Source: Tubulanus polymorphus (lineage: Eukaryota; Animalia; Nemertea). Taken from it: a stretch of 64,000 bases of DNA. The notes beneath the pieces were generated by a model. It made no database searches, had not been told where the DNA came from, and saw nothing but the letters and a program-made list of their open reading frames with translations. How positions within the stretch are numbered: the stretch's first letter is position 1; the number at the start of each line of letters is the position of its first letter. Location: the NCBI RefSeq assembly GCF_964204645.1, contig NC_134032.1, positions 10,218,275 to 10,282,274 of the forward strand, in the 5' to 3' direction. The position numbers and the translations under genes are program-made. Shown here piece by piece: positions 1 to 64,000 of the stretch.

Positions 1-94
1 ATTTGAGATTTGGAGAGATTTATAGAAACTGGTCATTTATTACACCAGGTTTCAACGCATCGTATTATTCCTCGCTGCTGCTAACAATGATATA

Positions 95-900
95 TCATGT
101 GCATATAGTAGAAATGCTTATGAAAATCATGTCCATCCAAAGTCTCGGGCTTTGATAGATTCTGCCAAAATCGTTGATAAAAATTGTAAAAAGAGTTGGT
201 GAGAGGCTGTCTCCCTGACGAACATCTGATGTCATATCGAACCAACGGGACTGTATTCCATTTACATTTACACTGGTTTTTGGTATTTGTATCAAATGAT
301 TTGATGGCATTGTAAAAATATTTCCGCCAATACCGGTCTGTAAAATTTGATATAAAATGAGTTCTCAACGTTATCCAAAGCTTTATGGAAAATCTATTTC
401 TAAAAATACCAAAAGTTGATTTGTTTTGATTAAACGATTCCGAACAATAGAGGTAGCTACAAAAAGTTGGTTTGCAAAAGTTCTATGTTTCTAAAAGCCA
501 TTTTGTTATTCTGCCATTTTTGTGATTCTAAGAAATTTACTAATCTGAAATGTATGATTTTGACTTGGCACTTACGAGACTGATACCACGGTGATTCAAG
601 GGTACTACTCCAGCTTCTTATGTCGTGTCTCTTGGAATTGAACTATTGATAGCATTATTTCGGCAAGAGCTAGGGCATGTGCTTCTTGAACAGATTAAAA
701 CGTTGGAGTAGGTCTATAATGCCTTACATTTCACTACACGGCGTATTATCAATGATCAATTTTGGGAGCCTTGGGCAATGAGTGTTTGCGGATACTGACC
801 ATTTCGCTCAAAGTAGAAGCTGTTATAAAACGTTGAACGTCTTAAGGCATTAAGAAATAGCATACAGGGGATTCACCACGAATAGTTATTGCCATCATAT
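95..900 (-). mobile_element. Degenerate non-LTR retrotransposon reverse-transcriptase fragment
   Basis: ORF 95-310 reads VNVNGIQSRWFDMTSDVRQGDSLSPTLFTIFIND, matching the LINE RT motif (G.RQG..LSP.LF.I..ND). Upstream frames are broken; limits approximate. Confidence 0.75.
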
Positions 901-1769
901 TCCGATAAGTAAAAAGTAAATTTGGCTTTAGTCTCATTTGTACATTAACATAGGTTATTTAGCGACGTCACGTCATCCTTACCTTCTTCATGGCATTATA
1001 TGAGGATATCATATCTGGAAGCTTACACGGGTTATTCCATCACGTTAAGATATGTAAGTGATAGCGCCTGGGGAGATCGGAATTGTATGGATACTGACTG
1101 AGATGCGTGTATTATATTAAAAGATCATTTATACAGGAGCTGCCATTCATATGTCTTCCACGCGCGACCTCAGAACAAATTCAAAAATATTTCGGCTAAT
1201 CTATAGCAGTATTGGAAAGGTTTTTTTTAAATTCTCAATTCGATTTTTGTTTTTCTTCAGTTGTTATCTTCTACGTGAGAAATATATTTATATATGTACG
1301 TCAAAGTTACGTTTTCGTTTAATAAGACATGCGCGGAAATGGTGTAAAACAAATTCGCTCGTTTTTCGTATCACATAGTCACATCGTGAACCAGTTCCGA
1401 GGATAGAGACAAATGTTATATTTCGTATTATTGTGAACTATCTTCGGAACTGGTACGATGTGGCCTGACAATTCAGAGTAATCGGTTTAAACAACGAACC
1501 TTTGCTGGATTCCTGCGATCGGATGGCGCCCGATTCGAATCCTTGCCGCTGGGGATCCGAGGGAGCGTCGATGCACTTTCCAAAAGATAACAAACGGAAG
1601 AGAACAACTGTATTTTAAAAAAAATCATAGAAACCACATGTATTCCGCGTTCATTGGATAGTTAACATACTCGTTTGCATAACGGTAAAATGAACGTATG
1701 TCATTGGCCAAAATCCCGCGGGAATTTCAGTTTTTAGTAAAACCATGTGCGCGGAAAAAGGGCAGGCGG

Positions 1770-3441
1770 TCACGTGACGTCATCTTCGGATTTACGCACG
1801 AATTTCAAAATGGAAAGTAATTCGGGTCCAGAGCGGCGTTCTAACACTGTAACGCCTCGCAGTCCGTCGTCGCCTAGCAAACGCAATATTTCTTCTAAAA
1901 GTAGAAAAATTAATTTTTCATTTTTCATTTGAACAACTCGGGAATTCCAGTGGGTTTCGGAATTGTTGATACCTTTATCGTTTTCTTTGATGATCACGAG
2001 GTAAAAAACGCCACCTGGCGACAACAGGTGGCACACGCTCGGGAATAATCGATCCACGACCTCACGACCTCGTAATCCGCCGGCCCAGGACGCTTCTATA
2101 CCGCAACTACCGACCTTAAACGACAAAATACACCCGCATCAGACAATTCAATAATTTAATTGTCATGAGATTGGAGCAACCCCCAAATAACGTGACGCGC
2201 CCCCAGCATAAAAGAGTTCATCAATCATTCTACATGTATCAACCTTGAACTGAATTTTAGGCTTTTGGATCCGTTATAACAGGAACCATTTTAAATTCAT
2301 TAATATTCGTCCTCTCAGTTATAAATTCATATTCACTTCATTCGATTTTTCATTCATTTCATTCGGTAGTAGGAAATTGATTCAGGAAGGAGTAATTTCA
2401 TTGTACTAGCAAACTTGACGGATCCTGCTTATCATAACCCCCGTTGCCACAGAAGCATTGGCAGGTTTCCAATTCGATTTCAAATTCGATTTAGGAAACG
2501 ATGACGACTAAAAGAATTCGCTTTATCCATACGAAAATCGTATTCAACTGATAGTTCAATTATAGTCTTTAATTGTAGAATGTAAGCTCACCTCTTCTGA
2601 AGGAGTCACAACATATGGCGGATTAAACAAGAGGACATCTACTTGTCCTTGTAATCTTGAATACAACGGGTTCACCTGGAATTTTTTCAAAGAAAAACGT
2701 TGACTATATATTGTAATACACTGCGTCGAAAATGTGTTTTTATGAGGTAATTTTGGTGTAAAACGCACCAGATCACAAATTACTGGGTTCAAATCAATCT
2801 TGTTCTGCACACCTGTTTCAATGGTAACATCAGCTGCTTTTTTGTTGATATCTGTACATCTGCCATGAATTCGAGAAAATACATACTTTCATATATTTCA
2901 AAATAAACCAAAACATCTTCTGTTGCGTTCCGTACCATTGAAGGTAAGTAAAGAACTAAGATTTTTTTTCTATTTTCAATCATGGATAACTTACAGAAAA
3001 AATGCTTTTTCCGAGAGTATGGAGGCTGCAAGAAATGTGCTAACTACACCGGAACCGCTGCCGACTTCGACACAAATTGACGGCCTTAAGAAGTTCAACA
3101 AAAAATGTAGATGAAACAAAAATCATTTTCAGGGTGAAAAGGTGGAAAAATACTCGAAATCTTGTTATTTTGGTGATAAATATGAAGAAAACGATATTTT
3201 TATGAAAGGATTCTTTTTTATCAAGATCACAAATTCGTTATTAGTACCCGGCGCACCGGCCCGAAGCAAGTTAAACTACCCGGCTCGTGCTGCCGCCTCG
3301 CGACCATAGTTACCTTATCCGATTTAAGAACGATTTCTCTTTTTCCAACGCGTCTAGAAAGAGAAAACTATCCTCAGCCGGTTCATAAATATACTCGTAA
3401 TGTTCCGATGAGAGATGCGAAATATCAGGGGTCGGCAACAT
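1770..3441 (-). CDS. N6AMT1: Methyltransferase N6AMT1/HEMK2 (eRF1 Gln methyltransferase), about 6 exons
   Basis: Exon 1 (3441-3314) [26 protein letters not shown]; exon 2 (3084-2995) [10 protein letters not shown] (SAM motif I); then [20 protein letters not shown] (NPPY motif), SWAGG.RGREV; stop at 1770. GT-AG junctions checked are in phase. Confidence 0.93.
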
Positions 3442-3691
3442 CTCGAAAACTGATCCCGAATGCAACCCCGGAAGAGATTTTTCGTCGAGAACGGTTTTTT
3501 GCGATAATTAGTACAAATCCAATGAATATTTATTGCCAAAAAATGATAAATAATCTAGAAAAAAATGTATATACGGATCCAAAGTTCTAAAGATATTCGC
3601 TCCGAGAATAACATATATAAAGTTCAAAGCAAAATGAGAAAATGGCGAATACGGTGTTCTCCACCACCAGTAGGTGGCGTTTCGTGCAAAC
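3442..3691. promoter_or_regulatory. Compact bidirectional promoter region between N6AMT1 and XRCC5
   Basis: Divergent ATGs only 250 bp apart; YY1-like AAAATGGCG near 3639. Confidence 0.6.
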
Positions 3692-6600
3692 ATGGCGGCT
3701 CAAGCGGTAATGTATAAATTTCAATTATATTCGCCTCGAATTTCACCTTTTATTCACCTTCCAAAGATAGATTTAACCCGTCTTAGCCAACTCTAGGCTG
3801 GTAAATACTAAAGGCATAATTTTTGGAACAATTTCAGGGTTTGTCACGCTTTGAATTAGGTACAAGAGCCTTCGAAATGACAAAAATTTGTTGTGACTTT
3901 TTTGACATTCGCCTGTCCGAATTTCTTGTTTCAGGAAGCTGTAGCGATTGTTCTGGATGTTTCACCGTCGATGGACTCAGCTCCACCGGGCTGTGAAACT
4001 CCTCTGCAAACATCCCTTAATGCCATATCAATGATTCTACAACGAAAGGTATATAAAACAGATGATAATTTTCCAAGCAAGCCCTACCGGCTACCTATTG
4101 CGCAATATTTGGCAATAAACCTCTAAAGGGTTCATAGCTAGTTAACAAATTTCTCACTTTTTAACAGACAAATATGTGTTAAATCAATAATTTTTGGGCG
4201 TTAATGATTATTGTGTTGTTATTTAAAATGACAATTAAAGTGACTTCAGCCTTTTAGGGCTAACTCTATCAAAAATTGTTTAAATTAAAATGCCTCAGCC
4301 TTGAGTTACTTTGGAACCAGGTTCTGGACTAGGTTTCATTGATTTGGTCAGTCTGTTAATATTTGGGGACTGGGAACCAAGCCTATAAAATTGCTATATT
4401 CCTTCATCTTAATCTCAAAGTTTCATGCCACTCAATGCCCACCAGTCTATTTATCTAGCCAATCATATGCATTTTTGTTGTGATATAGCGAATCTGCCAG
4501 TGAAAAACAATGCATCTGATAAACTTGGTGGCAACCTGTCCACTCAGGCAAACTTGAGTGGCGTAAAAAACAATTTTAGGGTCTGTGGCAATGGTTTGTG
4601 TTGGCTTGAGCCTCGCAATCGAGGATGGTTTTCGATAAGCCCATCGATTCCGACTTACTTGTTTAACCCATTAGTACTCACTATGTGCCTGATATTACAA
4701 GCTCTGCTTTCCTCTGGTTGCCCTGCTGTTATTTTACATCAGTTTATATATATTTTGTATGAATCAAATTAATTATCTATTGTAATTTTGTCTGGTATTT
4801 ATTTATTGATGTAAATTATTTTGGAAATAAATAAATAATAATGTAGCGTTGATTACTCCTCATTCAAGGTAAAATCCAAGCTCATCACCATACCGAATAG
4901 CTCATTCGAGTAATAGGCAGGGCAGATATGGGCGGCTTGAGTGCTAATGGGTTAAGCTTTTGAAAACTTGTCGCAAAAATCTGGGATTAAAAAGATCGTT
5001 AAATCGTTTTGTATTGCAGATGTTCAGCGAGTCTAAAGACGAAATAGCGCTCGTTTTATTCAGCACTGATAATACGGCTAACGATTTAGCCGACGGAAGT
5101 AGTTACGAGAACGTGATGCTCGCGCGGCCGCTCGGTAAAACTGACTGGGATCTACTGCAATACGTCAAGACTGAGATCGCGGCCGGTTCTCAATCAGCCG
5201 ACTGTATCCTTATCGTTATCGCTTATCATTCCTCGATAAATCCCCCTGCAGGGTTCCTACGTTCCCGTCAGATTCTAAAATTCAATATTAAGCGTCACTT
5301 AAAACCCTCAATTCCTGAGTTTTAGCCCTTGGTTCCTCAAATACCCCTCAAATTCTGAAAATGTGCCATAAAAATCCTTTTATAACAAACTTCCGTAGTT
5401 TAATCTCTACATCATGCCAGTGTGTTAATACATACATTGTGTCTTTTGCTGTGTACGCAATGGATTGGCACTTAACAAGTATTGTCTAGGTTGCTTGTTT
5501 ACTACGGCCTATTGCGTCATCAAATTCGGCCGAACAAAAAGTGCAGACCGGGCCTGTTCCAAATTGTCAGGATAGTAACAGATTTCGAGAAAAACTGAAT
5601 CCGATTATTCAAAATTCTGTGAGGAAAATGAAACATGCAGCTCATCTGCGTGTCGGTGAAGGTTACTGTATCGAACAATTGTAGAGCAGCTTAGTAAAGT
5701 GGATGGACAATGGTATTAAGGAGAAATCATTCGCAGTTGATTTAATTCACATTTAATATCGTCAAACAACAGTTTGGGACTCATCGTAAACAGAAACAAT
5801 GAAACAATCATTAATTGTTGTTTTAGTTTGATGTGTGTTCAAAAACACCCATGACTTATTTTTTTTTGCACTTGAATATTCCATCCTCGTGCAAACATCC
5901 AGGTCGACGAACCTTACCAGACCTCCATGAAATTAATTACAGTTGATGAATGAAGCTGGGATAACGCATTTTTCTAGACACCTGAGACTTCGTTAAAAAA
6001 AAAGTCGTGTCTTCGTGAATACCCCCGAGACATCGTCGAATCATATTTCCGTAGGTACCTCCCGAAAAGATGGCTGTCTACTTTATCAAAATCATAATAC
6101 CCTATAGAGAAAAGAAGTGTCCCTCTATAATTCTCCATATGACATCAATTTTCTACCCCTAGTTGTATTCTTCTTTAACCCGTTGTTTTGAAGTCATTGA
6201 TGCGTTTATCGTGGCTGTGGATCATTTAGTCAAAGCTACCAAGTAAGTTATACTTCAATGCATGACACACATTGTACTACTACTACATCGGCACTTTAAG
6301 AGCAAATGCTGTCAAAAAAAGAATATTGTGTAAAAGTTATTTTCAAATGTGATATATATTCACAAATATCAAATATGCAACTAGTTTGAATTTTAGTTCA
6401 TCCATTACTGAGGAATTCGACTTTCAAATCGGCAATTTCGGCACGTGCTCACTGTTATTGTTTATGTTAGCAGATGCGCGTTTCTGACGTCATCTCTGAC
6501 AAGCGCTCGACACACCTTACAGTCATTTCACTAGACATTTCATAGGGTATTTAATCATTTTAGAAGTGTTTTTGAATTTTGAACTCTTATCAGTTGCTAC

Positions 6601-9600
6601 TGTTGGATATGACATGGTAAACGTATATTAGAGAGTAGCGCTATATGCAGCGAACAAACGATGTTTATTTGATCAATTATACATAGGCTACGCTCATTAA
6701 CATCATAAGATGAAATAGTGCCACTGCGGGTAATATGGAGTATATATGCACGAAGTGAAGGATAAATGAATGACTAATTTAAAGCTAATTAGAGATACTT
6801 TTTTCGATCAGACAGATCTCAGGTCGTTATATATAGGCTATACTTAGATTTCTTATCGTTAAGAAATCGCGGAAAGTGCAATTTGATAGCAGTTGCCCTT
6901 TAAGTAGTCTCTTAATAAACATGAATGTGTTATGTATTGATAAGCCTGCATCCAATTCCACAGTTGTGAGTTAAGGTTTGATTCTACAATAAACCAATTG
7001 AGAGTGAACTCATTCTAACTCTTAAACCTTCCAGTGCCGACTAATAAATACCCAAAAGCGCTGGAGATAATTTGAAAATTTTAATGAATTCAACCCCAGT
7101 GCGTTTTAATGGACATATGTGCGCTTTAGTACATCTACACCGCAGTGCAGTGTATCATTACACCACAGTGCAATGTATCATTAGTTCGAAGATGTCTCCA
7201 TCTTTCAGTAGAGGTAAAAACTTATAAGCAATAACATTGATACACTGAGCTGCGGTTGACTGGCAAAGCCCATCGCCGATTGATACGCCGCACTATGGTG
7301 TAGATGCATTGAGAGGTTAAAGAGTCAAACATTACCCACAACCATGGAGCCGGGTCCTGCACATCTTGGGCTAATTTAATTAGATGTCTGTCTATGAAAT
7401 AGATTGTGTCTTTTCAGAGGTAAGCGAGGTATATCCGGTAAACGATTGATATTGTTCAGCAACCTCGCCGGTGAATTCGGAGACGATAAAATCGATGAAG
7501 TCATCGCCGGAATGAAAGCGGAGAATGTGGAGCTCAGCGTCATGTAAGTGTCTTATCCACATGTGACATGCGTACGCGCATTTCAGAAAATATTCAGCAT
7601 AAAAGCGAATCATATAAAAGTGTCACCTTGTAAAAGGTGGCTGCCTTTATGACCGTATGACATCATCAAGACTTGATTTCCGAACTGCCTCTGCGAAATT
7701 CCCGCGTCTCTGATTCGTAATTATACATTTTACAGCGGACCAGATTTACCGGATGCCGACGACGATGACATCGATGAGGACGGGGGTGGCGGAGGGGAAC
7801 CTAGTAACGGAACAGGTGACCACTCGAAATCTAAAACGCCTCAACAAATCGCTGGCGAGCGAATGATTCGACATATTCTAAAACAGGTCGAAGGCGACAG
7901 TTATTCGTTCAGGTAAATTCGAAATTAAAAATGGGCGGTAACCGCGGCGTTAAAGCTGACAGTAGTTTTGATAGTTGTTTTTATTTTTGTCGCAGTGAAG
8001 CGTTGCCGGCCTTAAGCTTTTTCCAGACTCGGCAAGTTAAACAGACCGCGTGGAAATGTCAACTGGACATCGCCGGCCAATTGAAAATACCTGTTTGTGC
8101 TTATACGAAGGTAACTCTATAAATTCTTCTATCACACCCTCTAGTTGTTACCCCTAAAGCCAAAGATGGCTGGCGCTTAAATCCCCCTATGACATCATTA
8201 AATTGTGAATAGGGTGCTAGAGAACTGATAATGAATAGCTGAACGACATCATCTAAAGCTTTATTTAGAAAATGGCTGCCTCATTAGATCACCTACGACG
8301 TCATCAAATTGGGCCCAAAAGACACTTGAAGAAAATATGGCTGCCCCTCTAAATCCCCAATGATATCAATAACCTTCTACAGGAATTAGCCACCTCAATA
8401 AATCCTGTAATGACACTATCATCAAATTGCTCCCCCATGAAATACCTTCTAATACTATACTGTATTCTCCCAGTCGAACACATCGTTGATATTTTCCTTT
8501 ATTTTTTTTGAAAACATTGGGGAGCGTTAACTCGGTATTTATTCCAGTAAACCCTCCTCGCCCCTTGAAATTTGCACTCACCTCGCATAATTTGATAGCC
8601 TTCCAGCTGATAATGGCCACCTCAATTGATACAATGCACTAAATCAGATGACTTCATCTAATTAACACTTGTTTGTTTCAGGTGACAGAAGCGAAAGTGA
8701 AATCGATGAAAGACGTTTACGCCAAAGACGCCGACGCCGAAATCCAGAAAGAGCGAACATTTCATTTGAACGACGAAGCAGAAACCGAGGTCGAAGCCGA
8801 CGACACGGTTCAAGGTCACCGGTACGGTTCGACGCTCGTTCCATTCTCGAAGGAAGACGCCGAAAATATGAAATACACCGCGGAGAAATGTCTGTCGGTT
8901 TTAGGATTCACAAAGTCATCGCAAGTATGTATAACGTCCGTTCCTGTCACCAGGGTTTGTCGCATAGTTTGAAATGTCTCAGATAACTCGGGAAGTCAAG
9001 GTTCCTTTACAGCCCCTTAAATCCTCCAAAAGACCTTCAAATTCCAAAATTCAATTTTGTGGGTCCAAAACCCTGAATGTTGTGGTTGTAGGAACCCTTG
9101 ACTTGCAATGAGTTAATTCCTTTCGAATATCTAACTCTATAGGATCAGATTTTAACCTAAAAAGATGGAATTCGGTCCTTGCCTCAACAGTTGTTACAGT
9201 AGACTCCTGTGTACTCTCAAGACAATCGCCTCGTATAATCACTTGCCCGTTCTACAAATTTTCTTACTGCAACTCATTGTTATAACAAACCATCCCTGCT
9301 CGGACTTTGCTGAAATTTTGTGTACTTTGGAAATTTTGTGTACTTTGGAGAGAATTCGTTGGTTCCACAAGATCTGAGACAAGCGGAGTCTACCTATGTA
9401 GTTTGTATCGAATTAACTCTGTAACTCACAACTGTGATGTGGGTGTTATGTTGTTCTGTACGCTTAGAAGTGCCACATAGTGGATCATCTGTGATTTTGA
9501 ATGAATTTTAAATTCTTTTTTTGTTTCTCGAAGATTCGGCGGCACCACTTTATCGGTACGAATGTGATGGTTGTTTGCGCTGATAAAGGGGACGAGGTGA

Positions 9601-12600
9601 GTCGTTTAATCGCTTCAAATCCCGGTTGGAAAAAATTTTTAGAATACGTGTATATTTATGTGCAACCGAACAGGTGATAATATCTAGATACGATTGAAAA
9701 CCTGATTAAACCGCGGCTACTGAATACTGCTATGTTATGAGCTTAACCCTTTCAGTGATGAAAAATTAATACCCGAAAGTGCCAGGGATAATTTGAAAGT
9801 TTTAAAAAATTCCATCCCAGTATGATGATTAACAGCATATCGCTTTAGTGCGTCTACACTGCGGTGCGGTGTATTAAAAGTAACTAGTTTGTTTGACAGG
9901 TGCTGTCATCTTTCAATACAGATTCAATACTATTCACTAATAAAATCATTGCACCTCGACGCGGTGTACTAGTGAAGTCCATCGCCGATTGATACACTGC
10001 ACTGCAGTGTTAGCACACTGAATTGGTCAGTTGATAAGTATTTTGATTAATTTTGTTTTTCGCGGAACTGCAGGTGGCCGGCGTCGCGCTCTCCGCGCTG
10101 ATACACGCGCTGTACGAGACGAGCTTCACGGCAATCGTGCGTCGGGTTTACGCGAACCGCTCGGCGCCGAAACTAGGCTTCCTCACGCCTCAAATTAAAC
10201 CCACTCGCGAGTGTCTGATTTACAGCGAACTGCCGTTCATGGAAGACGTCAGGCAATTCACGTTCGGATCGCTGCCGATCAGCGACGATATACCGGACGC
10301 CGTGAAAAAACATCAACCTTCCGGTAAGATCACTCAACCCCCTTATTACGCAGAAACTTCTAGAAAAAATTCGGGGGAAACTCAGGGAATTTGACGATTC
10401 TCATTTTACCAAAAACCTCGAAAAACTCAACGGAATTCGGATCCGAATGATGTTATCGATAGGGTGTTTCTTCTTTACCAGTATGTGATTCAATGAAAAG
10501 TTTATGAATTGCGACATTTTAAACCTAGAAATTTCTCTGATTCACTCGGGGAATTTTATGTAATCACATGGAAAAATCGGGGAAAACTTGTAGAATACGC
10601 AAATGGGCAGAAAGTGCAGGGTTCATAGCGGTGCTTGAAACTCGGGGAATAAGACTGATCACGGAGACTATGAACCCTGTAAGACATTCGAGTGTTTTAC
10701 ATTTCATGTATGCAGATAATCAGTTGTCGGCGATGGATAAATTAATCGACGAAATGGATTTAACTCAAGTCGTCGCGGACGAAGACGACGGAGAAAAAAC
10801 CGAGGCGTTCAAACCGAAATTGACGTTCAATCCGTACATACAGCGATTATATCAGGTCAGAACTTTTCAAGTGAACTGTGATCATTACCGTGGACTCGGC
10901 TCGCCTTGAGAATCTCATGGGGCAATCAGATTCTTTCCAACGTACAGGCATTCTAGGACTGACATAGCTGCTATGTCTGCCCTAGATTGCCCGTACGCTA
11001 AGCGGGGATGGGTGGTTATCACGGTGAATTGTTTACGAACGAAACCCATGATTTGATGATTAAACGATTTATTTTCGGACAGTTACGAAATTTCGACTGA
11101 ACTTTATCAGAGAGACAAAGATTTTACAAGGGAAATTGCAAAATTGTAAGTTGTTAATTCGATAGCTGATGGGATTTGTTCGTTAACTCTGAATACTTAG
11201 ATTAATATCAATCTACCACGAACCAGTCATGATGAATAATTGTAGTTCGGAAATTTGTAATCACGGGGCACATGATAATCTGAGGTAATCAACCATATGG
11301 TAAACATAGTCTCCTGTATTTTATTTACCCGTTCATTATCAACATATAAAATGTTAATGGAGAAATTTTGAAAATCTTGGAATATTTGACGGCAATGTAG
11401 TGTCTATTGGAGGTACTGATATATAAACTCTACCCCGCAGTGCAGCGTATTGCTGATATTTCATAAAATTCGATAAGTTCTTGGACAGAGTGAATGCTTT
11501 ACTGGAAAGGGTAGGGATAAGTCAGGAGATTTTCTTTTCTTTAAAAAAGTCGAGTAATAGTTGGGGAAATTTGTAAAAAAATAGCTGAAATCAAGGAGTT
11601 TGTTGAGATTGCTAGATCGCACATAAAATCAATCAGTTTCCAGCCAAGTCTTGCGTATTGGACTGCGTTAATTGATTGGATTCTTAGCAGATCAAATCAG
11701 GGAAAACAACGTGCATGTCAGGGAACAGTCAATGAAAAAGCAAGTCTGGTTAAAGTGGGCACCCTGTATATTTCAATAGACACTTGAACTAAAGAAATTA
11801 CATGAGTACACTGCACCGATGGGTACATCGAATGTAGGGTGGGTTGATTTTAGTAACACATCGCACCATGGGGCACAGGTAGATTTTGATGAAATTGTGA
11901 AGGTCTCGACGGTATATTTTCCTTGCAGTGTTTACAGCACCGCGTCGAGAACCCCGACGATCCGTTACCCGAGTTGAACCCGCTCGTCGCGAACTATCTG
12001 AAACGGCCGCAGGAAGTGACAACGAACTGCGAGCGGACGATCGACGAGATGAAGACGCTGTTTCCGCTCGAGGTCATCGTGCAGAAGAAACAGGACGAAA
12101 ACGTGTTTCAAAACGAGTGAGTTTCGTTCGATCCTGAATGCAGACGGTAGACTTCGCTCAAGTCGAGGTCTTTATTTGGAAAGTGAAAATCTATTCAACG
12201 TGAGAGCGACATCTGAGTTAGATAGTGCGGCAGTAGACTCTGCTCAAGTTGAGGTCTTTTTAGATTGAGTGAAAGTTTGATAGACTTGAACGCGATATTT
12301 TGGAAGTAAGATCCTTTTAAAAAACATGTATCCAACTTGAGAGTGATATCTGAGTACAGTAGCCTCAGCTCAAGTTGAGTCTTATGAGTTGTGAGTGATA
12401 TTCGAGTTGGATGCTACTGAAGACTGCTCAAGTTAGGTCATTCGACTTGAGACCGATATCCGAGTTGGATGGTACAGTGTAGCTTGAGTCAGGTCTTTTG
12501 ACTTGAGAATGATACCTCTGTTCGTTGGTACAGTAGACTCGTACACTGTTCAACTTGGATCTTTTTACCAAGTTCTTGAGAGCGATATATCTCTGTTGCA

Positions 12601-15068
12601 TGATTGTATGGTACAGTAGACGTATGTAATAACTTTTCGAAAATGATTTTCTATGTTATATCATTTTGTATAATTTTTACAGTCAAATGGATAATGGGCC
12701 GACTGCTAAAAAGCCGAAACTTGATAATGATGCTGATGTAATCGCTGGAAGTATGGCCGACATTCCCAAAATGAAAATTACGGAGGTACGCATTTCGAAA
12801 AGTTTACCGGAAAAATTGGGTATGCGTAACTTTGAAAATATTGTAGGGACTGTGTTTTGACTTCGAAGAAACATGACCAGACGCAGCTCATTTCAGTCCC
12901 AAACCAAATCTAATGAATTCTGACTGATCTTATAGTTCTAATAGATCTTTGTACTAAAGTCTGTATCTTAAAACCCGGTCTAAGCTATGCACACATAAAA
13001 TGGTTTTTGTTGGTGATATTTTAGGTTAGTACAGTAACTCCAGTTCAAGATTTCTTATATCCCATTGAAAATTCAGACTGTGATCTTATTAGTTTCAATA
13101 GATCTTTGAACTTAAGTCTGGATCTAAAACCCGGTCTAAGCTATGTACGTACACGTAGAATGGTTTTTGTCGATGATGTTTTAGGTCGGTACAGTCACTC
13201 CGGTTCAGGATTTCTTAAATCTCATCGGCCAGAAAGATCAGGACAATTTCACTGAAGGTAAAAAGAAATTTCTCGGCCTTTCAGCATAAAAAAAAGGTTC
13301 GGTTACTATCAGGGCTGAATTTTGTGAAAAATCTGAGCTTGAAAAGTGGTTCAATTTGAATTGTTGAGCCTGTTGAAATGAAAAACCCCGATAATATGTG
13401 TGCTTGAACTGAAAAGATGGTTTGAATCTGAATTTGTATTTACAGCCTGTAAAATGATGCAGAAACAGATCATACAAATCGTGCTATCGTCATTCGGGTC
13501 TCAGTCGTATCAGAAAGCATTTGACTGTGTGCGAGCGCTCAGAGAACAGTGCGCTAAGGTCATCGTCGTTCGTTATTTGCCTTGTCGTCGATTCTCGCGA
13601 GAAAAAAAATCGACAAATTTTTTTTGTGGAAATTTTGAAGTAATTCGTTCGTTTTTGTTTTGCAGAATTCCGAAGTCGACTTTTTCAACCGATTTCTCCG
13701 CGAAATGAAGGATACGATGGCCGACAAAAATCGCAAAGATTTCTGGGATAAAATTGTCTCTGGTGGGTGGTAGAAAATTGATCGCTTCCATTTTAGTCCA
13801 GACATTAATGCCCTTTTTCTACCTATAGGCAAAAAACGCTGAAGGCAGGGTTCGAAAAACGTTTAGCACAATATCTGTATGGTTTCGATTTGATAGAAAT
13901 TGATATTGATAAATAACAATTAAGGGTGGCTACTTACCTGGAAATCAGGGAACAGTCAGGGAAATTTCTTTTTAAAGAGTAGGGGAATTTTGTAAAATAG
14001 CTGAAAGTCTGGGAAAAATTTGTTGAGATTGCTAGATCGCGCTTAAAATCATACAGTCTCCGTCTACCGAGGTATATCTTAAGTATTTGAGTGTTTTAAT
14101 TGATTGGATTCCTAGCAGATCAAGTCAAGGAGAGAAAGCAAGTGAAATTAAAGTGGCCACCGCGCGATTAAGATTTCGGGAAAATATCAATATTTTCCAA
14201 AACAAATCTCAAAGATATTTCAACATCGTTATTGCAGATAAGCTAACGCTGATCAGTCATAGCGAATGTGCGGAGAGCAACGTTTCCGAAACCGACGCCG
14301 TGAACTTCCTCAAAGCAGACGTCGCCAAACCTGAATTGACCGAACCGGAACCGTCTGCTGACGATGCCGACGACCTTGTAAGTTCCTGAAATGAATTCAA
14401 ATGACGCATTGAATTCGATAGTCCCTTCCCCAGACTACTGTTACTATTTCAGAGTATAATTATTACTCTTTGGAGGGTTTGATTACTACGCACATAATGA
14501 AAATACAGTCAGCCCCCCGATATACCGCCAACATCGGTGCAGAACGATTTTGGCGGTATGGAGAGAGTATTTTTACTAAGTATTCGTATAGAGATGTACA
14601 TTGAGAAAACCTGATGGTCGGCGGGGGTGGTAGTATATGAAAGGGCGGTATATCGTGGGTTGACTGTACTCTCAATTTCACTATTATTTCCTGTTCATTT
14701 TCACTTAATCTATTATTTTCGATGCCAAGTTACCATCATTTGTGCCGAAAACTACTGCAAAGGGAGACACTAAGGTTAGGTAGTCTGATCAACTGTCCTC
14801 TATCTTAGATGGCTCCCATTCCCTCTTCCCTTCCTCTAAAATTCTATCCTAAGTAAAATGGCGTTTGTGTTCAAGCGTGAAAAATTGTAAGTCTCAGAAT
14901 TCAGATTTGAAGGTTACATCCAGTTCAAGAAATGCCCTGTCCATCTACTGGCATGCGAGGTCTAAGCCCTCTTCCCACCCTGAATAACAATTAAAATGAA
15001 TTTTTGATAATACATTTAATTGAAAAATTTTTGATTTTGTTTTTTTTTTCCAGTTGGATATGATGTAA
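3692..15068 (+). CDS. XRCC5: Ku80 (X-ray repair cross-complementing protein 5), multi-exon
   Basis: MAAQA (3692-3706) | [13 protein letters not shown] (3935-4048) | [14 protein letters not shown] (5020-5203) | [12 protein letters not shown] (6194-6242) | KRLILFSN (7418-7543) ... [69 protein letters not shown]. Final exon 15054-15068 gives ADDL|LDMM*, the DNA-PKcs-binding C-terminus. AATAAA at 15735. Confidence 0.96.
5204..6193 (+). other. U12-type (minor spliceosome) GT-AG intron of XRCC5
   Basis: 5' site GTATCCTT at 5204; branch-like TTCTTTAAC at 6171, 14 nt before the intron end; the junction restores QSAD-F-IDAF. Confidence 0.85.
7022..7320. mobile_element. piggyBac-like MITE family (TTAA-bounded); relatives at about 9743-10025, 30985-31290 and 34970-35258
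   Basis: Family ends resemble TTAACCCTTTCAGTG...CACTGAAAGGGTTAA; shared internal TACACCGCAGTGCAGTGTAT-like core. Confidence 0.6.
12140..12620. repeat. Degenerate intronic tandem repeat
   Basis: Recurring CAGTAGACT..GCTCAAGTTGAGGTC / ACTTGAGAG.GATATC.GAGTT units. Confidence 0.6.
13922..14162. mobile_element. hAT-like MITE family (AGGGTGGCCAC ends); relatives near 11500-11766, 18870-19060, 30605-30870, 34220-34470, 36130-36372 and 40180-40395
   Basis: Ends AGGGTGGC.AC / GTGGCCACC; most copies share GATTGCTAGATCGC and TTCTTAGCAGATCA. Confidence 0.6.
14506..14666. mobile_element. Tc1/mariner-type MITE
   Basis: TA-CAGTCAGCCCCCCGATATACCGCC ... GGCGGTATATCGTGGGTTGACTG-TA; related partial copy near 59331. 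Confidence 0.7.
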
Positions 15069-16105
15069 GAAGAAAGTTCCAACCTTTATTCGAGTGAAAT
15101 TCAAGGCAGCATCCGAATATTCCGCGCATAAAAAAATGTTTTAGATTGTTAAACGTGTGCACATGTGTGCATGCAAGTTTATTGGACTTGGTTGTGTAGA
15201 ATCCTGAAAAAATTTAGGCCCCTACTGAAAGTTCAACAGAAAGTTTGTTGGAACTGTTTAAATTTCTTTTTACCGCAAATTCAGTTAAAGGGTGGGTGGA
15301 TCGAGCTGTCACCACTTGAGCGGTACACGTGGATGAACGAAGTTCAAATATGAAAGGATCCTTTATTTCGGACGTACGGAAAATTACATTTTGAATCTCC
15401 ACACATGCTCAGATTGCTGGATTGCAGGCTAGCAGAAAAATTTTCTTGGGCGCCCCTCAAACCCAGCCCTCTATGGTGTTGTGATAGTGGAACGAGCAGT
15501 ACCCAGTAGGGACTGAGTTCCACAGAAATCCCACAAAATCATATTAATTAGTCCTGTTTTGATATTCATTAATCTTGTAATATTCACGAAACTGGTTAGA
15601 ATATTTACCTGTATTATTCATGGCTCAATGTTAATTAAAAATGTATTAAATATTATGTTTTCTTTCATTAAAGTTTTACTTTTGTATAGATTTAGTTAAA
15701 GCGTAAGAATCATCGTACATCATTTGTATATGTGAATAAAAAATACTATGAAAAATGAGTTGAATTTTTATGCTTTTGGTTGTGAGGAGATGCAGTGCGG
15801 AGTAGGCACGGTGATGGTCAAGTTCATAATGTGGTCCATGGTTGTCTCATAATAGTACCTAGGATACTGGGGTCAAAAACCTTTTTTATCAGGCCCCTGC
15901 AGGTTGTCTGGGTCCGAGAATCTAAACCATGGGATGTAAAGCTAGGCGTACACACTAAATTTTGCAGTGTTCTACAATCGTAGTGCACTTAATTTCTTGT
16001 TGACAGTCTTGCTATGGTCCTACCGGACTTTTCGCTGCCACTACAGATTGAGAAAGTCCATATCCGTAGATTAGTGACAACCTTCCTTGACAACATACAA
16101 ACAAG

Positions 16106-16290
16106 ATGGCGACCGCAGGTAAAGTTTGGGTCGGTTCTCGACTTGTTTCTGAAATTTCTCGGGGTATTTGAATTATTTTGACGTGACATCGCCGCAATAA
16201 TTCTACTTCAAATATTTCAGGTCACAGACCCAATAGAATTCACGAGTTGTCGCAACCGAAACGAATAACGAAAGGTTTTATCGAAGACCG
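16106..16290 (+). CDS. THEG-like gene exons 1-2, first duplicate copy
   Basis: ATGGCGACCGCAG|gt (16106-16118) and exon 16221-16290 give MATAGHRPNRIHELSQPKRITKGFIEDR; the phase-2 donor fits the exon at 38498. Confidence 0.75.
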
Positions 16291-17647
16291 GTAAGTTGAT
16301 TGAAACACTCGCTTGCCACAGCCGATCATCTTTCTTTAAATTACTTTCGCCGTAATTTTGCAGCCCAGTGGTTCTACTAAACTTCGCCTTTTTCCACTTC
16401 TGCTGTTATAATGTCACAGCATCAATAGTGTCGACAGTCAATAATGTCTCAAATATTTTTGGGCATTTTGGTTGCGCTACCGATATTAGTTGCCCATTTT
16501 CTAGGTTTATAGGCCTATCAACATTTAGAAAAAATAGTGCCTGAATGATTGATTACAATTTTGAAAAAATGGAGGCCTGGTGGTGGGTAAGTTGCATCCT
16601 ATCGGAGGGACCAGGCCAGATAGAAGACCAGTTTTCTTTCAGTTCCGCTGACTTGCACTTAGGCCTAGGCCCTATAGGCCTATAATAGAACTATCTGTAC
16701 TCGTTTTGGGTATTAAACAAATCTTCAGAAATTACATGAAGTCCTGCAAATGCAGAGCGCAATTTTTTTTACGACATGATCTGTACAAATCTGAAAGATC
16801 CAACTTTTTATAGTAGAAATATTAACGGTTCTCGCTTAAACCTATAGCGTATAGATTACTAATTCAACTGTATAAATATGTAATCAGGGATTATTCGTAG
16901 TCGTAATTCAATTATTGGTGTCTTGACACCCGACTGACAATAATACAATAACAGCGCTTATAATGACCAGTGTTTGACCAGTACTTGACCCTGAGACAAA
17001 TATTGAATCTAACATACGATTAACATACAGTATTGTATTCATTCACCGTTAGATCACGGACTCTAGTAGGCCTATAAACCCGTTTGAGACTCCCCTGTTA
17101 ATAAATACAGTAAGGATTAAATTTTTGTGGCTCGAAAATACTTCTGCGGCTCTTCGCGTAGGAAACAATAGTTTTAATTAGACGAGAAGATACACAATAT
17201 CCGTGTATGATGATAACGAGAGAAATCCCACAATAACGAAGCCAAGATTGAAAAATTCTATATCAGAATGATAGTATATAAGGAGCGACGAGTTTCGGCT
17301 AGCAACTGTTAGCCATCATCAGGCATACTGAAGTTTTACTTGTTTTAAGGAAATGATACCTCGTTTCTCATCTCAATCGGCCAGGTCATTTTGTGAACTG
17401 CTATAGAATTTGTAATCAGTACATTTCTATAGTGCTAATTGCTCGGTCTGTTATGGTTAGCTTGATCGTGATTTCAAAAAAAGTTATCTTCTTTATCTTC
17501 TTGTCATCTAGATAAACAAGCCAACCTATGATAAGGCTTACAAGACACATTGACATTTACAAGTACAACAAACATGTGATAAACCGGTACGACTAATTCC
17601 GATTGGATTAAATTGAATTAAGATGAATTATTAGGAATTGCGAAGTT

Positions 17648-17884
17648 TCATTGCCGCTGATATGAATCCGAAAACACTAGAGTTACAACACGACTATTAC
17701 TTAATAGAATTTTGATTTCATCGATATTTGACAAAAGATAGATGTCTAGTCCTAAAATAGCATTGATCTTAGAAAAAAGGTCATTATGTAGATCAACGTA
17801 TTTGAGACAAATGCACACGAAATGTACCTCTGTTTCAACTTCATTCGATGTACATGCAACACATATTCTTTGTTCAATTGGCAA
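17648..17884 (-). mobile_element. LINE ORF2 C-terminal fragment (CCHC zinc knuckle); second copy at 24923-25159
   Basis: RICVAC..EVETEVHFVCIC..Y motif, typical of the 3' end of non-LTR ORF2. Confidence 0.7.
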
Positions 17885-17889
17885 TATAG

Positions 17890-17891
<2 letters not shown>

Positions 17892-17968
<77 letters not shown>
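17892..17968. repeat. (TA)n microsatellite; second copy at 25167-25243
   Basis: Pure TA run of about 77 bp. Confidence 0.98.
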
Positions 17969-17975
<7 letters not shown>

Positions 17976-18619
17976 CTCGAAATTAATAAATGCTTCCTCT
18001 AAGCCGTTAATGATAAAATTGAATTATATTAACAGACTTGAGAACATGGAACTATGTTATGCACGTAAGCCTACCAATATAGAACAGAAAAGTGCCTCGA
18101 ACAAACTACCGATAATCGCTGCTACATGAAAATTACCGATTTAAACCAGTTAATTATGGCCCCCAAATGCTTGGAAAACGTATCTAAGCACCTATGAATG
18201 TAAAATTTTTCTGGGAGAGTGCCCCCAGACCCCCCGTTCTTGATATGAGCTCGAGCCTTCGGCGCTCGTGCCACCATGCTTTAATTTCGAACCAGCGAGA
18301 ACACTGCGGGTATATAAGAGGTTGGCTGGGTGAAATTTAAAGCTCCACAGAATGAAAAGCGAGGTATCAATTTCTTTAGCCAAAGGGTTTTCTTGGCGGT
18401 GCATCCTCCTTTAGGTGACGCCTCAGCTGAATCTGAACGTAGGCCATGAATTCGACCACCGGAAACGATAACGATTGACAAGCACCTAACGATATAATTT
18501 CGAATCGAAAAAACTCAGTTATTCGAAAGAATCCTTTTTATTTTTGCGGCGGAGTTATAGAATAACGCGTTACATGCCTATATCTCATTGACCGGCCACA
18601 GGGAGGGCGCGTTTGATGA

Positions 18620-20267
18620 TTACGGCTTAACGAGTTGCTCATCGAAGTCGATAGGCATAACTTCGCGTATCATTCCATTTTCCATACCAGTCTGAGTAGA
18701 ACAGTCGATGTCCTTGATGTCAGCTTCTGTGACGCCATAAGGTTGAGAACAGCTACCAAGTCTAGGCGTTCCTTTGTACGTATACACTGAAACAAACAGC
18801 AGTCCGGTGTGTGAATTCAACCTGATCCCGCACAACCGCACAACTTTTTTTGCTAAGGGTTCTTTAAGGTGGGATGGCAACATCAGGGAATTTTCTTTTC
18901 GTTTTTCGAAAAAAGTGAAATTTTGTAAAGTAGCGAGAAATCTGGGAAATTTGTTTGAGGCTGCTAGATCGCGCGTAAAATCAAACAGTTTTCGCTGTGT
19001 TCTTAGCAGATCAGGGAAAACAATGCGCGTGTCAGGGAATAAGCATGTCAATTAAAGGTGGCCGGCCTGTATTGTTTTAGTGCCAGCTGGCTAAATGTTG
19101 CATTTGCCGCGTCATAAGTGCTGAAAAGTGTAAATTATACACAGCTACAGACGATGCATACATACCAAACAAGATGTGTGTTTCTCCTTTTTTGAGGCCG
19201 GGGTAACCGCACAGGGACCCGGTAGCTGCGGTCGACACGACCGTCAGAGGGTTTGCCTCCATGGCATCCGCGGGCTAAAATATTCACGCAAAGTACTCAA
19301 AGATTAATTCAGAGAAAATAAGCTAGCTTAGTATATTATGTATTGGTGTAGAAATATTTCGAATGTTACTAAGGCCTTTTTTCTAATTGTTTGGAGTACA
19401 GAGTTTTTCAAGAAAAGAGTGGGAGAGCGAAGGGAAGAAAAATTGGAATTAAAAATTTGTTTATAATAGGCGTTTTCAAATGGAAGGGAACAGGAAGAAA
19501 AATAAGAATGAATGTTTTTTTTTTAAATTATTACAGTATATTCCGCATAAAACTGCAGGAGAAAACATTAAAAAGGAGTGAAAATTGTGATGAATTTGAT
19601 ATGAATGATGGGAGAAATGAAAAAAAAACTTTTTTGCAAATTACAACTTATTAGATTGAAAATCGGACGGACGTATTAAAAAAAATGTTTCTTTTACTGA
19701 AAATTTGTGACGAAAAACAGAAAAAATCTGTTTTTAATTTGGTGATTTTTGCACAATTCGGGGTCAGGGAGACAGATCCGTATTCCATGTAATTAGAAAA
19801 AGAAGGCCTAAGCGTGTAAATAATGAAAAATCGTAATCAGACATGTTAGTTTGATCGTGAAATCAGAAACTAGATGTATTTTCTTCCAACAGTGCAGTAG
19901 TGATTCAGATGGAAATATGTCAGAGGTTTGTCTACGAGCGTTTAAGAGTCAATGCCTCTCACCTTGTAGTATTTCTCGGCGTCTATCTTATAGAATACCG
20001 TTGCAGCATTGACGTTGCCTGGCGTCCTTTCTTTCGATAGGATTTTCGCTTTCAGGACTTTCGGCATTTATGGAAAAGAAAAACAAGTGATTTTGAATTG
20101 TACGCGTACTTGAACCTATCGATTTCCCTCAGAGATCCAACTGGTGATGTAAACGTACCGTATTTGGAAGTGCAGAATTTGTATTTCAGCGTTCTTTGCC
20201 TGCAGCGACACGACAGGGCGGCCGACGATAAGGCCATGAACACTAATACAGCTAGCAATAGTTTCAT
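18620..20267 (-). CDS. Single-domain TIMP/NTR-like secreted protein, copy 1 (mature N-terminus C-R-C)
   Basis: Exons 20267-20159, 20057-19963, 19274-19166, 18786-18620: signal MKLLLAVLVFMALSSAALS, then CRC..FCTSKY|VLKAKI..YKID.EKYYK|..TAATGSLCG..L..G.THILF|VY..RLGSC..DC. Six Cys spaced as in N-TIMP. Confidence 0.88.
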
Positions 20268-20344
20268 TGTTTTTTTTTTATCTCTGATACCGAAGACGCA
20301 ACGAAAATGCTGGAGCATTTATAATGAAAATAGAGAAAGCTTTG

Positions 20345-20526
20345 AATGAAGAAGTCCGACAATTCAAATTTGATACGATGAAATTTATCGAAATGAAGCC
20401 GCTGCGTTTTCAGCTGTTGACTAACAGCCATAATCTACCTGGATGATGGCTGTTGACAGCGGAATGTTGTGGTTTCATTTAATGAATTTTATCGTATCGA
20501 ATTTTGATTGTGGGACTTCTTCGTTC
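20345..20526. mobile_element. Palindromic MITE-like insertion in the TIMP-like 5' UTR intron (copy at 27620-27801; remnant near 32778)
   Basis: GAAGAAGTCC..CAAATTTGATACGATGAAATTT...AATTTTATCGTATCGAATTTTG..GGACTTCTTC hairpin. Confidence 0.65.
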
Positions 20527-20819
20527 ATCAACAGTTTATACGGATAAGACAGTTTTTTAGACGACTACATGGCAAATTATTTATTGAAGGCGTTATTGAC
20601 GGTATCGTGTGATCCGATTCAAGAAAGATTGTTCGAAAATAATCAGAAAATACGCTGAAATTATTCCAGGAAGTAGTAGATTTTCAAACACTGAGCAGGG
20701 GGTTCGAGACCCCCTTATACTCCCCTCGGGGTAGGCTACCCCTTCCACCTGTAGAGTTTGGTTACAGATTAGAATTCGATGTTAATTGTTTATGAGAACG
20801 AGAAAAAGGTAAAACTCAC

Positions 20820-20918
20820 CTTGTCGAGAAACTTATACGCACAGCGATGACGATAGTAGTTAGCTTGACAGGTAAAAATGGTGACTAGACGCGAACTAGT
20901 TATTCCTGGGTTTATATA
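20820..20918 (-). promoter_or_regulatory. TATA box and non-coding first exon of the TIMP-like gene; equivalent TATA boxes at 28186, 33638 and 37506
   Basis: Minus-strand TATATAAA at 20911-20918, Inr-like CTAGTC about 25-30 nt downstream and donor AAG|GTGAGT near 20819; conserved in all four paralogues. Confidence 0.75.
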
Positions 20919-22328
20919 CGACGGGAATGTAATGACCGTTATTATAGTAATCTATATCCAAACGGTAAATATTGTTGATTGCGTGATCCTAAATATGCGA
21001 CAAACATCGATGATGGGAACCGTCTGAAAAGGGACAGTTACGTAATGGCAATTTAAAAAATGAAAACCTATATTTCTGATTGAAAATAGCACACAACTTT
21101 TGTAAAGCTTTAAGATTGATCATTCTTAAGTTTTAAGGACGATTTGGCCCCGATTTTGGATCAGACTTGAGTTAAATTTGGCCATTACCTAATTAGAGAG
21201 CGCGTTCACACATAAACCAATCACTCGATACTAAAAAATGCTCAAACAAAGCGAAGTTTCCGGTACTAATTGCAATTGACACGCAATAAGTTGACCCGTG
21301 CTAAAATTTAGCTCGGGCCAAACAGGCTTGGGTCCGTTAGGCACTTGTGTGTACATTTTTTTTCTTTGAATATCATGTTTTTTCATGAGATTGAAGTAAA
21401 TTCGCTGCGACGACATCCCGTTAAAAATTGACAATTGGCCGCGGCAATCGATCGCCTCCAACGCGCCTGTGTACACAGCAAACATGACTCTCTTCATTTA
21501 TGAAAATGATCTAGATGTTTCCGCCACTTAACGATGATATTCATATAAAACGATTTCGTATTCGTCACGAATCATTTGACCTCCGGGGGCTCATGATATA
21601 GCTAGTATTCGAAATATATTTAAACGCAGTTACGTCAAAACGAACAACTTATCATGATTTATCATTGATATATCTACATCGAGAAAAATAGACGATATTT
21701 GTGACTTGTCCTCTTAATTATGTCAATATAGACTATTCAGAATGCAAATTGTTTTGTATAAACCATGTGGGAATCTATGTCGATATCAGCAGCATGCCTA
21801 GATTTTGCGCGAATGAGACTGCCAGAAACAATAAAGACTGATTAACACCATGGAAATCGCCAATCGGGGAAAAGTAGGGGAAGTTTCTTTTCTTTGAAAT
21901 AGTCGTGTAAAAGTCTGGGAATTTTGTTTAAAAAAATGCAAGCTGAACCTCGGGAAATAGTCAGGAATATTTGTTGAGGACGCTGGTTAAATACGGTGAC
22001 CAAGTTACCATCATTTGTGCCGAAAACTACTGCAAAGGGAGACACTAAGGTTAGGTAGTCTGATCAACTGTCCTCTATCTTAGATGGCTCCCATTCCCTC
22101 TTCCCTTCCTCTAAAATTCTATCCTAAGTAAAATGGCGTTTGTGTTCAAGCGTGAAAAATTGTAAGTCTCAGAATTCAGATTTGAAGGTTACATCCAGTT
22201 CAAGAAATGCCCTGTCCATCTACTGGCATGCGAGGTCTAAGCCCTCTTCCCACCCTGAATAACAATTAAAATGAATTTTTGATAATACATTTAATTGAAA
22301 AATTTTTGATTTTGTTTTTTTTTTCCAG

Positions 22329-22343
22329 TTGGATATGATGTAA
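22329..22343 (+). other. Duplicated XRCC5 terminal exon (LDMM*), followed by a duplicated 3' UTR and polyA signal
   Basis: TTCCAG|TTGGATATGATGTAA, identical to 15054-15068; AATAAA near 23010. Confidence 0.85.
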
Positions 22344-23380
22344 GAAGAAAGTTCCAACCTTTATTCGAGTGAAATTCAAGGCAGCATCCGAATATTCCGC
22401 GCATAAAAAAATGTTTTAGATTGTTAAACGTGTGCACATGTGTGCATGCAAGTTTATTGGACTTGGTTGTGTAGAATCCTGAAAAAATTTAGGCCCCTAC
22501 TGAAAGTTCAACAGAAAGTTTGTTGGAACTGTTTAAATTTCTTTTTACCGCAAATTCAGTTAAAGGGTGGGTGGATCGAGCTGTCACCACTTGAGCGGTA
22601 CACGTGGATGAACGAAGTTCAAATATGAAAGGATCCTTTATTTCGGACGTACGGAAAATTACATTTTGAATCTCCACACATGCTCAGATTGCTGGATTGC
22701 AGGCTAGCAGAAAAATTTTCTTGGGCGCCCCTCAAACCCAGCCCTCTATGGTGTTGTGATAGTGGAACGAGCAGTACCCAGTAGGGACTGAGTTCCACAG
22801 AAATCCCACAAAATCATATTAATTAGTCCTGTTTTGATATTCATTAATCTTGTAATATTCACGAAACTGGTTAGAATATTTACCTGTATTATTCATGGCT
22901 CAATGTTAATTAAAAATGTATTAAATATTATGTTTTCTTTCATTAAAGTTTTACTTTTGTATAGATTTAGTTAAAGCGTAAGAATCATCGTACATCATTT
23001 GTATATGTGAATAAAAAATACTATGAAAAATGAGTTGAATTTTTATGCTTTTGGTTGTGAGGAGATGCAGTGCGGAGTAGGCACGGTGATGGTCAAGTTC
23101 ATAATGTGGTCCATGGTTGTCTCATAATAGTACCTAGGATACTGGGGTCAAAAACCTTTTTTATCAGGCCCCTGCAGGTTGTCTGGGTCCGAGAATCTAA
23201 ACCATGGGATGTAAAGCTAGGCGTACACACTAAATTTTGCAGTGTTCTACAATCGTAGTGCACTTAATTTCTTGTTGACAGTCTTGCTATGGTCCTACCG
23301 GACTTTTCGCTGCCACTACAGATTGAGAAAGTCCATATCCGTAGATTAGTGACAACCTTCCTTGACAACATACAAACAAG

Positions 23381-25164
23381 ATGGCGACCGCAGGTAAAGT
23401 TTGGGTCGGTTCTCGACTTGTTTCTGAAATTTCTCGGGGTATTTGAATTATTTTGACGTGACATCGCCGCAATAATTCTACTTCAAATATTTCAGGTCAC
23501 AGACCCAATAGAATTCACGAGTTGTCGCAACCGAAACGAATAACGAAAGGTTTTATCGAAGACCGGTAAGTTGATTGAAACACTCGCTTGCCACAGCCGA
23601 TCATCTTTCTTTAAATTACTTTCGCCGTAATTTTGCAGCCCAGTGGTTCTACTAAACTTCGCCTTTTTCCACTTCTGCTGTTATAATGTCACAGCATCAA
23701 TAGTGTCGACAGTCAATAATGTCTCAAATATTTTTGGGCATTTTGGTTGCGCTACCGATATTAGTTGCCCATTTTCTAGGTTTATAGGCCTATCAACATT
23801 TAGAAAAAATAGTGCCTGAATGATTGATTACAATTTTGAAAAAATGGAGGCCTGGTGGTGGGTAAGTTGCATCCTATCGGAGGGACCAGGCCAGATAGAA
23901 GACCAGTTTTCTTTCAGTTCCGCTGACTTGCACTTAGGCCTAGGCCCTATAGGCCTATAATAGAACTATCTGTACTCGTTTTGGGTATTAAACAAATCTT
24001 CAGAAATTACATGAAGTCCTGCAAATGCAGAGCGCAATTTTTTTTACGACATGATCTGTACAAATCTGAAAGATCCAACTTTTTATAGTAGAAATATTAA
24101 CGGTTCTCGCTTAAACCTATAGCGTATAGATTACTAATTCAACTGTATAAATATGTAATCAGGGATTATTCGTAGTCGTAATTCAATTATTGGTGTCTTG
24201 ACACCCGACTGACAATAATACAATAACAGCGCTTATAATGACCAGTGTTTGACCAGTACTTGACCCTGAGACAAATATTGAATCTAACATACGATTAACA
24301 TACAGTATTGTATTCATTCACCGTTAGATCACGGACTCTAGTAGGCCTATAAACCCGTTTGAGACTCCCCTGTTAATAAATACAGTAAGGATTAAATTTT
24401 TGTGGCTCGAAAATACTTCTGCGGCTCTTCGCGTAGGAAACAATAGTTTTAATTAGACGAGAAGATACACAATATCCGTGTATGATGATAACGAGAGAAA
24501 TCCCACAATAACGAAGCCAAGATTGAAAAATTCTATATCAGAATGATAGTATATAAGGAGCGACGAGTTTCGGCTAGCAACTGTTAGCCATCATCAGGCA
24601 TACTGAAGTTTTACTTGTTTTAAGGAAATGATACCTCGTTTCTCATCTCAATCGGCCAGGTCATTTTGTGAACTGCTATAGAATTTGTAATCAGTACATT
24701 TCTATAGTGCTAATTGCTCGGTCTGTTATGGTTAGCTTGATCGTGATTTCAAAAAAAGTTATCTTCTTTATCTTCTTGTCATCTAGATAAACAAGCCAAC
24801 CTATGATAAGGCTTACAAGACACATTGACATTTACAAGTACAACAAACATGTGATAAACCGGTACGACTAATTCCGATTGGATTAAATTGAATTAAGATG
24901 AATTATTAGGAATTGCGAAGTTTCATTGCCGCTGATATGAATCCGAAAACACTAGAGTTACAACACGACTATTACTTAATAGAATTTTGATTTCATCGAT
25001 ATTTGACAAAAGATAGATGTCTAGTCCTAAAATAGCATTGATCTTAGAAAAAAGGTCATTATGTAGATCAACGTATTTGAGACAAATGCACACGAAATGT
25101 ACCTCTGTTTCAACTTCATTCGATGTACATGCAACACATATTCTTTGTTCAATTGGCAATATAG

Positions 25165-25250
<86 letters not shown>

Positions 25251-28200
25251 CTCGAAATTAATAAATGCTTCCTCTAAGCCGTTAATGATAAAATTGAATT
25301 ATATTAACAGACTTGAGAACATGGAACTATGTTATGCACGTAAGCCTACCAATATAGAACAGAAAAGTGCCTCGAACAAACTACCGATAATCGCTGCTAC
25401 ATGAAAATTACCGATTTAAACCAGTTAATTATGGCCCCCAAATGCTTGGAAAACGTATCTAAGCACCTATGAATGTAAAATTTTTCTGGGAGAGTGCCCC
25501 CAGACCCCCCGTTCTTGATATGAGCTCGAGCCTTCGGCGCTCGTGCCACCATGCTTTAATTTCGAACCAGCGAGAACACTGCGGGTATATAAGAGGTTGG
25601 CTGGGTGAAATTTAAAGCTCCACAGAATGAAAAGCGAGGTATCAATTTCTTTAGCCAAAGGGTTTTCTTGGCGGTGCATCCTCCTTTAGGTGACGCCTCA
25701 GCTGAATCTGAACGTAGGCCATGAATTCGACCACCGGAAACGATAACGATTGACAAGCACCTAACGATATAATTTCGAATCGAAAAAACTCAGTTATTCG
25801 AAAGAATCCTTTTTATTTTTGCGGCGGAGTTATAGAATAACGCGTTACATGCCTATATCTCATTGACCGGCCACAGGGAGGGCGCGTTTGATGATTACGG
25901 CTTAACGAGTTGCTCATCGAAGTCGATAGGCATAACTTCGCGTATCATTCCATTTTCCATACCAGTCTGAGTAGAACAGTCGATGTCCTTGATGTCAGCT
26001 TCTGTGACGCCATAAGGTTGAGAACAGCTACCAAGTCTAGGCGTTCCTTTGTACGTATACACTGAAACAAACAGCAGTCCGGTGTGTGAATTCAACCTGA
26101 TCCCGCACAACCGCACAACTTTTTTTGCTAAGGGTTCTTTAAGGTGGGATGGCAACATCAGGGAATTTTCTTTTCGTTTTTCGAAAAAAGTGAAATTTTG
26201 TAAAGTAGCGAGAAATCTGGGAAATTTGTTTGAGGCTGCTAGATCGCGCGTAAAATCAAACAGTTTTCGCTGTGTTCTTAGCAGATCAGGGAAAACAATG
26301 CGCGTGTCAGGGAATAAGCATGTCAATTAAAGGTGGCCGGCCTGTATTGTTTTAGTGCCAGCTGGCTAAATGTTGCATTTGCCGCGTCATAAGTGCTGAA
26401 AAGTGTAAATTATACACAGCTACAGACGATGCATACATACCAAACAAGATGTGTGTTTCTCCTTTTTTGAGGCCGGGGTAACCGCACAGGGACCCGGTAG
26501 CTGCGGTCGACACGACCGTCAGAGGGTTTGCCTCCATGGCATCCGCGGGCTAAAATATTCACGCAAAGTACTCAAAGATTAATTCAGAGAAAATAAGCTA
26601 GCTTAGTATATTATGTATTGGTGTAGAAATATTTCGAATGTTACTAAGGCCTTTTTTCTAATTGTTTGGAGTACAGAGTTTTTCAAGAAAAGAGTGGGAG
26701 AGCGAAGGGAAGAAAAATTGGAATTAAAAATTTGTTTATAATAGGCGTTTTCAAATGGAAGGGAACAGGAAGAAAAATAAGAATGAATGTTTTTTTTTTA
26801 AATTATTACAGTATATTCCGCATAAAACTGCAGGAGAAAACATTAAAAAGGAGTGAAAATTGTGATGAATTTGATATGAATGATGGGAGAAATGAAAAAA
26901 AAACTTTTTTGCAAATTACAACTTATTAGATTGAAAATCGGACGGACGTATTAAAAAAAATGTTTCTTTTACTGAAAATTTGTGACGAAAAACAGAAAAA
27001 ATCTGTTTTTAATTTGGTGATTTTTGCACAATTCGGGGTCAGGGAGACAGATCCGTATTCCATGTAATTAGAAAAAGAAGGCCTAAGCGTGTAAATAATG
27101 AAAAATCGTAATCAGACATGTTAGTTTGATCGTGAAATCAGAAACTAGATGTATTTTCTTCCAACAGTGCAGTAGTGATTCAGATGGAAATATGTCAGAG
27201 GTTTGTCTACGAGCGTTTAAGAGTCAATGCCTCTCACCTTGTAGTATTTCTCGGCGTCTATCTTATAGAATACCGTTGCAGCATTGACGTTGCCTGGCGT
27301 CCTTTCTTTCGATAGGATTTTCGCTTTCAGGACTTTCGGCATTTATGGAAAAGAAAAACAAGTGATTTTGAATTGTACGCGTACTTGAACCTATCGATTT
27401 CCCTCAGAGATCCAACTGGTGATGTAAACGTACCGTATTTGGAAGTGCAGAATTTGTATTTCAGCGTTCTTTGCCTGCAGCGACACGACAGGGCGGCCGA
27501 CGATAAGGCCATGAACACTAATACAGCTAGCAATAGTTTCATTGTTTTTTTTTTATCTCTGATACCGAAGACGCAACGAAAATGCTGGAGCATTTATAAT
27601 GAAAATAGAGAAAGCTTTGAATGAAGAAGTCCGACAATTCAAATTTGATACGATGAAATTTATCGAAATGAAGCCGCTGCGTTTTCAGCTGTTGACTAAC
27701 AGCCATAATCTACCTGGATGATGGCTGTTGACAGCGGAATGTTGTGGTTTCATTTAATGAATTTTATCGTATCGAATTTTGATTGTGGGACTTCTTCGTT
27801 CATCAACAGTTTATACGGATAAGACAGTTTTTTAGACGACTACATGGCAAATTATTTATTGAAGGCGTTATTGACGGTATCGTGTGATCCGATTCAAGAA
27901 AGATTGTTCGAAAATAATCAGAAAATACGCTGAAATTATTCCAGGAAGTAGTAGATTTTCAAACACTGAGCAGGGGGTTCGAGACCCCCTTATACTCCCC
28001 TCGGGGTAGGCTACCCCTTCCACCTGTAGAGTTTGGTTACAGATTAGAATTCGATGTTAATTGTTTATGAGAACGAGAAAAAGGTAAAACTCACCTTGTC
28101 GAGAAACTTATACGCACAGCGATGACGATAGTAGTTAGCTTGACAGGTAAAAATGGTGACTAGACGCGAACTAGTTATTCCTGGGTTTATATACGACGGG

Positions 28201-31200
28201 AATGTAATGACCGTTATTATAGTAATCTATATCCAAACGGTAAATATTGTTGATTGCGTGATCCTAAATATGCGACAAACATCGATGATGGGAACCGTCT
28301 GAAAAGGGACAGTTACGTAATGGCAATTTAAAAAATGAAAACCTATATTTCTGATTGAAAATAGCACACAACTTTTGTAAAGCTTTAAGATTGATCATTC
28401 TTAAGTTTTAAGGACGATTTGGCCCCGATTTTGGATCAGACTTGAGTTAAATTTGGCCATTACCTAATTAGAGAGCGCGTTCACACATAAACCAATCACT
28501 CGATACTAAAAAATGCTCAAACAAAGCGAAGTTTCCGGTACTAATTGCAATTGACACGCAATAAGTTGACCCGTGCTAAAATTTAGCTCGGGCCAAACAG
28601 GCTTGGGTCCGTTAGGCACTTGTGTGTACATTTTTTTTCTTTGAATATCATGTTTTTTCATGAGATTGAAGTAAATTCGCTGCGACGACATCCCGTTAAA
28701 AATTGACAATTGGCCGCGGCAATCGATCGCCTCCAACGCGCCTGTGTACACAGCAAACATGACTCTCTTCATTTATGAAAATGATCTAGATGTTTCCGCC
28801 ACTTAACGATGATATTCATATAAAACGATTTCGTATTCGTCACGAATCATTTGACCTCCGGGGGCTCATGATATAGCTAGTATTCGAAATATATTTAAAC
28901 GCAGTTACGTCAAAACGAACAACTTATCATGATTTATCATTGATATATCTACATCGAGAAAAATAGACGATATTTGTGACTTGTCCTCTTAATTATGTCA
29001 ATATAGACTATTCAGAATGCAAATTGTTTTGTATAAACCATGTGGGAATCTATGTCGATATCAGCAGCATGCCTAGATTTTGCGCGAATGAGACTGCCAG
29101 AAACAATAAAGACTGATTAACACCATGGAAATCGCCAATCGGGGAAAAGTAGGGGAAGTTTCTTTTCTTTGAAATAGTCGTGTAAAAGTCTGGGAATTTT
29201 GTTTAAAAAAATGCAAGCTGAACCTCGGGAAATAGTCAGGAATATTTGTTGAGGACGCTGGTTAAATACGGTGAGAATGAAATGTTTGTGGCTCAAATTC
29301 TTGCGCAGCTTGTTGGAACCCAAAAATTATTCGTTTGAAAAAATAATGATACCTCATTTCTCATAATTGGCCGGGTCATTTTGGGAAAAGCTGCGATGAA
29401 ATTTAAAATCAGTTCATTTCTATAGTGCCAACTGCTGGGTCTGCTATGGTTAGCTTGATCATGATTTGAAAAAAAAAATTAATTTACAGGGTTTATAAGA
29501 GGTTGGCTGGGTCAACCTAAAAGCTCCGCGGAATGAAAAACAAGTTATCAATTTCTTTAGGCCTTTTTTAATAGCTTGGTTTACGGGGTAGACCTATTGG
29601 AATATCATTTTGGAGGAGGAAATAAAAAATTTTAAAAGAATTCCCTTAATTAGATAAAATCACTTTTTGAAGGAAGAGAGAACTGTCGATAGGGCAATGT
29701 AGCCTATGTCCAAACAAATGATTCTTGGAAGTTCGAATTCTGCACACTGTGATCAAAACAGAACCTCGCGTTTTTTAATTATCTTCATCAGTCAAGCCAG
29801 GATTCTCATTCGATGGAGACGAAAAAAATTTTTTTGCTCATTTTTTCACTGAATTTGTTCCACGAACGGGAATTTGAAAAAGAAATTAATTTTTATTTGA
29901 CTTTTCTTCAAATTTCGGGAGGCGGTTCCCGTAAACGAAGCTATTCAAAAAAGGCCTTTGGGGGTCATTCATTTATAACGTACGCATTAGGGAAGGGGGA
30001 GGGGTCAGTGCAATTGCATACTGTAAAGCTTAATGTATATGAAAAAATGGCCGATTTTGTGTATAGAAGGGGAGGGGGGTTGAAAAATTCAAATTTTATG
30101 CCTACGTAATTAATGAATGATCCCTTAGCTGAAGGGTTTTATTGGTGCGGTGTATCCTCGGTTAGGCGACGCCTCAGCTGAGTCTGAATGTAAACCATGT
30201 AAACGATGATGATACGGAATTAGACGACCAGAAACAATAACGCCTAACACCTGCAAACACAAACACCTAACGATATTTTTTCAAATCGAAAATATTCAGT
30301 TACTCGAAAGTATCCTTTTTATTTCTGCGAAGAAGTAATAGAATAACGCGTACATCTTATTGAGCGGCCACAGGGCTGTGGCTTTACGAGTTGCTCGGCC
30401 TAATTTCGTGTACGACTCCATTTTCCATACCAGTCTGAGTAGAACAGTCGATGTCCTTGATGTCATTTTCTGTGACGCCGTCAGGTTGAGAACACCTACC
30501 AATTCTCGGTTTTCCTTTGTACATATACACTGAAATGAACAGCAGTGAATACAACTAGATCCCACACAACCGCATTACTTTTTTGCCAAGGTTTCCATTT
30601 AGCGGGGTGGCCAAACTTACGTGGCAATGGAGGGAACGTCAGGGAATTTTCTTTTCTATACAAGAGTCGGGGAATATAGTTGGGGAATTTTATGAAATAG
30701 CTAAAAACCGAGGAAATTTGATTGATGCTGCTAGATCGTGCGTAAATCAGTTTCCGTCTAGCCTATGTCTTACGTATTTGACTGTGATGATTGATTTGAT
30801 TCTTAGCAGATCAAAAGTCAGGGAAAACAACGTGCATCTCGGGGAATAAGGAAGTAAAATTAGGTCGGCCAGCTTGTAGGGCTTTAGTGCCAGCTGGCTA
30901 TTGCCTTCACTCCAAGCAGTTACAATGTCTATCATGGGCTCGATTCACAAGCAAAATACTGTTTTTTTCCGCGCCACAAGTGCTGGAAGGTGTGAACCAT
31001 TTCAGTGCATCTACACCATAGTGCGGTGTATAAATCGGTGATCTTGGATTTTGCTAGTACACTGCACTGCAGTGTATTGCTGTTATTAGTAATAAGTTTT
31101 TATCTCTATAGAAAAACGGCAGCACCTGTCAAACATAGTGAAATATTAGTAACTATTGATACACCGCACCACGGTGTAGACGCACTATAGTAGACTTCCC

Positions 31201-34200
31201 GCTCTTCAACACACTAGGGTGAAATTTATCAAAATTTTCAAATTATCTCCAGCACTATAGGGTATCATTTAGTCAGCACTGAAAGGGTTAATAAGGGCTA
31301 TATACAGCTTCAAACCATGCATACATACCAAACAAGATGTGTGTGTCTCCTATTTTGAGACTGGGGACACCGCACAGAGACCCGGCGGAAGCAGTCGATA
31401 CGAGCGTCAGAGGGTTTGTCTCCATGCCATCCGCGGGCTAAATATCCGCAGCGAAATATAATCAAATGCATAGTACTTTAAAATCAATTCAGAGAAAATA
31501 AGCTAGCTTAATATATTATGTATTGGTGTAGAAATATTTAGAATGTTACTAAGGCCTTTTTTTAATTGCTTGGGGTATGGAGTTTTTCAAGAAAAGAGTG
31601 GGAGGGTGAAGGGAAGAAAAATTAGAATTAAAAAAGTTTTCAATAGGTATTTTCAAATGGAACAGGAAGAAAAATAAGAAATAATGTTTTTTTTTTTAAT
31701 TATTTGAATATTTTCCTCATAAAACTGCAGAAGAAAATTAAAAAGGAGTGAAAATTGTGATGAATTTGATTCTAATGATGGGAGAAGTGAAAAAAGAACT
31801 AACTTTTTTCGCAAATCACAAGATTGAAAATTAAGATGAACATTTTAACTTTAACAAGTCGCTAGATTGAAAATCAGGACTGACTGACTGACTTATTTCT
31901 TTTATTGAAAATTTGTGATGAAAATACGAAGGAAGACTTATAAATGAGTCAGTTTTCGTCAGTTTGATGATGTTTGCTGAATTCTGGGAGGCAGATCCGT
32001 ACTCCAAGTAATTAGAAAAAGGCCTTAGCGTGTAAGTAGTTAAAATATCGTAATCAGACATGTTAGTTTGATCATGAAATCAGAAACTAGATGTTTTTTC
32101 TTCCAACAGTGCAGTAGTGATTCAGATGGAAATATTCCAGAGGTTTGTCTACGATCGTTTGAGTCAAAGCCTCTCACCTTGTAGTATTTCTCAACGTCTA
32201 TCTTATAGGATACCTTTGCAGCAAAAATGTTGCGCGGCCTCCAATGTCTTGATTCAATTTTCGCCTTCACGACTTTCGGAATTTATGAAGAAAAAAAAAC
32301 AAGTGATTTTGAATTGTACGCGTACTCGGGGTCCGATCTAAGGAATAAAAACCATCTGAAATTTTACTTGCCCCCTCAAAAATCTATTTGCCCTACACAA
32401 GCAGTCCAACTGTTGTATCGATTGGAAAATGGCTTCAAGATATAAAAACACACTAGCCTGAGGGACAATTGATAATGACAACCTACTTGCCCTAATGATT
32501 ATATACCTTGTCCTGGGCAATCGGACAAGTGCTTAGAATGGACCCTGGTACTTGATAGATCCAAGCGGCAACATGAACCTACCGTATATGGAAGTGCAGA
32601 AATGATATTTCAGCGATCTTTGTCTGCAGTGACACGACAGGGCGGCCGACGATAAGGCCATAAACACTAATACAGCTAGCAATAGTTTCATGGTATTTTC
32701 GAATCTCTGATACCGGAGACGCAATGAATATGCTGAAACATTTATAATGAGAATACATCTAATTATTTTTTTTAAGTGAAGAAGTCCGACAATTCGAATT
32801 TGATACGATGAAATTTATTAAAATGAAACCACAGCGTTTTCAGCTTTTGACTAACAGCCATTATCATCATCATTCCAGCAGCTGTTGATGGCTGTTATTC
32901 ATCAGCTGAAACGTTTTTGTTTCAGTTATGAATCTTTAATAAATCTTAAATCCTCTATTTATCACATTTGCTCAATATAGGCCTATTTCAAAGCAATCAT
33001 CTGCATTGTCATTCGCACACCTATTCTGGTAGTGGGAGTGGCTGATTTTCAGGGGGTGAATGTAAAAATGAAAGGGGTGACCGCCCCTCTAAAACCTGTG
33101 GTGGAGAACACTGAATGCCCTTAAAAATTGGATGATCATCGGGTTTACTGTCTGGGTCTGCCTATGCATAATTGCTTAATCACCGCTACACGACCTTTTC
33201 ATCTGCTTAAATTATTTATATCGATTGCTGAAATATGCGCTCCAGTCTCTATTGTTCATTAACAGACGATGGCTGTTAATCAACACCTGAAATGTTATGT
33301 TAGGTTCCAAGGTACGTTTCCAGATATTGGAGCAGAGGGGGGTCAAACACCGTGTTTCCGAGTTTCAATTTTTTTCACCTACAGTAATTTCTGGCGGATG
33401 CTGAAACAGCGATTGATTAGAATTTTGGTTAGTTACCGGTAATTAGATCGATATCACCGTCGGAAAGTTTTCAAACACCGAGCAGACGTGGTACCCCTTT
33501 CCATCTTACAGTTTGGTTACAGATTAGAGTTCAACGTTTTACGAGAAATAAGTAAAACTCACCTTGCCGAGAAACTAAAACGCACAGCGGCGGCGATAAT
33601 AGAAAAAATGGTGACTAGATATTCTGGTTATTCTGGGTTTATATACGACACACAGGAATGTAATGATTGTTATTATAGCAATCTATATCGTAACGGTAAA
33701 TATCAATGAATGCGTCCTAAATATCCAATAAACATCGATGATGGGAACCGTCTAATTTGATACGTAACAATTTGATACGTCCAATTTGATACGGGACAGT
33801 TACGTAATGGCAATTTTAGAAAAGAATACCCATATGTCTGATTGAAAATAATAAATGTGGTGGTCGTAAAGCTATAAAGTATGATCGATTTTAGATTCAA
33901 AGGCGCGATGACACGGGGACGATTTGGTCCGGATCGGACTCGAGTCAAATTTGGCCCGTGCCTAATTAGAGAGCGTGTTCACGCGTAAATCACTCACTCG
34001 ATGCTAAACAATGCTCAAACAAAGCGAAGTGGGTCATTTCAGGAACCAGTTGCAATTGACACAAGTTGCAATTTCTCACTCCAGTTGCAATTTTTCGCGG
34101 ATGGAAATTGTTTTGTATGATCCTTGTGCGGGAATCTATGTCGTTATCAGCAACGTAAACCTCGCGTGTAACGCAAATGTGACCGCCACGAACAATGATG

Positions 34201-37200
34201 ACTCGTTAACACACGGAAATCGGGGTAAAGTCAGGGAAATTCCTTCTTTTTTTTAAAGTCAGGGATTAGTCAGGGAATTTTGTTAGAATAAAGCTAAAAT
34301 TAAGGGTAAAGTCGTGGATATTTGTTGAGATTGCTAGATCACACGTGAAATCAAACAGTTTCCGTTTGTATCTTACGTATTTGACTGTGTTAATTGAATG
34401 GATTCTTAGTAGATTGATTCAGGGAAAACTACGTGCATGTAGGGGAATATTGCAGGGATAAAACAAGTCTAATAAAACTTTTTTTTAAAAACAATAATTA
34501 TTTTCTTCCTTTTTAGATTTCTTCAATAATTCAATCAACAATTATCAATATTAAAGTTTATTTTTGCGAATAATTGTCTTTCATTTCTGCAGTGAAAGCT
34601 TGATATAATAACACATCAATACGACTGCGTGGTCAGTGTTTATGGGTTCACTAGTTGCTTGTCGAAATCGATTATCTCGATTGTATCTTTTATGTGATGA
34701 TCCATATCCGTTGTGGTAGAGCAGTCGATGTCCTTGATATCATCTTCTTTGACGCCACGAGGCGACGAACATATACCGATTCTCGGCGCGTTTTTGTACA
34801 TATACACTGAAAAAAAATCGGCAATCCATATTGAAAATGTATTGGTTTGAAGTAAGTCTGCTACTACAGTGCTGCTGGGTGCTATTTTTGTGGAAAAATT
34901 AGATTTTTTTTTAAAGACAAATATCGTGAAATATTGGAATGATCCACAATCTGTATGAACCCTTAGATTTAAACCATTCCGTGCTGCCTAATTAATACCC
35001 GAAAATGCTGGGGGGGTGGAATTCAAAAATTCCACCCCACTGTGTTTTTAAAGGGCATACCACTTTAGTGCGTCTACACCGTGGCGTGGTGTATTGTAAG
35101 TTACTAATATTTCACTTTGTTTGACAGGTGCTGCCATCTTTCATTAGAGATAGAAAACTGATTACTAATAAAATCAATACACCATTATGCGATGTACTAG
35201 CAAAGTCATCACCGATTGATACACCGCACTGCGGTGCCGACACGCTGAAAGGGTTTAGAGTAAAATGTTTGATAACTCTAATACGGTACATACCAAACAA
35301 GATGTGTGTTTCTCCTTCTTCAAGATAGGTGACTCCACACAGGGACCCGGCAGCTGCGGTCGATATGAATTTCACAGGGTTGCTTTCCATGCCATCCGTG
35401 GGCTAAATATTCGCAGTGAAATATAATCAAACAATGCGCTTAAGAATCAATTCAGAGCTGTTTGAATATCAGGTCTTTTTTATTAATTACTAGGAGTATG
35501 GTTTCTTTTTTCAAGAAAAATTGTAGGGTACATTGAATTTTTTCATGACAGGCATTTCGAAGTGGAAGGGCATATGAAAGAAAAAATTAAAATTTTTTTT
35601 CATCGTTCTAGAATTTTCCATGTCATAAAATCTAAGAAGGATTGTCGAAAATTAATTCTAACAGGAGTGAAAATTGTGATGAATTTGATTCAAATGATGG
35701 GAGAAATGAAACAAACTTTTTGCAAAAAGCTCGATTGAAAATTCAAATGACCATAACAAAGAAAATTTTTTTTGGGGGGGGGAAATTGTGATGAAATTAT
35801 GGAGGACAAATTTTTTTCAATTTATTTCTTCTAATAATATTTCTTGAGTTAATAGTGATTTTAATGGGAATATGCTTTATGATTCAAAGTTTTCTTAAGG
35901 GTATTTTCTCGATATTTGTGTTTTGATTAGTTGATTATATCGACTTACCTTGTAGTATTTCTTTACGTCTAACGTGTAGACAATATTCGCCTGGTTGATG
36001 TTGCCCGGTGACTGTTTTTTCGTCAGGATTTCCGCTTCCACGACTTTTGAGAAATGAAAAATGAGTGATTTTGAATTAGGTAATTGAACATATCAATTTC
36101 CTTATAGCTCTTCCAGTTACATGAATAAGGCGGCCACTTGCACCTGGAAATCAGGGAAAGGTCGGGGAATTCCCTTTTCTTTAAAAAAAGTCAGGGAATA
36201 GTCGAGGAATTTTGGAAAAAGCTAAAAATCAGGGACATTTTTTAGGATTGCTAGATCGCGCGTAACATCAAACACCGTCTATGTCTTACGTATTTTCTGT
36301 GTTAATTGATTGGATTTTTTAGCAGATCAAGTCATGGAAAACAAAAAAAGTCGAATAAAAGTGGCCGCCCTGATCAACCTACCATATTTGGAAGTGCAGA
36401 AATGATGTTTTAGCGATCTTCCACCGCAGCTACACGACAGTACAGCCGATGATAAGGCCGCGAACACTAATACAGCTAGCAATAGTTTCATGGTTTTTTT
36501 TCCGAATCTCTGATACTGAACACGCGACGAAAATACTGAAACACCTATAATAGAAATAAAGCAATTTATTCGTTTTTCAAGAATGTACGTAAATCCGATC
36601 GGGTCAGCGGTAAATACATCTAAATCAAGAAAACTAACTTGAAAGTTTTTTGTTGACTTCAAAAAAATAACAAATTACTCCCTAATACTATTGAATAACA
36701 TAATATGATATTAAGGACCACTAAGTTATTTTAAATTTTAATATATCGACAATTGAATTGAATTGACCTGCTAACCCTATTATTTATGATGTAGTGCACA
36801 TCCTCTCAAAATTAATCATTAAAAAGACATGAAAAACTATCGAATGGAAAATAAAAAGGAGTCAAATATCTTAGAAAAAATATCTTAAAAAGTCTTTATA
36901 TGTATTTGATTACGAAGTGAACGCCAAAATTGTAATTGTTATTTTGAAACGCCAATATTGATGATGTAGTGCGCATCAAATCACAGAGAACCCCTTAAAT
37001 AATGCACACTAGGTATCAATGTATATATCAAACATTTTTTCAACTATTTTTACGGCATCAAAGAATTAGATGAAAATTGTATCATATATGCGATGTGATG
37101 GAAATTGACTGGAACGAATTCGACTGAAAAATTTGATTGTATCCACTAAAATGAAAAATGAATATTTCTGGATATTCATAGGCCGATACCATTCATGTCA

Positions 37201-40200
37201 CTCCCTAATCTTCTACTGCCTAGTTCTATTGATATGTTGAGAATCCCACAATGATAACGAAAAAAAATTATGTTATATTCATCTTCAGGAATTTACCAAA
37301 CTGTTTTGTGACTGTTAGAATATAATCGAAACATTGAATAAATGACAAGCTCAAGGAATGCTGATTAGAGATTATTGATGTTAATTGTTTATGAGTATTA
37401 AAGAAAAACTCACCTTGTCGAGAAGCTAATGCGCACAGCGATGACGATAATATTTGGCCAGACTGTAAAAAATTGGTGACTAGACGCGAACTAGTTATTC
37501 CTGGGTTTATATACGACGCAAGAGAGTAATGGCCGTTATTATAGCAATCTATATCCTAACGGTAAACATTGATGATTGCGTCCTAAATATCTGACAAATA
37601 TTTGTAATGGGAACTGTCTGAACGGGGGACACAACATTATGGCCATTGAGAAAAAAAAGGAAAGAAAACCATATCTCTCTGACTAAATGTCACGCTAAAA
37701 CTAGAAATATGCAAAACTGAAGTATGATTGATTTTGAATTTGTATACGCATAGCAAATATATGTCTCTTCGCTGAATTGAAAATAATCTAATCGTTTAAC
37801 CACTTACTGTGCAACATTATTCATGAACGCAGTAATCATTAGTCAGCGAATCATTCGACCTCCGGGGCTCATGATATAGGTGGTATTTAAAGAATAGTTA
37901 CGCGGTTACGTTTAACCAACAATTTATCGTAGTCTATCATTGATATATTTACATGGGAAATGATAGATGTCGTTTATTACGTCAATATAGGCTAGTCATA
38001 CGAATGGAAATTGTTATGTTTTCGTAAAAACTTCGTAAATCTGTGTTACCATCAGCGAATTACCTAAACGTTGCATGTAAGGCATCGCGTCTGTCAAAAT
38101 AGGTCGAAAAAAGGGTTTGAAATAAACGGAATCATTAATTCGATCTTACATGCTCATTGGGTGTGTCCTTTACAAGCTCGTGCCAGGGAAAAAATCAGAT
38201 TCTGGTTGCAATTTCGATAAAAAAAAGGCAATTTCGGAATTTACTGACCGCCTGAAAATTAGTTTTTCTTATCAATACCCATAAATATTGTCGTGAATCT
38301 TTTCTCGCAATGCAATTTTTCGTTTCCGAATTTTTGCTCGCCGAAAAAATTTTTCCTTTCAATCGCTGGAAAATTTTCTCCAAGAGACAAAAGATAGAAA
38401 TACTCATCAGTCACATCTTTAATACATTTTTTTTTCTAAAGGGAATCTAACCTGTTGTCAATTTGTTTCAAGCGGAAAAAATTCTCTCTAATTTCAGTCA
38501 TTCGGTTTACTGGGTCGATAAACTACCTCCGAAACCGGGTCCAGATGGCGTCACTGTCTGCGGTAAGTATTCGAAAAATAATGGCAATTTTTGAACATAT
38601 ATGACTAACCCTATCAGTACCGACTAACTAACAGCCCTAACTTCTTTTAATGCAAGGTTTCTTCATGTGCCCCACCATCTTGAATTCTTGTATTTCTATT
38701 GTACAATTATCATAACTCGAAATGCTTAATAAATCTATAATTTTTTTTCCAGTTCTTACCCCGCGACAGCAACAGCTTGTTTACAACAAACGCGTTCATC
38801 AGGATTATAGGGGAGACAGGTAGGAACCCTGATAGATACATTTATCTAAGAAAATCTAAATTATTTCTTCAAACAAAACTTGAGTATGCCTCAAGAAATA
38901 TCTAATTATTTCTAGTTTGTAAATTTAGAGTTAAACTACCTGCTGGCAAAACATTCTCCTCAGATCCAATGTAGCTTTGATTCTCCCAGTCCAGAACACT
39001 ATTCCATGGACTTTGCAGGGCATGTCCATTATCCTTGTTCTTCAAAACACCTGGAAAAATAGTTTAATTGATTTATTGTAGTTAAATTGTGTAATTCTAT
39101 TTGTTTTCAAATGTTGATGATCTGAAATTTCCAGGATTTATTCCTAAAGTCCAAGACTTGTTTAAATGTTTGTTTATTTTCACCATATTCGTCTAATTTT
39201 TTCTCCAGCGGCGTCAAAGCGACTCCTGATGTTTTCCTGATCAGGTACCTCAAGCAATCCATTATTTTATATCTAACAATTGTTTTTAACAGCTTTATTC
39301 ATTGGATTTTGATGGGAAAGAATATTTACGATGTTTCTATTCAAATTAGAAGTGTGGAATTTTAAAGGGAATTAAAAATTCATTGTTAAGTGTATTCACA
39401 TAGCGTGGCTGGTGAAGTAGCAAGGCTTTCGATCCCCCAAAAATACAGCAAAATTAAGCTTAACTTTTTGGTGTAATCTATTTTTCGCATTAGTTCAATA
39501 TTTCAAAGCAATTATCAGCATTGATAGAATATTAACATCCAGGGAGCATAGAGGCAGCAGATATTTTATTTTTTGCAAGGATTGGCTTGATTTTCAGAGG
39601 GGTGGATGTAAAAATCAAAGGGCTGACCGCCTCTCTAAAACCTGTTGTTGGCGCAAGAAATCTAACAACTTACGATCGGAATGAAACTTAGATCAGCAAA
39701 ATAACTAACTGTTAACTAACTGTGGCTTAATATACAATTCGTAGAGTATTCAACGACTAAGCATTGACAAATACTAACCCTGACATAACCATTTCAGATT
39801 GTTTCTATCTAATGCCTTTTTTTGATATGTAATTACTGACAAAAGCAGCGGGATTTCAACATCAATAAATGCACTTAAGTTTTACATGCTTTTGAATAAT
39901 GTTGGTGTGTCTTTTTCTTTTAATTTTTGTCTAAACTTTTCGTTAAAATTTGACTGTAGGGTTTAAGTATTTGGATAGAAACCAATTTCAACTCTAGCTT
40001 GTAAAACTTATACCAGTATCTACGCGACTGGATCCAAGTCACGTAAGCTCAAAATAGTTAAGTTTCAGTTATTTTCTGAATTGAAAACATGAAGTAACCG
40101 AAGTAACTAAACTAAAAATTTAAGTGTCTCTTCATAAAACCGGACCTGGGCCCAGTTTTATATTATAGTTCTTGGTTAACAGGGTGGCCACTGACCGGGA

Positions 40201-41028
40201 AAACCTGGGAAAGTCAATGTAATAAAAAAATCAGGGGAAACTAAAGGAATTTGATGAATTTTACCCGAAAAATTAATGAATTTTTAAGTTTTATACCTTA
40301 CAATTTCTCTGAATCACTTAGGGATTTTAGTGTAACCACAAGGACAAATCAGGGAAAACTTAAGGGATTTGAAAATGGTTCAAAATTTGCCATACTGGTC
40401 AAATTTGTTGGTAGAGTTTAAATTTATTCACTGGACTTAAATCTCACAAGAATATTCATCTATTTTCAGACCGAGTCCGATTTGGCCGGTGAGCGGCGCG
40501 GCTAAGAAGGCATCGGCGTCGGCGCATGTTGAGAACCTGGCGCGCCACAAACCCGTGCACCGCCAGTACATGTACGACCGCCCGGTGCAGACCTTCATAC
40601 CGGAATCGGCAAAAAAAGTTGAAGCGACGCCGCGTATCGAAGCCTTGGCGCGCGCCAAAACCTATCACCCGTTGCCGATTCTCGATCTCCGCGAGTGGGA
40701 CTGGTCGGACTGGAACGAACGCGTGCCGAAGAAGGCCTTGTCGGCGCACTGCTCCGGCCGCATCGAAGACTTGGCGCGTGCTAAAACCTTGCACAGAGAT
40801 TTCAGCGCCAACCGTCCGATACAGTGGGACGTGGCGCCGAGCGCGCAAAAGGCGCAGGCCTCTGCGCGTATAACCGCGTTGGCGCTGGCGAAAGCGCGCG
40901 TCAGCCTGAACGACGAGTACGACCCGTATAAGGTACCGCTCGGCGCCAAACATTGCCAGGCGACTCCGCGCGTCCAGGAACTCGCCGTACCACTTCCAAG
41001 GAAATGCCGGCAGAAGAAAATCGTTTAA
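23381..41028 (+). CDS. Testicular haploid expressed gene (THEG/SPMAP2)-like repeat protein, 5 exons
   Basis: Exons 23381-23393, 23496-23565, 38498-38562, 38753-38819 and 40470-41028 join in phase: ..RIHELSQPK..EDR|HSVYWVDK..|LTPRQQQL..DYRGDR|PSPIWPVS..ATPRIEALARAK..RIEDLARAK..ATPRVQELAVP. These are typical THEG repeats. Confidence 0.85.
25895..27542 (-). CDS. Single-domain TIMP/NTR-like protein, copy 2 (identical to copy 1)
   Basis: Exons 27542-27434, 27332-27238, 26549-26441, 26061-25895. Confidence 0.85.
30384..32691 (-). CDS. Single-domain TIMP/NTR-like protein, copy 3 (C-H-C)
   Basis: Exons 32691-32583, 32272-32178, 31437-31329, 30529-30384; CHCRQRSLKYHFC..VVKAKI..SAGSLCG..RIGRC..IDC; C-terminal tail 7 codons shorter than copy 1. 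Confidence 0.87.
34640..36491 (-). CDS. Single-domain TIMP/NTR-like protein, copy 4 (C-S-C)
   Basis: Exons 36491-36383, 36043-35949, 35402-35294, 34806-34640; CSCGGRSLKHHFC..VVEAEI..AAGSLCG..RIGIC..IDC..DFDKQLVNP*. Confidence 0.88.
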
Positions 41029-42929
41029 TGAAATCATTTGCAGAGGAGATAAAGTATATTATATTTGTGACGGGAGGAACTTTGGTTTTTTCCTGAAATT
41101 CTCTTAAATGTTTTTCATTTAGAATTTTTTCTATCTTCCCTAAAATGAATATTTTCGCCAATATTGTTTATGACGATTGGAAGATTTCATTGTTTTAAGC
41201 TAGATGAACACCCAAACAAGGGCAGATAGTATTTTTTTCAATTCTTCGAATTGAATATTTGTTTGTCAAATAGTAGCTTTACCTTACCTTTACACCGTCC
41301 ATTTCACTCTCCCCCCCTCCTCCCTCGCTTTAGTCAGTAAAGGCTTTAAGTATTTTTATGTTTAAGTTATGTTGCTTTAATTTGTTACGATTTATTTTGA
41401 AAAAATCTTTGTTAATAGATGTAATGTAAGTTTTTTGAATGGTAAAAATGGAAATTTTTCGCTTGTATGTTATTTTCGTCGCTTGTCTTTTTCAAATGAT
41501 AAATGGAAATTTTTTCGCTTGTTTGTTATTTTCATCGCTTGCCTTTTGCCCTACGCATTTATTGTCTTAATGGTTACTGCTGCATCCGATTGGAAAAAGA
41601 AACATTCAACTCCAGGACCCAGTTCCATAGTTCTACGTTGGAAAATTTCTTAGTTAAAAACAATGGTAATAAACTGAATCAATTATTTAACCGAAAATTA
41701 TGAACCTAGCTCCAGTAAAGTTTCATAGTTCTTGGTAAAATTTGACTATAAGGGTCCTTTATGCGAAATCGTGGCTTAAATTAAAGACGAGTCTAAGGTC
41801 TTCTTAGTTCGATCACAAATCTAACAACTTAAGACCAGTCTTACTTACGATCTTGGGCGGGTTGCATAGTCATGGCTTAGACTAAAGAGCGCTCTCAGAC
41901 CAACTTAGTTCTATAGCCGATCTAACAACTTAAGACCAGTCTGAAGTTTTAAGACCACTTTTGGACCCAAGTCACGAATCACTGAACTACTAGGCTCAGG
42001 ATCCAAACAGTAGAAATAATTTATAACTTATCTTAAACTTCGCATCCAAATTTGACCAAGAACAGTGCAACTGGGTCTGTATATATACATAAGTTTGCCG
42101 TGGTTTTTTCTTGAATTTTGTTTTGTAAATATTTTAGCATTTAATCACCGTGTGAATTAAGCTGTCCGATTGTGCCATTTTTCTTAGTCAATATAGAAAT
42201 TTTTAAAGTCATTGCGTGAACTCTGTAGAGTCCACCATTATCGTAATGGTCAGTCTATTTGCCCTCCTAAATTCTGCTGAAACCTAGGTGATAGTAATAC
42301 CTTTGGAAGGTTTTCATTGATTCTATGAAGCTTGGTCTTTGTAACAAAATCAAGTGGTTTTCAAATATTGCCCTGCAGTCCAAGGTATTAAACGTGCCCC
42401 CTCTGGCCGTAACTGTAGGTACCATATTTCGGTATTCAGCTTTGCGTTAATTGAACACTACGTGGGGTCAAATTTGACTCTCGTCAACTGTATCCAGAAT
42501 TTAATTAATCAAGTATTACCAAACCAGGTTTAAGTAGTATCATCCCTAGTGTATTGCGAGGAAGAATGGAAAAGACTGAATTTGTTCTATAACTTTATAT
42601 TTAATCCAAGTAAAATCTGTGATAATTCTAAGTGATTAATCCTGTTGATTGCTGCTGATAATGATTTTAATCGTTTTATCGTGGGTTTTTTTGTAATCTG
42701 ACCCAGAAAAAGACCATTTCTGTTTGGGTCTGATGGTATTTTTGATTGTGTTTGCGGTTGATTGTGTTTTCTATCGAATCAGACTTTTTTCTGAAATAAA
42801 GAGTGTAATTATTGAAATTTCTATTTCGACAAAAAAAATGTATATTTTTTCGTTCGTTTTGTTTTTCTTGTGAGCAGAAATGATTGATACTGTTATTCAA
42901 GTGGTCCTGATGCTGAATAGAGGAGTCTG

Positions 42930-45900
42930 GTTGTCCCATGCTCGAACCCAGTCTATTGATGAGCGTTCAGAACGTTACTGTGGCTGAATAGAGGATCAGC
43001 AGGTGTGTCCCAGTTCAAACCTACTCCATCGGATCTACCCATCTTCCAGCAAGCTTATCCCAAATTGATCTAATCTCTAATTAAGCTGGTTATGATTAAT
43101 TGATAATCAAAATGATTGTCTATTTAGATGGAAATTGAGAAAATTGATCAAATATTATGAACAATTCACGATCGCCATCTATTGGAATTTTCCGGAACTA
43201 ACTGTTTCTACGATCTAGTTCTTTCAATTTGTTCAAGTATAGTCGTATACACATGCGCCATCTACATGATCGAACAAGCAATTTTTGTGATGCAGTCGTT
43301 TCTTAATATGTTCAAAAACGTTAGACAAATAATTACGTTGCCTAATTAATTAATTTACGATTTGAATATTTTTTGAACTCATAGATGCATTTGAAATACT
43401 ATATATTTTCATTTCGGGAAGTTTTTGTAATATTGTTTGGGGTCTAAAGGATAATTCGATGCTTTACCCCCTCTGTCGGATTTTCACTGAACTAAATTCA
43501 CAATAGATCCTTTGTGTAAATTCGATGTACAATTTCATAATGGTAGATATGATCAATCCAATGTCTGTTCAGCGTCAACCCAAATCGGAATCAGTATCAA
43601 TGGACCAAATATCTCCATCTTTTCTTTAGACAAATAATAGACAAATAACTACGTAGCCAAATCAATTAATTTACGAGCAATTTGAATATGCTTTCAATTC
43701 ATAGATGCACTTAGAATACTGTATATTTTCATTTTGGGAGATTCTTGTGTCTCAATCTGGCGTCTAAAGTGTATTTCAATGCCGTACCCCCTCTGTCGGA
43801 TCACTGAATTAAGATCGCAATAGTTCCTTTGTGTAAATTCTATATGCATTTTCATACGGTATGAAATGATGAATTCGACGTCTGTTCAGCATCAGTGCAA
43901 CTCAGAATCAGCACCTTTGCACCAAACATCTCTGTCTTCTTAATTATCTATTCATCATCACCTGGACAACTGTGAATCAGTACCAGAATAGATCGCGTTT
44001 GCAGCTAACTCTATTCATTCTTAGTGACCAGGATGCTGAATAGGTGATAAGATGTTACAGGTTCGGACCCAGGACCCCCTGGTTATCCGCTGAATGTCTG
44101 GACCACTGTAAATCGGTATCAAAACACCTGGATTGAACTTGGTACACGGTCCCTGGTTTGATTCTGCGTGTTCTGTTGCCATGTGTCCATTTAAATAAAT
44201 GATAACTAGAGGTGCCCCAGGTTCGAGCCAGGTCCGATACTTATCCACGACATTTGCTGAAAAAACCACCCAGACAAAACTCAAGGTTCCAACCTGGGAT
44301 ACTCCTAATTTTTTAGGATATGATAGAACCAATTACGAATTTTTTTACTTATCGATAATTTATTCAACAAATATTTCTAAAAGCAATTAAGTTTTACACA
44401 TTTACGCATTTTGAATATGTTTTCAATTCATAGATGCATTTAAAACACTTTATATTATGATCTCGGGAGGTTTTTGTATTTTTATCTGGCGTCCAAAGTG
44501 TATTTCGATGTTTTACCCCCTCTGTCGGATTTTAACTGAACTAAAATCACAATAGATCCTTTGTGTAAATTCGATATCCATTTTCAATGACGAATTCGAC
44601 GTTTGTTCAGCGTCCGCACAACTCAGTATCAGCACCTTTGCAACAAACATCTCTGTCTTCTACATTATCTATTCATCATCTGGACAACTGTGAATCAGTA
44701 CCAGAATAGACCGCGTTTGCAGCTAACTCTATTCATTCTTAGTGACCAGGATGCTGAATAGGTGATGAGATGTTATCTACAAACGCAGTCTATTTTAATA
44801 CTGATTCACAGTTGGTTCTGAATCGATAGACCAGGCTCGAACCCAGGACCCCCTGGTTATTCACTGAATGTCGGGACCACTCTGAATCGGTATCAAAACA
44901 CCTGGTTTGAACTTGGTACACGGCCCCTGGTTCGATTCTGCGAGTCCTGTTGCTAAATAAATGATAACTAGTGGTGCCCCAGGTTTGAGCCCGGTCTGAT
45001 ACTGATCCAAGAAAAGAAAAAAAACCACCAAGACAAAAGTCAAGGTTCGATTCTCTATTCATCATCTGGACAACTGTGAATCAGTACCAGAATAGATCGC
45101 GTTTGTAGCTAACTCTATTCATTCTTAGTGTTCAGGAGGCTAAATAGGTGATAACATGTTGATAACATGTTGACATGTGTGATAGCATGTTATCTGCAAA
45201 CGCAGTCTATTTTAGTACTGCTTCACAGTTGGTTCTGAATCGATAGACCAGGTTCGAACCCAGGACTCCCTGGTTATCCACTGAATGGCTGGACTACTCT
45301 GAATCGGTATCAAAAATCTGGATTGAGCTTGGTGCCGGGTTTGATTCTGCGGGTCCTGCTGTTGAATAAATGATAACTAGAGGTGCCCCAGGTTCGAGCC
45401 CGGTCTACTGATACTGATCCAAGATAATTTGCTACAAAATCCTCACAGATTACTAGACACAAGGTTCGAACCTGGGATACTCCTAATTGTTAAAGGATAG
45501 GACAGAACCAATATCGATAGTTTTTACTTATCGATGATTTATTTAAAAAATTTCTCAGAACAATAGTTTTATATATCTACATTACATTTGTTAAACCCTC
45601 GACTGCCGGAAAAAGAATCCCTCGACTGCCACAGTAGCATTCTCTACTTACCTCCATATCGATATATGAAAATCTGATACGAATTCTTTACAAAGGATCT
45701 ATTATGATTTTAGTTCAGTGAAAATCCACCAGAGGGGGCAGGGAATCGAAATACCCTAAGACCTAAGAGAAAATGACAAAAACCTCCCGTAATCTTAAAA
45801 TACAGTGTGTTAAATAGATCTATGAATCCAAAACATAATCAAATTACTCGTAAATTAATTATTTTGGCAACGTAATTATTTTCGTAACGTATTTGAACTT

Positions 45901-48900
45901 ATTTAGAATGGACCGATATATTCTCAGATATCTGTTTGAGGAATTTCTGGCCTGGAATTTCCATGATTCGGACGTTTCTAAATAAGCTCAAATACGTTGG
46001 ACAAATAATTACGTTGCCAAATCAATAAATTTACGAGCAATCTGAATATGTTTTCAATTCATAGATGCACTTAAAATACTGTATATTTTCATTTCGGGAG
46101 ATTTTTGTATTTTCATCTGGCGTCTAAAGTGAATTTCGATGCCGTACCCTCTCTGTCGGATTTTCACTGAACTAAAATCACAATAGATCCTTTGTTCAGC
46201 ATCAGTGCAACTCAGAATCAGCACCTTTGCACCAAAAATCTCTGTGTTCTAATTATCTATTCATCATCATCTAGACAACAGTTGGTTCTGATTCGATAGA
46301 CCAGGTTCGAACCCAGGACCCCCTGGTTATCCGCTGAATGTCTGGGCCACTGTGAATCGGTATCAAAACACCTGGTTTGAACTTGGTACACGGCCCCTGG
46401 TTCGATTCTGCGAGTCCTGTTGCTAGATAAATGATAACTAGAGGTGCCCCAGGTTCGAGTCTGGTTTACTGATACGTATCCACAGAACCCAGGACTGCCA
46501 AGTAATGTTCTGAATGTCTAGACCCCTGCTGATTATATGATAACTAGAGGTGGCCCAGGCTGGAGCCCGGTCTGATACTGATCCACGAAATTAGCTGAAA
46601 AAACCACCCAGACAAAAGTCAAGGTTCGAACCTGGGATGCTCCTAATTTTTTAGGATATGATAGAACCAATTACGAATTTTTTTTACTAATCGATAATTT
46701 CGAACAAATATTTCTAAAAGCAATTAAGTTTTACACATTTACATTACATTTAATTAACCCTCGACTGCCAGAGAAAGAATCCATCGACTGCCACAATAGC
46801 ATTCTCTACTCACTATCATATTGATCTATGAAAATCTGTATGAATTCTTCACAAAGGATCTATTATGATTTAGGTTCAGTGAAAATCCGACAGAGGGGGC
46901 AGGGAATCGAAATACCCTTAAGACCTAAGAGAAAATGACAAAAATCTCCCGAAAACATAAAATACAGTGTGTTAAGTGGATCTATGGATCCAAAACATAA
47001 TCAAATTACTCTTAAATTAATTAATCAGGCAACGTAATTATTTTCGTAACGTATTTGAACTTGTTTAGAAACGACTGAATCATAGAAATTCCACGCCAGA
47101 AATCCGTCAAACTGGTATCAGAGAAAAAAGCGGTCGTTTTTAAATACGTTCAAATACGTTACGAAAATAATTACGTTGCCTGGTTAATACGTTAGACAAA
47201 TAATTACGTTGCCAAATCAATTAATTCACGAGCAATTTGAATATGTATTGAATTCATAGATATATTTAAAACACTTTATATTATGATTTCGGAAGTTTTT
47301 TGTATGCTTATTTGGCGTCTTAAGTGTATTTCGATGCTCTATTCCCTCTGTCGGATTTTTGCTGAACTAAAATCACAATAGATCATTTGTGTAAATGCCA
47401 TATGCATTTTCATACGGTAATCAATGATGAATTCGACGTTAGTTCAGTATCAGCGCAGCTCAGAATCAGTACCTCTGCACCAAACATCCCTGTCTTAATT
47501 CTCTATTCATCATACGGACAACTGTGAATCACTACCAGAATAGATCGCGTTTGTAGCTAACTATATTCATTCTTAGTGTTCAGGACGCTGAATAGGTGAT
47601 AACATGTTATCTACAAACGCAGTCTATTTTAGAACTGCTTCACAGTTGGTTCTGAATCGATAGACCAGGTTCGAACCCAGGACTCCCTGGTTATCCACTA
47701 AATGGCTGGACCACTCTGAATCGGTATCAAAACACCTGGATTGAGCTTGGTGCCAGGTTTGATTCTTCGAGTCCTGCTGTTGAATAAATGATAACTAGAG
47801 CCTCAGGTTCGATCCCGTTCTACTGATACTGATCCAAGATAATTTGCTACAAAATCCTCACAGATTAATAGACACGAGGTTCGAACCTGGGATCCTCCTA
47901 ATTGTTAAAGGATAGGACAGAACCAATAACGATAGTTTTTACTAATCGATAATTTATTTTAAAAATTTCTCAGAACAATAGTTTTATATATTTACATTAC
48001 ATTTGTTAAACCCTTGACTGCCGGAGAAAGAATCCGTCGACTGCCACAGTAACATTCTCTACTTACCTCCATATCTATATATGAAAATCTTGATACGAAT
48101 TCTTTACAAAGGATCTATTATGATTTTGGTTCAGTGAAAATCCACCAGATGGGGCAGGGAATCGAAATACCCTTAAGACCTGAAGAAAATGACAAAAACC
48201 TCCCGAAAACATAAAATACTGAATTAAAATCACAATAGATCCTTTGTGATAAGATGTTACAGGTTCGAACCCAGGACCTCTTAGTTATCCGCGGAATGTC
48301 TGGACCACTGTGAATCGGTATCAAAACACCTGGATTGAACTTGGTGCCGGGTTTGATTCTGCGAGTCCCGCTGTTGAATAAATGATAACTAGAGGTGCCC
48401 CAGGTTCGAGCCTGGTCTACTGATACCGATCCAAGATAATTTGCTACAAAATCCTCACAGATTAATAGACACAAGGTTCGAACCTGGGATACTCCTAATT
48501 GTTAAAGGATAGGACAGAACCAATAACGATAGTTTTTACTAATTGATGATTTATTTTAAAAATTTCTCAAAACAATAGTTTTATATATTTACATTACATT
48601 TGTTAAACCCTCGACTGCCGGAGAAAGAATCCCTCGACTGCCACAGTAGCATTCTCTACCTCCATATCGATATATGAAAATCTGATACGAATTCTTTACA
48701 AAGGATCTATTATGATTTTAGTTCAGTGAAAATCCGACAGAGGGGGCAGGGAATGGAAATACCCGATGTATATAATAGTATATATAGTATTGTAAATAGT
48801 TGATGTATATATATATTTCGTTACGTTTTCATTCTCTAAATTTTAATCACTTCAGTGTTGTTTTGTAAATATTTGTATATACATGTGTAATAGTTTTCCT

Positions 48901-51900
48901 CCATATACCATGGAAATGGTTGGAGTGTAAATAAATCGTAATCGTAATCGTAATCGTAACCCTTAAGACCTAAGAGAAAATGACAAAAACATCCCGCAAT
49001 CTTACAATACAGTGTGTTCAATAGATCTATGAATCCAAAACATAATCAAATTACTCGTAAGTTAATTAATTTGGCAACGTAATTATTTTAGTTACGTATT
49101 TGAACTTATTTAGAAACGATCGCTTTATTCTCTGATACCAGTTTGATGGATTTCTGGCATTGAATTTCCAGGATTCGGTTGTTTCTGAATAAGCTCAAAT
49201 ACGTTTGGCAAATAATTACGTTGCAAAATCAATTAATTTAAGAGCATTTTGAATATGTTTTCAATTCATAGATTCATTCAAAACACTTAATATTGTGATC
49301 TCGGGAGGTTTTTGTATTTTTATCTGGCGTCCAAAGTGTATTTCGATGTTTTACCCCCTCTGTCGGATTTTCACTGAACTAAAATCACGATAGATCCTTT
49401 GTGTAAATTCGATATCCATTTTCAATGACGAATTCGACGTTTGTTCAGCATACACACTACTCAGTATCAGCACCTTTGCAACAAACATCTCTGTCCTCTT
49501 CATTATCTTTTCATCATCTGGACAACTGTGAATCAGTACCAGAATAGATCGCGTTTGCAGCTAACTCTATTCATTCTTAGTGACCAGGATGCTGAATAGG
49601 TGATAAGATGTTATCTACAAACGTAGTCTATTTTAGTACTGATTCACAGTTGGTCCATTTTAGTACCGATTCACAGTTGGTTCTGAATCGATAGACCAGG
49701 CTCGAACCCAGGACCCCCTGGTTATCCACTGAATGTCGGGACCACTCTGAATCGGTATCAAAACACCTGGTTTGAACTTGGTCTACGGCCCCTGGTTCGA
49801 TTCTGCGAGTCCTGCTGCTAAATAAATGATAACTAGAGGTGGCCCAGGTTTGAGCCCGGTCTGATACTGATCCAAGAAAAGAAAAAAAAAAACAACCCAG
49901 ACAAAAGTCAAGGTTCGAACCTGGGATACTCCTAATTTTGTATTTAGGATATGACAAAATCAATAACGAATTTTCTTACTTATCGATAATTTATTCAATA
50001 AATATTTCTGAAAGCAATTAAGTTTTACACATTTACATTACATTTACCAAACCCTCGACTGCCAGCGAAAGAATCCCTCGACTGCCGCAGTAGCATTCTC
50101 AACTCACCTTCATATTACTATATGAAAATATGTATGAATTCTTCACAAAGGATCTATAATGATTTTAGTTCAGTGAAAATCCGACAGAGGGGGCAGGGAA
50201 TCGAAATACCCTTTAGACCTAAGAGAAAATGACAAAAATCTCCCGAAATCATAACATACAGTGTGTTAAATGGATCTATGAATTTAAAACAAAATCAAAT
50301 TACTCGCAAATTAATCAATATGGCAACGTTATTATTTTCGTAACGTATTTGAACTTATTTAGAAACGACCGCTATATTCTCTATATCTATTCTTTGGTGT
50401 GAAATGTCTATGATTCAGTCGTTTCTAAATAAGTTCAAATACGTTGGACAAATAATTACGTTGCAAAATTAATGAATTTACAAGCAATTTGAATATGTAT
50501 TGAATTCATAGATGCATTTCAAACACTTTATATTATTATTTCGGGAAGTTTTTGTATTCTTATCTGGCGTCCAAAGTGTATTTCGATGTTTTCCCCCCTC
50601 TGTCGGATTTTCACTGAACTAAAATCACAATAGATCCTTTGTGTAAATGCTATATGCATTTTCATACGGTAATCAATGATGAATTCGACGTCTGATCAGC
50701 ATCAGCACAGATCAGAATCAGTACCTCTGCACCAAACATCCCAGTCTTAATTCTCTATTCATCATCTGGACAACTGTGAATCAGTACCAGAATAGATCGC
50801 GTTTGTAGCTAACTCTATTCATTCTTAGTGTTCAGGACGCTGAATAGGTGTTAACATGTTATCTACAAACGCGGTCTATTTCTAGTACTGCTTCACAGTA
50901 GGTTCTGAATCGATAGACCAGGTTCGAACCCAGGACTCCCTGGTTATCCATTGAATGTCTGGACCACTCTGAATCGGCCCCAGGTTCGAGGCCGGTCTAC
51001 TGATACACATCCAAGATAATTTGCTACAAAATCGAGCAATCTGAATATGTTTTCAATTCATAGATGCACTGAAAATACTGTATATTTTCATTTCGGGAGA
51101 TTTTTGTATTTTTATCTGGCGTCTAAAGTGTATTTCGATGCTCTACTCCCTCTGTCGGATTTTCACTGAACTAAAATCACAATAGATCCTTTGTTCAGCA
51201 TCAGTGCAACTTAGGATCAGCACCTTTGCACCAAACATCTGTCTTCTAATTAGTCTATTTTAGTACTGATTCACAGTTGGTCCATTTAAGTACCGATTCA
51301 CAGTTGGTTCTGAATCGATAGACCAGGCTCGAACCCAGGACCCCCTGGTTATTCACTGAATGTCGGGACCACTCTGAATCGGTATCAAAACACCTGGTTT
51401 GAATTTGGTCTACGGCCCCTGGTTCGATTCTGCGAGTCCTGTTGCTAAATAAATGATAAATAGTGGTGCCCCAGGTTTGAGCCCGGTCTGATGCTGATCC
51501 AAGAAAAGAAAAAAACCACCCAGACAAAAGTCAAGGTTCGAACCTGGGATACTCCTAATTTTGTATTTAGGATATAAGAGAACCAATAACGAATTTTCTT
51601 ACTTATCGATAATTTATTTACAATTATTTCTAAAAGCAATTAAGTTTTGAATAAGAATTCTTCACAAAGGAGCTATTATGATTTTAGTTCAATGAAAATC
51701 CAACAGATGGGGTAAAGCATCGAAATACCCTTTATACATCAAAGAAAATTGTAAGAACCCCCCGAAATGAAAATATATGGTATTTAAAACACATCTATCA
51801 ATTCAAAACATATTCAAATTACTTGTTGATTAAATGATTAGACAACGTAATTATTTGTCTAACGTATTTGAACTTATTTCGAAACGACTGTAATAATATC

Positions 51901-52310
51901 TCAAACCGGTTTTACGGGTTTCTGGTAGTTCTAGTTTAGTCTCATAGATGGCGAATGTGTGTAAGCATGCACTTCCAGGAATTGTTAGAGCTAGATCGCA
52001 GAAACACTTAGTTCCGGGAAATTCTAATAGATGGCGATCGTGTATGAATCATTAATAATAGCGTTTTAGTATAGATTTTATTCGTTTCTATTCATCATTG
52101 AATTGATAAAAAGGATAAGCTTCAGATTGAACAATTTCTGGGTTATACATGAAAGCCGAGTTACATCTATGTGGAACTGCTGCATACATGATGAAGTGAC
52201 CAATATATCAGTTTCAAACATGCCATGGGATGCCTGTGCTTATCCTCTTTCCAGCGTCCATGCCACCTAGAATCAACATCAATGGATTGGGCTCAAACCT
52301 GGGTCACCGT
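42930..52310. repeat. Complex array of ~1.2-1.6 kb foldback units bounded by long diverged inverted arms
   Basis: Outer arms: CGATCGCCATCTATTGGAATTTTCCGGAACTAA (~43169) versus TTAGTTCCGGGAAATTCTAATAGATGGCGATCG (~52008). A ~250-bp module recurs in both orientations, with many GGTTCGAACCC-like motifs. Confidence 0.85.
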
Positions 52311-52475
52311 TGTAAGGGATTTAAATTAAAACAATGGTTATTTTACAAAACTTTATTTCTAATAAAAACAAAAAATAAATGACTCAATCAACAAATTGGA
52401 CCAAGTTTCCAAATTTTGAATCGAATAAGGAATAGTTCATTTCCGTGGCAGATCCGAGTCTGCTCGTTGTTTTAG

Positions 52476-55400
52476 TCACACAATTCCCGTCCAACGAATA
52501 GACGTGTACACTAGGTTGCCAGAGGTGCCTTCATCGTCGTCTACCGAGCATAGTAGTAGGGTTTTTTTAACATTCGTGCCCATGCGGCCCATGGACACGA
52601 TCTCCGAGGCGTTCATCGGGCCCGTGTACAGGCGACATACGGCTACGTACATCGAATGATACAGCGCCGGGTCACCTGCGAAAACAATAGAATAAATACT
52701 CCGTTAATTATTAGAATAAGTACGACACATTCAAAACCTGCATTTCAAGTGTGAAACTAAAGTCACGAATCATTTTAGAAAGATTACGGTAATTCTCGAG
52801 CTATTATTAATAGAATGAGTGCGGTTTTCTACTCGTACCCGGATAAACGAGGAAATCGCCGCCGAATTTGTTCCCGCTCGTGAGGAAATAACCTCGCCGC
52901 CAGAGATCCTCGAACACCCGACACCTCACACGCTGTCTGTCAGTTTGAGGATAACTCCACTCAACACGAGATACCTCACCATCAGAGGGCAACCAGTTAG
53001 CTGAAAATATACAACTTATGGAAATACACAATAGAAATAACTAGACTGCCTTCAAAAATCCCCCTATGACATCATCAGATTACCAAAATAGATGCTTCCA
53101 GAAAAGATAGCTGCCTTCATAAATTTTTTTTAACACCCTCAACCTGCTAAGTGCCACGCTGGGCATTATAAGCGGGACCAAATGGGGGAGAGACCAGAGA
53201 AGAACCTTCGACCAAGAAACTCTGTCGCCACCAGGGTTTGAACCTATAAACCCTGGATTGACGAGACCAGTGACGGCGGCTTAAACCACTCGGCCACTGC
53301 ACCTCTCAATATATCACCTATGGCATCATCAGGTTACACTTATATAGATACTTCAAGAAAACATGTCTACATCTATATCCCCCTATGACATCATTTAATC
53401 ACCCCATATACGGGTAGACACTTCTAGAAAAGATGGCTAACTCCTTTCATCTCCATATGACATCTTCAAATTACTTCCTAGCCACTTCCAAGTAAGATGT
53501 CCAATCCACCCCTAATAAATCCATCTATGACATTATCAAATTCACTCCAAGCCACATCCAGTTAAGATTTCAACCTCTGATAAATCCCCCTATGACATCA
53601 TCAAATTACGGCGCCGCTAGATACTCTTACCGGTTGGAATTTGAATCAGAGATTGAGATTCAGTGATTGGTTTGATTTGAATATCATCGACATTAAAATC
53701 ATTATCAGCTTCATCGTCATTATCATCATCGACCCCTGAAGTGACAAGGATAACGAGTGTAAGTAGGTTGCAGCTACCGCCTCAATCCGATCGGGATTCA
53801 AATCACCGCAGACACGAACCTCGTTTTAATTTACGCATTTTTGCCGCCTTCTTTCTCCTTCCTTCGATAATGCGGTCGCGGTTTTTTAAGATAACTCGTC
53901 TCCGTTCGGCTTTACACAACTCGACCTGAAAACCAGACACCCTTCTAGAAATGAATATGGCCACCAGCTTACACCCCTATGACATCATTGTCGACATTCA
54001 AGACAGTTTTGTAGGGTCAAAAGTTGTCCTGAATGGAGGAACTTGACCTGAAGACCCTTCCAGAAAAGATGAATGCCAATGTTATCATCGGAAGTCCCCC
54101 TATAAGAAATTTCAAGAAATAATGTAAACTCCATAAATCCCCCTATGACATCATTAGACTATCCTACCTGTTCTAGGAAACTGTTTTCTCTGAAATGTTT
54201 ATAGTTAGTGACTATTTGGTCTGAAGGGGTCTGCGGTATTTGACTGTCATCCACCAGTTCAGCTACACCTACAAACATATCTCAAGTTAATGAAACGCTG
54301 CCGTTCATTGGGTGTTGTTAATTTAAGTACTGTTGCCAGGCTGTTAATTCGGCAGATCCCTTCGATAGCCTCCAGTCAGTGCTGCCAGCTTCATGGGACT
54401 GTATATAGTTTGAAGTTCTGGCAAGAATAGAGTTAGTTTGTTGGCAGTCGCCTATCAGGCAACCACTCTGTAAAATAAAAGTGATTTATACTATTTCCCG
54501 CAGGTTGTTGTTTTGCATTTGTTGGTTGGTGGAGAAGCTCCAGGATAGACAAGGCATCAACTTCAAAGAGCTCCATTACAGTACATTTTAGTCAATTTAG
54601 ATAATTTGAATTAAACTCTTTAATGCATTGAATCGCTGCCCTCCCCCAACTTTTTAGTATTCAACCATTGTCGTAGCAGAACCCGTGTATCGTCTGATAT
54701 TAAGACTACCTCTCCTTCCCCTGGTTTGAATTAGCCGGGGTGTGAAGGGGCTATTTACCCCTTGGCAGAAGAATAGTCATTCAAAACAGACCTATTTTCA
54801 GTAAAAGGTTCACCTCTTCGGGCAGCAACTCCAAAGGTAACGACAGTTGAACATTTTGCCGCGGTTTTCGTGGTAGACAACCGATCAATGTACCGACGAT
54901 TCTGTGAACTTCGCGCAACTCCTGAGCATCTAAACATTAGAAAAAAAAAGAGTTTCATCATTCTAAAGTTTCAATAAAATCAAATTTTCGCAAAAATGAA
55001 TTCCTTTTCTATACATGTATTGATATTCGAATCTTCGCTTGAATAAATCTTCGATATTTTTGGTGATTTTCTTTGGCCACGGACTTCGCCGAACACAGGT
55101 GCCCCCCGCAAAACCTATGTTTTTTTACAATGTAGAATTCTATATGAGTTGGGAAGGGCACTCGCCTCTATTTATTCATTAAAACTTAAGACTGGCTGTG
55201 CGCTTCACCAAGTTTCCACTTTGACGTATAAGGTTTTTCAGGACGGTGAAAAAAATCGAAGTGGATATTTAACCGTATACGGCAAAGTAATTACATCTGC
55301 TATTTTACCGTACATTATTACTATATAGTATTAACTACTATAGTATTAACTATAGTATTAACAAAAACTACATTTTATTGGGTTAAGGGTTAGGGTTTCG

Positions 55401-55993
55401 ATAGGTTAGTGTCAAGAGGGTCCAGAGGGTTCCGTTCTACCCCTAGGAATAGGATTAGGGTAAGGTGAGGTAATATAGATAGTTAAAACATTCGGTTGGT
55501 TTTCAGCAAGCTTGGTTGTCTAGTGGTATGACGCTATGCTAGTGATTTACTGGCCCGGGTTTGAGTCTCGCTCTATCCGCTCTATTACCTCTGTGCGCAT
55601 GCGCGGCGTTAATCAGCCAATCAGCGACGATGCACGGTAAAATAGTGTAAATAAACACTCAGCCGTATACGGTAAAATATCCACTGCGTGAAAAAATTTG
55701 CCTAAAAATCTTGCGGTGTCTTAAACCGCTGCCTGAAAGAGGGGCTAGCATCAGGAAGGGGTGCCAGCAGTGATGTACTAGCGTAGGTGTAGACGTGTAC
55801 GGTGTACAATGATGCTTCGTTAGATTAAAATTCAATAAAGTCATTTTGATTTGAATTAGAATTTTTATAGTGTAGTGAGTCTGAGAAGAAAATCATTCAA
55901 TCGACGACCAGTATCGACACATTCTGAAGCTCCAATCATATTACCATTCGCATCCCACACATGCCCAGTTCCATCTTTTGCGTAAATCTTCAT
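52476..55993 (-). CDS. TSEN34: tRNA-splicing endonuclease catalytic subunit Sen34
   Basis: Exon 1 (55993-55945) MKIYAKDGTGHVWDAN | DAQELREVHRIVGTLIGCLPRKPRQN..LPLELLPEE ... VFEDLWRRGYFLTSGNKFGGDFLVYP | GDPALYHS..GRMGTNVKKTLLLCS..YTSIRWTGIV*. The Y/H/K catalytic triad is present. Confidence 0.93.
53040..54170. repeat. Clustered intronic repeat family (CCCCTATGACATCAT / AAGATGGCTG); also near 6050-6150, 8150-8450 and 63060-63180
   Basis: The motifs recur at about 60-bp spacing within introns. Confidence 0.65.
53124..53305 (-). mobile_element. tRNA-derived SINE in a TSEN34 intron
   Basis: A box TGGCCGAGTGG, B box GGTTCAAACCC, non-tRNA body and A-rich end on the minus strand. Confidence 0.7.
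55257..55688. mobile_element. Non-autonomous TIR element in TSEN34 intron 1
   Basis: TIR CGAAGTGGATATTTAACCGTATACGGC / GCCGTATACGGTAAAATATCCACTGCG, flanked by near-identical TGAAAAAA(A)T; internal TTAGGG-like tract. Confidence 0.75.
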
Positions 55994-57013
55994 TTTCTAA
56001 TCGCTGTCATCAGAGATACACGCCAGAAAAATTTTTTTTCGAAATGAAACAAGCCGCATCAAAAACATCCAGCCGGTGTATAGTTAGATTGTTTACGGCT
56101 AGCAGTAATCAAATTACTTGCGCAATGCATAGTTTCGAGTCCCAATATTTTAAGTTATTATAAAAGGGTAGGTCCCGGGTTCGAATCTATCCTGTCGGTA
56201 TTCGGAAACGGCCGGCTAGTGTATAACTGAAATAGTGTTGGACACAAATATTTTACTAATAAAACATAATCATGCTTCACCAAGAACCTTTGTCTGATGT
56301 ACCACAGAGTGGGTACACTAAGGATCGTAGAGCGACGTAGATCACTGTGGAGCCACACTACAGGACTGGGTGAAAATTATACACGCAACTTTAGGTTGTT
56401 CGGTGGTGTACCAGAACACCGTTTCAAGATGGCGGCTATGTAGAGGGCGCCATGGGACAATACAGTGAGAACAGGACCACCGCATACAACACGGGCCGAA
56501 AGCATCCGTAGCAACACTGGTATCAGTAGTATCATCGGTCTCTGAGAGGATCGGACAGTATCACTGGTAACAGTGGTATCGGGGTAGCAGTAGTATCATC
56601 GGTCTCTGAGAGGATCGGACAGTATCAGTGGTATCAGTGGTATCGGGGTAGCAGTAGTATCACCGGTCTCCTGAAGGATCGGGCAGTATCACTGGTATCA
56701 GTGGTATTGGGGTAGCAGTAGTATCACCGGTCTGGGAGAGGATCGGGCAGTATCACTGGTAACAGTGGTATCGGGGTAGCAGTAGACTTTTTTGCGCCGG
56801 ACACGTTTGATTAAACCGATATTTCGTTATAAAAGATCTCGTTGTAGCGAGGTTTGACTAGTATTACAGTGGAAATTTTATCGGTGGTACATGTATTTAT
56901 TTTCCAGAGTTGCAAAATTTGGTTTCATTTTTTGGTGCGCCGTATCCACTGCCTGGTAATACTCTCCGTACTAAGTTTTTTGACTTTGAATAGTACATAG
57001 CAGCTAAGGATCG

Positions 57014-57154
57014 GGGGCCAGTTGCACAGTTTGTGACTTAAGTCCAAAAGTGGTCTTAAATCTTAAGACTGGTCTCAAGTTGTTAGATTGGCTATAGAAC
57101 TAAGTTGGTCTTAGACTGGTCTTAAGTCTAAGCCATAACTATGCAACTGGCCCC
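57014..57154. mobile_element. PIF/Harbinger-like MITE nested in the foldback element; relative near 41855-41990
   Basis: TIR GGGGCCAGTTGCA / TGCAACTGGCCCC; TSD unclear. Confidence 0.7.
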
Positions 57155-58016
57155 TGGAAGATTTGTTGAAGGCGTATCAAATTATCTAACTTTATCGGGT
57201 AATCTCAAACTCAAGCGGGTACAGATCAGTCGTCAGGAAAGATATTCAAAAAAATATTCAACGCAGGCTTAAACTGCAAATAACCCTCTTTAAACTCTGT
57301 AAAAATTGGAAATATAGCTTTAAGAGATACTTAGATATTTTGAAATTAATGAATGTTGCGATTTCTTTTACGCGCGGTTAAGATATGCGGTCCTTGGGGT
57401 CACATCGTCAGTGTTCTCAATTGTTGCGTTCAAAAATTCCAAGAAACGCCAGCAAATATCTGCATTTCGTTTCCTTAAAAATGGTGTATAAATTAATTTC
57501 GTCGAGCAAGGGACTGCAGAACTATATGATATTCAATCTAAACTTATGATTAAAAATGAGTGCAAATTATCGCAACAATGGGGACCTCGAGGGACCGCCA
57601 CAAAATGGCGCCTAGAAACTGGAAACTTCTTTATTTAAAAAAAAATTAGTTAAGTCACAAGTCACTCACTAATTAGTGTTTCTCAATTTTAAACAGCCTA
57701 ATTAAGTATATTGTAAACAAACATATGCATCAATAAACCAATATCAAGATTGCAGATTAAGACTATGGAGAATAAATCATTGCTATTATGTACAATATAT
57801 GATACAATAAAATGTAAAGTAAAATGTAAATGATACCTGAGAAATATAATCACCAATGAAGTCATACAACACAAAAATATCAAAAGCATACAACGCAGTA
57901 ATGTATCAGATCATCACAGTTTTTATAACATTGAATGAACTACCATTGACCACAACTCAGCCTTAGTAGCATTGGTATTGAAAATATTTCACCAATTGAC
58001 TATCGGCTGTGTAAAT

Positions 58017-58758
58017 GAATCCGGGTCATAATACCTCCGCCCAAAATACCTCCACCCAAATATCCCACACCCAGAATCCCTCCACCCAGAATACCCTCAT
58101 ATGTGTCCAAAATACCTCCAGGCCCTAGATCTAATGGGTTTATGCCTGAAGGACAAAAATTTGAACCAATTAGAAATATAATTTTTTAGAATGAATATTT
58201 TGTCCCCCCCCCCAAGTTTTAATTTACAGGCAATACTCAAATAAACCAAAGTTCTATAGTTTAAAAGTAGTTAATTGAGCAAAACAAAGTATAATGTTAA
58301 TTTCAGTGATCATAGTTGCACTTAAATGGAAATGAACTGAATTCAGTGTGTAAAGCGAAATGTAGTACATTGTTTTCTTAGATTATAGGACTAATTAATA
58401 TTCTATAATCTAAATATTGAATAGTTTCCAGAGAAATCTAGCATAAGATTAAAGACATGAGATAAACTAATTAATATTCCCAACCAAAACTAATTGCAAG
58501 TGAACATTGTCATTAATTGTTATTCAATTATTATTCAGTAGGTTTATATATACCGTAATACATTATATATGATCCTATACATGTATAATAGTCAATATTG
58601 GTGGTACTTTAAACATCTAAATAATATAATTATAGTATTTTTTTTAAATTCTGGGTGGAGGTATTTTGGACACATATGAGGGTATTCTGGGTGTAGGGAT
58701 TCTGGGTGTGGGATTTTGGACGGAGGCATTTTGGGCGGAGGTATTATGGGCGTATCCC
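58017..58758. mobile_element. Nested TIR element with internally repetitive arms and 8-bp TSD GTGTAAAT
   Basis: CATAATACCTCCGCCCAAAAT..CCCAGAAT arms are inverted at 58650-58750; TSD at 58009-58016 and 58759-58766. Confidence 0.75.
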
Positions 58759-59934
58759 GTGTAAATAGAAGGTCCATCAAAATACCTATTTGTAAAATTC
58801 AACAACTTAAGTGTCATACTAAGTTGACCAGCACTGAGTAAGGCGGACGCAACTGTACACATATGGATGAAGAGTATAATTTGGTAACAGGTAAAAATCC
58901 CTCCTAGGTAAAAAAAAACCCAAAATCCCCCCAAATTTGATTTCACAGCAAAAGTCAATGAAATACTGTAATATTCTTTCGTTGAAAAACTTTAATAGTT
59001 TTGCAAAAATTTCCAATTTTCCCTGGTGTTTTTCACAATCACCTCGGATAATCTGTGTCTTTTACCGTGCAGTAAAAATCCCCTTGGTAAAAATCCCCAA
59101 TTCTTCAAAGTAGGTAAAAATCCCCCTCCTTCTGAATGTAGTTTAATTTTACTTGAGCCCATTACAGGATCGATAATTCAAATGTAGAACATTTGCGAAC
59201 AATTTGCGGAAGCGTGTAATATTTCATTTTAAAGAAGTAAATCACATTTTGCATTTTCCTGGATACGTCCTCGTCAAGTTTTATTACTATTATATTTTCA
59301 TCACTTGAATTAATTATTTTCTTTTGTAATACAGTCAACCCCCGATATACCATCCACATCGGTGAAGAAAATTTTGACGGTATAGAGAGTATGACGGTAT
59401 ATATCGTGGGTATTTTACTATGTATTTGTTAAGAGATGTACATTGCCCACAATTTAAATTTTTCATCAAATTTCGCAAATATCTGCTCAGGGTAAAGAAA
59501 CGTTCTGTTAATTCTGCTGTTCGCGGTAATCTGGGACAGTTCCCTCTACTTATAATTTTCTTGCCACTTATGGTCAAATAGTGGCTGTGCATCTGTAAAA
59601 TAGACAGTTCGACGATGGTATATAAAACGGCTAGTGGTAAAAATACTCAGGGTTAAATTCCCCTAAAATCCAAATTCCTCAAAGTAGGTAAAAATCGCCC
59701 TCCTTCTGAATGTAGTGTAAGTAGATACAATCTTAAGGTCAATTAATTCATATTTATGATACATATATCTAATTTATTATTGTGGAACATCTTAAGGATA
59801 TCATGATCATACAAACTTTGAATTAAAACATTACTACAAATTAACACAGTTCATCGCACATTTCAAATATACTACACTAGCTTGAATCTTAAATATCTAG
59901 AATTAAAAGTTCACTATTGCTTATAACTTCATGG

Positions 59935-61660
59935 CATACTGCCCGATCCTCTCCCAGACCGGTGATCCTACTGCTACCCCAATACCACTGATACCAGTGA
60001 TACTGTCCGATCCTTCAGGAGACCGGTGATACTACTGCTACCCCGATACCACTGTTACCAGTGATACTGTCCGATCCTTCTGGAGACCGGTGATACTACT
60101 GATACCCCGATACCACTGATACCAGTGATACTGCCCGATCCTTCTGGAGACCGGTGATACTACTGCTACCCCGATACCACTGTTACCAGTGATACTGCCC
60201 GATCCTCTCCGAGACCGGTGATACTACTGCTACCCCGATACCACTGTTACCAGTGATACTGCCCGATCCTCTCCGAGACCGGTGATACTACTGCTACCCC
60301 GATACCACTGTTACCAGTGATACTGGCCGATCCTCTCCGAGACCGGTGATACTACTGCTACCCCGATACCATTGTTACCAGTGATACTGCCCGATCCTTC
60401 TGGAGACCGGTGATACTACTGCTACCCCAATACCACTGATACCAGTGATACTGCCCGATCCTTCAGGAGACCGGTGATACTACTGCTACCCCGATACCAC
60501 TGTTACCAGTGATACTGTCCGATCCTTCTGGAGACCGGTGATACTACTGCTACCCCGATACCACTGATACCAGTGATACTGCCCGATCCTTCAGGAGACC
60601 GATGATACTACTGCTACCCCGATACCACTGTTACCAGTGATACTGTCCGATCCTCTCAGAGACCGATGATACTACTGCTACCCCGATACCACTGTTACCA
60701 GTGATACTGTCCGATCCTCTCCGAGACCGGTGATACTACTGCTACCCCGATACCACTGATACCAGTGATACTGTCCGATCCTTCTGGAGACCGGTGATAT
60801 ACTGCTACCCCGATAGCACTGATACCAGTGATACTGTCCGATCCTCTCGGAGACCGGTGATACTACTGCTACCTCGATACCACTGATACCAGTGATACTG
60901 TCCGATCCTTCTGGAGACCGGTGATACTACTGCTACCCCGATACCACTGTTACCAGTGATACTGCCCGATCCTCTCCGAGACCGGTGATACTACTGCTAC
61001 CCCGATACCACTGATACCAGTGATACTGCCCGATCCTTCTGGGGACCGGTGATACTACTGCTACCCCGATACCACTGATACCAGTGATACTGCCCGATCC
61101 TTCTGGAGACCGGTGATACTACTGCTACCCCGATACCACTGTTACCAGTGATACTGCCCGATCCTTCTGGAGACCGGTGATACTACTGCTACCCCGATAC
61201 CACTGTTAACAGTGATACTGTCCGATCCTCTCCGAGACCGGTGATACTACTGCTACCCCGATACCACTGATACCAGTGATACTGCCCGATCCTCTCGGAG
61301 ACCGGTGATACTACTGCTACCCCGATACCACTGTTACCAGTGATACTGTCCGATCCTCTCCGAGACCGGTGATACTACTGCTACCCCGATACCACTGTTA
61401 CCAGTGATACTGTCCGATCCTCTCCGAGACCGGTGATACTACTGCTACCCCGATACCACTGATACCAGTGATACTGTCCGATCCTCTCCGAGACCGGTGA
61501 TACTACTGCTACCCCGATACCACTGTTACCAGTGATACTGTCCGATCCTCTCCGAGACCGGTGATACTAGTGATTCCACGATACCACTGATACCAGCGAT
61601 ACTGTCCGATCCTCTCCGAGACCGGTGATACTACTGATACCCCGATACCACTGATACCAG
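59935..61660 (+). repeat. 64-bp minisatellite, about 27 copies (about 4 inverted copies at 56520-56785)
   Basis: Unit GATACTGCCCGATCCTCTCCGAGACCGGTGATACTACTGCTACCCCGATACCACTGTTACCAGT; period 64 (60191 to 60255). Confidence 0.97.
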
Positions 61661-62466
61661 TATTGCTACGGATGCTTTCGGCCCGTGTTGTATGCGGTGG
61701 TAATGTCCTGTTCTCACTGTATTGTCCCATCGCGCCCTCTACATAGCCGCCATCTTGAAACGGTGTTCTGGTACACCACTGACTAACCCAACTTTAATGT
61801 TCCAATATAGTTTCAAAATATAAACGCCCTCATTCCGTGACAAATGCCTTTATTTGTCATTCGTATCTATATCAGACATCAAAAATGGAATTAGAATTGT
61901 AATCGGATCCACTTCAAATTATTCTCGAATTTTGGATTTCAAGTCAGAACTGTATATTGTACAAGAAATCGAATTTCGCACCATATCTTTTGCCGACGTA
62001 TTTATTAACCGGAACAATCCTGAAAAAAAATGAATAAAAATAAACACATATTTCTACTCTGACTACAAACTTAGTCAATCTTTCAGACCTACATTAAATA
62101 AGATAGCAATAACAGAGGTGGATTAAGTCCCCCTATTTTTCCAAGATAACATATTATGGCACACTTTAATTTTGTTTTCGAATATTCACTCCTTTTGTAG
62201 TCGGCACCAAGGACGACGTTTTTTTTAATGATTCTTCAATAATGAAAATGCCATATACGGTACTGACACGTGAGTATCGTTGGAAGCTTACAACTCCAGC
62301 TACATGGAACTGAATTTCGTGTCCACGGAAACCGGTGCATTTCTTTCTTTCCTTCTTAACAGGTCGCGTTGGTCGAGAGCCCCGACAGGCGTTAATTGCC
62401 CCTTTGGGACTCGCTCTTCGAGTGCCGGTACTATAATGTGCTTACAACGAAGTTTTTGGGGTTATT

Positions 62467-63247
62467 CTAAATATCCGGATCTTTGCCCCTGAATAACGGA
62501 ACCTTTTCCATATATAAACTAGGTGATTTCAAACTAAGTGGTGTGCTAAAATAGTCTCCAGACAGGCCTATGCATGACCCTAAAGAGGTCCATGTTCGTC
62601 TTGCTTTAGGCCTACATAGATCGGATCTACTAAAGACTAACATAATCTCGGATTATTCATCTAACAAAGTTACGGCCTTTCTTGTGTTGCCCGACACTCT
62701 GAAAACAGCCAGTTCGTAATTAACACTTGTACAGTTTCATTTACCCCTCCATTCTCTTCTCGCATGGTACGACAGATACATTCAGGCTTGTCGTTATCCG
62801 CGGAGCATTCCTGGTCGGCGTAAAATCGGCACAGTTCGACGCACTCGTCCTCGGTGAGCCCAGTACAGCTTTGTTTACAGAAGCCATCGTCTCCTCGGCA
62901 AGTCTCATCAGCAATCTCACAGAGAGACACGCACGACGCATCTGGTCCACTGGGGCCGTTGCATTTTGTTTCGCAAGATTCCAACGCCCAAGCGTCAAGA
63001 GCCAAATACCCTAAAAAGATACGGCCAAACATTTCAGAAAGAAACTTCGGACATGTTTAAGGAGATGGCTTCATGAATCCCCTTTGACATCAACTAACTA
63101 CCTCTCTGCAGCACCAGCCATGATTCATTAAAAGGATTAGATCACAATTAAGTAAATTAATGGTGTCATAGGGGGAAGTCGACCGATCATGTGCCTACCT
63201 AGAACTACTAATCCACAAATTGCGCATAAACTTTTTCGAGAAGCCAT
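62467..63247 (-). CDS. Small secreted cysteine-rich protein of unknown family
   Basis: Exon 63247-63199 (MASRKSLCAICGLVVL) splices in phase to the exon starting at 63010 (GYLALDAWA-LESCETKC...); 13 Cys in the mature part. It ends either at the 62670 stop or, via CC|gtaac, in exon 62488-62467 (GKDPDI*). Confidence 0.72.
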
Positions 63248-64000
63248 CTTCTTTTCTACAAGACCGCTGAAAAAGACACGAAAACGAGTAACTGGGGAAG
63301 ATTGATTGCAGCATAAATCATTCTTTATAGATAAATTATCATGAAATGATACTTACATTTAACAAGTGAAGAAATGTAGTTGTTCAGTGCTATCGTTGCC
63401 TGGGTCTCAACTGAAGTGAGGCACTAGAGATTACGGAACACTCTTGATTTTCTGGAACAAGCTGCATTTGATGGTATCGATATGTACATAAAAAGTTCAT
63501 ACATGCCCATATTGATATAGCTCTACGTATGAGATTTTCATAAGTTTCTATACATTCGCGGCTTATGCATGCATACATACGTACGTACGTGTACATTGCC
63601 TTTAGCGATATGGAACTTAAAGCTTTGAACAGAAATTTCTGCATCAGATCTGCCTTTTCGGGCCTCATGTCATCCCATAAGGATCATCTATTGTAACCAC
63701 CTATTGTATCATATTATGTAGTACAGCTTCTTTTTCTCTCTCTTATGCTGCAACCACCATGACACGTAGACACAAACATATCAGTTGATAATAATATCAA
63801 GACAGCGTTTTCTTGTGTTCATCATAGCCTAGAGAACACCATGACAGTTATAACGGTTCTGTAGAGCATCGGTAAATTCTCGTTCAATTTTTTAAAGAAA
63901 ATGGAATTTGAAAGACGTAATTTCTATTTCAAAGAATCAGTACATATTACTAGGCCGAACATATCTATTTATTCTTTATTTGTCATCTGGAAAACCGGAA

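Follow-up and report, generated by a model that had tools for sequence, protein, structure and literature searches.

Evidence for a second, lineage-specific nest of TIMP-family genes, antisense within a THEG/SPMAP2-like intron of the nemertean Tubulanus polymorphus

Among nested genes, the synapsin-TIMP locus is a textbook case of a pair that is both ancient and conserved. The TIMP gene lies antisense in a synapsin intron (Pohar et al., 1999; Candiani et al., 2010, PMC2825198), the arrangement ranges from Nematostella to human, and one intron can hold several TIMP genes, with two in Ciona and 10 in sea urchin (PMC2825198); further data on how TIMPs nest across Metazoa have been called for (PMC4860685). 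A 64,000-nt stretch of the Tubulanus polymorphus genome (hereafter the window) raises the question of whether TIMP-family genes have nested a second time, independently of synapsin, in a different host. A sequence-only reading of the window had placed three or four complete, four-exon TIMP-like genes, each with its own TATA promoter, antisense in the second intron of a THEG-like gene. The features of the locus are collected in Table 1.

Table 1. Features of the THEG/SPMAP2-like locus and its antisense TIMP-like genes (positions in the window; duplicated features are listed by copy).
Feature	Position	Strand	Evidence
Exact 7,275-bp tandem duplicate, first copy	14725..21999	.	0 mismatches vs second copy
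Ku80/XRCC5 (upstream gene) terminal exon (..LDMM*) and 3'UTR	15054..15620; second copy 22329-22894	+	X5 contig, Pfam
THEG/SPMAP2-like coding exon 1, copy 1 (MATA-G)	16106..16118	+	Exact mapping of P0002/P0007
THEG exon 2, copy 1 (70 nt, phase 2 end, ..GFIEDR)	16221..16290	+	Exact mapping; 96% tblastn match
TIMP-like gene A (4 exons)	18522..20330 (CDS 18620-20267)	-	Protein mapping; identical to A'
Exact 7,275-bp tandem duplicate, second copy	22000..29274	.	X1 unitig starts exactly at 22000
THEG exon 1, copy 2 (identical to copy 1)	23381..23393	+	Duplicate comparison, protein mapping
THEG exon 2, copy 2 (identical to copy 1)	23496..23565	+	Duplicate comparison, protein mapping
TIMP-like gene A' (= A)	25797..27605 (CDS 25895-27542)	-	Spliced RNA contigs, protein mapping
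TIMP-like gene B, CDS (P0008, 152 aa, C-H-C)	30384..32691	-	Protein mapping
TIMP-like gene C, CDS (P0009, 159 aa, C-S-C)	34640..36491	-	Protein mapping
THEG exon 3 (HSVYWVDKLPP...), 65 nt, same size in Lineus	38498..38562	+	Protein mapping
THEG exon 4	38753..38819	+	Protein mapping
THEG optional 36-nt exon, RefSeq isoform X1 (P0007) only	39209..39244	+	Protein mapping
THEG last coding exon with THEG repeats	40470..41028	+	Pfam PF14912, protein mapping

THEG/SPMAP2 is a protein of the doublet microtubules of the sperm flagellum. With a single THEG exon as query, two T. polymorphus RefSeq SPMAP2-like proteins were retrieved (P0002, 257 aa; P0007, 269 aa), both of which map to the window with 0 mismatches and GT..AG introns, and thereby join exon 2 in phase to the exon at 38498 as the initial reading had it. 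The THEG assignment of that reading was likewise upheld by Pfam, which matched PF14912 in three stretches of the last exon (127.9 bits), and the protein is 47% identical to a Lineus longissimus SPMAP2-like protein across 98% of the query. Intron 2, which interrupts ...FIEDR/HSVYW... in phase 2, measures 22,207 bp from the first copy of exons 1-2 and 14,932 bp from the second, in agreement with the earlier estimates of 22.2 and 14.9 kb.

Sequencing runs were examined over positions 21900-27700, a stretch that ends before the acceptor at 38498; X5 and X6 are RNA runs from 2014 and constitute one independent sample, and X1 and X2 are DNA-like runs. Within this stretch no X5/X6 contig covered THEG exons 1-2, so that the evidence for joining exon 2 to exon 3 comes from the RefSeq model and from the conserved N-terminal ...DR/HSVYW of the Lineus and oyster orthologues (a search for contigs encoding the oyster protein, P0005, returned none). 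Together these support a predicted THEG transcript that would span intron 2. The missing RNA cover, and the status of RefSeq XP_ models as predictions, would also suit a THEG gene transcribed from an overlooked first exon on the downstream side of the cluster, with the distal exons as relics and the nesting confined to the annotation. We consider this very improbable: exons 1-2 retain an ATG, an open frame, GT/AG sites, the conserved THEG motif, and the sizes and phases of Lineus (13/70/65 nt for the first three exons against 13/67/65 nt, phases equal), and they are intact despite the age of the cluster (dS ~0.6 among its members). Moreover, a search of the T. polymorphus genome found no other copy of the exon-2 peptide, and a THEG protein without exons 1-2 would have its first start codon only at residue ~106.

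Four TIMP-like genes were found, matching the upper count of the initial reading. Each has four exons on the minus strand and encodes a single-domain protein of 152-159 aa with predicted secretion, and A/A', B, and C map exactly onto the RefSeq proteins P0001, P0008, and P0009. The promoters proposed for the individual genes were also located, as a TATAAA ~45 nt 5' of the ATG in A, A', and B (in gene A near 20315-20320) and as TATTATAGG in gene C. For A', the X5/X6 contigs confirmed all three splice joints (26061 to 26441, 26549 to 27238, and 27332 to 27434) and a poly(A) end 20 nt beyond AATAAA; the poly(A) site of gene A was placed from this identical copy. A/A' are thus transcribed independently, as spliced and polyadenylated mRNA; their contig depth was high in the 2014 RNA sample, although depth is a poor measure. 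Genes A', B, and C (25797-36491) all lie between consecutive THEG exons, the one ending at 23565 and the one starting at 38498, on the opposite strand, and gene A likewise lies inside intron 2 if the copy-1 exons are used. Given the exact matches to independently predicted proteins and the spliced A/A' contigs, chance is not an issue.

The number of nested genes depends on a tandem duplication with a 7,275-bp unit. Besides gene A/A', this unit includes THEG exons 1-2 with their promoter and the terminal exon of Ku80, the upstream gene, whose preceding exons match Pfam Ku_N, Ku, and Ku_PK_bind; an X5 contig joins 14377 to the second-copy terminal exon of Ku80 at 22329. The junction showed no obvious microhomology. 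If the duplication were an assembly artefact or a one-haplotype variant, the locus would contain three TIMP-like genes, exons 1-2 would occur once, and intron 2 would measure 14.9 kb; the absence of any mismatch over 7,275 bp, in exactly 2.0 copies, speaks for this view. Nevertheless, we judge this explanation unlikely, as the window contains no N and an X1 unitig begins at 22000, the behaviour predicted when reads enter a position from two alternative preceding sequences. X1 may, however, come from the very sample that was assembled, and the unitig therefore does not count as independent evidence. With a genuine duplication, the identical copies mean that either set of exons 1-2 can give the RefSeq THEG protein. 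It is quite possible, if not our first expectation, that only the copy-2 promoter (exons 23381/23496) is used, in which case gene A and the copy-1 exons would lie upstream of the host and three genes would be nested, not four: a transcript from copy 1 would have to leave out exon 2 of copy 2, since that exon is 70 nt long and its inclusion would break the frame. However, nothing sets one promoter apart from the other, and, barring an effect of distal context, two identical sequences should be active to the same degree. Four nested genes remain the preferred arrangement.

That the guests arose by local expansion, as first proposed, was borne out by the tandem units themselves, which are collinear with 67-84% identity across introns and flanks, and by graded synonymous divergence (dS 0 for A-A', 0.23 for A-B, 0.54 for A-C, and 0.64 for B-C). 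These comparisons support growth of the cluster in place by tandem duplication, at dS ~0.6, then 0.23, then 0. Gene C would have separated first, A and B next, and A and A' last; the final duplication would have used a larger unit, co-copying the host promoter and exons 1-2 together with the last exon of Ku80.

The assignment of the guests to the TIMP family, which had been made from the sequence alone, was confirmed by profile and by fold. P0001 matched Pfam TIMP (PF00965) at 33.5 bits, above the gathering cut-off of 23.1, with residues 20-103 on profile positions 3-91 and positions 92-183 unmatched, and P0008 and P0009 carry precomputed PF00965 annotations; individual TIMP-like exons gave no Pfam match because the pieces were too short, and the full RefSeq protein, retrieved with a single-exon query, was used instead. 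The AlphaFold model of the guest protein (pLDDT 82.6, with low confidence in an acidic tail) had as its top Foldseek match N-TIMP-3 (3cki_B, E 3.4e-7, TM by target 0.71), and the next ~15 matches were also TIMPs, including TIMP-1 and TIMP-2. A search of all 1.84 billion representative proteins returned 21 hits at E <= 0.001, the best outside Tubulanus at 31% identity; the three Tubulanus proteins and 18 hits were aligned over ~120 alignable residues at ~30% identity, and 19 of these 21 sequences matched Pfam TIMP. Exon 4 ends in a stop codon followed by AATAAA and the poly(A) end, and no C-terminal domain is present. Together the sequence and model support membership of the guests in the TIMP family as proteins with a single N-TIMP-like domain, ~140 residues long after removal of the predicted signal peptide.

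The gene A protein reads MKLLLAVLVFMALSSAALS/CRC around the predicted cleavage site, with the C-x-C motif straight after the predicted signal peptide, and its residue 20 lines up with the first residue of mature TIMP-3 and TIMP-1. Mature P0001 has six cysteines (C20, C22, C32, C90, C117, and C131); in the family alignment (A1), C20, C22, and C90 never vary and C117 hardly does. Signal peptidase would expose Cys1 of the motif at the predicted cleavage site, and by analogy with TIMPs this residue may coordinate the catalytic zinc of metzincin proteases. Vertebrate TIMPs have Thr or Ser at position 2, which in the guests is Arg (A), His (B), or Ser (C). This variation, together with a dN/dS of 0.44-0.65 among the guests, in which the signal peptide is conserved and the mature part diverges, suggests that their target specificities may have diverged. 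The same pattern, along with Arg or His at residue 2 in A and B, the scarcity of relatives in the protein search, and the high if poorly measured RNA depth, could also point to proteins of NTR/N-TIMP fold that do not inhibit metalloproteinases, possibly a secreted family that evolves fast and serves in defence, in mucus, or as toxin-like proteins; the NTR fold has other functions, e.g., in agrin NtA, PCOLCE, and complement. This possibility seems to us rather doubtful, since in both sequence and fold the guests match genuine TIMPs better than any other NTR module, and Cys1-x-Cys3 straight after the predicted signal peptide is the inhibitory arrangement.

Canonical two-domain TIMPs (PF00965; human TIMP-1 to -4) and the guests have in common a C-x-C directly behind the signal peptide, the motifs FC-x-S, YK, and LCG, and the OB-fold N-domain, but the guests lack the C-terminal domain with its three further disulfides and differ at residue 2, in the acidic tail, and in an extra intron at ..ILF/VY... 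Other invertebrate single-domain TIMP-like/NTR proteins, such as Anneissia japonica XP_033106590 and nematode NTR-domain proteins, are similar in consisting of the N-domain only (137-150 aa), but their identity to the guests is at most 31%. Some of these genes also stand in tandem, with three TIMP genes in a row at one Anneissia locus (L026), which, unlike the Tubulanus cluster, has no overlapping host among its called genes.

Whether the THEG nest is independent of synapsin was addressed by locating the canonical TIMP of T. polymorphus, a two-domain gene at C3:6194-10311(-), antisense between synapsin exons that lie at the end of record C8 and at C3:12350-15290(+). The synapsin intron contains a 40-bp satellite, at which C8 and C3 may be joined as a single chromosome. 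As the canonical TIMP still lies antisense in synapsin elsewhere in the genome, the THEG nest is an additional one. A tblastn comparison of P0001 with the canonical locus gave no match at E < 0.1, and the relation between the two was established with a profile. Two intron positions, after ..SDY/..SKY and after ..YK, are common to the guests and the Tubulanus canonical TIMP, which argues that the guest ancestor was not a retrogene. In L. longissimus, the orthologous THEG intron 2 interrupts the same codon in the same phase and measures 352 bp; no TIMP was found in 21.7 kb there. The claim of nesting independent of synapsin is therefore sustained on both counts, by the retained canonical nest and by the guest-free intron of a relative.

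The proposed history would start with a TIMP gene copied at the DNA level into a short ancestral THEG intron; the copy would have lost, or never had, its C-terminal domain and would then have duplicated three times in place. Expression of host and guests is probably separated by tissue (host in sperm, guests in soma), in which case the nesting would be tolerated rather than functional. Overall, we consider it likely that the locus holds a lineage-specific family of four single-domain TIMP-like genes, antisense in THEG intron 2, with this insertion-then-duplication history and a putative inhibitor role. Like the synapsin nest, it places TIMP-family guests, here several in one intron, antisense within a host of restricted expression; in contrast, its host is THEG/SPMAP2, its guests are single-domain and strongly diverged, it coexists with the canonical synapsin nest in the same genome, and it is absent from Lineus, the only other nemertean examined.

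Literature searches found no paper on a TIMP cluster within THEG or on nemertean TIMPs, and none combining SPMAP2 and THEG. The gene models themselves are already in RefSeq, and only the description of their arrangement is new. The comparisons support a genuine second nesting of TIMP genes, specific to this lineage, although it is a modest curiosity that reveals no new mechanism and no new kind of system. Its interest lies in T. polymorphus, from a phylum outside the earlier surveys, having retained the canonical nest while divergent single-domain TIMP-like genes formed a further nest, of young age, in another host. The guest-free Lineus intron provides a clean before/after comparison, and the locus is thus suited to studying the formation and growth of nests, among them one duplication that copied host exons and the last exon of a neighbour. 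It is conceivable, though a long shot, that TIMP-family genes repeatedly settle, under selection, antisense in introns of narrowly expressed genes (synapsin in neurons, THEG in spermatids), and that Tubulanus represents a convergent second origin, not a chance landing. If so, silent host chromatin elsewhere, or transcription of the host in its own tissue, would give the guests insulated or mutually exclusive regulation.

The window corresponds to C8:10218275-10282274 of the genome of the palaeonemertean ribbon worm Tubulanus polymorphus. Single-exon protein queries reached this species' RefSeq proteins for both the host gene (isoforms P0002 and P0007) and its guests (P0001, P0008, and P0009), and the models of both are already in RefSeq; exons were joined from the window sequence solely for the exact-mapping check and for substitution rates. 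The host was confirmed as THEG by the open reading frame at 40489-41028, which contained three THEG repeats (Pfam, 127.9 bits), and is named 'sperm microtubule associated protein 2-like' in RefSeq, SPMAP2 being the current name for THEG. In mammals, SPMAP2 has been reported from sperm doublet microtubules (PMC7617938). Both isoforms begin MATAGHRPNRIHELSQPKRITKGFIEDR followed by HSVYW... and mapped to the window with zero mismatches, showing the same in-phase join of exon 2 (..FIEDR) to the exon at 38498 that the sequence-only reading had proposed; the phase 2 intron 2 spans 22,207 bp from the first copy of exon 2 or 14,932 bp from the second, in agreement with the 22.2 and 14.9 kb originally read. 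Homology also backs this join: the Lineus longissimus and oyster orthologues have ...DRRSVYW... across it, and the first exons are 13/67/65 nt in Lineus versus 13/70/65 nt in Tubulanus, with identical phases. By genome search, the exon 2 peptide is unique within the Tubulanus genome. A second THEG-repeat locus (C2:994607-995455, on another sequence record) lacks the N-terminal exons. X5 and X6, two 2014 RNA runs of one sample, gave no cover of exons 1-2 and no read across intron 2, which is unsurprising for a sperm gene; Logan contigs cannot show absence.

Features of the THEG locus, its guest genes, and the upstream gene (window coordinates)
Feature	Position	Strand	Basis
Ku80/XRCC5	3893-15620	+	Pfam Ku_N, Ku, Ku_PK_bind
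Ku80 terminal exon (codes only ..LDMM-stop) and 3′UTR	15054-15620	+	inside duplicated unit
THEG exon 1	16106-16118, identical copy 23381-23393	+	P0002/P0007 exact mapping
THEG exon 2	16221-16290, identical copy 23496-23565	+	P0002/P0007 exact mapping
THEG exon 3	38498-38562	+	P0002/P0007 exact mapping
THEG exon 4	38753-38819	+	P0002/P0007 exact mapping
THEG optional exon	39209-39244	+	RefSeq isoform X1 (P0007) only
THEG last coding exon	40470-41028	+	P0002/P0007 exact mapping
TIMP-like gene A	CDS 18620-20267	-	RefSeq P0001, 159 aa
TIMP-like gene A'	CDS 25895-27542	-	RefSeq P0001, 159 aa
TIMP-like gene B	CDS 30384-32691	-	RefSeq P0008, 152 aa
TIMP-like gene C	CDS 34640-36491	-	RefSeq P0009, 159 aa

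Where three to four antisense TIMP-like genes of four exons had been read, the mapped RefSeq proteins place four, all with GT..AG introns. A TATA promoter had been proposed for each; TATAAA lies ∼45 nt 5′ of the ATG in A, A', and B, but gene C has TATTATAGG in its place. A/A' is a transcribed, spliced, and polyadenylated gene, because spliced contigs are present in X5 and X6 (from a study other than that of the likely assembly sample), with A' joints at 26061/26441, 26549/27238, and 27332/27434, all CT..AC on the plus strand, and a poly(A) site marked by a 25-T run before 25797, 20 nt past AATAAA. At 27513, the 2014 sample has A versus G in the reference, a synonymous difference in codon 10 of A/A', and the DNA-like run X1 has both letters; one X5 contig departs from the reference upstream of 27552 (27552-27627), with a 5′UTR resembling that of paralogue C. 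Together, these suggest another allele or an unassembled paralogue.

Profile and structure searches bore out the TIMP identity of the guests. P0001 scored 33.5 bits against Pfam TIMP (threshold 23.1; residues 20-103), its residue 20 aligned to the first residue of mature TIMP-3 and TIMP-1, and its AlphaFold model (pLDDT 82.6) matched N-TIMP-3 best (3cki_B; E 3.4e-7; TM 0.71 by target), with TIMP-1 and TIMP-2 next and other NTR modules ranking below these. The guest proteins comprise a signal peptide, C-x-C, six cysteines, and an acidic tail with low model confidence; the C-terminal TIMP domain is absent. HMMER over all 1.84 billion representative proteins returned 21 matches at E ≤ 0.001. Outside Tubulanus, the top match was a TIMP3-like protein of 137 aa from the crinoid Anneissia (31% identity), and a search of the T. 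polymorphus genome found close copies confined to the THEG-intron cluster. Weak TIMP/NTR-like exons occur elsewhere, at C10:3004141-3004284, C10:3041891-3042034, and C4:24352251-24352367. By analogy, the guest proteins would be secreted, signal peptidase would expose Cys1, and the N-terminal ridge would block the active-site zinc of metzincins, as TIMPs do, with changes in loops and at residue 2 (Arg in A, His in B, Ser in C) possibly shifting targets. A role other than inhibition, for example as a defence or mucus protein, is conceivable if somewhat unlikely, leaving metzincin inhibition the favored role.

Positions 14725-21999 are identical to 22000-29274 (0 mismatches, exactly two copies), and this 7,275-bp unit contains the last exon and 3′UTR of the gene upstream, the THEG promoter, THEG exons 1-2, and TIMP-like gene A. 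That neighbouring gene, Ku80/XRCC5, has its last exon inside the duplicate, so a second terminal exon (22329-22894) sits within the THEG intron; one X5 RNA contig joins 14377 to 22329, equivalent to 15054. An assembly artefact or haplotype-specific variant is an improbable source of the duplicate, given that an X1 unitig begins exactly at 22000, as predicted for a point with two predecessors in the reads, but it keeps some weight because X1 is perhaps the assembly's own sample and there is no depth baseline. With two genuine copies, a promoter-1 THEG transcript would presumably have to omit the second exon 2, as inclusion of its 70 nt would break the reading frame. Very high-copy repeats at 24422-24809 (= 17147-17534) and 23064-23257 (= 15789-15982), with many loose ends in X1 and summed contig depth of up to 42,656 versus ∼50 nearby, are probably transposon fragments in the host intron; the open reading frame at 17648-17884(-) is also transposon-derived in appearance. 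Elsewhere in the window, dispersed direct repeats of 200-300 bp form interleaved families (D9-D16) at 43311-51901, and a 64-bp unit is repeated in tandem ∼27-30 times (90-97% identity) at 59808-61803, the only GC-rich part (GC 0.50, strong negative GC skew).

The cluster genes have one intron more than canonical TIMP, and two positions are common to both, after ..FC-x-S-x-Y and after ..YK; these shared positions argue for DNA-level paralogy and contradict a retrogene origin. Local expansion, also anticipated, is evident: collinearity extends across the introns and upstream flanks of A', B, and C (67-84% identity), dS is 0 for A-A', 0.23 for A-B, 0.54 for A-C, and 0.64 for B-C, and the cluster expanded in place. 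Among the guests, dN/dS ranges from 0.44 to 0.65, with stronger conservation in the signal peptide than in the mature part. The same genome retains a two-domain canonical TIMP at C3:6194-10311(-), flanked by synapsin exons (C8:16668710-16675022(+) and C3:12350-15290(+)); relocation of the canonical nest is thus ruled out, and the THEG nest is additional. Its independence is further upheld by Lineus, in which THEG intron 2 is 352 bp and TIMP is absent from both this intron and the whole 21.7-kb locus. Most likely, one TIMP paralogue would have entered a short ancestral THEG intron in the Tubulanus lineage, with three rounds of tandem duplication thereafter. Synapsin itself is split over two chromosome-scale records (G000:C8:16668710-16677571 and G000:C3:1-15290; loci L025, L023, and L024): C8 (16.68 Mb) carries the N-domain exons and the first of those for the C-domain at its extreme end, and C3 (27.8 Mb) has the rest of the C-domain exons at its start. 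Because the same 40-bp satellite ends C8 and opens C3 (2,041 bp), the two appear to abut inside a synapsin intron and probably represent a single molecule split at this satellite.

The observation of a THEG-hosted nest was therefore right and its interpretation is supported; our literature search found nothing on nemertean TIMPs or on such a nest. Nesting of TIMP in synapsin is on record from Nematostella to human; the guests number two in Ciona and 10 in sea urchin, and some TIMPs are known to lie outside synapsin (PMC2825198); Nicosia et al. called for further data on TIMP nesting status (PMC4860685). Tandem clusters with single-domain TIMPs also exist in Anneissia: an A. japonica locus (L026, VUNX01031029.1) holds three tandem TIMP genes of 137, 154, and 254 aa, meaning that mixed single- and two-domain clusters occur in a crinoid as well. 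Gene nesting is widespread in animal genomes, and a single nest confined to one lineage may be a chance landing; no sign was seen that nesting itself has a function, and persistence of the nest would fit expression of host and guests in separate tissues.
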